Positions 1 to 64,000 of a stretch of DNA of 64,000 nt are shown in pieces. The DNA comes from Penicillus capitatus. Its lineage: Eukaryota; Plantae; Chlorophyta. Each line of letters starts with the position of its first letter. Position 1 is the first letter of the stretch. The notes below the pieces were generated by a model. It was not told the origin of the DNA, did no database searches, and saw only the letters and a list, made by a program, of their open reading frames with translations. A program made the position numbers and the translations under genes. The stretch covers positions 107,201 through 171,200 of the forward strand of contig OZ287711.1 in NCBI GenBank assembly GCA_965649825.1, read 5' to 3'.

Positions 1-2
1 AG

Positions 3-1603
3 GACACGGAGGCGCCGGTACCAACCCCAAAAATTCTTCAAGCCGAAGTCGTAACCGACTCGCCGAGTCTGAGCCTCGTCCGAACAACCCCTCCTCCGCT
101 CGATAAGCGACAGCACAATCTTCGTACCCTTGCTGAGGTCGGCGACGAGAGTTTGAGAGTGTGGATGAGATGCGTGCATTGTGGTGCAGATTATGGCGAT
201 TGCGCTGCCCGCTTTGGGGACCGTCTTAGCAGATCCGCTCATGTCGCTGGTCGATACGGCATGCGTCGGGCAAATCTCCGCTATCCAGTTGGCGGCACTC
301 GGACCGAACACCGCCATCTTCAACATGGTTTTCGCCATTTTCGGCGTAATGGGTGCAGCACTGGCCAATTCCATGGCACGCCAGTCGCTAAAAGCGTTCG
401 GCCTGACGAAGGACGAAAAACAGAGACGCAGAGAAGCAAACGAGACTATACTCAGCCACACCCTTGTGTCGGCTGTTCTACTAGGAGTTGCCGTGACCGC
501 CATGCTCTTGTCCTGTGGACCAACGCTGCTGCGCTGGATGGGCACGTCGTCTCATGTGATGACAGCCGCTTTGCAGTATCTCTATGTTCGAGCACTCGCA
601 ACGCCTGCTGTCCTCTTCATCGCTGTATCGCAAGGTCTGGAGTCTCTGTAGCTTCGGGGCAGCTTCACAACTCAATGTCCATCCAGGTGCCTGTCTTGGG
701 CAACAGGATATGTGGACTCCGATGAAAGTGGTGTTAACGGCCGGAATGGTGAATTTGATTGGAGACATTGGTTTTATTATGTGGGCAGGCCTCGGGACGT
801 TCGGAGCTGCTGCAGCAACGGCAGCTTCTCAAATCGCAGGGGCCATTTTCTTTTTCTACTACCTTCGCAGAGGTGGATTAGACGGCCAAGCCGTACGGCT
901 CAAGTGGAAAGGACTGCCGAACCGCACGACTCTGAAGCCCATTCTCGACATGGGACGCGTCCTGGCTTCAAGGAACTGTCTGTTAATGCTGGCGTACACA
1001 GGAATGACAGCTGTCGCCACAGCGATGGGCACACGTACATTGGCGGCTCACCAAGTGGCTCTTCAGCTGTTTTGGTTTCTGGGATTCGTCCCCGAGCCGC
1101 TCTCGCTCACAGCACAATCTCTTCTGGCAAGGGATCGCGATAACAGGGCCAAAGTGCGCAGCATCTCAAAAGCTCTTCTCAGATTCGGCGCTATGGCTGG
1201 TATCGTTCTGGCCGCCATTCATGGCATTCTACTTACTCTGCTGCCGCGTTGCTTCACTTCAGATCTTTCTGTTATCGCTGCCTTTCAGGAAGTGATTCCT
1301 CACGGAATGGCGGCTCTATTTCTCTGTTCTGTTGCCATGATGTTTGACGGTATCTGTATTGGCATGAATCAATTCAAGCATCTCACCAGTATTGTCTATA
1401 CGTCCACTCTTGCAACGCTGGGCTATCTCTGGGTTGCTCAGAGACTGCATCTTGGACTCAATGGCATCTGGATGTCACTGGGGATCTTCTTTGCCCTAAG
1501 GACCCTTCTTCATATCACACACTTGACCAGAAACTGGAATCTGTCTCCGTTCAGTATGCCGGAATCGGCGCCGTCACTTGAGCCACAGTTTGCGACGAAC
1601 TAG
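3..1603 (+). CDS. MATE (multidrug and toxin extrusion) transporter, DinF/DTX45-47-like; 5' end lies outside the window
   Basis: Motifs IALPALGTVLADPLMSLVDTACVG, LAALGPN and LAAHQV are typical of MATE proteins. Exons 3-137, 190-634 and 687-1603 are joined by two 52-nt GT-AG introns (138-189, 635-686) that restore the frame. Confidence 0.93.
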
Positions 1604-3461
1604 AAAGATATCCTGGAGAGATTACTGTCGACGGTGTCAAAGAAACTTTCCACGATGCTGAACGGATCTAGATATGTGTTTCTGTCTGTCTGGATTCGCA
1701 TGTTCCTTGCCTCTTTTAGTTATTTGCAAAAGCTGGCAATATGCGAAAGCTCTCAACAGTTTTTTTGTTGTCTGAGCTCTTCTAAACAAATGTTTACCTA
1801 AATCAAGGTTAAGCCTGTTCATCCCATTGCCTCGTTCCGAAGGTTGGGGCCGACTCTGAGTGTGTAGCTGTGGAGAAGACACAACGGTTTGGATAGTGAC
1901 AGTGAATTTTGAGGCGGCGCAAGACTGCGTCTCCTGTTTCATTAGTTGCGCGGAACATTGTCCATCTGTTATAAGGTCTTTGACCCCGTTCATATCCAAT
2001 CATCCTAAGCATAGAAGCATAGATCATTGAACATTGGGCTTGAACTCACTGCCACGCTGTCTCCCTTGTATACCTTGACTGAGCTGCGTGGTTCAGTGTT
2101 CCTCTCCTACCACCTCTGTAGTCTATCGACAGCAGACTTTTGTAGCTGAGTTGATATCTTGTGCTCTGACGATAGTTCCATGGCGGCTTTTATGAAGCCG
2201 TGTTGCTTAGACCACATCGATCTGCGTGTATGAAGCTCGATCTATTAAAACGTCAACAAGATTTGCAGTCCGGCGTGGGTTCGATGTTGAAACGCGGACG
2301 ACAAGGTTGGGATGAGCAGACAAGTCAGAGGATAGCGGAGGTAATTCTTTGCCAAAAAGTGGTGCTGCCTTCTTTCTGCATGTCGAATTTGTTTATCACG
2401 TCAGTTCGTCCAATGATATTCACCTGTTTTCTATAGTGGACGGAGGCGTCACGAGTCAGGCCGCGAGCGAGAGCGAGTAAAGGCAGAGCTCACAACTGTG
2501 TTCAAACAAGGTCATGTTTGGCTCAAATTCAGGTTTTGTATCCATAAAGTATTGCGACTTTCCTAGGCAAATGAGTTAGCTGGCGCCAAAAGCCGAAGAA
2601 GAGGGGCCCCTTCGCAGTACATGAGAGCCTTTTTCCCGAAGCAGTTCACAGGCACGCTCTCGGCCACTGAAAAATTGACAGCGTCGAGGTATACTGCTGC
2701 AAACACACGGATTACAGAGAGTAGAGTTCAACAGGGGACGCGCATTAAGTATCCTCATGGTGATGTGACCCGAAAGGGGACAGCTGTCCGAATTGTACGA
2801 CAGCGGGGCTAACAGCTGTCCCCTACGACAGACAGCCTAGACGATTTGATTTTTGTGCAGAATTGATTGCGAACGCATCTTTCTTAGTGTTCGCCATTCT
2901 GGACGATAACACGATAACAGTTGTACGACGATATCTGTTCTGCACGACACATAGACCAGCAGCTTTTGAACAAACCATAGGTTATCGAACTTTTCTAGAT
3001 GGTCGAAATGGTGCCTCGGGATAATGCAGATGCAGAGTCGTTTTGTATGGTCCAGAAAAAGAGAACACTGACGCGGCCAACTGGATTGTCACGTCACCAT
3101 GTAGGTTGTGAAAGTCGACCTGACGGCCGAGTCCAGGCCCGATAGCGAGTCGCGCTGGAACTCCGTCGGCAAGGCTCTGCCGAATCTAAATATTCACTTC
3201 GCGAACCCAAGAGGTTCGCCACGTTGACTAGGACTACCCGATCAAGCTGTGTGAGGTTTGCCCCTACCGCTTTCACACCAATATGAAGTGTTTGGTGAAG
3301 TTCCCACCGAAGTTCACTGCGTTACTACTTTTCTTTGTGAGTGTTAAGACGGTCCCGATTCGTGTATGGAGGCATTAGTTTCTGTATTGTTTCATTAAAG
3401 AAGCTGGGGCTTTTTAGCCAAACTCAGCAACATAAGATGGGGACTCGGCTCGTCGTTCAAA

Positions 3462-3911
3462 ATGACCCAAGCAGAAATGTTCTGCCAAGCTGCCGCGGCC
3501 GGTTTGGAACTCCCCGTCACAGATCTTGACATGAGAGATCAGATTGGACTCCAACAATCAACTGTGAAGAAGGCTATTCGTGAGATGCTGGATGCTCGGA
3601 CTCAGTCATACTTGTCCGAACAAGGAACTGGGTGTGTAATTCTACGACTGGGTATACCCTTTGAGTCTGGTTCATGCTGGATGTTGAACCCTAATCATTC
3701 GAGAGGTGAATCTTCACAGCTCAACCAATTTGTCAGTAATCACTTCAGGTCACAGGCATATTTTCACCGCTTCAACATCTCTGAAAGACACGCACTGTAC
3801 AAACACTCTATCAGACATTCTCAATTTAGAGATCACGTCTTAATGAGATGCAGTCAATTTGACTGTGAGAGAGAAGAGTTGTACGAAGAACTAGGGGTGA
3901 CCCAGAGCTAA
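3462..3911 (+). CDS. hypothetical protein (probably the last exon(s) of a multi-exon gene starting near 3.0-3.4 kb)
   Basis: 149-codon ATG ORF in AT-rich surroundings; the frame stays open upstream to a TTTTAG acceptor. No family recognised. Confidence 0.3.
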   Translation: MTQAEMFCQAAAAGLELPVTDLDMRDQIGLQQSTVKKAIREMLDARTQSYLSEQGTGCVILRLGIPFESGSCWMLNPNHSRGESSQLNQFVSNHFRSQAYFHRFNISERHALYKHSIRHSQFRDHVLMRCSQFDCEREELYEELGVTQS

Positions 3912-4955
3912 TCAGTCTGGCCGCGCATTCTGGAAAGCCCTAAACGCCTTGCTGTTCCTTTGCTAAATCTCGTAAAGCGTACGCTCAACAGATGGATTTC
4001 TCTTCCCCTAAGTTCCGATTCTGATCCTACTTTGCAGAATAATTGTTTAGACAATGTTTCATCGATAAAGGAAATACCAACCTCCTCAGCTGGCTGACAT
4101 GCTCGACTTGTCTTTACCGAATTAGAATTCACAATTCACGATTGGAGTTTTTTTCTTTGCTTTTCAATCTCCGTAGTTCAAAATAAGATGGTTTTTTGGC
4201 AGCTAGCAGTTACCAGGGTGGACTGCTTACTAGGGCCCTAAACGACACCCTGCATGGCTGATAGGTGTAAACAAACAAAAGTCATGTAAAACCGCCAACG
4301 TTATTATTATTATTAAACTCAGCAACATGTTTAAACTTTCGATAGAACGAAACCATTTCCATGTCCATTGTCGATTCTCTCCGTTCGCACGAACACATGA
4401 CGACAATTATGCCGTCGGTATGTTCAACCTTTTGACACGTGTGGACAGCGGATGGTCGAGTCGTGCAATTTCTTGCGTTATCTCTGGAATCTATCACCAA
4501 TCTTCGCCGCGTTCGCCTTGAAGAATAGCAGCAGAAACACGATGCGATTGCCGCTTCTCATACGATATCCAGGCCTTTACACCATCAACTCGGACGAGGG
4601 GAAAATCTCAAAAAGATGCGAATCTTTCCTTGTAAAGCCATGCGAGGTAATATCGCCGACGACGTTTGCAATATGCAATCACCTGTCCCACGCAAACATC
4701 AGTACACACGTATGCCTCCACTAAGAAAGGCGCCTGTTTGTCACGCGCTTCATCAAAAGACACGTACATCCCGAGTTTGCGTTTCGAAGATGCTAAGGAC
4801 TGTGTCTTGTCTTCGTCTGCCGTCACATCAGACGTTTACAGACGTTACATGCGTGTCGCTGCGGAGACTTGTCGGTGCCCGTCCCGCTCGCAGTCGAGAG
4901 AAACAGTCGTATCGTTCAACGCGACAGCCACACGTTTCGATCTCCACAGAGAACG

Positions 4956-5489
4956 ATGCCTTCTCGTCTTCTGTCGCTCTTTCTGCTCCTCTCCGTCGCT
5001 GTTGTCTCGATCGAAGGCGCATGTGCACCGCCCCCTTCAGGGTTGTGGATCGGTTCAATCGACGAGCCGCTGCTCGGCCCCATCATCTTCAAGAGGAAAT
5101 CCACTGGATACCTAATCTTGAAAAAACAAGACAAGCCGTCCACCATCTACAAAGGTTGGCCGAGATCTTTGCCGTCTCAAGAAGAGCCTTTGACGAATGC
5201 AGGTCAGGTTCATCTAAATTCCGAGGCGTCCGGCTTGAAATTTAAGACGCTCTTCAAGCTCCACGCGTTTTGGTCCCAGGATGACTGCACCTTGCGTGGG
5301 ACTCTGATGGCTGAGGCGGTCGGAATCCATGACAGCATCATGTGGAAGTTCGATGGCGAGAATTTGCAAGGGGTGTATGTGACAATGCTGTTTGGCAAAT
5401 TTTCATTGCCGTACACCAGCATGCACGTCTTTGAGTACGCGGGAAAGAGGTCCGACAATGACCTTCACCCTCTAGCCGCCTTGCAATAG
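4956..5489 (+). CDS. secreted protein of unknown function (~160-177 aa, beta-strand rich)
   Basis: The ATG at 4956 gives a signal peptide (MPSRLLSLFLLLSVAVVSIEG). A probable in-frame 48-nt GT-AG intron starts near 5155. There is an N-terminal G-x-W motif (PPSGLWIGS). Confidence 0.6.
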   Translation: MPSRLLSLFLLLSVAVVSIEGACAPPPSGLWIGSIDEPLLGPIIFKRKSTGYLILKKQDKPSTIYKGWPRSLPSQEEPLTNAGQVHLNSEASGLKFKTLFKLHAFWSQDDCTLRGTLMAEAVGIHDSIMWKFDGENLQGVYVTMLFGKFSLPYTSMHVFEYAGKRSDNDLHPLAALQ

Positions 5490-6062
5490 GTCCATTCTAT
5501 GAGAGCGTTCTCGAGATGGTTTCCATCCCTCTTTTCCTAGGACATCTTCTCAGGATCTCCAGTCCGTCGAGCAAAACGCAAGTCGATGAGATTGTTTGTT
5601 CTCTGAATACTGGCTTCGACGATTGGGGTGCACTGTCTACAGGAGATACGGCCACGGGGATTTCTGTTTGTCTTTGTCGTTTTCTGTGTAATGCGTAAAC
5701 TGCTGCCCGCGTCACGGCAAGTGACTTTTGCTTGCCATCACGCGTGGCACTCAACTCCCATCAACTGATCAAATCTTCAAACAGTCTGTTTTAACCGAAG
5801 AGTGCTGTGTGATGACGACTCGTCGCAGAAAAATGAGCATCGCGTGACTTATTCTGCAGAACGGACGCGAACTGGCTGTCGCTCGTGATGGGACCGAGTG
5901 CCATATTGAACGACGCTTGACACGTCGAGAGTCACAGAAAAGAAAAAGAACACCCGTGTGCCCTGTATCCCACTGAGCTGTCACCCGATTCCATCTTCGC
6001 TCGAGATGCATCGACCGGATCCATGCATTCAGCTGAATTCGGTGAAACGGCACAGCACGTGA

Positions 6063-7476
6063 TCAACTCGACAAGAGCGATCGCACGGTGTGCACAACTC
6101 GCAGAGCCGTCGGCAAATACAGAGGTTCGAAGACGAGTGGAAAATGCGTGTCCATGCCGCAGATGCGCTTCGGCGGTTTCTCCAGAGAGTAGAAACAGGT
6201 GTCTGCAATCTTCGAAACGATCTCAGCTCCAAAGCCTGACGTGACAGGTGCCTCGTGGCTCACCACCAGATGTCCTGTGCCACCGATCGCCTGCGCCGAG
6301 GCCACACGTGCAAACGCCGCTGACCTGTCTTGCGAACCGACTTCTGAACAGTGTCGAGATCCCAGGGGAGCAACGTCCGCAGATCCACGACCTCTGAGGA
6401 GATACCGTCCTGTTCCTGAGAGTAACAGCCATTTAGAGCCGCCCGTATGGTGCGAGACACACTTGGAGCCGTGCGGCTGCCTCCTTTAAGACCCAGACCT
6501 GGGCGCCCCATCCCACCAGGGTCACATCATTTCCTTCACGGATGATGCGTGCCTGACCCAGAGGAATCTTGTAACGTCCCTCCGGCACGGATTCCGTTTT
6601 TGTGCGATACCTACACACACAAAGAAAAGTGCTTCGGCATGTGTGACATAGAGTGAGATAGATGAACAAGATCTTCGGCTCGAAGAAAATGGCGGGGTCG
6701 GGCTCATCCACGCAGGAAAGGAACAGGCCTTTCGCCTCTGCAGGCGAGCTCGGTACCACGACCACGATGCCCGGTATATGAGTAAAGAACGATTCCGGAC
6801 TCTGAGAGTGGTAATGTCCTCCGTGACCCACAGCTCCTGAGCGTCGATCAGTTTCATCGTCCGAGGACGAGGGACGCACCATTCGGTGTCCGGATTGTCA
6901 GACTGCCACAGTTGAAAGCTCCTCCACTGCGATAGCGGTACTTGGCTGCCTCGTTGGTGATCTGATCGAATGCCGGGAAGATGTAGTCGGCAAACTGGAT
7001 CTCGGCGATCGGCGTCAATCCCATCGACGCCATTCCAATCCCCATTCCCACAATCCCCTACACAGACAAAGTCTGTCTGTCACCTGCCATTCGGAGAGTG
7101 CTTGTCGTTTGCGTTCTCGGCGAGTGGAGTGTTGAACACGCGATGCTGTCCAAATCGCTCGGCCAGACCGTCCGTGCAGCGAAACACACCACCGAAGGCG
7201 ACGTCCTCGCCAAAGATGTAGGACCTGCAGTGGTCCGTCTGTCGGTTTGCTCTGATTCTGCCTTCAGCTCGTGAACCTGCTGTTCGTCTCAAGCGTGAGG
7301 GCGAGGGCGTCGTTGATGGCCTTAAGCATCGTGACGTCCGCGCGTTTCCGCGTTGCGAGGTCCTTCTGGTACTCCTCTCCCGAGAGAGTGGCTGCCGTCT
7401 CGAGACAACGGCTGTGCGATATCCATCCTCTCGTCCATGTCTTCAGGAGCTTCGACAGAGAACCCAGTCGCAGCAT
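6063..7476 (-). CDS. BCKDHB: 2-oxoisovalerate (branched-chain alpha-keto acid) dehydrogenase E1 beta subunit, mitochondrial
   Basis: Spliced exons give [78 protein letters not shown] and [14 protein letters not shown]. The N-terminus is a basic presequence. Confidence 0.97.
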
Positions 7477-8244
7477 TCGCACGAACGATGACGGAAAGTG
7501 ACGTGGACGGCAGACCAGAAAAACACCTCACCGACTATGCCTGCCTCCAATCATCGCGGACGCCTTTCCTTCCGTATGAGGCAGAAACTGAACAGGCGAA
7601 AACCTTGACAGAGAACGGATTCCGAGTGACGAGAAGTGGTCTCATCGTTGCAACCATCCTGTCTCGTACAATGCACCAGAGGAAACAGATGTCTGACGAT
7701 CGTCCAGATGACCACGACATCACCACCTGATGGACAGATTCCCTTCAGACTCACAAGATTCTCACTCGTTACTTTTTTCAGAGGATGTCTTAGAAATCGT
7801 CGTCGCATTCACTAGTGCCGTCCCATCATTCCATCACAGAGAAATAGATAGATAGCTTGGTGCTGGGACTTACGGACAGACAGGAGAGTGTCAACTGTGC
7901 TTGAAACGATGTGTGTACCGACGGACAGGCAGCCGAGCTGGTCTGTCGAAGAGAGGACACGATCGCGATCCGATATCTGATAAACCAACTGCATATCTGT
8001 TAAAATCAGAACAATCACTATGGAATTGTAGATGCAGCATCTGGCTAATCGATCCCACTTAACCCACAGACCAAAAAATAAAGACATACTCATTTCTTTG
8101 CCCGCGATTTCTTGGAAATGAATGGATTTGGAAAAGGTTTTGCTCATCGATCAGGGTAACGATGGGGTAAAGCACGAATGTGGAAAAGGAGATGTAACCT
8201 TCTTAAAAAATGCCCCAGCAGAGATTGTGATAAATAAAAACGTT

Positions 8245-9685
8245 TCAAAAGACTTTGCCGAAAATGAACTGTTCGACATAAGAATCAATGGATTCACGAT
8301 ACTCTTGTGCAACGCTCTTAGCGATTTCTTCGACAAAGGTCACGACAGTCGGATCTTCGAATCTCACAAGTGCTGCGCCCTCTTCGGTCGTGACTGGGGC
8401 AGATCTTTGCACTCTGAGATACTGATTCGGTTTGACGTTGGGATTCGAATAGTAGATGTAATCTGTTAGAGCTGACAGTGCGTCGATTCCACTGAATATG
8501 GTCAGCAACAGCCACGCGTCCTCGCCAAGCCAACGAATCGCCCCTTCGTTCGACAGTCCAAGTAGACTGGAGGTGGCTCTTCCGTTACTGATCGAGAGCA
8601 GAGCACTGCTTTCGATGTCTGCAGCGCCAGTCTCGGCCGCGACAAAACTGCTCGCTGGCAATTCTGTTGATGCCAATGGATTGACTCCATCGATCATGAC
8701 GAACTCCACAGTGTCATTGCCGACTTGGGATACATTCTTTGCCGCATTATATCCAGGCACAGAACCTGTGGCAACGCCGATGTCTCTGAGATAGTAATTC
8801 TTGCCTTCCTCAAACGTAAAATCCGGTGTGAAGCGTCCATTACTGGCAGGAAGCGGTCTCGGTCCAGAACGCACCACCATTCGAGCCGCGGACGTCACTG
8901 ACGGTTCTCTGAACTTGTTCTGAACGAAAAAGACTCCTTCCGATCTGATCAGGTCATAGGCGGGAATGATGACAGAGGTGTCACAGTCCTCCAGCGTCGT
9001 GTTTCCATAGAAAGCTTCGAGGGTGCTTTCCAATCCGTCGGACGGATACAGGGGCGTCAGGACGCCTGGCGCGTTGATATTTGTGACATCCAGCGGCGTC
9101 CCTGCCGTGAAATTGATGGACCCCGTCGGATAGATGGTGCTGCCGAATTCGATGTAGAAGACGCGAAGAGCCGCGGCGCCGCCGGCGGGTATTACCCCAT
9201 ACCTCGCAACGATGTCTGGTCTTTCCAGCACAGCACGTACGGCGCCCTGACCTCCGCGCGAGGCAAGATACAACGTCGTCCAGCCACCGGCCGAGATACC
9301 CGTCATGCAGTCAAAGTAATCGGCGAGGTTGATATCGAAGTCATCGACGCTGCGGATGTGCCCGAAAGGGTGCAGCAAGTGGGGATTCTTGACGAGGTAT
9401 CTCTTTATGGACTGTTCGACTTCGATAAGGATAGTCGTCGAGAAAATAGCGAGGAGGCCGCCTCCGTCCACGGCGAGAATTGTTTTGAACGTGCTGCCTG
9501 GGGGTCTGCGAATGAGTGGCCTAAAGGCAGAAACACAGAACAGTTTACAGCCAGCTGTTTAACCCGTAAACGCACTTTCCGGTGGATGATAGTTTTGTCT
9601 CCGTAGGATAGTGACCATGTTTGCTGTGAACGACATTCGCCAAAAGGCAAAAAGAAACGAAGATAACACCTGCGCAAAACTTCAT
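8245..9685 (-). CDS. secreted patatin-like phospholipase / lipid acyl hydrolase, copy A
   Basis: Signal peptide MKFCAGVIFVSFCLLANVVHS and one GT-AG intron after ...STGK. Motifs are DGGG (here DGGGLLA), the nucleophile elbow GISAG and the catalytic Asp in MIDG. Confidence 0.93.
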
Positions 9686-9869
9686 ACTCATACTGCTCGG
9701 CAAAACAATCGCGACGAAAACTATTGGATACGTGAAGATAAAACGCTGGCGGTTTCGTGCGTACGGTGTTTTATGCTTCATGAACCGTTCGTTCGTTGGA
9801 CGTGACGCGTTTCGCCTTCGTGGACGGTTCCATAATTCAAGCTGCGAGACAGCTAACGGAGAAACCGAA

Positions 9870-10500
9870 CCTCCGGCTAGTCATTTTTAGACGCACCTGC
9901 AACCTCTGCCATTGTTTACATCCGTTCAAGGATCTGAGGAAAACAAACATAATCAACAAAGCTTCGACGTCATATTGCGTTCAAATGGTGCCCAGTCATG
10001 GAAAGGAAATGCAGACCGTGCATGGACCGACGCGAATAATCATCAGGAAGCAATATCCAAGAAAGGTACGTTTACCGAAGACAAAAAACAGCGCGGTTTA
10101 TGTGATATACATATGTGATGCATAGAGAACTGCTTCGTCATCGTAGATGGATGTATCGTGATGACGTAAATCGAATCTGTCTCTTCAGCAGTTGACAGGT
10201 ACATCCATTTGTATCGAGCTTGTTGCGTTTTGAGTTTCTGACTTGATGGGAGAAGCGATCGTTCAAGTGGAAGTCCAGTGGATCGCAAGATTGGATGACC
10301 GGAACTCGCCGTAAGCACGGGCTGGACGCTGCTTTAGTGGATGGAAGACAGCAGTGCTCTTCTCACACTATTACCTGCAAAATGACGCGCCGTTGCATTA
10401 TTCGTGGAGAGCGAAAAGGAACGAACCTGTTATCATCTCGTTTTCCTGCTACGCACAATTATGGACCCACAAGCGAACTCTTCTGAAAAGACCATCCTGT
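9870..10500 (+). pseudogene. relic of an unknown spliced gene divergent from patatin A
   Basis: Homologous to 23560-24030 and 27620-28283. GT/AG intron ends are conserved in all copies. The peptide WMYRDDVNRICLFS...SDLMGEAIVQVEVQWIARLDD is interrupted by stops. Confidence 0.55.
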
Positions 10501-11078
10501 GCGATTTGACAGATGTACTGTCCAGTGGCCAGCCCAGGGTAGCGAAGGTAGACTGAAGAAGGTCTCTCTCTAAACAGCACTTTCCACGTTGCAGTCAATC
10601 GAGGAAGAAGAGAAGACGAGAATAAAGCAACGGGAGCATCACGAAAGCTCTTCTATCGCTATGAGCTCTCCCTGTGGCGATGGTTGGTAGCTGAAGGCCT
10701 TCTGTCTCCGAGGGCGCTTCGACGATGGCCATGATTCACGACACTGTGCCGAACAAACCCACCAGATCCACCACCTCCGTCACATCATTCAGCGATTTTA
10801 CCCTCTCTGGCTCTCAACACAGAAACTAACGGTATCATGCCTGTCATGACAACAAATGCTGTTCATGTCGCGATTCTGACAGCGGAGATGTAATTAGTGG
10901 TTGGCAAGTCGGTTGTCAGATTCGTTAGATCGATGTCAAATCCGCGGTATAAATGCACGCCGCGCCGTCATTCTGCAGAGAGCGCTGTTTGGATTCCCAC
11001 AGCGGTGCTTCTTTTGCCCCAACTCGGTCGTTTTGAGAGCCGCTCAAGTTTTCCCGTTCGTCCTGTCTCAGTGACGCC

Positions 11079-14000
11079 ATGGATGGGCGAGTCGCTTTTT
11101 TTCTCCTGCTGTGCGTCGCGGCCGGTGCCGCGTTCTCCATCCCCGACAAAGAGTCGAGGACGTATGCATCCAGACAACTCCGCAGTAAGCACCGTCTTCG
11201 CTTTGCACGATAGCACAACGTTGCGAGCTTCGCACCCGTCTTCGGGCCATTCACAAGTTTAACCGCCGCGCCGACTTTTAGGTGGATGCACGCCCTCTTC
11301 GTGCGATGACGGCGCATCCCTTCCAGCAAATGGCGGAAGTAGTATTCCTCGGATGGCGTGAGCATCATCTTTACGATGGCTGTCCTTAGTGGAGAAGAAG
11401 ACGTGTCACATCGAGGAAGGCATCGACCTCGAAGGAGGGGATATGAAGACGGTATCGGACATCGATCAGCTTTGCGGATGTTGTTTCTTCTGCAAGTGGG
11501 AGAGCGGTAAAAAACGCTTGTATGAATTCCTTATCACTCACTGTCGCTCTTCAGGATGCAAGGCATGGGTGTATAACTCGGCCACACAAAGCTGCTATCT
11601 CAAGTCGAAGAGCTACGGGGAATTGAAACAGGTCGCATGCGAAACCTGTGTTGCTTCAAATCCTCAGGGCAGCAAGTATTACAAGTGCCATGGCAGTAAG
11701 AGTCAAATGACAAGTAAGCTGAGAGCTCCCTTCCCATCGCTAGCATGAGAAGTGTGCTCTGTTGCGCAGCGAAGAAAACGACGACGATGACGACAACCGA
11801 GGAATCTAGTTCCTCCTCCGCTGCTCAGAAAGAAGCTTACGGTTCTTATCATGGAGGCGGTGGCGGCGGCAAGAAGTCGGAAACGATTTCTTCGGAGTCG
11901 TACGAGGAGGAGGCAGTTGGCGAGGCGACAGAGACGTTTTCCACCGAGTCGTATGAGGAGGAGGCAGTTGGCGAGGCGACAGAGACCTTTTCCACCGAGT
12001 CGTACGAGGAGGAGGCAGTTGGCGAGGCGACAGAGACTTTTTCCACCGAGTCGTACGAGGAGCATGGAGGTAGCGAAAAGACGGAGACGTTCTCTTCGGA
12101 GTCGTACGCTGAACATGGCGGTGGCGGCAGTAAGAAGACAGAGACGTTTTCCTCCGAGTCGTACGCTGAACATGGCGGCGGCGGCGGCGGTTCGAGTGAA
12201 ACGCACAAAGTTTCCACGGCAGAGTCGCAGAAGCCGTCCGTTATGTTGTCTCAAGAAGAGCTTCAGGCGTCACTTGGCTCGGTGCCGAAGTATGGTGTGG
12301 ATGTGGGCGTCGCCCAGGCAACAGGAACTGAGAAATGCAGATTCAAAGAAGGGTATGACCAGCCTGCCGAATACGATATGTTGCAGAAGCCTCTTATCTT
12401 GGCAAGCTCCTTCCTTTGCTGCGATGCATGCAAAGCAAACCCAGGTCTGCCTGCCTGTCAAGGATTAAGATTTCTAACCGTCGTATGTGAGCAGCTTGCA
12501 AATCATGGGTGTGGAAGCAAGACTCAACGGAGTGCTTCTTGAAGAACGAGTACAAGGCCGAAAAGAGTGACATTCCATGTGCTTCCTGCATTGCCTACTG
12601 TGCAGCTGGCAGTCAATACGTCTACAGTCTTTCCGCGGGACAGAAAACGACGCACTCTACCATCAAGTCCACGACGAGCAAAACCACGACGACGGGATTT
12701 ACGCAGCAAGAGATGCAGTACTATACGTACATCTTCGGTCAATACGGGTGGGGCAAGTACACGGGATCACAGAAGTCCACCTGCACAGTGATCGTCGGAT
12801 TCGACCAGCCACAAGATTTCGACCTGCCCGGAATGCCGATCGATACAGACAATGCCTTTGCCTGCTGCGACAAGTGCTCCGCGACATCCGGTGCGTCGGA
12901 AGCATCGCATCAAGCATGCTGTATGTCAATGGTGTATGTAGGATGCAAGTCGTGGGTGTGGCGCTCGCAATCGAAGAAGTGCTTCTTGAAGAAGATGTAC
13001 GACTACCGTCGGATCAAGGAAACGAAATGTGACGACTGTGTGGGATACGCTAAGAAAGGCACGATCTACGTCTTCGCCGGCCAGTCGGGAGAAGGATCCG
13101 GACAAAGCGAGAGCGCGGGGCAGACCACGGGGAGCACCGTTTCGTCCGAGAAGACATCAACGAGCACAACGACTGAGACGACGACCACAACGAAGTGGGC
13201 AGTGGGCTTCTTCGGTGGTGGAGTTGGATGGCAGACAGCAACGGCAGGCGACGCGTCGAACAAATGCGTTTTCTCAACGGGGTATGATCAACCTGCCGAT
13301 TTCAATCTCATTTCACGGCCACTGAACTTGGCAACAGCACTCATGTGCTGCGACTCCTGCGGCCAGAACGACCGTAAGCATCGCCCATTTGACGACAGGG
13401 GTGTCCACGTTCGTTGTGTACAGAATGCAAATCATGGGTGTGGAATTCTAAAACGCACGAATGCTTTCTCAAAAACAACTACGATGAACGAAGAAACAAC
13501 ATCAAATGCGATGACTGTGTCGCATACAGCAAGACAGGAAAATACCTCCTTGTCCTTGGAGGATCATCTTCATCATCATCGACATCGGAGACCACGGCCG
13601 GGAAATCTTCGTCAGAGACGGCGGCTGTGGGATCGTCAGCAAAGACCGCCTCCACTTTCGTGCAGCAAAAGGATTTGTCTTGGGCCCAGGAGTTTGGTAT
13701 TTGGATGCCGAAAGACATCGCTTCGAGAACGTGTACGCTTTCCAAGGGCTACGATCAGCCTGCGGAATACAACATTCACAGCGAGCCGCTCAAAGTCCAA
13801 TTCGCCTTTGAATGCTGCAATGAATGCGCAAAACTGGACGGTAAGTTGAGATGTGGACCGAACGCAGTTGATAACGTGTGGCTTCTTCGCAGCGTGCAAG
13901 TCTTGGGTCTTCAAGAGAAGTTCAAAGGAATGCTATCTGAAAAATCAATACGATACTAGTAAGAGGACTGCATGCTCCGACTGCTGGGCTTACGATTCGA

Positions 14001-16140
14001 GCAGCAGACGTTTCGTCTATCAGAAAAAAGTGACCGTGACTGTGACGATCACGACGACGACCACCAAGTGGACGTCAATGACATTTGGTGGTTGCGGTTG
14101 GCAAACTGCCACTGGATCCGAATCCTGTCGCTTTTCGGTTGGTCAAGACCAGTCGTCCGAATACGATCTCCTCGCTAATCCACTCTATCTGGACACTCCA
14201 TACATGTGTTGCGATGCGTGCAAGCAAAACGACCGTAAGTGGCTCAGTACTGCAAGCCTTGGTATGAAGTGACGTTTGGTCTTGTAGAGTGCAAATCGTG
14301 GGTGTGGAAAGCGACCCACAAGAGCTGCTATCTTAAGACACAGTACGACGAGTCGAAGACTGAGCCGTGCTCGGATTGTGTGGCCCAAAGCCAAGGAGGA
14401 AAGTATTACTTTGTTTCGAAGTATAGCAGCACCATGGGTGGCAGCTCCGGAGATGTATCTGCCGGTTCTGGAGATGTTTCTGCTGGCTCCAGTCGCGTAC
14501 AAGAAAAAGACCTCTCATGGGCTACGGAATCCGGTATCTGGATGCCGAAATCAATCGCCGCAAAGACATGTACTATCTCGAAGGGCTACGATCAGCCTGC
14601 TAAGTACAACATTCACAGCCAACCACTCGAAGTCCAATTCGGTTTCCAATGTTGCAACGAGTGCGCCAAACTGAACGGTAAGAGGCTGTCTGCATCAGAA
14701 AATGTGCATGACCGTATGCTCTATCTGCAGATTGCAAGTCCTGGGTCTTCAAGTTGGATTCACAGGAGTGCTATCTGAAGAATTACTATTATGCCAGCAA
14801 GGACATTCCATGCTCAGATTGTGTCTCTTACGACTCGAGCAGTAGGAGCTACGTCTACCAGAGAGAGTCACAGAAAACGGTTATTACGAAAATCACGACG
14901 ACAAGCTCCAAATGGACATCGACGACATTTGGTGGTTGCGGATGGGCAGCAGCCACTGGATCCGAATCCTGTCGCTTTTCGGTTGGTGAAGACCAGTCGT
15001 CCGAATACGACCTCCTCGACAAGCCACTCTATCTGGACACTCCTTACATGTGCTGCGACGCGTGCAAGCAAAACGACCGTAAGTGGCTCAGTACTGCAGG
15101 CCTTGGTATGAAGTGACGTCTGGTCTTGTAGAGTGCAAATCGTGGGTGTGGAAAGCGACCCACAAGAGCTGCTATCTTAAGACACAGTACGACGAATCGA
15201 AGACTGAGCCGTGCTCAGACTGCGTGGCATACAGCAAGGGCGGGACGTACTACCTCACGTCGAAATACACAACGTCCAGTAGTAGCACTGGCGGCAGTAG
15301 CAGCAGCATCAAAGAGGATGTCTCTACTGGTTCCACCGTCACGGTGGCGCAGAAAGATCTGTCCTGGGCTTCTGATGTCTGCATATGGATGCCAGAGAGC
15401 ATTGCCAAGAAGATATGCACCATATCGAGTGGTTACGATCAACCAGCGGAGCACAACATCCACAGCCAACCGCTCAAAGTGGATTTTGCCTTCGAATGCT
15501 GCAACGAGTGTGCCAAAGTGAACGGTGAGTTCCCGCTGAACGAGATAGAACTGACAGCGAATCTTCCACTGCAGAGTGCAAGTCCTGGGTGTTCAAAGCG
15601 TCCTCGAAGCAGTGCTACTTGAAGAACCAGTATGATGTCAGCAAGACGCTTCCTTGCAAAGATTGCATTGCCTACGCCCCTGATCGCGAATCCTTTGCTC
15701 ATCAGACCAAGGTGACAGTGACGAAGACGTTTCCTCTGGCCACCGCCCAGTGGACGTCGGACACATTTGGCGGAAGTGGCTGGGTTCAGGCCTCTCAGTC
15801 GGATGCCTGCCGCTTCGTCGTCGGTCGCGATCAGCCAACCGACTACGATCTTGCCGCTCCGAGCTACACAGCCAATCCGTTCGATTGCTGCGATGCATGC
15901 AAACAAAACGACAGTGAGAAAAATCCCTTGTCTTTGCTGTTCTGCTCATCCTCTGCCGCAGAGTGCAAATCGTGGGTTTGGAAGGCCACCTACAAGAGCT
16001 GCCATCTCAAGAATCACTACGACGAGTCTAAGGAAACAACATGCGGCGACTGCGTCTCCTACAGCACAGGAGGTGGTTATTCTGTCACAGACAAGCACGC
16101 TGGTTTTGGATATGGTGGCAAACCAGTGATAGCGACTTGA
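11079..16140 (+). CDS. large secreted multi-PAN/Apple-domain protein (10 domains) with acidic Ser/Thr/Glu repeats
   Basis: Signal peptide MDGRVAFFLLLCVAAGAAFS at 11079; the exon joins near the N-terminus are uncertain. Ten modules of the form C..GxDQ..CCxxC..|.CKSWVW....CYLK..CxxC are each split by an intron at the same position. Stop TGA at 16138-16140. Confidence 0.85.
11895..12200 (+). repeat. coding tandem repeat, 51-bp unit (ESYEEEAVGEATETFST) x3 plus ~3 degenerate units
   Basis: Units start at 11895, 11946, 11997 and 12048, then decay to ESYAEHGGGG variants. Confidence 0.95.
13200..16080 (+). repeat. higher-order internal repeat of alternating PAN types A/B, period ~845 bp
   Basis: Type A modules (FGGxGWQTATG linker) alternate with type B modules (KDLSWA..GIWMPK linker). 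The introns at 14235 and 15079 differ at only 2 of 53 nt. Confidence 0.9.
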
Positions 16141-18004
16141 ACAGACGACAACACGACACGTTGTCTTTCCACATCGTAAAGGCAAATGAAGATGAAGCCA
16201 TTGGATTTGTGCAAGGAGGTATTTTATTCTGTCAATAGCAATCATGCGAATAGAACAACGGCCTGTTTAAAGACGACGAATAGGTCGTTGAGAGCATGTT
16301 CTCCAAGCGTTCGGATTTCGAGGGAGTTTTCGACGGCGAGTGAGACGTACGGCGGTTTGGCCGGGTTACCTAAGTGACTTCGTCGCCCGAGATCATCGAT
16401 TCTTACGCTGCGGCGCGATCTATTGAGTGTCGACGTGTATCTATATCGTGTCTTGACGTTAGAAATAGCGAACAAACAGAACTCCGCGCGACGAAGTGCC
16501 GTCTACCGAGCGAATACTGCGTGCCCGCTTTCGCATCCAGTCCGGGGGGCGCAACACGGTGATACTCAGGTATCTGGAGCATGCAGTCAATGGAGAAATG
16601 GAGACGAACGTTAAAACAGCTGATGCTGCGTCAGTATATAGAAGAACATCTGAGACCATTGGTAAGACAGATCAGAGGCCTTTCGGAATCTTATTTGTTG
16701 CGCCTATACACAACGTGACGTGATCGCTATCTGAAAACAAGCAGGATCGGGAGGATAACACCCTAGCGTCATTTGCACATTCAGCAGGGCAGTATGGAAT
16801 GCGTGACGCTACAAGAAGAAAACAAGTCGTCTTCAGACGCGAATCGTCGGCATTACACACCCGTCACATAATAATCCAACTACAATTCAGAGCATAGAGC
16901 ACAACGTTAATAAGACGTCGCAATGTGCATTTAATTCGCGTATCATATTCTCGTTTTCTTAGCTGGTTGTGCCTAAACTGCGAGGATCTTCTCGTAGGAT
17001 AAATGGCCGGATTTATAAGAGTCTTCGCATATGGCACAACAGCCATTAACAGGCTCTTCGTAAGAAGGGCGACGGTGCTTTTTAAACGGAAAAAGGATAA
17101 AGCCCTTCTCTAACAGTTATGCATTTGTAGCATAAAGGCAAAACATAAAGTGAGCGCCCTGGATTGGGAAAGCGCTTCGTAGATCTCAATCCTAGGGGCG
17201 ATGGGTATACGTAATCTTGCCTCTTCAAGAATGACCGACGGCATTGGATTGGAAGCTTTGAGAATTACATCTGTTACACATTGAATCATCGAGTCCCGTC
17301 CGTCCTTGCTCAACCAGAAGGAACATGAAGTGAAATGACGGGAAGGGTGTATCGACGTAAAGAGAGAAAGACGACGAGTATTCTTGTCGGGAATCGTGCA
17401 ACGATGTTCAAACAACGAGAGTCGAAAGACGCGCGAACGACGATGCTAAAGACGCGCTCGGAGATAACACCAAGAACACGAGATATTCTTACAAAGATTG
17501 TCGCCTTTAAACATCCACGATGGTTAAGGTTTCCTAACCTTAGCCTCTAACAGCTGCGAACTTGTCCATGCATTCGACAACCATATCCCTACTGCTATGA
17601 GGAATTTGCCACGAGGGCACTCATCCGTCGCTCTCCATGGTTCAGAGACCTGGATGGTTATTCAAGTGCACAACAATCACGGTGGTTGCTCTGGGTGATA
17701 CGCACGTTTAATCTCCAACAATTCTACCCCGTCATTCGGAGTCTGCGCATGCGGAAAGAGTGTGGCCACTTGTCACAGTCACAGCTCTCTTATAACCTTT
17801 GCGCAGTTGTTCAAGAAATGCAGAGAAAGCCAGATGCGGCGCAAAAAGCTCAACGCGTCCTGTTACGCCCTAATCGGTACATCGGTGAACGGGGGATTGC
17901 GACGGCGGACAAGGGACACATGCTTAACGATGTTCAACGGTCCCACTGAGTGTCCATGTTATTATTCCGATAAAAGAAAGTCGTCTGGGAAATTAATTGT
18001 CTCC

Positions 18005-18183
18005 TATTCCGGAGCCGCGGGGTCACATCATCACGATCTAGAGCGAATGGTCGCGTTATCATTGCACGGACATTAGGAGTAGCATCTAAGTAACATGCAG
18101 AACCACTTAGACGAAGCGTTGATCACTGTTATGGAACACAAGTCGTCTCGGAAAAGTCCCGTATTCCGGAGCCGCGGGGTCAC
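18005..18183. repeat. 22-bp exact direct repeat (tattccggagccgcggggtcac) within a degenerate ~157-bp duplication
   Basis: Copies at 18005-18026 and 18162-18183, each preceded by aagtcgtct(g/c)ggaaa. Confidence 0.85.
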
Positions 18184-19891
18184 GACACTCTTGTCACGCT
18201 CTCGCTTTATTGATGTCATTTCATTTAGATTGTCACCTCGTACCTGCCTCGTTTTCTCAGGGTCTTGCCTCCCAAGAGGCGCTCATAAAGCGTTCACGAC
18301 AACTTAGAGGTATTTTCCTCTGGTTATGAGAATCGGATAACTTGCCTGACTTTTGAAGTCTTGTCACATTTAACGTATAAATGGGTGAATGCGAACCTTA
18401 GACTACCACTGCATTGTAAGGTTTCAAGTCTTCCGCTGTATTATCTCTGAAGCGCGGCATGGCCGGCGTGACAACCACGATATGAATCAGTTTTGATTAC
18501 TGAGGTGGATTTTTTTGCGTTTGATGGCTTTTGCATCTCTTTTTTGAGTAGACCATGAGAGCATCGGACAACCAGTGTTCAGCCATCACAAAGAGACCAA
18601 CAAGCAGGAGAGAAATGAAACAATGTGAAGGTCAGGTGGGTAGGAGGCGGGAGCTAGTAGGGCTCGTGAAAGGACGGATTGGCAAATCATATAATCGAGA
18701 GTTGCAAACGATATCGCTTTATTTCCAAACAGTTTCTCATGCAGGGTTTTCGAAACGTACACCTTGATGTTCCTACTAGGGATCCATGCAAGCAACGGAT
18801 TTCCGTGGTCGTCGCGTTTCCAGCGGTTCAGGCCGAGCGGGGCGGAAAAGTGTGTCTCCGTGAGGGCGGCCGCAAAAACATTCTAGCAGGAGGCGTTCTG
18901 TTTAGCAATGGCGGCGATGGCTGCTTCAGCTGGGATGTCGTCGTCCAAGTTGCCGATTACCACTTGGATTTTTCTTATGAGGTCGAGGGATAGGAGGCGC
19001 TGAGTTCAAATGTTCCGAGGTCTTTCAGTTCCTGGTTCCAACGATCGTGCTCATTGTCCAGATGTTGGTAAAGAGCGGCCGTCTCGAAGGTTTAGAACGT
19101 TATTAAGGAGGATGATGATTGACTGGTACGACGGACTTACGGTCGCATGACAATAATATTACACCTGAATGTACGAACAGTTTCAGTTTGTGTACTGATA
19201 TGTATATTTTTGTTGTACTTTTTTGTCTCGAGTTCGTTCGAGCTCGCTTTTTTATATCCCGATTCTTTACTGTCCGGCTGAAAAGAAGCCTGCATGCCGT
19301 ACATTACCTCACTGAGTTCTCAAAATCTCCAGGCAAAGTAGTTCTCTGCCAAAGATGGCAAACGGAAGCAAAACTGCAGAGCGTACACAAATCTCACCGT
19401 TAACAAAATATCGAAGCAGTGCCGTCGGTCACAACGCGCGCCTATTCGGCTCTGTTTGCTCAGCCAGCCGTTTTCATGCGTCAGATTGATCACCTATCGA
19501 GGCGAACTGAGGAGTAACGAAGTCGTTTGACAGAAGACCTTCGGGTTTTATCGGAGTCTCTGCCACGAGATTACTGGTTCACACTCTTTCCGAACCCAAC
19601 GCTTACCGGTGGCATCTGAATTGTCGCCGATCGAGGGTACCAAGAGACGACAGGCATCTCCCGATTCTTCCCTCCGCTGTGGAGTGCCGCTCCTGTCTCG
19701 GATGAAGTACCTGTTCAAGGGGCTCCAGTTGAGTCGAAGCGTATGCCCAGCGAGGTCTTCAGTGGATGAATTCGCTTCTGCAGCCCAAGTCGTTCGTGTG
19801 CGGTCACGTCTCGATGCGTCGTCGTGCCACGATCTCCTTCATTCGCTTTCTGCGCATTAGCGTCGCTGCCCACACGTCGAACGAAAGTGCG

Positions 19892-20875
19892 ATGCAACGC
19901 GGTCGTGGAAATCCGTATCGCCACCCGCGTCAATCTTTCGCAACATCTCATCGCGCTTCGACGCCACGGTCTTCACACGGGTCACCTCTGCCACTTCAGC
20001 CAGGGTGTTTCGTAGGATGTGGCCGAACTACTTCTTGGCCGTTCCTTTGGCGCAGTATGATGCCGTGACGGAGCACATCGCCCGCATTCAAGCGGCTCTG
20101 GTCCAAAAATCCCCTGAACTGGAAGGCACCCTTGTGGACCCAGCTACAGCCCATCTCACCCTCTTCGTCTTGCCACTTCATGAACCAGTTGAGCTCAGCC
20201 GCTCGACATCACTCCTCCCTCGTCACTCGATGCTGTAGACGGCGGCGAGGACTGATCCGCCTGAAAACGTCGCTCTGCTGCCAGATGCTGTTCGGGCTCT
20301 TGAGTCCTCTCTCCCCCTTCTCGAATCCCATGGAGTGAAACACCCTCTCACGCTCACCTTTAAGGGATTGGGAAACTTCAACGACCAGGTCACTCGCCGC
20401 ACCACGACTTCGCATAGACGCGTCGCAACAGGTTCTGTTTCTGGAAGTGGAAGAGAGTCCCGGTCTTTCGGATTTGCAGAAGATAGCGGAGCACCTCTCT
20501 GCGCATTTTCTCGAACAGAAGATTCTTTCAGACCATCCCCAGAATCCGTTCAAGGCGCACTTGACCGTCGCCAAAACAAGTCAGCTGTTCAAGCGACGAG
20601 GATCTCGAGATAATGTAGGTTTGGCAACACGCATCGACCCCCCTCTTGGACCCTTCTCGTGCAGAGGACAGAGGCACGCAGGGTGCGGATCCCGCCATCG
20701 AGCTACGCATCGTACAGCAAGGCTGCTTTGGACGGAAGCTTTGAGATTCGACAAATCCAGCTCTGCAGAATGCAAGGTGCGGATCTGCAAGCCCTCTATT
20801 CTTCACGCATGAAACGATGCAGGACGCAAGGCCGGCGAATACTACACAGTAGAGTCATCCATTTCTCTCGAATAG
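19892..20875 (+). CDS. AKAP7/ASCC1-like 2H phosphoesterase (AKAP7_NLS family)
   Basis: PNYFLAVPL start motif, two HxT motifs (AHLTL, AHLTV), GLGNFNDQV and IQLCRM. GT-AG introns link the exons; stop TAG at 20873-20875. Confidence 0.88.
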
Positions 20876-21920
20876 GCATCCATGGAGCCGACTGCAGCGC
20901 CATTGCGGGCCAGGACTGTGCTCCATTTAAGATACTATGCCGTTAGAGTGAGAATAATGAGACAAGAGCTTTTCAGTCACTCGCAAAGTCCAAGCGAGCG
21001 AATGCTCATACATCTGTAGCCGAGACATAAGAGAACGGACTCTGGCTGACCCTTCCGGTTTCCAAAGGACAAAAGAAACACATCCTGTTAGAAAGAAAAC
21101 ACCGCGAGAAATGTAGACAGACGCAGACACCGAATCCTGATCAGGAGCGTTGTTTCGTCAATGACACGCCTACGGTCGGTTTATGAAAACGCAGCAAGGC
21201 TCAAGAAGGGTACCGACGACGGCATCGATATTGTAGAACGCGGACGCCTTTCCTTCCGTATGAGGCAGAAACTGAACAGGCGAAAACCTTGACAGAGAAC
21301 GGATTCCGAGTGACGAGAAGTGGTCTCATCGTTGCAACCATCCTGTCTCGTACAATGCACCAGAGGAAACAGATGTCTGACGATCGTCCAGATGACCACG
21401 ACAGCACAGCTTGATGGACAGATTCCCTCTACACTGACAAGATTCTCATTCGTTACTTTTTTCAGAGGATGTCTTAGAAATCGTCGTCGCATTCACTAGT
21501 GCCGTCCCATCATTGCATCACAGAGAAATGGATAGATAGCTTAGTGCTGGGACTTACGGACAGACAGGAGAGCGCCAAGTATGCTTAAAACGATGTGTGT
21601 ACCGACGGACAGGCAGCTGAGCTGGTTTGTCGAAGAGAGGACGCGATCGCGATTCAACTGCCGATAAAGTGCAGATTTCTTAACATCAGAACAGTCCCTG
21701 TGGAATTGTAGATGCAGCATCTGGCTAATCGAGTCCACTCAACCCACATAACACAAATAAAAGGTACACTTATTTGATTATCCGCGAATTCTTAAAAATA
21801 GATCAGAAAAGATTTTGCTCATCGATCAGGGTAACGATGGAGAAAAGCACGAATGCGGAGGAAGAGATGTAATCTTCTTAAACAATACCCCCTGCAGAGA
21901 TTATGATAAATAAAAACGTG

Positions 21921-23365
21921 TCAAAAAACTTTGCCGAAAATGAACTGTTCGACATAAGAATCAATGGATTCACGATACTCTTGTGCAACGCTCTTAGCGA
22001 TTTCTTCGACAAAGGTCACGACAGTCGGGTCAGTGAATCGTGCGAGCGCCATGCCCTCTTCCGACGTGATTGGGGCGATTTTTTGCACTCTGAGATACTG
22101 ATTCGGTTTGACGTTGGGATTCGAATAGTAGATGTAATCTGTTAGAGCTGACAGTGCGTCGATTCCACTGAATATGGTCAGCGTCAGCCATGCGTCCTCG
22201 CCAAGCCAACGAATCGCCCCTTCGTTCGACAGTCCAAGTAGACTGGAGGTGGCTCTTCCGTTACTGATCGAGAGCAGAGCACTGCTTTCGATATCCGCAG
22301 CGCCAGTCTCGGCCGCGACAAAACTGCTCGCTGGCAATTCTGTTGATGCCAATGGATTGACTCCATCGATCATGACAAACTCCACAGTGTCATTGCCGAC
22401 TTGGGATACATTCTTTGCTGCGTTGATTGCAACAACTGAACCTGTGGCAACGCCGATGTCTCTGAGATGGTAATTCTTGCCTTCCTCAAACGTAAAATCC
22501 GGTGTGAAGCGTCCATTACTGGCAGGAAGCGATCTCGGCCCAGAACGCACTATCAATCGAGCCGCGGACGTCACTGACGGTTCTCTGAACTTGTTCTGAA
22601 CGAAAAAGACTCCTTCCGATCTGATCAGGTCATAGGCGGGAATGATGACAGAGGTGTCGCAGTCCTCCAGCGTTGTGTTTCCATAGAAAGCTTCGAGGGT
22701 GCTTTCCAATCCGTCGGACGGATACAGGGGCGTCAGGACGCCTGGCGCGTTGATATTTGTGACATCCAGCGGCGTCCCTGCCGTGAAATTGATGGACCCC
22801 GTCGGATAGATGGTGCTGCCGAATTCGATGTAGAAGACGCGAAGAGCCTCGGCGCCACCGGCGGGTATCACCCCATACCTCGCCACGATGTCCGGTCTCT
22901 CCAGCACAGCACGTACGGCACCCTGACCGCCTCTCGAGGCAAGATACAAGGTCGTCCAGCCACCGGCCGAGATACCCGTCATGCAATCAAAGTAGTCGGC
23001 GAGGTTGATGTCGAAGTCATCGACGCTGCGGATGTGGTTGAAAGGGTGCAGCAAGTGGGGATTCTTGGCGAGGTATCTTTTTATGGACTGTTCGACTTCG
23101 ATGAGGATCGTCGTCGAGAAAATAGCGCGGAGGCCGCCTCCGTCCACGGCGAGAATTGTTTTGAACGTGCTGCCTGGGGGTCTGCGAATGAGTGGCCTAA
23201 AGGCAGAAAACGCAAAACAGTTTACAGCCAGCTGTTTCACCCGTAAACGCACTTTCCGGTGGATGATAGTTTTGTCTCCGTAGGATAGTGACTGCCGTAT
23301 TTGCCGTGAACGACATTCGCCAAAAGGCATAAAACAACGAAGGTAACACCTGCGCAAAACTTCAT
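21921..23365 (-). CDS. secreted patatin-like phospholipase, copy B
   Basis: Signal peptide MKFCAGVTFVVLCLLANVVHG, the same intron as copy A, and motifs DGGGLR, GISAG and IDG. The ORF is intact. Confidence 0.93.
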
Positions 23366-23559
23366 AGTCAAACTGCTGCTGCTCACCAAAACAATAGCGA
23401 CAAACGGGTTGATACGAGCAATTTATAGGTGAACAGTGCAGTGCTTACGGTTAATTGCACTTTGTGGTCCATTCGTTTAACGCTACGATGTTCGCCTTAA
23501 TGGAAGGTTTTAAATTCGAACCACAAACAACCTTCCGTGAAACCCACTCTTTGGCTGTG

Positions 23560-24030
23560 CGTACCGGCAACGTCTGCCACTGTTTACATCCGTAAAGGAT
23601 CTAGAGAGAAGGAAAGTAATCGTCGAGGAAAACTTCGCCGTTGCCTCGCGGTCAAACGATGCCCACTGTCGAAAAGGAAATGCAGATCATGCACGGATGT
23701 GTTCATCGAGAACACTTATAAGAGGTATGTTTACCTAAAACTGAAGCAGAGCGTTTAACAGTGTGATATGAACGTGTAAAAAGTGAACGGCTGGGTCATC
23801 ATGGATACAGACGGATGGATGTATGATGAAAACACGAATCGTGTCTGCCCCTTCAGCTTGACAAGTACGTGCATTCATGGCTGGCTTGTGATTTCAGATT
23901 CTGACTTGAAGAGAGAGGCCATCGTTCAAGATGAAGTCCAATAGATCGTAGGACTGTACGACCAGATCTTGCAGCCAGCACAAGCATGGAGGCTGCTTCA
24001 CTGGACGGAACTCAATCGTGGTCTCCCCGT
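23560..24030 (+). pseudogene. relic of the unknown divergent gene, copy B (truncated by the PAN fragment)
   Basis: Encodes WMYDENTNRVCPFSLT|SDLKREAIVQDEVQ* with an in-frame TAG where the other copies have Trp. The GT-AG intron is conserved. Confidence 0.55.
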
Positions 24031-24060
24031 GCCGAGACACATTGAGATTAGTAGCGGAAT

Positions 24061-24592
24061 CAGCAGCATCAAAGAGGATGTCTCTACTGGTTCCACCGTC
24101 ACGATGGCGCAGAAGGACCTGTCCTGGGCTTCTGATGTCTGCATATGGATGCCAGAGAGCATTGCCAAGAAGATATGCACCATATCGAGTGGTTACGATC
24201 AACCAGCGGAGCACAACATCCACAGCCAACCGCTCAAAGTGGATTTTGCCTTCGAATGCTGCAACGAGTGTGCCAAAGTGAACGGTGAGTTCCCGCTGAA
24301 CGAGATAGAACTGACAGCGAATCTTCCACTGCAGAGTGCAAGTCCTGGGTGTTCAAAGCGTCCTCGAAGCAGTGCTACTTGAAGAACCAGTATGATGTCA
24401 GCAAGACGCTTCCTTGCAAAGATTGCATTGCCTACGCCACTGATCGCGAATCATTTGCTCATCAGACCAAGGTGACAGTGACGAAGACGTTTCCTCTGGC
24501 CACCGCCCAGTGGACGTCGGACACATTTGGCGGAAGTGGCTGGGTTCAGGCCTCTCAGTCGGATGTCTGTCGCTTCGTCGTGGGCTGCGATC
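24061..24592 (+). pseudogene. ~530-bp near-identical genomic copy of PAN-gene segment 15301-15832 (domain 9 and start of 10)
   Basis: Constant offset of 8760 bp with only a handful of substitutions. The intron is retained, so this is a DNA-level copy. Confidence 0.93.
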
Positions 24593-24949
24593 TCTACATC
24601 GAATGACCATTTTAAAGAGAAAATGTCGAAGATAAAAAAATACTGACGCCCAAGAAGTTAAAATGAAGAAAAGACGCCATAGCAGGACAAAACATACAGA
24701 AATAGAAGAGAAACAAAGAGAAGCGAACAAATACAAAGTAAACAATAGAAAACAAAACATAACAGAGAAGACTGTTTGTCAGTTGGGATAAAATGAAGAG
24801 AGTGTAGAACGAAGAGTTACGTTTCGCAACGTCGATTCATCGTACGAAGTCCTCTCGCCCACAACTTTTTACCCTCCAGACAGACAGTTCGGTGTGTCTG
24901 GCTTATTACCTCACTCTCCGTGGAAGTGAAAGTACAAATTGGTCCTCCA

Positions 24950-25460
24950 ACGGGCACCCATGGCCCATGGTTACAGGGACCGACCAAGCCTTCAACGTGG
25001 TAACACTTTTTCTGGCGAAGATTCTGTCTCTCCTCGCTAGAAATCCACCATCCTTATCAGGATCGTGCGTCGTATCTGACAAGCCATCCTCTGCTTCCAA
25101 GCCGACATCGTTCCACCTTTATCGATACCGGAGCAAGCCTTTCGTTTTGGCAAGTGAACTCGGTATCGTGTCGACGATGCCTAGTATGTAAGTGAAAAAC
25201 GATTCTGGACTCTGCGAGTGGTAATGCATCTGCGATCCACAGCTCCTGGGCATCCACAGATCGAACTTCATTGTCTGAGGACGAGGGACGCGCAATTCAG
25301 TGTCCGATCGCCAAATTGCCACATCTGAGGTCTTCTTCACTACGATAGCGCTACTTGGCTGCCTCGCTGGTGATTGTATCGAATGTTAGAAGGATGTAGT
25401 CGACAAACTGAACCATGGCAATCAGTGTCGATCCCATCAATGCCATTCCGACAACGGACT
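24950..25460 (-). pseudogene. degenerate BCKDHB fragment
   Basis: 25125-25460 aligns with 6715-7040 ([16 protein letters not shown] vs [16 protein letters not shown]) and carries frameshifts and many transitions. The 5' exons are deleted, and similarity is weaker down to ~24950. Confidence 0.88.
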
Positions 25461-25975
25461 AAAAGCAAATAGATACTTGACGATTGTCCCGACGACCATG
25501 ACGGCGGCAATCTATGGAGAGATTTCCTCGGCACTCACATAATTCTCACTCATTACTCATTGCAGTCCCCTGTTTTGAAAGTCGTCATCGCAATCACTTT
25601 TGACGTCTTTTCCATTCGCCCTAGACACATGGATAGATGGCTTGGTGCCGAGGTTGATAGGCAGTCTAGCTGATTCGTCAGAGGCAGACATTAATGATGT
25701 GATCGCGATCCGATTACCGATAAACAGCATATCTCTTAACATAAGAGCATTCGCATGTAGAATTGGAGATGTAGCTAGTCGAGTCGGCTGAAAACCCACA
25801 AGACACAATCAAAAGACACACACATTTGTTTGTCCGAGATTCTTAAAGAACGGATGGGAAAGGAATTTGCTCATTGCTCAAGGTAACAGTGTAATGAAAT
25901 ACGAATGCAGAGGAATCGATATAACCTTATTAAACAACACATCATGCAGAGATTATTAAAAGCATGTCAATGAAC

Positions 25976-27413
25976 TTAAGCGAAAATATAATCATTGACA
26001 AAAGCATCAATAGATTCACGATATTCTTGTGCAACGCTCTTAGCTATTTCTTCGACAAAGGTCACGACAGTCGGGTCACTGAATTGTGAGAGCGCCATTC
26101 CCTCTTCCGATGTGATCGGGGCAATTTTCTGCACTCTGAGATACTGGTTCGGTTTGACGTTGGGATTCGAATAGTAGACGTAATCTGTTAGAGCTGACAG
26201 TGCGTCGATTCCACTGTCTTGGGTCAGCACCAGCCACGCGTTCTCGCCAAGCCAACGAATCGCCCCTTCGTTCCCCAGTCCAAGGAGACTGGGATACACT
26301 CTTCCATTACCGATAGATAGCAAGGCACTGCTTTCGATGTCTGCAGCGCCAGTCTCGGCCGCGACAAAACTGCTTGCTAGTAATTCTGTTGATGCCAGTG
26401 GATTAATTCCATCGATCATGATGAACTCCACAGTGTCATTGCCGACTTGGGATACATTCTTTGCTGCGTTGAATGCAGGAATTGAAGCTGTCGCAACGCC
26501 GATGTCTCTGAGATGGTAATTCTTGCCTTCCTCAAACGTAAAATCCGGTGTGAAGCGTCCATTACTGGCAGGAAGCGATCTCGGCCCAGAACGCACTATC
26601 AATCGAGCTGCGGACGTCACTGACGGTTCTCTGAACTTGTTCTGAACGAAAAAGACTCCTTCCGATCTGATCAGGTCATAGGCGGGAATGATGACAGAGG
26701 TGTCACAGTCCTCCAACGTCGTGTTTCCATAGAAAGCTTCGAGGGTGCTTTCCAATCCGTCGGACGGATACAGAGGCGTCAGGACGCCTGGCGCGTTGAT
26801 ATTTGTGACATCCAGTGGTGTCCCTGCCGTGAAATTGATGGATTCCGTCGGATAGATGATGCTGCCGAATTCGATGTAGAAGACGCGAAGAGCCTCGGCG
26901 CCACCGACGGGTATCACCCCATACCTCGCCACGATGTCCGGTCTTTCCAGCACAGCACGTACGGCACCCTGGCCTCCCCTCGAGGCAAGGTACAAGGTCA
27001 TCCAGCTACCGGCCGAGATACCCGTCATGCAGTCAAAGTAGTCGGCGAGGTTGATGTCGAAGTCATCGACGCTGCGGATGTGCCCGAAAGGGTGCAGCAA
27101 GTGGGGATTCTTGGCGAGGTATCTTTTTATGGACTGTTCGACTTCGATGAGGATCGTCGCCGAGAAAATTACGCGGAGTCCGCCTCCGTCCACGGAGAGA
27201 ATCGTTTTGAACGTGCTGCCTGGGGGTCTGCGAATAAGTGGCCTAAAAGCAGAAAACGCAAAACAGCTCGCAACCTTCTGTCTTAAACCGTTAAACGCAC
27301 TTTCCGGTGGACGAGATTCTTGTCTCCGTCGGATAGTGACTGCCGTATTTGCCGTGAACGACATTCGCCAAAAGGCATAAAACAACGAAGGTAACACCTG
27401 CGCAAAACTTCAT
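25976..27413 (-). CDS. secreted patatin-like phospholipase, copy C
   Basis: Signal peptide, the same intron as copies A and B, and motifs DGGGLRV, GISAGS and IDG. Stop TAA at 25976-25978. Confidence 0.92.
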
Positions 27414-27619
27414 AGTCAAACTGCTGCTGCTCACCAAAACAATAGCGACAAGTGGTAAACGCAAACAAGATATAGCTGCCGGTACTCTGACCTCGTCTTG
27501 TGTCTTGTGTCTTGCACTCGGTGGACCGTTCAGTGTGGCAGTGTCCGCGTTGATGAATGGTTCCTCAATTTCGACCACAAAAGAGCTAACCGTGACACGT
27601 TCCCACCGGCTATGGCTAT

Positions 27620-28283
27620 TTGACGATTCGCCTAGAGCTCCTCGAGACGCATCTGCAACAACTGTCATTGCCGATATATCCGTCAAAGGATCTGGCGAAG
27701 ACAAGCATAACCGACGAGGATAGGCGTCGACGTTGTCTCGCGTTCACATGGTACCCAGGCGAAAAGGAAATGCAGACTACGCATGCATTTACGAGTCTAT
27801 CATCATCAGGAATAGCCATGGCATGTATGTCCGCCGAAAATGAAGCAACATGTTTCATATGATATGGATGCGTGAAGAGTGGAGAACTGAGTCATCGTAT
27901 AAAGTGGATGTATCATGCGGACACAAATCGAGTCTGCCTCTTCAGCTTGGCAGGTACGTCCGTCCTTTCACGCCTAGCTTGTGTTCTCAGTTTCTGACTT
28001 GAAAAGAGAAGCAATCCTTGAAGTTGAAGTGCGATGGATCGCAGGATTGGACGACGACATCTTGCTTTCAGCCCAAGCGATGGACGCTGCTCTAAATCGT
28101 TGGGAGACAGTAGTGCTCTTATCACACCATTACCTGCGAACGAGACGCGGTTGCATCGTCCGTGGATTGAGGGTGAAAAAAGTTAGGCTCTTAGCATGTC
28201 GCCTTTATACGGCTCGCATTCCTGAACTCACAAACGGACCTCTCTACAGAGACACCTACCTGCATTCAAGATTTGACGGATGA
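27620..28283 (+). pseudogene. least-decayed copy (C) of the unknown divergent gene; possibly still coding
   Basis: Splicing out a 37-nt GT-AG intron gives an open frame WMYHADTNRVCLFSLAVSDLKREAILEVEVRWIAGLDDDILLSAQAMDAALNRWETVVLLSHHYL. Confidence 0.5.
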
Positions 28284-30768
28284 AACTGTTTAATGGTTGA
28301 ACTCGGGAAGGACGGGAAACCAAACAAGAGCTTTTCCCGAATAGCAGCTTCCACGCCGTACCAATTGAGGAAAGAGAGAAGATAAGGTGTAAAGCAACAG
28401 AGCATCACGAGTGTTCTTCCGCCGCTCTTGACGATTATCCTATGACGTTGTTTAGCAGCAGAGAACTTTCTTGGCTCTGAGGGAAATGCCATGGCAGTCA
28501 CGATGATGCACAACACTGTATCTGTGGAGCTTCTGGTGTCTGCATAGGAGGAACGGTGACTTGAGGTTATTCATTCCTCTTACCCAGAGCTGCTTGCCCT
28601 CAAATCTTCTTTGCAAACTTGTCTATGTTCGGAAATTTCCTAACCAACTGAAGTCTTGCTTTTCTCCTAATTCTCTTTCTCGACATGAAAGCTGGGAAAG
28701 AGCGAGAGTAGCTAAGGAACGCATTAGTGAAATATAAATCTTCGATTGAGTTGACAGTCGCGACCACCACCATCACGACAGTCGCGGTGAAGAGTAATAA
28801 TAGGAGGGTGTGCCGAACTGTCAGACTGCTTCGAAAGATACTACGGAATTGACTGAACCGGAGGTTAAGCTCCTCTCAATTATCATAAGCTTGTGGAGAA
28901 GTTCTGCTAGAGCTTTGGTAGACTTCTCAGTTCCCGGAACATGATTGGGTATTTAACTGGGTACTCTGTTCTCTGTTTGTCTTACCTAGTTGACTCAGCG
29001 TTCTGTGCTTTTTTGCGAACATCTATGCAAACTCACTGCCTTCTGTATTGCCGATCAGCCGCGCAGCAAACACGATTACAGCGGACATCTTACAACTGTC
29101 TTCGGAGCGAAATCGAGACTCGGCATGATGAGACCTTCCTAGGCAGTGTCATGATGAAGGGCAGAAGGGGAATGTTTCAAGAAACGCCTCATCACCACAA
29201 GAGGCACGATGGTCAGCAGTTATTAATGGCCACGCCACATCAAAACCCTAACCCCATAAAAGGAGGGTTCATGCATGTCAGTGAACAGCTTTCCACCTTC
29301 GTGCACCTGCAACCGAGACGCGTTGATATGACGTTTGACGCGTATAAAATCCGAAGTAATGAACGTTAAAGCAATCTTTGTAACCTATAAGCCTTCGTCG
29401 TAATCGCGTCGTTTGCCGACTGCGCGACAATGTAACATTAAACGTCTTCGTAGGAAACCTTGTTGCGTTTTCTATTGTCACATACTTCCCAGTATCGGCA
29501 GGTTGAGTCAGCCTGCTTCCAAATCCAGAGAAAAGCTCCCCTTGAAACACATGAACCCTTTCTAATGTGATGGAGTTGAAGGAAGAAGGAGAGAGGTGAA
29601 GCCAGATTAAGCGACCATCGATGGCTCCCATGACGTCAGCATGACGTGAGACTTGCGTCGTGTAAGATTGGCATGTTAATTGAGGTTTCTTCTACCAAAC
29701 TCGTTGACTTTAAAAACTTACGTTGTCTTAGTTTGCGTATCCTTTTGTCCGTATCACTAACAAGAAAGTTCCTCTGCCCATCAGAAAAGGTCGACATTCC
29801 AGACGCTTACCGTAATCCGTTTTATGTAAAACACTTCTCTCGCGCTCGTTCTGATATCCTAATTGAATTTCACTCTCTCAAGGCTCCATGGACAAAAACT
29901 AAAACACCATGCGTAAGAATTCCACTGCGCACTAGAAAATGACTAACAAAGAAGAAGAAATTCACGGAACAAAATTCGAGTCTGCCGACAAAGAATTCCC
30001 TCAACAAGATGTACCCTTTGCCCAAGAGGGGGAACCAAATGGAAAACAGCAACGAGAGGAAGAGCAGTGCTATGTGCAATGTTACATGGGGTTCCATTGG
30101 ATGGTCTACATCGACAACAAGCAACGATTCCAACTAGGCAGGAGAAAGAGACTTTAGAGTGCGCTTTGACAGATCGTTGACCCCGCCGTGGTTTCTGACG
30201 TAGACGGCCAGTGCTTTGCTCAGGCATGACTTAGGAGTAAACCGACTTTGTTTACATCCAATTTGTGGCGTGCGATTCACCCAGAGACGAGAGTCCAAGT
30301 AGAAGTTATCCGAAACCTATCGAGAGGTGTATCAAGAGTTCACCCGTCAAGCCAAAATAACAACGGTCCAAGGTGAAGCTACACGGCGGCAGTCGTCAAC
30401 AGCACACCCCTTTGACCGGATGTGACATCGTCAAGGATTGCCCTTGTTACTGAACCTGTTCACGATTCAACAGGTCGCTTCCAGTCGCAGCGGATTCCTT
30501 CGCAAACCGTATCTCGCCTTTGTGCTCGACGGGACAGGGTAACGCCGTTCTCGGCACGCCACTGCACTTCTCCGCCGTTCATCCGCTTGACAGTCGTAAG
30601 CATCCATCTGTACGTTTCTGGCCATCGAATGCCGAACGTCTTCGTCCACATCATCTGTAAGCGTCATTTTCGTTTATTCTGATTGGCGGTGATTTCACCG
30701 ATCGCTTCATGTAACTTCACGTGCGATTGCTTTCAAATTCTTAGACGTGAACCGTGACAGACTGTATC

Positions 30769-31410
30769 ATGTCTGACTCGGAGCTGGAGTTGCTATTTGG
30801 CCCCAACGGCTATTTCCCACTAGAAGCTACAACCATCTCCCAAGTGCCGCCACGAGACGTCTCCGAGGAGGACACAGCACCACAATGCAAAAAACAGAGA
30901 ACAAAAGAGCCGCCGTCGAAGCCAAAAGTCAAAGCGCAGCGCGAAAAAGCTCGCCGTGAAAAAATGAATCGGCACTTTTCATCACTAGCCGAGCTAAGCA
31001 ATCCGGAAAACCCTAAAACGGACAAAGCGTCGATTCTGCTAGACGCTCTTACGGCTCTAAAGGCCATCAAGGTCGAAAATGACCAACTCAAACAGCTCAA
31101 CAAATTTCTCGAAGTATGGCACAGCATCTCACTGTATCTCACTCTTTTTGCTCTGCAGGAGAAGGTGAGCAACTATGAGAAAGAACGCAGTTATCTCTTC
31201 TACCGACAGAATCTGATGATGCATCCACCACCCGACCCGTTTCTCGCAGGTCACTCCTTTATCACTCTTTTGTCTTATGTACAATGAGAGAAGCTCGTAG
31301 GAAGCTGCCAACCAGTGCCGGAGAACACCGTGGTCGGTACACCAGTCACGCGGGATGAATCCACAAGCGGAAACTGTATGGATGCTTTCTTGCATCCACC
31401 AGCTGCTTAG
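30769..31410 (+). CDS. bHLH-ZIP transcription factor of plant subgroup IVc type (ILR3/bHLH104/105/115-like)
   Basis: KAQREKARREKMNRHFSSL...KTDKASILLDA followed by a heptad zipper. Two introns; the spliced C-terminus ends ...DAFLHPPAA*. Confidence 0.9.
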
Positions 31411-31492
31411 ACGCATTCTACCATTTCTATCGATCCTCATCGACATAAGGACGCAATAAGTGCAGTTCAAACAGCATTTCCATCTTGTCGTT

Positions 31493-34400
31493 TTAGGATT
31501 GGAGATAGTAGACCCATTGATATAAATGGCCTTTAATCAAGAGGATTCCCTTCTCCTTCTCCTTGCTGCATTTGATCTCTATCTGCTGTGTTCCTTTCGA
31601 TGGGAGCTCGCCGACAGACGTCACCGTGAAGCACGGATTGTCCACGGTGCAGATGAAGGCTGTCTTGTCGGAAAAGACGTTTTTGAAAGATAGAGAGGCT
31701 GAAGGGATGACGCGAATGGGCCCTCGTGGCTGTGGCGCCGTGCAGGAGCCGAGTAGCGGAACTTCGTAGACGCCGCCGACGTCGGAGGCGACCAGCAGCT
31801 GAGCTTCCTGGCAGCTTCCACACTCGGTCGGTTCGTAGATCAAGGAGACGTCGAATGACGGTCCTTCCGCCACGACGCAGGTGTCGCAGAGAAAAGCACG
31901 CGTGACATCGCCCTCTACTCGACAACGGTACTCCGTACCCGCGATCGCTTCGTTGCGCAACGTCAGCACGTGCCTCTGCGAATCGCCCAGACACGTCTCA
32001 AATCGGAGCGGCGACTCGGGTAAAGCACGCCTGGCCTTGAGGAACAGATCGTAACGCCAAGGAGCGAGGTCGTCGGAAGACACGGTCAGCGACGCGCTTT
32101 TCTCCTCTTCCAGCAATGGACGGTACCGAAGACATAGCTCGTGTATACTGTCGCCAGTAAGAACCTGTTGACGGGGTATCTTTATCTCTTCTGGCGCTTC
32201 GATGCGCACGAGCACGTCGCGTTGCAAAGGATTGAAAATCTGGATCGTTGTGGCGTGTTCGGAACGGACGGCGGCGTCGAGACGGAAATCTGGTCGGACA
32301 TCGGGCTGGATAATTTGGAAGCTGCAGTCGTAGTGCACGACATCGCCAGAACCGTCGGAATTATGGAACGCGATCGAGAAGACGGCGTCGCCCTCGTGGT
32401 GCGATTCGACACGAAGGCGATAACGTCGTTCCGATAGCCTCGGCACTTCAAAGAAATCCGCTCCCTAAGCACGTCACATCACCGAAGTCTTTCGCAAAAG
32501 AGTGCGATGGAGTGACTTGTATGAAGACAGATTCCGGGCAGCTTCCTCGTTGGATGTCGACGTCATATCTTTGCCTAACGGGCGTTTTATTGCGGATCGT
32601 TATTTCTTCCGTGTGCGGCGTTCGCAGCAAAATCGTGCGTTGCAGTGAACGTCGTTCGACATCTGGCTCGACGTGACCAACAAGGGCGAATTTCTGTCCC
32701 TGGCCGTCAGGAAACTGCATCGACAGTATTCCTTTCGTCTCTCTTCGTTGTTCTCTCGTCGGAGAAAACGTGATCTCGAAGTTTCTGCATTCTTGCGGTG
32801 GGATTTCGTGCCTCTTTGTCAGCGACCAAGCCGTGTTCGTGATCTGCACCTGAATATTCCTCCATACGTCCGTCGTCGGATTTCGGACAGCGACGTTCTG
32901 AGAGGTACGCTCTCCAGGAGGACACGAAAAGTGAAGGACCTCTTCGTGCACTGGACATGGCGTACAGCGACCTTCTGCCGTCAGTTCGCACGGCTCGCCC
33001 ACTGGAAAATCAGACCGATCACATACAGGTGGCGGCGTTGCGTTCGTTCACTTTCTGTCGTGCAGGTAATGGCAGCAACGATGGGGGCAGAGCCGGCGTT
33101 CGTGGGACGAAAGGAGACGGCGTAACTACTCTTCTGTCCAGGACGGATCACGTCCTCCTCGGGAACGACGCGAAACGCCTCGTGCGTTGAGTGCCAACGG
33201 AGAACGGCGTTTTCTGTCCCGTTGTTTTCCAGTCGGAGATGTTCCGTTTTGGCGCTCCCCTCGGTGACGGCGCCGAAGTCGATGGATTGAGGAGACAGAC
33301 GCAAATCGGAGGCACGCGATTCGCCTCGAATCCGAAAGAGCGCCATCTGCGTTCCTTCGACGGCGACCAAACACGCTTCGTCGAAAGCGTCTTGCCGTCG
33401 GAGCGGCGCAAAGATAATAACGACTTCTGCCGACGCTCGGCCGCCAAGGCACAGCGTCGACGGCGACTGAAGCTGTAGACGGCGACGCTCAAAGAGCTCC
33501 GTTGCTGGTTTGAATGAGAGATGAACAGGAAGTGGACTTCTGTTGTGCAGTTCCATCCGCTGCGACCGTCGTGCGCCTGGCGAGACGTTTCCAAAACGCA
33601 GCAGACGTATCGAGGGGGCAACGTTGAGCGAAATCGATTCGCCCCGAAACGCGATATCTCTGGAGCACCCGCCATTCACGCAGACGCCCAACGTCGCCTT
33701 CAGTCGTCCTTCCTCGACAGGATGCCAACAGATCTGGAGGCACGTTTCTTTGAGCCCCGGCAGCTCCGTCTCCGACCGCGACACCTGAGTCCACGACTGC
33801 CGAGCTGTCACATCACAGGATCGATCGTTACGGTGAGATCTCTGTGCGACGATACAAAACGCAGATGTAGGTTTCGCTTGGTCCGGCTGCGAAGGACGAG
33901 ACATGCCTCAATCGCCGACATTCCTTTGGCGCGGACGAAGACGGTGCCAAAGTCATAGTCTTCAAAGCTGAGCTGGATCTTAGGTTGCCGCGCCGTCCCG
34001 TGCAGTAGAATGCCGAAACAAGGTCCGTGACGTAGACGGCATTGTATCACATCTCTCTTCAAGACGCCGGGGACGACCGGTTGGTAGTGCACCGAGAACG
34101 CGAGCGAGGCTGACGGCAGCAGGCGACCCTTCGGCGGCTCGACAGATACCGTTCGGCAGTTTCCGATGCGCCAGTCGAATTCAAACGGCACCTCTCCACG
34201 ATTGTGCAGAAAGCCAGACCTGGACTGTCGACTCGTCACCATGACCTACGGAACAGCGCGCAATGGATGTCGACTGGCGGGGCTGCGTCTGCTTATACGT
34301 TGCCGAAATCTAAGACATGGTCTTGTTGAGGAAGGACCTCCGTTTGGTTCCCTTCTGCATCGTCAAGGAGGAGCGACGCTCGGACGCCGCAGCCTTTGCC

Positions 34401-37400
34401 CTGAATGCGCAGGCGTTGCTGGGTAGAGCCGATGGCGACGGGCACGTCCACAGCGTAATGCTTTTCAACCGTAGGGCAGAAATGCGCCACGATCTTGACA
34501 CTCGAGTGCGCAGCGACGCTGCCACGTCTCGGATCGAAACGCACGACGGGAGGGTCCCCTGCACCGACGCACACCACCTCGCCGTCAGCGTGCATCTCGA
34601 GAGAGCGTACGTCGCTGAAAGAGCGCCGCCTTGTCGGCAGATTCCGAAATCCGAAATCTGAGAGGCGTATCCTCTCGGTTGTGGATGCGGATCTCTTGTT
34701 CCGCGGCGTTTCCGAGTAGCGTTTGACCGAAGTGCAGAATGGCAGGGTCCAAAGCACCAACGACGTCCGGCACTTGGCGTACCAGAAGAACGGACGTCTC
34801 GCATTCGGGATGCTGCGAGATGGACAGACGCCACAACGCGTGTTCCACGTGTTCGCCTGACGCACGGCAGATCACTTTCACCTCTTTCTCTTCGCCTGCG
34901 GGCACCGTGATCTGCGACGTCAAGCATCGAAAACAGCTTTGACCCTATGGCAGACATATCCGTCGACCTTGTCGTGGCACAGTCGAACGCCTTGCCCCTG
35001 TCGTTGGGCGAAACTGGACGTCGAACGACGAGGACGTGCGATTGGCGATAGCGAAGCTCTTTGTTTTTGCGTCTCTGCCTCCGCGGCCGACAAATCGCAG
35101 CACTCTGCGATAGGCGGATCCTTCTTCCAGTGGTAGATGAATTCGACACACGGGTGCCTTTCCGGCGCCTTCTAACCGTAGGACAATCGGTTCTGCTCTT
35201 CCCTGAGCGACACATCCGTGCAGCACCCCGCAAAGAACGCCTTCGCTTTGCGGACAGAATTCCACATCGACCTATCTCGCTGCGTTTGGATCCGGATAAA
35301 GATGGCGGCGGCGTTCGACCTGAACATCGGCCGACGGTTGGAGATATCCAGAGGATGCCGAGATGATGTGAAAGGTCTTCTGTTGCACCGAGGTGTCGTC
35401 CATCGTCCACTTGTAATCGAATCCGACGCATCCTTCGTTGCGAAGACGGAAACGCGATACAGTGCGTTCGAAGAGCGCCGTCACGTCAAAGGAAATACCC
35501 TCGACGGAGCAGCGTGCCTGAACCCGTCCACATCTTCCCTTCGCCTAAACGACAAAGACGTAACGGCAGGCTCGATGATGTGACAGCACGGTGAGGGTCT
35601 TCTCTGTCGGCGTGGCGTTTTCGCAACTAGGATCGGCGTCTTGCGTCAGGAGCCGGAGACGTTGATCCTCGAACGCGATGGCCTCGTCTGTGCGGAACGT
35701 GACGACGGCCTGACGGTGGCTTCGCGGTTGGAGCACACCGTCCATCGGCAGAATCGTCCACTGATGTGACGGCACCGTCCACGCAAACCTAAAGCCAGCC
35801 AACCTCTAGCATCGCTTGACTCTCCTATGGGACGCACTTCGTCCGTCTGTCCGTTCGGTTGTGTATGGTGAGCAGCGTAGAGGTCTCGCTGTCGACGTAA
35901 ACGTCGCCGAGGTCCAGCACGTCGCCGCCATCGCGAATCAACTCGCCTTCGAAGCTCAACGCCTCGATGAACCCTTCTCCTCTGAGCTCGACCTTGAAAA
36001 TCTCAAAGGGATTCTCCTTAACCTGTAAACGGCCTTTCAGGCATCGGACTTCAAAATTCGGCGTAGACCTGAATCGTGAGGATCTGCTGAACGACACCGA
36101 CATCGACTGGATCGAAAGAGAGCGGAATGGACTGTGTCTGACCAGCCTCGATGACAAACGCGTCGTTCGAGCAACTGAAGGGACTCGGGCTGGTTTGCGA
36201 GCACAGCAGCGTGGCGCATTGCTGGCCGGTATTCTCAAACTCCACGTGCCGCCGCCGGTGTTGCCCCGGAACAACGCGACCGAAGTCGAGACTCCGGGTT
36301 CCGTCCTCGGCCACAACGACGCCCTTCACGAAGACGACGCTCTGCCGAGACGCATCTGGACGTACAGAGGCATACCTGCAAGACTCCTGACGGAAGGGTC
36401 CCTTCGCCTTCGAAGAAGCAGCAGAAGACGGGCTCGGCATTTCCGTCGATATAAGCGCAGAAGCGTTGGCGGATCTTGTCCACCGATCGAGGGACAAACG
36501 TCACAGCCGTTGATCTCCACCCGTAGCCCGGAATTCGAACTTGGCGCTGCTCAACGTCGAGCGCCGACGTGGCGCCGTCTTCGAGAGCGAACGTAAGCGA
36601 CACAGGCAGCGGACCCGGATTCGTAAACTTCAGCCGAGCCGTTCTCGACTCCTATAACGGACACCACCTGTCTGTCGTCTGCTTTGGCGAAAGGGAACGG
36701 CGTACGCGCTCTCGGCCGCCGTCCTGTCCGTAGTTCAGTTTTCCGAATGAAAAGACGTTCAGTGCCGGGCAGTAGACGTTGTGCATGGTCGATGTCAGTT
36801 GCTGGACGATAGGGTAGTCGTCGAAGACGGCAGTCGGTTGAGCGAGATCGACCATCGGCACGCTGGATTCGCCTCGGAGCTTCAGCTCTGCGGTCGCCTG
36901 TCCCTTTCGGGCGTTGGACACGTGGACGAAGAGAGATCGCGTGAAACGTTCAATGCCTCGTGGGATGAACGAGACGCACAGGCGTTCGGTTGTGTGCGAT
37001 GGCACGGTGCCGTGCTGCCGGTCGACGGCGAAAGGCTCCAGGGAGAAGGGCCCGCTCGTATCGTCTGCGAGATTCTCGTCTGATGTGACAGGTGCGGATT
37101 CCGTCGAGAGGTGGTAGCGAAGGGGCAAGGCGCCGTCGTTTGTTATGGAGATGCTCTGCGCGTCGGGTTCAGATTCGGCGTGGCACGCAGCGAAGTCTAC
37201 GGCACCGTTGGCAGGAGAGAGGGAATAGGCAGAAAAGACGGCCTGGATGGAAACGGCGGCGTATAGAGGCGACCCGACAGCGCCCGTCTCCGTATCTGTC
37301 AGGGCGATCTCAAACGCCTTCTTTGACGTCAGCCGCAGCGCGTCGGTATCGTTCGCCAGATAACGCACCTGACACACACGAGATCAGGGCGTCAGAAGAC

Positions 37401-40400
37401 GTCGATCGCTGAGCCGCCGACCTCAAGAGACGTCTGGTCGCCTGGATGCACCGTTCCGCTTTCTGGCCCGATGCCGAATCGATTCTGTGCCCGTCCGAGG
37501 CCCCGTATATCAAAATCGAATGGATATGACCCGCTGTTGGTCAGCTGGATCGTCTTGACCGTCGCGACGGTGGCTTCGACGAGACCGAAGTCGACAGAAG
37601 AGAGGGCTGCGTCTGGCAATGTCAACTCGGCCTCAATGGCATAGCACTCGCCCTTGACCCCAACCGGCACTTCCAGTGACCGTCCCTAAGTGCACCGACG
37701 TTAACAGGCGGCTGCGTTAGGGGATCGCGATACCTTAAGGCAGAAGGATTGATCCAGCGTCCACGTTGCGTCACAAGTGGCGTCGAGGCGGACGCGTTGG
37801 CGTTGTTGCGGTTGGAGGTATCCACGGGGCGGCGAGATCGATACGTAGGAAGGCAGTGCGCTTTGCACCGTCCATTCCGTTGGCAGCAGCCCTTCGTTGA
37901 CGATCGAAAATTCCGCCGACGGTTGGGAACCCAATAACGACCGACCGAAGTCGATACCCTCCGCCCCCTTCGATGCAGGACTATCCCCTCGAGTCAACGA
38001 ACGACGTGCGTGGTCTTACGTCGACGTCGAAAATGCGTCTGAGTTTTTCTGCGGCGCCTATACAGGAGAGGGGAAGACGCGTGACGGTTGGGTTGTCCTC
38101 GACGGCGCATGTCAACCATCCCTCCACGCGACCATCTTCGACGGGGTGGGCCTGAATCGACACCGCCTGCCACTCCCCGACGCCGAGCTCGCCATCCGAG
38201 AGGCTCAACGCAAAGACATCGGCGTCTTGTTCTTCGCCGAATGCATCACGAGGTGTTTCGACGCTGAGATGTGCCGCCGCCGGAAAGGCGCCGCCATTGA
38301 CGAGGTGCAGATAGGCAACAGCCGCTCCGTCGTCCAGCGCGACCGGACCAAATTCGAGGCGCTCGAGCTCCTTCTGCCCTTCGGCCTCGCGAATATGTAC
38401 TCTCGGGACGTCGCAGACGCCTTCGAGTTTAAGCACGAGTGGCACTGGCAGGACGATGCATCGACCCGGTGTCCACACACCGAACGGCAGCTCCGTTGTG
38501 AATTCGCCAAGTCGACTCGGTTCGAAACGCACCGTGCAGACGCGGGATGCATGACACGGAAAAATCCAGCGGAAAGCGTCAAGCTCGGACGTCTCTTCCG
38601 TCTTGTCGTCAACCGTTGTCGTCATGCGAAACGGATAGAGGCTGCGAGGGGTCGCTTCGTGAGCAGGGGGTTTGTGGAGGACATGTGAGAGGTAGGGATC
38701 GGGAACGATTTCGAGGTCTCTGGGCACCAGAGGCAATGACGCTTTGATGACGCCGCGTTCGAAACGCCGACCGCAGATCGCTAGGTGCGTTCTTTCGGCG
38801 GCGGCGGCGGCTTCGTTCGCGACTTCACGAATCGCGATGAGATCCGCTGAACTCGGCGACGCTTGGAGCGCCAGCTCGGCTAACCGTCGACTCTCTTCCA
38901 GTCGGTAAAGCTCGTCGCTATCGTCGTCGGCTCGTGGCGCCACGCATCCGATGCAATGAATGTCGATATCTGCGACGGACCCTTTGCGACGCAGCAGTGT
39001 GTGCATGACGGCGGCGATGGCGTCCTGTAGCAAACACCGCCTGCCCGTTGCTGTGTCCTTTGCCACGTCAGCGCCTTACCTCGATATCAAGGACGCCGCA
39101 ATGGAAGCCGTTCATGACCCATCCCCATCGCATACGTTCGTCGTCCATCGTCTCCTGTAGGACGGCTGAGACAATGGACACCTTGATGTCTGTTTCGGCA
39201 GGCGTTTGCGTCAGGCGCTCGTCTAAGAGGAGAGCCACGAGATCCGCAAGGGTAGTGCCCTTCTCGACGCCGCCGCCGCCGCTGTCGAAAAATGCATATG
39301 CTTCTGGATGCAGCGCGTCGAGTGCGATCTCTCTGTCGCCGTGGCGCCATTCTTCGAGACAAGCGTCGAGCGAGACGCATGGCACATCGTATCTTTCCGC
39401 CAGGAGTTGCGCCTGAGTGTCTGTTTCGTCTGCGTCGCCATACACCACGAGGTAGAGTGGACGTCGCATCAGCGATGTGCAAGGATCCAATGCGCCGCCA
39501 TCTAAGCTCGTATCCTCGTTCGACGGTAGCGCCGGTGCGGGCGCCGGGAATTCGAGGGCCGTCCTGTACGCACGCATATCGGTGTCGTCGTCCAGCGGAG
39601 GGACGAAAAGAAATCCGTTCTCGTCGCAGCGACTAAGCAATGGACATAAAGTGTGATGAGCATACGGCCAGGTGGAGGTCACACTTTTGGAGCTGCTCGA
39701 GAATGGCGGCCTCGTCTTCGGACGTCACATCAAAGTCCGGCGCCGAGAGAACCGCGGGAAACGGACTATCGTTGGATAAGGTCACGGATACTGTTTGCGT
39801 TTCCTGTACCGTTTCCGCAAAGAGCACCGGGTCGAATGTGATGTGACTCGGCTCGACTCGGATATCCGGAAAGCAGACGGTCGCTTCGAGACGAAGAGAG
39901 GATGCAACGGAGGCGTTTTCGACGTTGAGCTGAAGATCCTCTTCGAAACGCCGCCCCGATGGGAGCCTCGCAGCCGCCGACGGGACGAAATGCACCTGCG
40001 CGGAACGGGCTTGCGAAAAGGCGATGGCGTTATCCATACTTCTATCGTCTGCCGAGCAGAGGGCTTAAGAATGCCGCTCTTAGGCGAGGCGTAGAAAACG
40101 GAGGACGTTTGGGTCGACGATAGACTCCATCGACCGTCGACCTTTTTCGCATTGGAGATCTGAACGTGCATCGTCTTTGCCATGCCAAGTCGGACGCTCT
40201 CAAAATCGAGCACGTTTGCCGACAGCTGCAGTCGAGGCTCGACCACTTCCGCACGGAAAGGAATAACAACGGACGGCGATTTGTGAACGTCGAGCAGCAG
40301 TACGTCTTCGTAGATCCTGTCGCCATCTGCCAAGGCGTTCGTGTCCAGTGTAACGCAACAAGACACGGCGGCTGCTGTCAGTAAGCCTTTGAGATGTGGC

Positions 40401-43400
40401 GGCGCAAACGAGATCCCTGCCGGTAAGGTCTTCCCCGTCGTAAACCGCACCTATGGCTACCGTTGTCGCCGACCGCGTCCTATTTGCGTGCGTTACCGGC
40501 AGTGGACCCGCGTTGGTCAGGGTGAAGGACTGCGAGGCGATGTCGCCTTTGGTCAGGATGCCGTAGTCCAGCAGACCACTCTCGGTGCGCAGCGCTCGAC
40601 ACCGTCTGACGTGTCGCTTGGCGAAAGCGACGGGATCTGTAACCGTCGTCGAAGAGAGAGCGTCGTCCGTCGTCTGCCGGATCTGATCGGCGATGTCTTC
40701 TCGGTAGGTATCGAGTGCACACATCGAGGTGTCGGCGTCGGATTGCGCCGTGGACGGCAGCGAGGTCGTCAGAACGGAACAGAGGCATTCTGCATGGAGC
40801 GTCACCTCAACGCCGCCGCCGTTTTCGATTTTGATCTCGAGCGTCTCGTAGAGGTGACCGGGAACAGCAATGTTCATCCATAGCTGTACCGTCGTCTCGG
40901 CGTGAGGTGACAGGTGGCCTGTAGTTGGTGCACAGTGCACGAGGGATGCAAACTGGAGACGATCCAGAACGACGTCGAAACGAAAAGGGACGGCGCCCGT
41001 GTTGCGAACGGTCAGTTTCTGCTGTGCCGTGGTGCCATACCTGCACGGACCGAAATCGATTTCTCTCGGCGTCACATCAAAACGCGTTTCGCCAGACTGC
41101 GCGACAAGAGGAACCTGACAGACGCGACGTAAAACGCAAGTGGACAGAAAACGCGACGCCTTGCCTGATAATCTGGACCGCCTTTGACGTGACAGGTGGC
41201 GCGGCACTGTAGAGAGACATCTGGCATAGCGACGTAGGTCAGCACGACACGTTCCTTCTGCCCTGGCACGAGTCGCCCTTTGATGGGCAGGATATCCAAC
41301 ACAGGCGGGCCCTCCTCCGGAATACCCTCTGCAACACGGATGACGGCTCGCTCCTAATACGAGCCTCATACCAGGTGACGTACCTGCGCCTTTGGCGAGA
41401 GACCAGTGGTAATGCGCGTCCAGATCTGAGACGTTCTCGATCACCAGTTCACGTTCGTGTATCCGACTGTGCTGAACGCAGCCGAAGTCGATCTGCAGAG
41501 AGACCAAGGTACGGTTAGTGTCATAGAACGTTGGGTATGAGTGATGTGACGTTGGCAGGATGAAAAGCGAGATTGGGTCGTCGGATCTCGCCGATGAGCT
41601 TCACCGTCTCGACGCGGTCGATCTGCTCGTAACGTATTTCGAGTTTGGCCGCGTGTTGCGTCGAATGCAGCGTGTCGATGACGGCCGGGTCGAAGTTCAA
41701 GCACAGCAATACGTCTTCATCCGGCTGCAGGCGACAACGCTCAATGGAGCAGCGAAACGGCGAGGGACAGGCAGTAACAAAAGCCACTGGCAGTCGTGCG
41801 CGATTCCTGACGCATAGCGGCGTTGCAAAGCGAGAGGGAGGTGGATGGCGGCGCACTGTATGCGCAGGTGTTGCTCCGTGGGGGACTGGCGGCTGTGTGT
41901 GTCCTCGGCGGCGTAGGTCCATTCGAAGCGCAGTTCTTTCGCCGAGAACTGGAGAAGCGGCTTCACCACTTTGGCGGCGATCTCGGTCGCCACGAGCCGC
42001 GTCGGTTTTTTGCCTTTCTTTTGCGCGATCTCGTCCAGACAATGTCTCTCCACAAACTCGCCGCAGACATGCGTTGCCGTTTGCATAGACACAGCGACGC
42101 TGCCTTTCGCCGGGATCTCGATCTCGGCCGGCTCGAAACGAAACACCTAAACGAAGAACGTCCACTGGACTGGCAATCGACACGAAAGGAAGAAGACTTG
42201 TTCAACGACGTCGTTTTCTGCCGTCGACGCTCTGTCCGTTTTCTTCGTTCGGTGCTCTCTGGACAGACAGTGCCATTTGAGGGAGGTCGCTTTTTGTCCC
42301 CTGTTGTGTAGGAGAAAGCGTTGCTCCGTGTTTGTCATCGAAAGGAGATAGCCAAGGTCGATGGCGTCAGGGATGTCGGATTGCACGCAGCTGCCTTCAC
42401 CGCGAGCCGTCAGCGACACACTCCGAGGCTCTCCATTCGTGACCCGCATTTCGAGCGCATTCCTGAACAACGCAGCCTCGTCCAGATGCACACGGACGCT
42501 GAGATCTGCGCATTCGCCTGGACGCAATGGCAGTTCTCGCGGAGAGACCTAAACAAGACGATGGTCGGCCAGAGTGCTCTCGACTGGCGGCGGCGGCGTA
42601 CTTCGAAGCAGGAAGATTCGGTTGCGAAGGCAAAGGAGATGTGCGTCGCAATGGGCGAGGCGTTCGTCAACTGAAGCGGCACTTCGACGACGTCGAGGAC
42701 ATGGACGACACCGAAAGCGATACACGCATCGACGGGGTGGTATCGTCGGTCACTTGACGCCAGATGCAGCGTCGGTCCAACGCAGTCGTAATGCACCTCG
42801 AGGGGCTGGTCGAGCAGACCAGACGTCGTCAGCTCCAGATGCAGACGCCTGGGGCCAAGCACCGTCGGCGTCACGTCGACATCGACGTCGCATTCGCCCT
42901 GCCGCGCCGCCACTTGTCACATCCGTCACATCAACAGAGCGCACCTCTGGCGGCAGCAACGGCGATGCGTGCAATGGTCGAATGTTTGCAAAGTCGAGGG
43001 ATGGCGGCTCGAGTGTGTACGAGGCTTGGAGGCCGTCGGATGTGTTGATGAGACGTGCGCGCAGGCGACAGGGGTGACCAATGAAACATTTGCCGAGATC
43101 GATGACAGGCGTTTGCCATTTCAGTCGTGGACGATCGGCGTCGCCCTTTAGTGTCACTGTCGTCAAGATCTGATCCAACCCAATCATCCTGAAGGCCATG
43201 GTCTCGTCCAGGGTCGTGGTCGTCGCATCCATCGGTGTCCACGTCACATCAATGCACGTACGATCGCCAGAATGCAGTCGACCGCGAGAGGGACGAAGAA
43301 GCAGATCGGCTCTGTCGTGCTGCAAAGCAAAGTCAAAAGACACGGCGCTCGTATTGGTCAAGTCCATCGTCTGGACGCAGGGGAATCCGATAGGCACCGT

Positions 43401-44938
43401 CGCGAAATGCAGATGATGTGGCAACAGCTGAAAGCCGGGAGCACATGCCACGCCTCTCACTTCGAACGTCCGTCGCGTCGCGCTTCCGTGCAGCTTCCAT
43501 TCGACCGTATGCGAGAACGCACCAAGAATTGTCGGTGTCAGGGCCATGCGTAACGTCTGGTCACTGCGGGGTGAAATCTTGCCGCCGTGTGGGTGGCATT
43601 TCCAGTTGCTGACGTCAGACGGTGGACGGATGTCGTAATGCGCTTCGACGGCGCCGCCGTTGTTAAGGTTGGCCTCGAAGAGACACGGTTGGTGAACGAG
43701 GACGTTTCCGACGTCGATGCAGCGACGGTTAAAGGTCACTTCGGGGGCACGTCCTTCGGCGCTCAGCTCAACGACGAGGTCGTCGATGCAGCCCTCGACA
43801 TCGAGACGACACTCCGCTTTGTAACGGCGCTCGTACAGCGGACGAAACTCCACGACGCATCGCTGGTGGGTATATGGCGGAATGACCCCTTCTAACGGAA
43901 ACACGTCGAAAAATCCGCCGCCACCTGAAGCAACACCGAACGCCATGATCACCCGACTGTCGCTGACAGGCGTTCTCTACTCAGGCATCCACGAAAACGC
44001 ACGCAGACGGCAGATGGGTTAGCGATGGAGAAGGCATCGGTGGAGGCGTGCGTTATGTAGGCGGGCGCCATCTCGAGTGTTTTTTGCGGCAGGAAGACAC
44101 CGAGGTCTTGCCCGACGCCGCGCAGCTCGACGACGTCCTCGGCACCCGTTGCGTACGCAACCGTCATCGTGCCGGTGCTCTGCCCGCCGCTTTGCGGCGC
44201 AAAGGTAATGGCGCATTGGACCGAGGCATCGACGTCCAGCGTTCCTTGCGCCGGACGAACGGCGAAATCGCCGGCGGCGCTGAGGCGAAACGACCCACCC
44301 TTGCGGCCGACGTTCGTCAAGACGTAGCTCCGCGTCACCGTCGCCTTGACGGGCGCTTGACCGCAGTCAATAACCTCCGGAATATCGAGCTGCAGATGCG
44401 CGCCCGTCGCATAGAGCGGAAGCACAAATCGTTCGCGTTCGGTCGCGACGATCAGATCGCACGCGAAGTCTTCGTCGGTGTCCGGACAAAACGTCACCTC
44501 GTACTCCACCGACATCCCCAAGGCGACGCTACGCTGCGGCTGCAGACAACGTATCGAGACGTATGGACTCTCCGGCGGCTCCATTCGAACACAACGTGAG
44601 ACCTGCGATCGCGTTCGCCATGATCGTCAAAGCCGCGCCGCCATGCGTCGTTACTTTATCGAGATTCCGCAGCTGAACGATCGCGGATCGACGCGCGCGC
44701 GGTCGATCGTTTCGAAACACGAGAATCGGCGGGTTCGCTTCGAACAGCGGCTGATCGATCGGCACGTCGCTCCAGAGCTTCCCTTCGGTCATGCACAGCA
44801 GCTCGATGATCTTCGGCCGATGGCGTACGTGTCGACGTCGCCACCATCCCTAAAACCACACACGCATTCCCATCCCACCGTCCACCGATGCACGACGACC
44901 TGCTCCATGGCAACACGGTCTTCGCGCGTTTGCATCAT
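31493..44938 (-). CDS. HYDIN: Hydin, axonemal central-pair apparatus protein (many short introns; the exact exon map was not resolved)
   Basis: N-terminal PKIIELL..DQPLFE, ATERERFVLPLYATG, repeated ASH/Ig-like domains (DFG...LxNxG), an adenylate-kinase-like segment, RWIFP and C-terminal WVYYL*. Confidence 0.9.
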
Positions 44939-45022
44939 GATGGGAATGCGTCACATCAAACGGCAACAGATACATGACGCAGCAACAGCACATTTGCCCG
45001 ACTGACTGTCTCGCTGTGCGGC
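44939..45022. promoter_or_regulatory. putative bidirectional promoter between HYDIN and the LarB-like gene
   Basis: 84 nt separate the divergent ATGs; the interval contains GTCACATCA at 44950-44958. Confidence 0.5.
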
Positions 45023-46212
45023 ATGCATACACGTTCGTCTTTCCTCTCGTCTCGTCTTCTTCCCGTCAAAGGCCACACCCACCGTGTGCGTTTCGCTGGA
45101 CGTACGGCCCGTCTGGCACCGAAAGCTCGTAAGGCACTCTGCCGTCGACACCGTCGTTGAGGCCGGCCCTCTAGGAGCGCAGACGCTGTTCGACATCTTC
45201 TCTGCCGTTAGCGAAGGTCGACTCTCCCCTGTCGACGCCGTTCAGACCGTAGATGAGGAGCTATGCTATGTACCCCTTCTGCCTCGTACGTCGCTCGACT
45301 GACGCTCATCCCATTCCAGGCGCCTTCTCCGAGACGGAGTGCATTTCCGCAGATTGTCAATGGACACGGCAAGCGACCCGAGTGGATTGCTAGCCGCATT
45401 CGGGAGCTCCTTGAGGAACAGGGCAGGGCATTGGTGACGGAAATGGACCCTTCCGATTACGCTACGATTCGCAAGACCGTGCCGGGTGTCGTGTATCACG
45501 CCGGAGCCAAGACCTTGCGCATCGATGGGGAAGAAGAAGCTAGAGAGAAGCTACCGGGAACCGTCGGCATCATCTCCGACATCTCCATCCCGGCGGCGGC
45601 AATGGAGCAGCTGCATATCATGGCCGAGTTCCTGGGCTGCTACACCTTCCAGATCCCCTCACTATCGGTCACGTGTCTATCCGACATCGTCGAGCGCATG
45701 AAGAGTCCGTCCGGCATCGAGTTTCGCACTGGGACGCGTGGGTCTGACGCTTTTGCACGGTTTTAGGTGTTGCCCAGGCGAGTGTCGTTCTGGTGTTGTA
45801 TGATGAGGAGACAGCATTGCCAGATATCGTCTCCGGATCTGTCGATGCGCCTGTGGTATGGACGAGAGGCATCGCTGGGTGATGTGACAGCTTGTGCGTT
45901 CTGTAGATTTCGGTGCGTCTGGGCGATCATCTGCATCAGAAGGAACTGCCGTGTCATACGCTCTCGACGGGGACGCTGCTCTCGGCTGTCCTCTCGGTGG
46001 CCAAGATTCTGAAAACGGCCGATCGATTGAGCGTCTCGAAGACGCCGCCGTCGGCCGATCGCTTCGAAGACGGCGTGCGAAATGATGTGACGTTTGACAA
46101 GCCGATCCAGGACACATCCGAGCTCTTTGATAACGAAGTGGGCGTCCATCGCGTCAACAACGTCGTCAGCAAAGATCTGCGCGAAGCTGCGTCCGAGCTG
46201 TCTGCCGAATGA
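45023..46212 (+). CDS. plastid-targeted LarB/CpmA-like (PurE superfamily) protein with degenerate motifs
   Basis: Transit peptide, then FSAVSEGRLSPVDA, RSAFPQIVNGHGKRPEWI, YHAGAKTL, PGTVGII and ASVVLVLYDEETALPDIVSGSVDAPVISV, all collinear with the LarB/CpmA consensus. Four GT-AG introns. Confidence 0.75.
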
Positions 46213-46476
46213 AGACAGCCAAACCGCAAAACACAACGCACCCACTGTCACACAGTTTTGGATGGGTACCGATCCTTGTTTTGAGTTTTTGGAATGGACA
46301 GGTGTATCCGTCGATGGACTCGTTATTCATTTGTATCTTAAGAAGGAGGTCTATCGGATTGGACCGCGTGTCTGCGTTTGGACGCTATCGTTAAAATGGG
46401 ACTGGCAGTTCAGATCCTCGATTTTACAGAATGTGAGGGGATGGGTCTGGCCACAAACAGCGTCTCTGTGTAAAAT

Positions 46477-46841
46477 CTAGCTGTTGGGCGCATTCTGTGT
46501 GGCAAGGACGTAGAAACAGTAGCCGATCATGGGCACCGACAGCGCCAGCATCGTCCCAGGAATCAAACGACTCGTGATGTGGTCATAGCTACCGCGCCGC
46601 CACAGCACAGACACGATCATCGATGCCCATCGCACTGCGTCGCCTTACCGTCCGACGAGATGAATCGCCCCGCCGTTCTTCTTGAGGTTCGCCTGCATCT
46701 CGGCCTGAATCTTCTGCAGGTCAACGCGCAGCCGCCATGTGAGACGCGGGCGACGGCAGACAGGCGGGTGGGTGCTACTTGAATGCGCTCAATGGGCTCG
46801 CGCGAGAGTGTCTTCTTGGAGAAGCTCTTTCCCGTGTCCAT
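46477..46841 (-). CDS. cytochrome c oxidase subunit VIIa-like small membrane protein (plant type)
   Basis: Three exons give [79 protein letters not shown]. This resembles the plant COX7a motif YLKGxxDKITSVAIP plus one TM helix. The gene is absent from the ORF track. Confidence 0.72.
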
Positions 46842-46884
46842 CTTCACAAGGCGAAGGCTGACGGTAATGGTTCGATAATGAGAC

Positions 46885-48102
46885 ATGCCGCGGGCGTTGC
46901 TGCAGATGAAGGGCACGACAGGGCGACGTCTCAGCGGCGTCGTCCCACGCCGTCCGCAACGCCCTTCGCGTTCCGTCCGACCCAAAGGACGACGCCGCGT
47001 CATTCGAGCCTCGCTGATGGAGGTCTGTCTGTCCTTCACCCGCCGCCGAGAGACGACGCTGTGGCGCATGTACAGGCGGTGTCGGAGTTGTCCGACCTGC
47101 AACGCGTGACGGTGCTCTCCGAAGCGCTGCCCTATCTCCAGCGCTTTGCACAGAAGACGATCGTGGTGAAGTACGGCGGCGCGGCAATGAAGGACGCTTC
47201 TCTGAAAGTGTGACATACATCCCTTGATGAAAGGACGTGCGTGGTCTTGACGGGCTGTCACAGGAAGGCGTGATTAAGGACCTCGTCCTGCTGTCGTGTG
47301 TCGGCGTGCGTCCTGTCTTGGTCCATGGCGGCGGGCCCGAGATCAACACCTGGCTGTCGAAGCTCAACATCGAGCCCGTCTTCCACAACGGCATTCGCGT
47401 CACCGACCGTCAGACGCCGCGTGTCTAAAAGCATGTGGTCGACGGGGGTGATGCGACAGGCGAGACGATGGAAGTGGTGGAGATGGTGCTCGGTGGACGG
47501 GTCAACAAATCGCTGGTGTCGTTGATCGAGCAGTCTGGCGGAAAGGCCGTCGGCCTCTGCGGAAAGGACGGGAATCTGATCATCGCCCGGCCGATGCTTG
47601 GAGGCAAGCTCGGATTCACCGGAGAAGTCATCGGCATCGACACGCAGCTTCTGAACACCGTCATCGAGGGGAGCTACATTCCGGTCGTCGCCACCATCGC
47701 AACGAGCAAAACGGGCGACGCGCTGAACGTCAACGCCGACACCGCGGCAGGCGAGGTCCGGAATCTCCTATCGCGGATGCGAGACCATCCGGGTGTGTGT
47801 CCCGTGGGCAGATCGCGGCGGCGCTGCAGGCGGAGAAGCTCGTGTTGATGACGGACGTCCCTGGGGTGCTGCGCGATCGCGACGACGCCGATTCGCTGAT
47901 TCGGATCCTCGACATCCAGAAGACGCGTGCGGAGATTCATCACGGGATCATTGCCGGCGGAATGATTCCCAAAGTCGAGTGCTGTATCCGTTGCCTGGCG
48001 CAGGGCGTCCGTGCCACGCATATCATCGACGGGCGCCAGCCGCATTCGCTTCTGATGGAGTTGCTCACGGACCAGGGCGTCGGAACGATGATTACAGGAT
48101 GA
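46885..48102 (+). CDS. argB: acetylglutamate kinase (NAGK), chloroplastic
   Basis: [50 protein letters not shown] and GGMIPKV, preceded by a transit peptide. Confidence 0.97.
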
Positions 48103-48128
48103 TGTGACTGACGGACGTCTTTGTCCGC

Positions 48129-50221
48129 TTACATGCGGAACACGCCGTAAGTACTGCGACGAACGGCCTCGCCGTGCATCGCGGCGCCAAGGGCCAGTCC
48201 CAGCACCCAGCGCGTATCCTTCGGCTCGATGATACCGTCGTCCCACAGACGCGCCGTCGAGTAGTAGGCGGAGCCTTCGTGGGCGTAGCGATCGCGGATC
48301 TCCTGCTTGAAACGCTCCCTCTCGTGCGGCGCCCACTCCTGAAGACGCCATTCCGACCGCGGTCATGCCAAGAGCTGTGCGATGACTTACCTGTCCAGGT
48401 TGGTTTTTGCGATGCACGGTGGCGAGGACGTCGGCCGCCTGATCGCCGCCCATAACAGAGATCCGCGCATTCGGCCACATGAAGAGAAAGGCCGGATCGT
48501 AGGCGCGGCCACACATGCCGTAGTTCCCTGCGCCGAAACTCCCGCCGACGATCACCGTCAGTCGCGGTACCTAGCCACACGGGTTTGCGCTCGGCACAGG
48601 GGATCGACTGGCCGCACCTGGACATTGGAGACGGCCATGACCATTTTGGATCCGTTCTTGGCGATGCCGCCCGCTTCGTGCTTCTGCCCTGTCTCCTGAG
48701 CGATGTCCAGGAAAGGACGCGACGGAGCGCGGCGTCCTACCGATCATGAACCCCGTGATGTTCTGAAAGAAGAGGAGTGGAATGCCGCGCTGCCCGCACA
48801 GCTGAATGAAGTGTGCGCCTTTGAGCGCCGCTTCCGAAAAGAGGACGCCGTTGTTGGCGACGATGCCGACGGTCTGACCATAGAGACGACCGAATCCCGT
48901 CACCAGCGTCTTCCCGTAGTTCTCTTTGAACTCGTGAAATCTCCACGCCACCACACAGTCACCCCCAGAATCGCGCAAGAGAGGGTCGATCAGATACCGA
49001 CTGCCGTCAAGAATGCGTGCCAACACCGAGCGGATGTCGAACGGCGTTCGCGGGTCGACAGGTACACAGCCGTTGAGTTCTTCCGGGGGGTAGAGCGGCG
49101 CTTCCTCCTCCGCCGCCGCCTGTCCCATCACGGCCGAATGCGGAACCGTGGCGAAGATGTCGCGGGCGAGCTGGATGGCGTGGTCTTCGTTCTCGGCCAG
49201 ATGGTCCGCAACGCCAGACGTCGATGTGTGAAGCACGGCGCCGCCGAGATCTTCGGCCGTCACTTCTTCGCCCGTCGCCGCTTTCACCAACGACGGACTG
49301 CCGAGAAAGATCGTTCCGTTGCCGCGAACGATGATCGTCTCGTCCGCCATGGCCGGTACGTAAGCGCCGCCGGCGGCGCACATACCCATGACCACGGCAA
49401 CCTGAGGACATCCCGCCGCCGACAGCCGCGCCTGCACCCACTCCCTCGTCTCCCAGATGCGCACCCACATGTGCGGCACTTGGTTGTAGAAGATGCGGCC
49501 GAAGTGAAAGCGGTCGGGGAAGACGTCGGCCTGGCGGGGGAGATTGGCGCCACCCGAGTCGACGAAATAGACGCACGGCAGTCGACACGTCTCGGCGATC
49601 TCTTGCAGTCGCAGATGCTTCTTGACCGTCATCGGATAGTACGTCCCACCTCGAAGACACGAACAGCCTCCGACAGATCTGGCGCATCTCCGCAAAAGTC
49701 ACACCTTTGACCGTCGCATCGTTGGCAACAACCGCCACGAGGCGACCATGGACCCGACCGACACCTAAGCCACGAGGACGGCCCCATCGCCCGCCAGCAG
49801 CAGAGTGAGTGGCCCCACCGGTGACGATGCCGGCCGACGGGACCTGTTCGTCTGGATAGAGCTCGTGTGCGGCGAGCTGCGAGAGTTCAAGGAATGCCGA
49901 TCCTGGGTCCAACAGCCGATCGATGCGCTCTCTCGGCATACGTTTCCCTCGAGAGCGGTGCTTCTCCACTGCCTTCTCTCCTCCGCCTTCCACCACTCGG
50001 CGCACCTCCGCCCTGGTCTCCCGTCCATAATGTCGTCGCACGGCGGAAGGGGCAGCACCCCACCTCAGCGACGTCAGGCGTTGCGCCATTGCCTCGGCGT
50101 TGCGTCGGAAGTCTTCGCCACCGACATCGATGCCCGACGGACAGCGACGCGTCGTCTCGAACAGCCCCGCGGCATCGGCCGTCGTCACAAAACAGAACCT
50201 GCCGATGCATCTCCGCCACAT
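48129..50221 (-). CDS. MCCB: methylcrotonoyl-CoA carboxylase beta subunit, mitochondrial
   Basis: [62 protein letters not shown] and C-terminal YGVFRM*. Confidence 0.97.
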
Positions 50222-50260
50222 CGATCTTCGCGCATTAACTGGCGTCTCCGCAATTGAAGG

Positions 50261-51903
50261 ATGGCGTTTTCTGTCGCGTACCGTCGTCCTTGCCGCGCCC
50301 TCCTGTTGCCGAACTCCGGCAACAGCGATGGCCAAGCCAAACCCAACCGCCTCATCGTCCCCGGCAGTCGTCCCACCCCGTCGCCCTTTGCCAAACCCCT
50401 CGTGCCGACCGAACCGCAAGACGCCCAGGGAAAACGCACGTACCGACCGCCCATGGGCTACTTCGTCCAGACGAAGGACAGGGACGCGGCTGCGGTTGAC
50501 GAGATCGACGAGGAGGCGATGATCCAGCGGCTGAATGCGGGAGCGGGACGGTGGTATGAGCTCGCTGCCTACATCCCCCGACTGAACGTCGCTGGCTACG
50601 ACGCGTATCTCATCGAACAGCTGGCGGGAATCGCCAAGCGCGAACAGGACATCTTGGTCACGGCGGCGTCTGTTCGGCAGTCCATCGCACGCCACAGTCG
50701 CCAACAGAACCTCGCGGGATACGAGACCACCATGGAGTACTTTGAGATCGAAGGTCGCACTCTTCTCACTCTACGAATGCTGAGAATCCGACAGGGGCGC
50801 ATTTCGCTCTGTACGAGCTGCGGTTTCTCGACGTGACAGACCGAGTGTCCTGTGCCGAGTACGTGGCGCGGAACGAACTGCACGCCAAAGTGCGAGATGG
50901 CTTCGCGTGATGTCTGCTCACTCTTTTGGATGGAGCACAGGAGACGCGAGATCTGGCCAGAGCGGCGAAGGAATACCACAGAAGGGAGGAGGAAGCGGCG
51001 GGATTCGAATGCACACCGGAAGACATGTGGGCCTACCAGTACTATCGAAACGTCACATCAACCCACTTGTAGCCTTCCTTCTCAGCCCTGCTGCAATTCC
51101 AGGCGCTCGAGAGCCGAGAACGGAAACTGATTGCCGCTTTCGTGGAGAAGGGACTCAAGGTTGTCCGTTCCGAGACGGCCCGGGAGAAGCTGGTAGCCCA
51201 GATGTCGCTGTCACGGATGTGACGGTGGGTCCTGTTGCGCAGGCGTCAGTGCTGACGGGCCACGAGAAGCTGCAAGACTCCGGAGATCGGATCGCACCTG
51301 CCAAGATCCACATCTACCGGCTTCTGAGTCAGGAAACGCGGTTCCGTCCCCTGCCCTACGCCGGAGAGCTCGACACGGTTCTCTGCCATTCGGAGGAGTC
51401 GCGATTTGAAGGAGGGGGGACGTCTAGGTCCACGGCACCGTCCTGAAGCGCTGTCCCGTTGCCAAGACCTCCGGCGAGTTTGGCCTGTTCAGCATGGAAG
51501 AGATGGAGATGCCCGAGCATCCGTGGAAGTGGCTGGCGCTGCCGAATTGGCCGCTCTTCTCCCACGCCAAGCGTCCCGTCGCGCTCGGAATCAGGAACTG
51601 CGCCTCGCTGTCGGTGCTCCGATCATCGATCCTCGCCAAGGTACCTTCGCTCGTCAAGCGATCGACACCGTGAGCGTGCTCTGTCCGCAGAGCAAGGCAG
51701 AGGCGCTGAGACTGAGCGGCAGCGGCTTGTTGGTCGCAGACGCCTCCGTCCACGAGGCCCGAGACCCCGAATCGTACTACCTGGTCTCTGCGGCGCCGCT
51801 GGTGGCGCTGAAGTCAGTGGAGGAAATCGCCGAGCAATCGCACGAGGTTCTGGCGAAGGTGCTCTTCGTGTGTCGTCCCCCAGACATGGACAGCGAATTC
51901 TGA
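50261..51903 (+). CDS. RAF1: Rubisco accumulation factor 1
   Basis: [57 protein letters not shown] and C-terminal VLFVCRPP match the RAF1 HTH, alpha and beta domains. Confidence 0.9.
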
Positions 51904-52029
51904 ACAATCTTTACAGAAAGTGACCCGTAGAGGAACATATAAGGCTTTGAAGCAGCATTTGTGCGCTATCGTGACTGGTTGGTTATTGGCCTCGTCCAAC
52001 GACGAGCCATCCATTCAATCTCTCTTCCC

Positions 52030-53791
52030 TCACGCCGCTTTGGCGAATCCGACTCGTTCGTTGCCGTAGTCGTAGATGGAGTGATAGGCTGCAACAGAGC
52101 GACGTCGCACTTCGAATGGAGCGGGAAGCGAAAGAACCTGCTAGGAAGGAATCGCCGAGGATCCAGAGACCCTTGCCGATGTCTAGGCTCATGAAGCCGC
52201 TGATGCACGACGCTTGACCGAACATCTTCATCTGCAGTCACACAGTCCTCACACTCCTGCGGAAAGGCGATGGCGGCGACCGACCTCCCAGATGTAGTTC
52301 TGCGGCGAGAGAGGGAAATCGACACCGTTGATTCTGAAGATGACGTCCGGCAGGATCGCGCGGGTCGAGCACGCGACCGACGTCGTCGAAGAGCCGAAGA
52401 TTCCGTTGTCTTGCGGCACCATGGTCGCACACACGTGGGCAATCATCCCACTCTTCTCCAGAGCTTCCAACGATGCGGCCCCTTTCATGAACCGCACCGC
52501 CGCCGTGCAGATGGAGCACTCGACGCTCTTGACGTCCTCCTCGGCCATGAGCCTTCGCCTCTGCGCCGGAAAGAGCGACGCCTTCGACGTTCGCTTCGGA
52601 CACATGCCGACCTCTTCGCACAGCGCCTCGGCCGCCGCGCCGTTGCGCCGTCGGTCGAAGACCGCCTTCGCGATCGTCGTCAGATGATCCGTGCAGAGGT
52701 CCGCGATCGACCGCGTCTCCAGTCCGTTGTCCTCTGCGGCTCTGCGAATGCGATCGTTGATCTTCTTGATGTCGTTCGCGGGGCCGCAGATGAGCGAGGT
52801 TCCCGTGTCGGCGACCATCTGACAGCCGCCGTCGCACATGTCGTCGATACCGGACAGCTTCAGGCTGTCGACTTTGATCTGCCAGTAGCCGCGCATCGTG
52901 ACATTGGCCCAGACGTGCTCTCCGGTGTAGTGCGCTGGATCGGCGCCTCCGAAGACGAGCTCGCCGCCGTCGCCTTCGCTCTCGCCCGGTGGCAGCTTCT
53001 TGATGTGGAACGAGAAGACGGGCTCGTCGATGAGCTGTTGCTGGATCATGTTCTGGAACGGCGGCGCGACGCCGGAGATGGCGATTTCCGGAAATCCCAG
53101 TCCCTAAAGTACTGCACACGTCGCGTCACCGTTCACCGGATCGGAGGCACACGGACCAGCACGCCGTCGAACTTTCCGACCGCGAAAGTGAGTCCGGGCT
53201 CGTAGAGCGCCTCGGCAAAGGTTTGCGCCTTGATGGTGACATTGCCGACGATCATGTCATCGACCGAGAAGATGCCGCTGAGCTTCCCAGAGCCGTACCG
53301 GATGGAGAAGAATCGTCCGTCTCTCTAGACCACACTCGACGCTTTTCGAGATGTCATCGAGCACAACGGTACCCAGTGGGTGGAGGAGTGGGAGGAACGG
53401 TAGGATGGATGCACCCAGCAGGCGATGGAGAACCAGCACTTGGTCGACGGGACCCACGTGTTGGAGCTTCCCGTGTCGAAGACCACATCGAAGTACTGCG
53501 GCGGTGTGCCGACGCCGATTTGGCCGTAGTACTGCAGGGGCACAGAAACGAACAGCGTGTCACTGTCGCCGCCTGTCGTGCGTCGCGTACCTGAGCGTTG
53601 TTGTAGCCTTTCAGGGGGACGCGGTCGAGGTGGTCGGCATTCGAGTACTGCGCGTATTTCTGACGCGGTAGCAGCAGAGAGTCAACAGAACGCGGCTTGG
53701 TCCTGAGTGCGATGCGGTGGAGGTCTCCCCGAACGCGTTTGTCGAGGACGGCCAGCAGCGCCACGAAAGTGAGCAGCCAAATGCCGCGCAT
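52030..53791 (-). CDS. aspartic protease (phytepsin/cathepsin D-like) with saposin-like plant-specific insert
   Basis: Signal peptide, [24 protein letters not shown], second catalytic motif ADTGTS, Cys-rich [11 protein letters not shown] and [11 protein letters not shown]. Confidence 0.96.
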
Positions 53792-53920
53792 TGCAAAGCG
53801 AACGAACAAACACGCGTTCGAGTGAATTGTCTGCTCGGTCACGCTCATGTGCGTCACGCCGACATGACCGAGCATCCAAGACGTCAGTCACATCACTGTC
53901 CCCCTTCGCAAAAAATCTTC

Positions 53921-55362
53921 TCAGTCTTCCTGGACGTGACGATTCTTCCGTTCGTTGAACAAAAACCGCTGAGGTCACACAGATGAGACGCCGATGGTCG
54001 ACGGAGGGAACCGGACTTTGAAAATCTGCGTGTAAGCCTTGGTCTGCGTGAGGTACTCCACCTTGCGGCTCTTGATGCCGCCGCCGTTCTTCTCCTGGCC
54101 CATGCGCCGAACCAAGGGCACCAGGTGCCGAGCCGGCACGCTCGGGTGCTCAGCTGCAGAGACCATCTCACGCTTTTAGCGAAAGGAGCGAGATTCCACA
54201 CCCAGGCAGTTGATGAAGAACTTCGCCGTCTCTGTCAGCTGTCCGCTCATCAGCAGATCGGTCACGCACATGCCAGGCGACAGGATGTGCACTCCTAGAC
54301 GACGCCGTGCGGCGAATGAGGACCGCGAGCGCGACGAGAGCGAGCGCGACCTATGTTGTCGATTTCTTGCAGCTTGAGCTCGGCGCTGAGGGACTCGTTG
54401 AACTGCATGAGGGCGTACTTCGTCGCGCCGTAGGCGGCGAATCTCGGAGTAGGGCGGCCGTTGGCGCCAGCCCCGTCCATGTTGAAGATGTGACCGTCTT
54501 CGTCCTGCTGAGACATGACACGAACGGCCTGGGCATCGCACACTCGTTCGCGTAGCGGTGCCGAGGTCGATCGGCACTTCTTTGCAGGCAAGCATGGCTC
54601 CCAGGATGTTGGTTTCGAGAATCTCGCGCAGCGTCTCTTCGTCGAACTCGGTCAGCGGTTGGTACTGGTATCCGTTCGTTCCCGCGTTGTTGATCCTGCA
54701 CAGGGCAGGGCGTTCGTCGTGCAGAGGAGAAAGGGCGAGAAGTGTGACCAGAAATGAATGGCGCCGTGCTCTGTGCGAGCGTAGTCCGCGAGATCTGCCA
54801 CTTCACCGGAGCGCGACACGTCGCATGTGACCCCCTTGTCCGACCACACCATCCCTCAGAAGAGAGGCACGGTGGAGCGGGTCTGATGTACGCTGATTTT
54901 GGCGTCTTGGCCGAACTCTGTGTGCAGTGCGCGCACCGCCTGTCGGACGTTGCTGTCTAGAAAAGAGCGAGATCTCGCTGCAGCGGTCATGGGGACGAAA
55001 CGCACAGTTTCGGGATGAGATGATGACGTCATCTCCCGATCTGAGGAACTCTCGAGCGAGCTCCAAGCCAATGCCTATCGGTTGCAGAGGGCACGCACTC
55101 AATACCGCGGGCAGGGGAGTCGCAGAGTACCTTTGGTTGAGCCTGTGATCACTACTTTGAAAGGACCCGCGGGGAGACGGCCGCGTCCGTTGCCGGTGGC
55201 GTCGAATTTCGTCGACGGCGTGATGTCGCCTTCGACAGCCGCTGCCCTGGGGACGACGACGCGCCGAAAACAGCCTGTGCACGGTGAGTGTCGATCGCGG
55301 TCGGTATCGCGGCGAAGCTTACGGGTTGCAGATGGCGAAGGGCGAAGCCCAATTCCGCGCAT
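53921..55362 (-). CDS. NOL: chlorophyll(ide) b reductase NOL/NYC1-like (SDR family), chloroplastic
   Basis: VVITGSTKGIG, INNAG, HIFNMDGAGANGRPTPRFAAYGATK, LSPGMCVTDLLM and a C-terminal YTQIF..RKNRHV tail typical of NOL. Confidence 0.92.
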
Positions 55363-56142
55363 CTGAAAAAATCGTGAAAAATGACGGTCCTGACAAACGA
55401 ACGCCACATTTCATTCATTCATACGCCGAGAATGAGACAATTCACGTACGCTGGGCGACAAGACGCCTTCTGCTGCCGAAACTGCGGCAAGACAGCTAGC
55501 TGCCTGCCCCGGCAAAGCTTTCTCTCCACAGCTGTCAAGTCGACACCCGAAGGCGAGACAGAGACGAGTGCCAAGCCACGCAGAGAGTAGCGCCAGAAAG
55601 GCTCACGTCCCGCAGAAACCGCCACTGTCTCGGCAGAAGTCGCAGAGGCCGGAAAGGGCAGCGGCGAGGCCATCAAACGCCAAACCAAGGCTCCGACGGA
55701 AACAGAGACGGTCAAGGCCATCGAAGCCGAGTTCCACGAGACGCCAGTCGGAGCCCGAGAAAAGGCAGGAGGGCGATAGCGACGCACATTCCGTCGAAGA
55801 AATCGAATAGAGGACGCGACAGACGTTTTCGCATGTTCTCGAAGTCTCTGGAAATCACTCCGCGGAGAATGATGCTCGCGTCAGCTCCAGAGCGAAACAA
55901 TTGGCCTGTCACTCCACGTCATACGAATGGTGTTAGACCAACGACCATTTAAGCGCTGTCATCAGTTGACTCAATCAAGGCATCGTCCTTTTTCGCTCTA
56001 TATCCGTTGCATTGCAGACGCGCCTTGGAGAGTTTTGTGCAGAGCGACAGACAACGAGGCAGCGCGTTTTCTTCTTTCCAGGATTTCCTGCTCAGTAAAT
56101 CTCTACTTCCTGTGGTTGTCTCCTGAGCATTTTGCTGTTAGA

Positions 56143-56532
56143 ATGCCTCGACTGCTATCCGTACTGTTAGCTTCCTTGGTGCTCTGGAAGCATGCAGAAG
56201 CTGTGGAGTGCTCGGGCGAATGCGAACAACTGCAATGTGCATATTTTTCCCAGTTCTTTTGCTCATGCGAAAACGTTGATACTTTATGTTCCACTCACGA
56301 GTACTGCCGTCGGGGACGCTGTTCACCTCTTGGCCAAACAGGTTGCTCGAAAAGAAAAAGAAAACACCTGTGCGGACCTACCATCTGCATCGGTTCAGAC
56401 TGCAGCGTAACCAGCATTGGCATTGACGGAGATGGAAATCAAGTATACTACAGAAACGCAGCGCTGAGGCCACAACATGGCGTTCTGTTGGCGTGGATTC
56501 TTCTATCGACATTCATACTCGCAATACTCTGA
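56143..56532 (+). CDS. small Cys-rich secreted protein with hydrophobic C-terminal (GPI-like) tail, paralog 1
   Basis: Signal peptide MPRLLSVLLASLVLWKHAEA, 12 Cys, and terminal GVLLAWILLSTFILAIL*. Confidence 0.75.
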   Translation: MPRLLSVLLASLVLWKHAEAVECSGECEQLQCAYFSQFFCSCENVDTLCSTHEYCRRGRCSPLGQTGCSKRKRKHLCGPTICIGSDCSVTSIGIDGDGNQVYYRNAALRPQHGVLLAWILLSTFILAIL

Positions 56533-57057
56533 CAGCCTCTGCATTGCCACGAAGATTTGGTCTTCTTTGAGTGACTGACTCACTTTTGTTTTCCCTGCTT
56601 CCTTCTTTCTGTGCATGTATCGCTCCGCCTTTACCGTTTTCTTCAGTGTATGTTTCACATCCACTAGTTTTCTGCGTCCTCATGAGGCGCTTTGCGGTCC
56701 GTTACCCGACCATGGCGTTGTGAAATGTGGAATGCGTTGTCCAAGAGAACTAATTATTCAGTCCATTCATGTGTTGAGAATGAGACAGTACTTGTACATG
56801 GGAAACTCTTCTGCAGTGAAGAGACGGACAGATGGCTGGCAAAGATCGAACGTATCCCGCTTTAAATGACATTGATTGATCCCGACGGTCTAGACGAACT
56901 GCCTTGGCCTCGTCCAGGCGCCAGTCATTCGCAGCCGCAGAGAGAAGATTTTGAGAACAACGGCTGCGAACGAGCAAACGGACTTCCGCTCTCTGATTTG
57001 GCTGCATTCACACAGCGTAACCTTGTACTGGCTGAACGTGGACCAACTCTGCCCAGG

Positions 57058-57449
57058 ATGATGCGACTGCTGATGTTGCTCTCGGCACTCGCTTTGCTTC
57101 GCTATCCTGCGATGGCGCAGATTCAGTCGTGCTCCGGCGAATGCTATGAACGCTTTTGCGTCTTTCAGACCCAATGCACGTGCATCTCCAACGAGCTCAT
57201 GTGCGGTGTTTCGAGACATGCACCTTTGGCATCTGCCAACCGCGTGCGTCCGCAATTTTCGGAGGAAATGCCTTCGCCTCAGCTCAAAGCGGCAGTTCTG
57301 GAAGCGCCCCAGCTGGACCGTGCGCCGAAGGAGCCTGCGGTCGACATGAGGTGTACGACGTGAACGACGTGAACGAAGCTTCTAGGCCGAACCGCAAAGC
57401 ACTCCTGGTGTGGTGTCTGGCAGCGGCCGTAGCGTTCGCGGTGCTGTGA
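57058..57449 (+). CDS. small Cys-rich GPI-like protein, paralog 2 (apparent 1-nt frameshift, or a 59-nt intron, near 57209)
   Basis: Signal peptide and a CSGEC start shared with paralog 1. The C-terminal half lies in another frame and ends ALLVWCLAAAVAFAVL*. Confidence 0.65.
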
Positions 57450-57690
57450 CACCCCTCCCTCCCCTTTGGCTCGTCCGGTCGGACACTCGAACTCCGGCGT
57501 TCTTCCGAATGACCCCGACGAGCCGCCACAGCTCGGTGCCCTCTGTATCATACGGCGATTCCTCGCCTGTAAGGAAGGTTCTGCGCGACCATTCTGTCTC
57601 TGGAAGACCGCCTCCTGTCGTGCGCGAGTGGGGGTCAACGTCGAATGTACTGGGCGACGCGACGACGTCAACGGTCTCCTTCCGTTTCCC

Positions 57691-59126
57691 ATGCCGGCTT
57701 TCCGTCGTTCCGACGGACTGAGCTTCTGTTACTTCGTTCTCGGCTGCGGATTCCTCACCCCTTGGAACGCCCTCCTCAGCGCCGTGGATTACTTCGAGGG
57801 CACCTACCCCGTGCGTTCCTCTGATTCAGAACATCTTCTGAAACTGTGGCAGGAGAGGGATGTGCTGCGCTGGTTCTCTATCTGCTGCATACCCACGACG
57901 CTCCTCGCCGTCCTTGTCAACGGCGTCATCCCAGCACGAGACAGAGGACACTTCCGAATGTCCTGTGCTCTCGTCGTCTTCGTCCTGAGTCTTCTTTCTC
58001 TGCCGCTCGTATCTCCCACCTCCATTCATGCTGCACTCTGTATCCAGCGATGCATCGCCCCAGATGGATGTCCTCTTCGTGCAGGGTGGACAGGCATCGG
58101 ACGAGGCGTTCTGGCTGCTCATGGCCTTTGTTGTTATCATCGGCTTGATGGACGGCATCGTGGAGGGCAGCTTCATGGGACTCGCTCTGTACCTACCGGT
58201 TCAGTACTATCAAGTCTCACTCTTCCACACTGCCTCACACTTTGCCAGAGGTTGAGATGCAGAGCTACGTCGGGGGACAGGGATTCGCCGCAGTATTCAC
58301 CGTTGCTCTTAGGGCTGTGACCAAGGCAATGTTGACAGATTCGAGTGACGGACTGCGAATCAGTGCCGCCATCTTCTTCCTGTCCGCAGCTGTCATCTGT
58401 CTGGCTTGTCTTCTGGTGCAGAGATGCATCATCATCCCACACCCTCTGTTCGCGGAACAGCCGCATTCTTGCTCCGAAACGGTCCTCGTTCCAGAGACGG
58501 CGTCGGACAAAGAAAGCGACCTTTTGGTGAGCGATGGCGACAGCCGGTACATGGAAGTGGCCCAGAAGCTGAAGGCGGCGAGTCTCTTACTTCTCCTCTT
58601 CAATGTCGTGACCTACACCCTCTTCCCAGGGGTGATCTCAGATGTCGAGGTGCGTCTGCCTTTCAGCATCGACGCTTCTGCTGAATGCCAGTCGTCGCAG
58701 TGCGATGCTCTAGGGGATTGGTATGGCGTGATGCTGGTCGCCACCTTCGCCGTTTCGGACTTTATGGCGCGGATGACGCCCGGTACCTTCGTCTCCACCC
58801 GAGAGTCGACCGTCTCCGTGGCGCTGCTGGCAATGGCGGCGCTCATTCCGGTCACCTTTGTCGCTGCTCATTTCTTTCCCAACCCCTTCCTCATCGCATC
58901 GCTGATGTCCCTATTAGGCATCACAGACGGGTAGCGACTGGATGTCCTTCTGCGCTGCCGAACGAGGATACGTAGGTACATGACGCTGTGCTGCTTCGGA
59001 ATGGGCCAGAAGAAGCTGGAGGGAGGCCGGGAGACATTTCTAGGAGGGAACATTCTCGTGCTCGCGTCGCTGATTGGCATGTCCCTCGGCTCCGTCTGTT
59101 CCATGATATGGGCGGGTGCTGATTAA
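57691..59126 (+). CDS. equilibrative nucleoside transporter (ENT family); an upstream exon is possible
   Basis: LGCGFLTPWNALLSAVDYF, SYVGGQGFAAV, VTYTLFPG and SLLGITDGY, with multiple TM segments. Confidence 0.9.
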
Positions 59127-59391
59127 AGACATTCCCTTCAGAGGCCGGCTATGTCACACGTGTCGCGTCGAAGCCCGTCAGCTCTCACCGGCGACATCGC
59201 GACCACGACCTTTCGACGTGACAGGTAGCGAGTGTTCCGAGCGCCTTCCAGTCCGCAACACACCTCACTTTGTTACACTGGTTTCGTGTTAGAAGAGAAC
59301 AGCGTCCCTCTCTTAAGGGGCCATTCGGTGACGATGTCCATTCGTTCTTCCTCGTCATCACACTTTGCAATACGTCTGGCTCCTAAGCGCA

Positions 59392-61074
59392 ATGCAGATG
59401 CCGCTTTCGGAAGCCGTCGCCGATTCGCTCATCTGTTCGCCTTTGGAAGACGACGACATCTTGCGCAGAGTTCTGGGATACCTCGGAGGGGACGGCCTGC
59501 AAGAATGGCGCCGCGTTTGCAGAGGATGGTACAGTGTCTGTCGAGAGATGGAGGCGCATCTCAGTGTCACCGACGTCAATGCCCTCCGTCGGGCTTCGGA
59601 GTCCTTTCCTCGCGCCACGGAGCTGAGTTATCGACTTCCGGGCAGGTCCGTGGAGACTGTATTCGACGACGATGCGATGGATATGGTTGACGAGGACGTC
59701 GGAGAAGAGCCGCACGTCGTCACGAACGCGGCGCTGGAAGGACTGGTGACGTTCGGGTTCCTGCGGAGACTGCAGCTTTGCCTCGTCGAAGAACAGACGA
59801 CGCCCGAGGCGTGGGCACAGTGCTTCCGTCACCTCAGCGGCCTCCAGGACCTCAGTCTCTCATTTCATAGCTGTCGGGAACTGCTTCCAAACGTGCAGAG
59901 TTGCCTGAATGGTCTCACTGCGCTGACGGCTCTTGAGAGTCTTGAGGTTCTGTCGGCCTTCCGGACGGGAGCGACAATGCCGCGGATGAAAGGGCTCACC
60001 GCCCTGCAGACGCTCATCGTCAACATGGAGCTCCTCTTCGACGCAGGCAGAACCTACGCTTTCCAAGACTCGACGCGTCTGACGGCCCTGTGCGCGTTCC
60101 GGTGTAGAGAAGACGAACAGCCGTATAGTCTGGCGTACCTGCTCCAGGTTAGCGACCTCCCGTTTTGCCGGCGTTTCCAGCGAAACGCTTTCTGTTTGTA
60201 GGCGGCGTCTTCTTGCGCACCGCAACTTCGCAGTCTCGCCATCGACGCGTGGCAGTCGCTGGAGTGGAATGAAGACAGTTGTCTATTTCTGCGCAGTTTT
60301 GAACACCTCGACCGACTGGCTCTATCCGCTCCTATGGAACTCATGGAAGACGCGATGTATCGCGCTTCTCCGCTTTCCGGCATCAAAGACCTCACCCTGG
60401 AGGGCTCACTCACAGAGACGCACGTGCTTTATCACCTAACAAGTTTCACGAGACTCGAGAAGCTATCGCTGTTTTCTCACGAGCCCGTGTATCAAGACGT
60501 GGGCATCTTCCTTTCCGAGCTTCCGAAGCTGACGGCGCTGCTCGTTCCGGACATCAACGTGGGAGGGGCACTGCGTTTTATGCCGAATCTAACCTGCCTG
60601 TACCTTGGTTCTCTCCACGAACAGGATAAGCAGAGCCAGACAGAGATCCTCTCCTCCCTCAATTGCCTGTGTCGCCTCGAAGAGCTCGATTTCGACTGTC
60701 ACCTCGTTGTAACATCTCACCTAATAAATCTGAGACGCCTCAAGGAGCTCCACGTGCAATGCTGCGAATTCGACGAGGAGTTCGTGCCCTTCTTGGCGGA
60801 GCTGACAGAGTTGACGAAGCTTGTCTTTGTATCACGGATTGACGAAATCGCCGAGGGGGATTGTCGCCGCATTCGCAACATGAGTCGCCTGCACTCGCTG
60901 ACGCTGGAAGAGAATCGCCACAATCCCTGCTACTCCCTGCTGGCGGGCGGTCAGATGGAACGACTGAGAGAGCTTAGACTGGAAAGCTTTCAGCTGACAA
61001 GGGCAGAGTACTGGGAGTTTTTCAGGCAGTTTCCCTCTCTGCGGCAGCTGCATTCGAGTGTTGTTCCTTGTTAA
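59392..61074 (+). CDS. F-box-like / leucine-rich repeat protein
   Basis: N-terminal DDILRRVLGYL..WRRVCRGW F-box-like motif followed by many LxxLxxLxL repeats; one intron at about 60148-60200. Confidence 0.82.
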
Positions 61075-61391
61075 TCAATTCATTGATCGTTATTCGTTCA
61101 CCTCGAAAAAGCTGTTGCTCTCGCGCACGTGTCGAAAGAACTGAGTTGGTTGCTGCTGATTTAATTTGACCCGTGAAGAATTTGCTGGAATTCTCTGGCT
61201 GGCATGCGTCGAGGACGGAGACGAACGGGACGATTCCTTAGCCTCTTCGTTGCATGACGTCGGTGGTCTGGTCTCTGGCACCCTCTGCGATCCTTCGAGC
61301 GAAAGGGGAAGGGATGCAACGATGGCGGCGCCGCCACAGCTCCTTTAAATCGCGTCTCCACGTCACATCACGGCAACGAGCGGTGCGTCCG

Positions 61392-62146
61392 TCAGGTCAT
61401 ATCATCTGAGAAGCACGAACCGAAGGAAGAGTACGTCTCAATAGCCAACGATAGCGCCTCGCAGAAGCGTCGGACTACTTCCCGCGTGTCTTCGTCGATC
61501 GCATGGTCTCCCACTTTCCTAAGCCGGACGCGAAGTTGATGAAGGAATCGTGACTGTGTGTACGGCGTACCAGATTTCGAGTTGCTTTCCATCAAGCATC
61601 ACCACGCGACCTTCCTCTACGGGGAATTTGTCTTCGCCGATGCCGACGAACTCGTGCTTCTCCACACGCTCGTGATCCATGTAGACGCCAATTTGGCACA
61701 CCGTTACCCCTGCGCATGGCGTTCGAGAGATAGACTGTTGGCAGGATGAAGCAAGCGGAGCGACCGTCTCTCAGGATGTAGGCATCGAACCCCCAGAGCT
61801 CAGACTCGCCGTCCGCCGCGTTCGGATCCTTGAGGGTGGGCTGGATGTCAATCGGCGCTCCGAAATTCTGCAAGCCATTGGCCTCAGCTTCGATCTTAGC
61901 CCAGCGATAGAGTTGAAGCGTAAAGTCTTCCCTGGGGAAAACAAGAGGGATCTCGCTGCTCGCAATCAGCTTGCGATTTGCCGTTTCGCTGGCACAGCAG
62001 ACGAAGGACGGACGTCCGCGGCGCTGACGAAGTCGACCGAGCGCAGTCGGGCACGTCCAGGTCACACCGGGCCTGACGGCGCTGGATAAAGCAATCGGAC
62101 GTCCGGCATAGGGCGAACGACCGGTTCGCGCAGAAATGGACGCCAT
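61392..62146 (-). CDS. conserved hypothetical chloroplast-targeted protein
   Basis: Arg/Ser-rich transit peptide, then LYRWAKIEA, WGFDAYILRDG, KHEFVGIG and FGSCFSDD. Consistent GT-AG introns; no function recognised. Confidence 0.7.
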
Positions 62147-64000
62147 CTTCAAAGCTCCGTATGCCGTACTTTGATCGCTGCCTTCCTCGGCTGCTTGTCA
62201 CGTCGGCCATCTGCAGCCAAAAATCAGGACGTCTTGGCGTCTGTTTCGCTGCACCAGCAGCACCTCCCTCAGGACGCGCCCATTCTCCGGAAAGAGTTCC
62301 TCGACTGGAGAATCTGCTGGAGAATCTATCCGAACAGAGAATGTGCGGGACGCAACGCAGTTACCGAGTCAGAGGACGACATCCAGGATACTATAAGAGT
62401 GTTGCGGGCGAGAAGACCTGCGAGGAGACGATTGACTTGGCGTGAGTGTGCTTTCTTCGATTCTGTTGACAAGCCCCGCCGTATTTCATCTAGTCGATGG
62501 CTCGCTTTGCCACACGTTACGTGTCCAAACGCCGACCTTTCTCTAGGGCGTAGAACTTCAAAAAGGGAACAACAACTTCTCAACAAAGAGGCCGAGTAAG
62601 GGCTGCCATGCAAAGACATGATGTTCTACGACACATCCTTTTTCTCGCGATGGACTAATAATGCATACGCTAACGAAGCTCACGACGAGAAGTGCGCGAT
62701 CGTATGTGTTCGCAGTTGAATCTCATTTACAACGTCGTTTGATTTACCCAGTTTTTGCTTTCGTCTTCGACCGAGTGCAAAAAAAAGCGAGGCAAAAGGG
62801 ACCGCTCGGTTCTGTGCTAGAAAGCGCAGGCAAGACGTGGCTCAGCCCCGTTGGTTGAATCTGAATGTTGCGAGAGAACTAGCAATGGAATGTGGCGTGC
62901 CCACCGTATAATCCGCACCTCTTCGCACAACGTCGTCGATGAATTCGAAGCAGAAATACCAGTTACGCGCGCGAGATAATAAAGCATTTTGATACACGGG
63001 CTAGAGAGCTTTTTTGCAACTTAGACATTGCCATTCCACCCATTATGTCCTATCGCCGCTGTTCTTGATCGTCATCTCGGCCAGCCACATACCTCAACCC
63101 ATGTCTCATTCGAGCAACACATCTCAACAAAAACGCGTTAAATCACCAGATCTTGACCTCGAACCACGCGGACCCTCGACTCAGCTTCATCGCTACCCCG
63201 CCGCCGATCGCGACAAAGTTTCGATTGTCTAGTATGCGGGGGTAACGGACGAGAAGTTATTCTGTATTGTAGCGAAGGCTTGAAAGGGCTTCGTTTTTGG
63301 CATGCATCGGTATTATGGAGGTGATGGTTCTTCCGGATAAGAGGTATTTGGCAGACGTCTCTTCCACAAAATAAAACTCCGGGCTTTTTTGCTGATCCTT
63401 TTTGCTGTCCCGCCAAGCCTGTTTGTCTTGGGCGTGTTGCCTGCATTAACATAAGTTCGATCCATATAAATCGAACCGATTATATATAATGCCAATTTCT
63501 AAGTGTCAGACTAAATGAGCACAATGAAGGCATCCCGACCGTATAAGGGAAGTACATCAGAACCTCTAACACTATAAAAGAGGGATAATTGCGTTATTTA
63601 CGTCATTCTGTTTTAAGGTCTTTCGCTGATGCGCATGTTTGTTCATCAACAACGCGACACCAAGTTGCGTAAGTGCTTTCCGGCCTCTGCTCTCAACGAC
63701 CTTTTATCTCGCGCGCTTGAACTGTATTTCTTCTTCGGATTTGTCAAACGACGGTGTGCGAAGAGGTGTGAATTATACGGTGGGTACACCACACGCCACA
63801 TCTGGTTCTCTCATATCACTCAGATTCAACCAACCAGTAGACCTACGTCTCGCCTGCGCTTTCTAACACGGAACCGTTCGGTTCTTTGTTTGCTGGTCCT
63901 TGCACTCGATCGAAGGTGAAAGCAAAATTTGTATGGAACAAATGACATTACAATTCGGTTTCACATTGTCAAGCCGAGGAGCGAATGATTTGACTGATGG

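Follow-up and report, generated by a model that had tools for sequence, protein, structure and literature searches.

The 9-mer TGATGTGAC is a real and selected DNA signal in this green alga, since it recurs in both orientations and is retained in place in a sister species. Within the window, i.e. the whole stretch of 64 kb that was analyzed, a count of exact matches to TGATGTGAC or its complement GTCACATCA yielded 23 copies, 9 on the plus and 14 on the minus strand, and recovered every start position that an earlier sequence-only reading had reported. We favor, tentatively, the possibility that the word is a lineage-specific nuclear cis-element, which would be recognized on the DNA duplex, by an abundant protein of high sequence specificity.

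TGATGTGAC is the commonest 9-mer of the window by count, ranking above GCC-type simple repeats. Dinucleotide shuffling gave an expectation of 0.80 copies with a maximum of 3, and none of 100 shuffles reached 23 or more. Markov models of order 0 to 6, trained with the motif masked, predicted 0.4–0.8 copies. With the motif left unmasked, the order-6 expectation rose to 9, only because the sub-words themselves consist of motif copies. The enrichment noticed before also persists in the window against a codon-aware background: 7 copies lie in modelled coding sequence (16.9 kb) vs 0.35 upon synonymous-codon shuffling, and 7 copies were reached in 0 of 1000 shuffles. In sense orientation the exonic word encodes Asp-Val-Thr. 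This tripeptide occurs 7 times in modelled coding sequence vs 1.6 expected, and four of the seven are spelled as exact TGATGTGAC, which employs GAT and GTG, both minor codons. Inside genes, the sequence pressure on the word acts at the DNA level. When all 7-, 8- and 9-mers with at least five copies were scanned, only TGATGTGAC and its sub-words emerged as outliers in abundance and conservation. Copies are spaced over genes, tiny introns and gene gaps at about one per 1–3 kb. A literature search found no description of this word.

The individual copies are given below. "Conserved" refers to species B, a collinear sister genome with ~82–84% DNA identity to the window.

2761..2769, plus strand: intergenic, ~1.2 kb downstream of a MatE-like gene; left out of the conservation count, as species B homology stops at window position 2457.
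4822..4830, minus strand: outside modelled genes; exact in species B (L001 14809).
6521..6529, minus strand: coding, sense, in a 2-oxoacid dehydrogenase E1-beta-like gene; species B has CGATGTGAC, a single synonymous mismatch.
10779..10787, minus strand: intergenic, ~1.1 kb upstream of the patatin gene (8245–9636); exact in species B (L001 8884), flanks diverged.
18022..18030, minus strand: unannotated GC-poor DNA; left out of the conservation count, the 17.1–30.5 kb segment being missing at the syntenic location of species B.
32473..32481, minus strand: HYDIN intron 32516..32465, sense, at a distance of 8 nt before the acceptor; conserved, with an exact match at L008 11771 and, in species B, an extra 10-nt tandem near-copy there.
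33807..33815, minus strand: middle of the 47-nt HYDIN intron 33831..33785, sense; conserved.
35576..35584, plus strand: HYDIN intron (donor 35589), intron positions 6–14, antisense; conserved.
35762..35770, plus strand: HYDIN exon (VPSHQW), 19 nt inside the exon, antisense; conserved.
37081..37089, plus strand: HYDIN exon, GTC ACA TCA (VTS), antisense; conserved.
39724..39732, minus strand: HYDIN exon (FDVTSE), sense; conserved.
39839..39847, plus strand: HYDIN exon (PSHITF), antisense; conserved.
41071..41079, minus strand: HYDIN exon (RFDVTPREIDFG), sense; conserved.
41542..41550, plus strand: donor GT of the 58-nt HYDIN intron 41550..41493; not conserved, the species B sequence being GTACGAACACGCCG.
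42925..42933, minus strand: 46-nt HYDIN intron 42944..42899, sense; conserved, as is the directly adjoining near-copy GGATGTGAC at 42916–42924.
43243..43251, minus strand: HYDIN exon (CIDVTW), sense; conserved.
44950..44958, minus strand: HYDIN 5' region, between HYDIN and a divergent plus-strand gene; conserved.
45880..45888, plus strand: intron 45856..45906 of the plus-strand gene 45263–46212, sense; conserved.
46083..46091, plus strand: exon (RNDVTFD) of the same gene, sense; conserved.
48100..48108, plus strand: last MCCB intron, antisense, in the convergent argB/MCCB 3' region; conserved, both flanks diverged.
51052..51060, minus strand: donor GT of the 51-nt Raf1 intron 51052..51102; present in both species.
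53887..53895, minus strand: gap between an SDR (NOL-like) gene and an aspartic protease gene, ~100 nt upstream of the ATG (53791) of the latter; conserved although a 4-nt indel adjoins it.
61362..61370, minus strand: ~290 nt downstream of a leucine-rich-repeat-like gene (59548–61074); conserved, flanks diverged.

The previous assignments of HYDIN, MCCB, argB, the aspartic protease and the SDR gene were supported, likewise those of Raf1 and patatin; the name LarB for the gene at 45263–46212 has no Pfam support. Intronic placement of the 41071 copy in a single-sequence gene model is contradicted by coding-type conservation with species B, and the intron call at 42925 is supported by a 1-nt alignment indel just upstream.

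By context, 8 copies are intronic, 8 coding (the sequence-only reading had correctly put these at about seven) and 7 intergenic or in UTRs. Exons, gene gaps and introns contain the word equally often. Relative to the strand of the host gene, 9 copies are sense and 7 antisense, with 6 to 5 for HYDIN alone. Introns of this alga, a core chlorophyte, typically measure ~51 nt, and the place of the word within them varies from nucleotide 1 to 44. Of four copies thought to sit just before an acceptor, 32473 does so; 33807, 35576 and 35762 do not, the 35576 copy being located 5 nt past a donor. The copies at 41542 and 51052 both supply the donor GT, as had been proposed. A splice signal is rejected as the role of the word by the mixed contexts, the orientation ratio and the unfixed intron position, and the earlier view that it is not a simple branch-point signal holds. 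An RNA-level signal of another type, such as a splicing enhancer or branch-point helper, a C-box-like snoRNA element or a start-stop mini-ORF, would be compatible with the intronic copies, including the two donors, and with the UGAUG inside the word, in which AUG is directly followed by UGA. However, strand symmetry largely refutes this reading: both orientations are equally conserved, positions in introns are scattered, seven copies lie outside modelled genes, and Rfam and tRNA searches of the window gave no match. We regard it as most improbable.

The word is exact in place in species B for 19 of the 21 assessable copies, vs 23% for random 9-mers. Within a 21-kb block, 15 of 16 copies are conserved as compared to the 23% background (p about 4e-9), and for non-coding copies the ratio is 6 of 7 vs 11% background (p about 1e-5). 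The flanks of conserved copies have often diverged, and orthologous introns keep the word despite change in their remaining sequence, as around 35576, where the remainder diverged and acquired a 6-nt indel between the species. At sister-genome loci unlinked to the window TGATGTGAC is again the top 9-mer, with 7 copies in L001 and 8 in L002 (21 kb each), and the collinear region contains 27 matches in 39 kb. In 22.7 kb around argB of Bryopsis, we found 0 copies and no comparable word. Judged from these genomes, the word appears to be lineage-specific.

These data also bear on a transposon origin, in which the word would be a terminal repeat left behind as a footprint by miniature transposable or introner-like elements, as the sequence-only reading had suggested in part. 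Two introns begin with GTCACATCA, an exact inverted pair (39724/39839) is 115 nt apart, and three near-pairs are separated by 96–121 nt. However, both members of the exact pair are coding, introns account for just a third of the sites, and comparison of the flanks of all copies detected no similarity except between overlapping neighboring windows, which also rules out a repeat family as their source. Moreover, neutral relics would not be kept at orthologous sites while the surrounding intron decayed, and at 41542 the intron already existed when point changes plus an indel of 5 nt either created or destroyed the word. Introners, which occur in green algae and other protists (PMC9860276, PMC3879977), form families in which entire introns resemble one another. 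TGATGTGAC likewise occurs in an intron-rich green alga and is in part located at the ends of introns, but its copies have only 9 bp in common, are to two thirds non-intronic, old and orthologous. An introner-like footprint is scarcely plausible; the other part of that interpretation, a DNA-level element, is borne out by strand symmetry, codon-aware enrichment, context independence, conservation and the degeneracy pattern.

A one-mismatch scan revealed variants in excess at positions 4 and 6 only (9 each vs ~2 expected), while positions 2, 3, 7, 8 and 9 barely vary. The tolerance pattern is TGA-t-G-t-GAC, usually followed by G. All 27 one-mismatch variants sum up to 32 occurrences, with 17–19 expected, compared to 23 copies of the exact word; near-copies are kept in species B in 6 of 12 cases, i.e. 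to an intermediate degree. Variation confined to two positions fits a protein-DNA contact pattern. The GTCAC core resembles Drosophila Motif 1 (GGTCACACT) and yeast CDEI (GTCACATG). The E-box version TCATGTGAC has 0 copies in the window and therefore TGATGTGAC is not a bHLH or CDEI site. The half-sites TGAT and TGAC, forming the direct repeat TGAT-G-TGAC, presumably recall TALE-homeodomain sites (PBX-MEIS, TGATTGAC; plant BELL-KNOX), which we take as a lead only. They are one base wider apart than in PBX-MEIS sites, and TALE-homeodomain sites are developmental promoter or enhancer sites, whereas TGATGTGAC occurs once per kb in gene bodies.

Stringent, strand-symmetric 9-bp recognition with two permissive positions would also be typical for many modification enzymes. 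The word might be the target of an adenine or cytosine methyltransferase, or of a protein reading the resulting mark, and serve as an epigenetic tag along genes, and modification is testable as the assemblies were built from long reads. This we consider very unlikely: to our knowledge, sites of modification systems are usually neither enriched 30-fold nor positionally conserved, and CpG is not depleted in the window (~0.093 vs ~0.075 expected from base composition), so that heavy CpG methylation is improbable.

TGATGTGAC has a density of 0.77 per kb in the GC-rich collinear block but of 0.16 per kb (5 copies in 32 kb), i.e. five-fold less, in the block that is GC-poor, rearranged and rich in paralogues. 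The 13.4 kb that species B lacks at the syntenic location contain one copy. Unpolarized comparison of the two species shows ~10 extra sites in species B vs 2 in the window, which differ by clustered transitions, some of them changing amino acids (AAS to VTS in the protease, DAT to DVT in HYDIN). TGATGTGAC also recalls DUS of Neisseria, USS of Pasteurellaceae and Chi, each being one exact 8–12-mer per lineage, present at ~1 per 1–5 kb within and between genes, conserved in place among relatives and rare in recently acquired or rearranged DNA; DUS and USS occur in both orientations. TGATGTGAC is likewise an abundant exact word within and between genes, conserved in place and rare in rearranged DNA. 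However, it resides in a eukaryotic nuclear genome with spliceosomal introns, lacks the replication-linked strand skew of Chi, and is not seen as inverted pairs in terminators, as DUS and USS often are.

By analogy, TGATGTGAC could be a self-propagating, "self-marking" genome signature, favored as an exact word by sequence-biased repair, gene conversion, nuclease protection or DNA recognition. Owing to such a biased process, it would pile up in tolerant positions of long-resident DNA without local function of the single site. The strong preference for the exact word over near-copies, its occurrence in both orientations and in coding and non-coding DNA alike at ~1 per kb, its status as sole word of this kind in the genome sample, its scarcity in rearranged DNA, the clustered transitions and the surplus in species B would all agree. 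We nonetheless judge this reading unlikely. We know of no mechanism propagating a word in the eukaryotic nucleus, nor of competence or RecBCD-type machinery in eukaryotic nuclear genomes; a binding protein would generate the degeneracy at positions 4 and 6 equally well; gains and losses look alike in a comparison of two species; and the density gap could just track gene density or GC content. Higher density in the GC-richer block would also result from GC-biased gene conversion near hotspots, and together with the orientation-free presence in genes and gaps it might indicate a meiotic site, i.e. a recombination-hotspot determinant or homologue-pairing site with a dedicated protein. But conversion tends to erode hotspot motifs, while TGATGTGAC is 90% conserved in place and has no local GC peak, making a meiotic role highly unlikely.

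A protein-read cis-element has counterparts in sites of architectural or general regulatory factors, such as yeast Reb1, Abf1 and Cbf1, Drosophila M1BP, insulator proteins and CTCF. These sites are abundant, orientation-tolerant, conserved and 8–12 bp long, each served by one dedicated chromatin-organizing protein, but they are far sparser and concentrated at promoters or domain borders, whereas a third of TGATGTGAC sites is exonic, at ~1 per kb. The plant intron-mediated-enhancement motif TTNGATYTG is active from the transcribed region without need for splicing, works in introns, 5' UTR and coding sequence, and is effective only within ~1 kb of the transcription start (Gallegos and Rose, bioRxiv 10.1101/269852). 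TGATGTGAC is similarly a short DNA motif in introns and coding sequence; however, its sequence differs, it extends along all 13 kb of HYDIN and into 3' gaps, and it is conserved in place, while TTNGATYTG is degenerate and is not known to be conserved in position.

Several observations count against a protein reader. Classical transcription-factor sites cluster at promoters, but only 2–3 of the 23 copies occupy promoter-like positions (44950, 53887, possibly 10779), and exons contain a third of them. The exact word is favored more strongly than by most factors, which are less stringent. Around the copies there is no compositional mark of a nucleosome-free region or phased array. The density gap is explained equally well by drive or an age effect. 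As to a nucleosome-linker mark, a further candidate of the sequence-only reading, GC and CpG content within ±600 bp of the copies show no periodicity or asymmetry phased on the motif, and distances between copies in the window have no clear period.

If TGATGTGAC is read by such a protein, as we infer, binding would be independent of orientation, and purifying selection would keep individual sites, placed wherever the local sequence tolerates them in exons, 51-nt introns, UTRs and gene gaps. At one site per ~1–1.5 kb, the density seen where DNA is conserved, GC-rich and dense in genes, a gene of 13 kb carries a dozen sites and genes of 1–2.5 kb none to two. The word resembles neither a classical promoter switch nor a splicing signal. 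Its job would most likely be at the architectural, chromatin or transcription-unit level, where it may keep gene bodies open or expressed, insulate the tightly packed genes of this alga or phase nucleosomes.

An exact search of the window found 23 copies of the word (TGATGTGAC in one orientation, GTCACATCA in the other), 9 on the + strand and 14 on the - strand, and every one of the 23 positions listed in the sequence-only reading proved exact. Dinucleotide-preserving shuffles, by comparison, contained a mean of 0.80 copies and a maximum of 3. The word ranks first among the 9-mers of the window, with GCC-type simple repeats ranking lower, and second and fourth place among the 8-mers are taken by its sub-words. 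When up to one mismatch was allowed, 55 matches were obtained versus 19 expected; 32 of them are one-mismatch copies, and the exact form (23 copies) is dominant. Markov models of order 0-6 predicted 0.4-0.8 copies when the motif was masked, while the unmasked high-order expectation is higher because the sub-words themselves consist of motif copies. The trusted coding sequence (16.9 kb) contains 7 copies, as compared with a mean of 0.35 after within-gene shuffling of synonymous codons, and none of 1000 shuffles reached 7. Over-representation, for which the sequence-only reading had named higher-order Markov and codon-aware backgrounds as the decisive comparison, persists against these as well as against composition. 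The bias is also visible in the encoded protein: the tripeptide DVT occurs 7 times in the trusted coding sequence versus 1.6 times expected from composition, and 4 of the 7 occurrences are encoded by the exact word, though GAT and GTG are minority codons. Therefore, the pressure acts on the DNA sequence and extends into the protein sequence. The abundance of the word is real and statistically overwhelming.

As the window carries no annotation, genes were mapped using a purpose-written semi-Markov gene finder. Its first run drew on the alignment with species B, the sister genome in assembly ERZ26696514, through a pairwise-conservation term; it was then retrained with learned splice matrices and an intron-length prior. 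The products match the expected families. The window is located 26-90 kb from one end of a 6.93-Mb contig (ERZ25074695, long-read metagenome assembly), and its genes are eukaryotic and green-algal, encoding a HYDIN-type flagellar Ig-repeat protein, the Rubisco accumulation factor Raf1, MCCB, an acetylglutamate kinase (argB) with a transit-peptide-like N-terminus, a plant-type aspartic protease, an SDR, patatin-like lipases and a bHLH protein. The name LarB, previously given to the gene at 45263-46212, had to be dropped as no Pfam hit was obtained. After splicing, the argB product shares 64-72% identity with its counterparts in many named green algae, none of which is close, and in a maximum-likelihood tree it forms a long branch weakly grouped with Bryopsis; the host is therefore called a core chlorophyte, unplaced. 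A scan of JGI metagenomes with a HYDIN exon found no relatives. Between 32000 and 54000, 40 introns were curated (GT-AG in both species). They are very short and highly uniform, with a modal length of 51 nt and most measuring 44-59 nt, and they have a degenerate donor (GT followed by A or C) and a YAG acceptor. Two of them contain copies of the word at the donor:

41550..41493, curated intron
51052..51102, curated intron

The 23 copies are distributed over introns, coding sequence and the remaining DNA as follows; for 41071 and 42925, on which the gene-finder versions disagree, the class was assigned by eye from the species B alignment.

Location of the exact copies of the word in the window
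32473, 33807, 35576, 41542, 42925, 45880, 48100, 51052: intronic (8 of 23)
6521, 35762, 37081, 39724, 39839, 41071, 43243, 46083: coding (8 of 23)
2761, 4822, 10779, 18022, 44950, 53887, 61362: gene gap, UTR or unannotated DNA (7 of 23)

The impression in the sequence-only reading that the copies prefer non-coding DNA is right. Non-coding DNA makes up about one fifth of the 21-kb block, the GC-rich, collinear, HYDIN-bearing stretch aligned between the window and species B, and harbors half of the copies there, but exons are strongly enriched too. Judged from start codons, only 44950, 53887 and perhaps 10779 are positioned upstream of one. Copy number roughly tracks gene length: HYDIN (13 kb) has 12 copies, and genes of 1-2.5 kb have 0-2. 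Sense coding copies always use the frame xxT GAT GTG ACx (Asp-Val-Thr), since TGA is present in the other two frames, and antisense coding copies use all three frames. Gap spacing in the dense block has a coefficient of variation of ~0.7 (arithmetic on copy positions); no GC or CpG pattern phased on the sites was detectable within +/-600 bp, and no nucleosome-scale composition signal was seen around them.

Several readings of the word could be addressed with these data. By visual inspection, the 30-nt flanks of the 23 copies are unrelated to each other, and blastn with the motif-masked +/-100-nt flanks returned only trivial overlaps of neighbouring windows. The word is therefore an isolated 9-bp element without a repeat family, and a repeat, MITE or introner family was rejected as the copies lack flank similarity. 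The footprint of introner-like elements had been considered in the sequence-only reading; this idea was wrong. Introners are introns similar over their whole length, with ends at splice sites and recent insertions polymorphic for presence or absence, whereas only 8 of the 23 copies fall within introns, where they occupy positions from 1 to 44, and 19 of 21 have an exact counterpart at the orthologous position in species B, the copy at 41542 being located inside an intron common to both genomes. An introner relic is contradicted by these tests and ranks low among the explanations. The same applies to a signal at the RNA level, such as a donor, branch point, acceptor tract or splicing enhancer, which would be strand-specific with respect to the transcript and keep a constant distance to the splice site. 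The GT of the word does serve as the donor at 41542 and 51052, as had been proposed. However, the coding strand of the host gene reads TGATGTGAC 9 times and GTCACATCA 7 times (6 sense versus 5 antisense copies in HYDIN alone), and the start positions inside the host introns, which are 46-69 nt long, are 1, 1, 6, 12, 17, 25, 25 and 36. Euglenid-like pairing of inverted repeats at intron ends, suggested by GTCACATCA at donors and TGATGTGAC near acceptors, was ruled out by the mapped introns: positions vary, partners are missing and the sole exact inverted pair is exonic. Scans of the window against Rfam and for tRNAs gave no match, and known RNA genes were rejected.

Four inverted pairs, all located in HYDIN (35480/35576, 39724/39839, 41071/41185, 42925/43046), have an identical arrangement, GTCAC[A/G]TCA followed 96-121 nt on by TGA[T/C]G[T/A]GAC. 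One pair is exact and three contain one mismatch; their number is near chance expectation and their distances are clustered. A tandem doublet at 42916-42933, TGATGTGAC followed by GGATGTGAC with a 9-nt period, is conserved in both species, and the site orthologous to 32473 has a 10-nt tandem near-copy in species B (locus L008, 11761-11779).

In species B, ctg303800 is collinear with the window at 30.6-62.2 kb (81-85% DNA identity), and ctg303728 matches 4.9-17.1 kb at ~80% DNA identity. The two exceptions among the 21 alignable copies are 6521, which differs by one synonymous base, and 41542, which is missing. Within the 21-kb block, 23% of all 9-mers are fully conserved (coding 26%, non-coding 11%), as compared with 15 of 16 copies of the word (p ~4e-9), including 6 of 7 non-coding copies (p ~1e-5). 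The non-coding copies at 48100, 51052, 35576 and 61362 are unchanged amid diverged flanks or beside indels. When all 7-, 8- and 9-mers with at least 5 copies in the 21-kb alignment were scanned, only the word and its sub-words emerged as outliers in both abundance and conservation. One-mismatch copies (6 of 12 conserved) are intermediate between background and exact copies. The word is evolutionarily constrained. About 10 further copies are present in species B where the window has transition variants, often CpG-bearing, namely TGACGCGAC, GTCGCATCA, TGACGCAAC and GTCACGTCA. Two of these species B-only copies go along with amino-acid differences, AAS versus VTS in the protease and DAT versus DVT in HYDIN; in this two-species comparison, the differences may represent gains or losses.

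Species B loci overlap at L008 14315-20426 with L001 1-6126 and at L001 17870-21386 with L005 17783-21299, with identities of 98.8% and 99.9%, which suggests that the overlap of ctg303800 and ctg303728 represents haplotypes or assembly overlaps of one organism, not separate species. The window contains a tandem duplication of ~844 bp at 14239-15622 with two near-identical ORFs (14239-14778 and 15083-15622); in each copy of the duplication, GTCACTTCA stands at the position of an exact motif in species B.

The strand symmetry of the word and its indifference to reading frame and splice position, together with codon-aware enrichment and site-by-site conservation, all indicate that it is recognised on double-stranded DNA and that the individual copies are important. 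This bears out the proposal of the sequence-only reading that the element acts at the DNA level and is no simple branch-point signal. Its degeneracy points to a protein as reader. An excess of one-mismatch copies is confined to positions 4 and 6 (9 copies each versus ~2 expected), positions 2, 3, 7, 8 and 9 are nearly invariant, and in 58 copies the base directly 3' of the word is G in 57%, the base after that being almost never A. As judged from these variants, the tolerance, written TGA-t-G-t-GAC-g, appears to be the pattern of a protein-DNA interface, unlike uniform base pairing to a nucleic-acid guide. Descent from a CpG-bearing motif (TGACGTGAC and similar) by decay was rejected: the enrichment of CpG variants is mild (4 and 3 copies), CpG shows no depletion, and it is the T-form that is conserved. 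A bHLH transcription-factor gene (HLH, bHLH_IRO3) adjoins HYDIN and is conserved in species B:

30754-31287, + strand, bHLH transcription-factor gene

This gene led us to consider an E-box. E-box or bHLH sites (CDEI, M-box) have a CANNTG core; the word has GATGTG, not CATGTG, and is not an E-box since the E-box neighbour TCATGTGAC is absent from the window (0 copies).

Over-representation, conservation in place and position-specific tolerance of substitutions are what a protein-binding site displays. As the word is the sole one of its kind and dense in genes, the data lead away from an ordinary promoter factor. A protein reading the double-stranded word could instead have an architectural role along the transcription units of a very compact genome. 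We hold this reading of site, reader and effect tentatively, at slightly less than even confidence. Within the green lineage, the word is closest in function to the plant intron-mediated-enhancement motif TTNGATYTG, which needs no splicing and is active in introns, UTRs and coding sequence, though only up to ~1 kb from the transcription start (10.1101/269852). Unlike this motif, the word extends across the whole 13-kb HYDIN gene and is also found in 3' gaps. As leads only, we take its GTCAC core to be like Drosophila Motif 1 and yeast CDEI, and its TGAT/TGAC arrangement to be like TALE-homeodomain sites. A full-text literature search for the 9-mer and the 8-mer retrieved only primers and unrelated uses.

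The word is unevenly distributed. The GC-rich collinear block at 32-54 kb (59% GC) has 0.77 copies per kb, as compared with 0.16 for the GC-poor left part (50% GC) and 0.10 for the stretch at 54-64 kb. One copy is present at 17.1-30.5 kb, and a patatin-rich species B locus likewise has 1 copy per 21 kb. Unlinked species B loci carry 7 and 8 copies, each in 21 kb, and the word is again the top 9-mer. The Bryopsis locus (22.7 kb) has 0 copies and no comparable word. This pattern bears on the main rival, in which a biased DNA transaction would maintain a signature word of the bacterial kind. This rival accounts as well as a protein-binding site does for three features: unstable DNA is poor in copies, exact copies predominate, and the substitutions by which copies arise or are lost are clustered. 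One exact word per lineage, at ~1 per kb in genes and gaps, conserved and scarce in new DNA, is also what is observed. The distribution resembles that of bacterial uptake and Chi sequences. To our knowledge, however, such genome signature words occur in bacteria only, and we know of no uptake receptor or RecBCD-type machinery reading such a word in eukaryotes. We regard this rival as unlikely. Marginally less likely still is its specific form, a eukaryotic nuclear signature word spread and maintained by sequence-biased repair, gene conversion or nuclease protection of self DNA (e.g. versus giant viruses), which would become established throughout long-resident DNA, in exons, introns and gaps alike, despite amino-acid changes. 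A modification-enzyme site and a meiotic site are rated lower than the main rival.

The left part of the window is structurally unstable. GC content steps from ~0.49 to ~0.59 at about 30500-32000 (1-32000 versus 32001-56000), where a rearranged region rich in paralogues meets the collinear housekeeping block. Two patatin paralogues lie in the stretch at 17.1-30.5 kb, for which species B has nothing corresponding at the syntenic position, and ~1.4 kb at 55398-56804 is missing from the collinear species B contig. Three patatin paralogues are present in the window, with 75-81% DNA identity to species B patatin genes; additional paralogues are found on several species B contigs.

8245-9636, - strand, patatin-like phospholipase
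21921-23330, - strand, patatin-like phospholipase
25976-27364, - strand, patatin-like phospholipase

Another word, CAGAAAACG/CGTTTTCTG, is likewise dispersed over both strands, with 9 copies. Patatin paralogues contain two of these; the copy at 41145 lacks an exact counterpart in species B.

5678, 12641, 14871, 23204, 27250, 33208, 41145, 42212, 50265: copies of CAGAAAACG/CGTTTTCTG

Under either the protein-reader or the signature-word explanation, the element is sharply defined and easily testable with standard experiments. Should the word be maintained by a transmission bias, eukaryotes would for the first time have a counterpart to the uptake or Chi-type words of bacteria. If instead one protein recognises a 9-bp word roughly every kb along genes, exons included, the alga would organise its genome in a way so far undescribed in eukaryotes: its gene bodies would bear a dense 'zip code', written in the sequence, that biases codon and even amino-acid choice. 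This would provide a handle on how algal genomes so compact that introns measure 51 nt and genes nearly abut hold transcription units apart or keep them active, and would yield a rule of practical use in designing transgenes for these algae.
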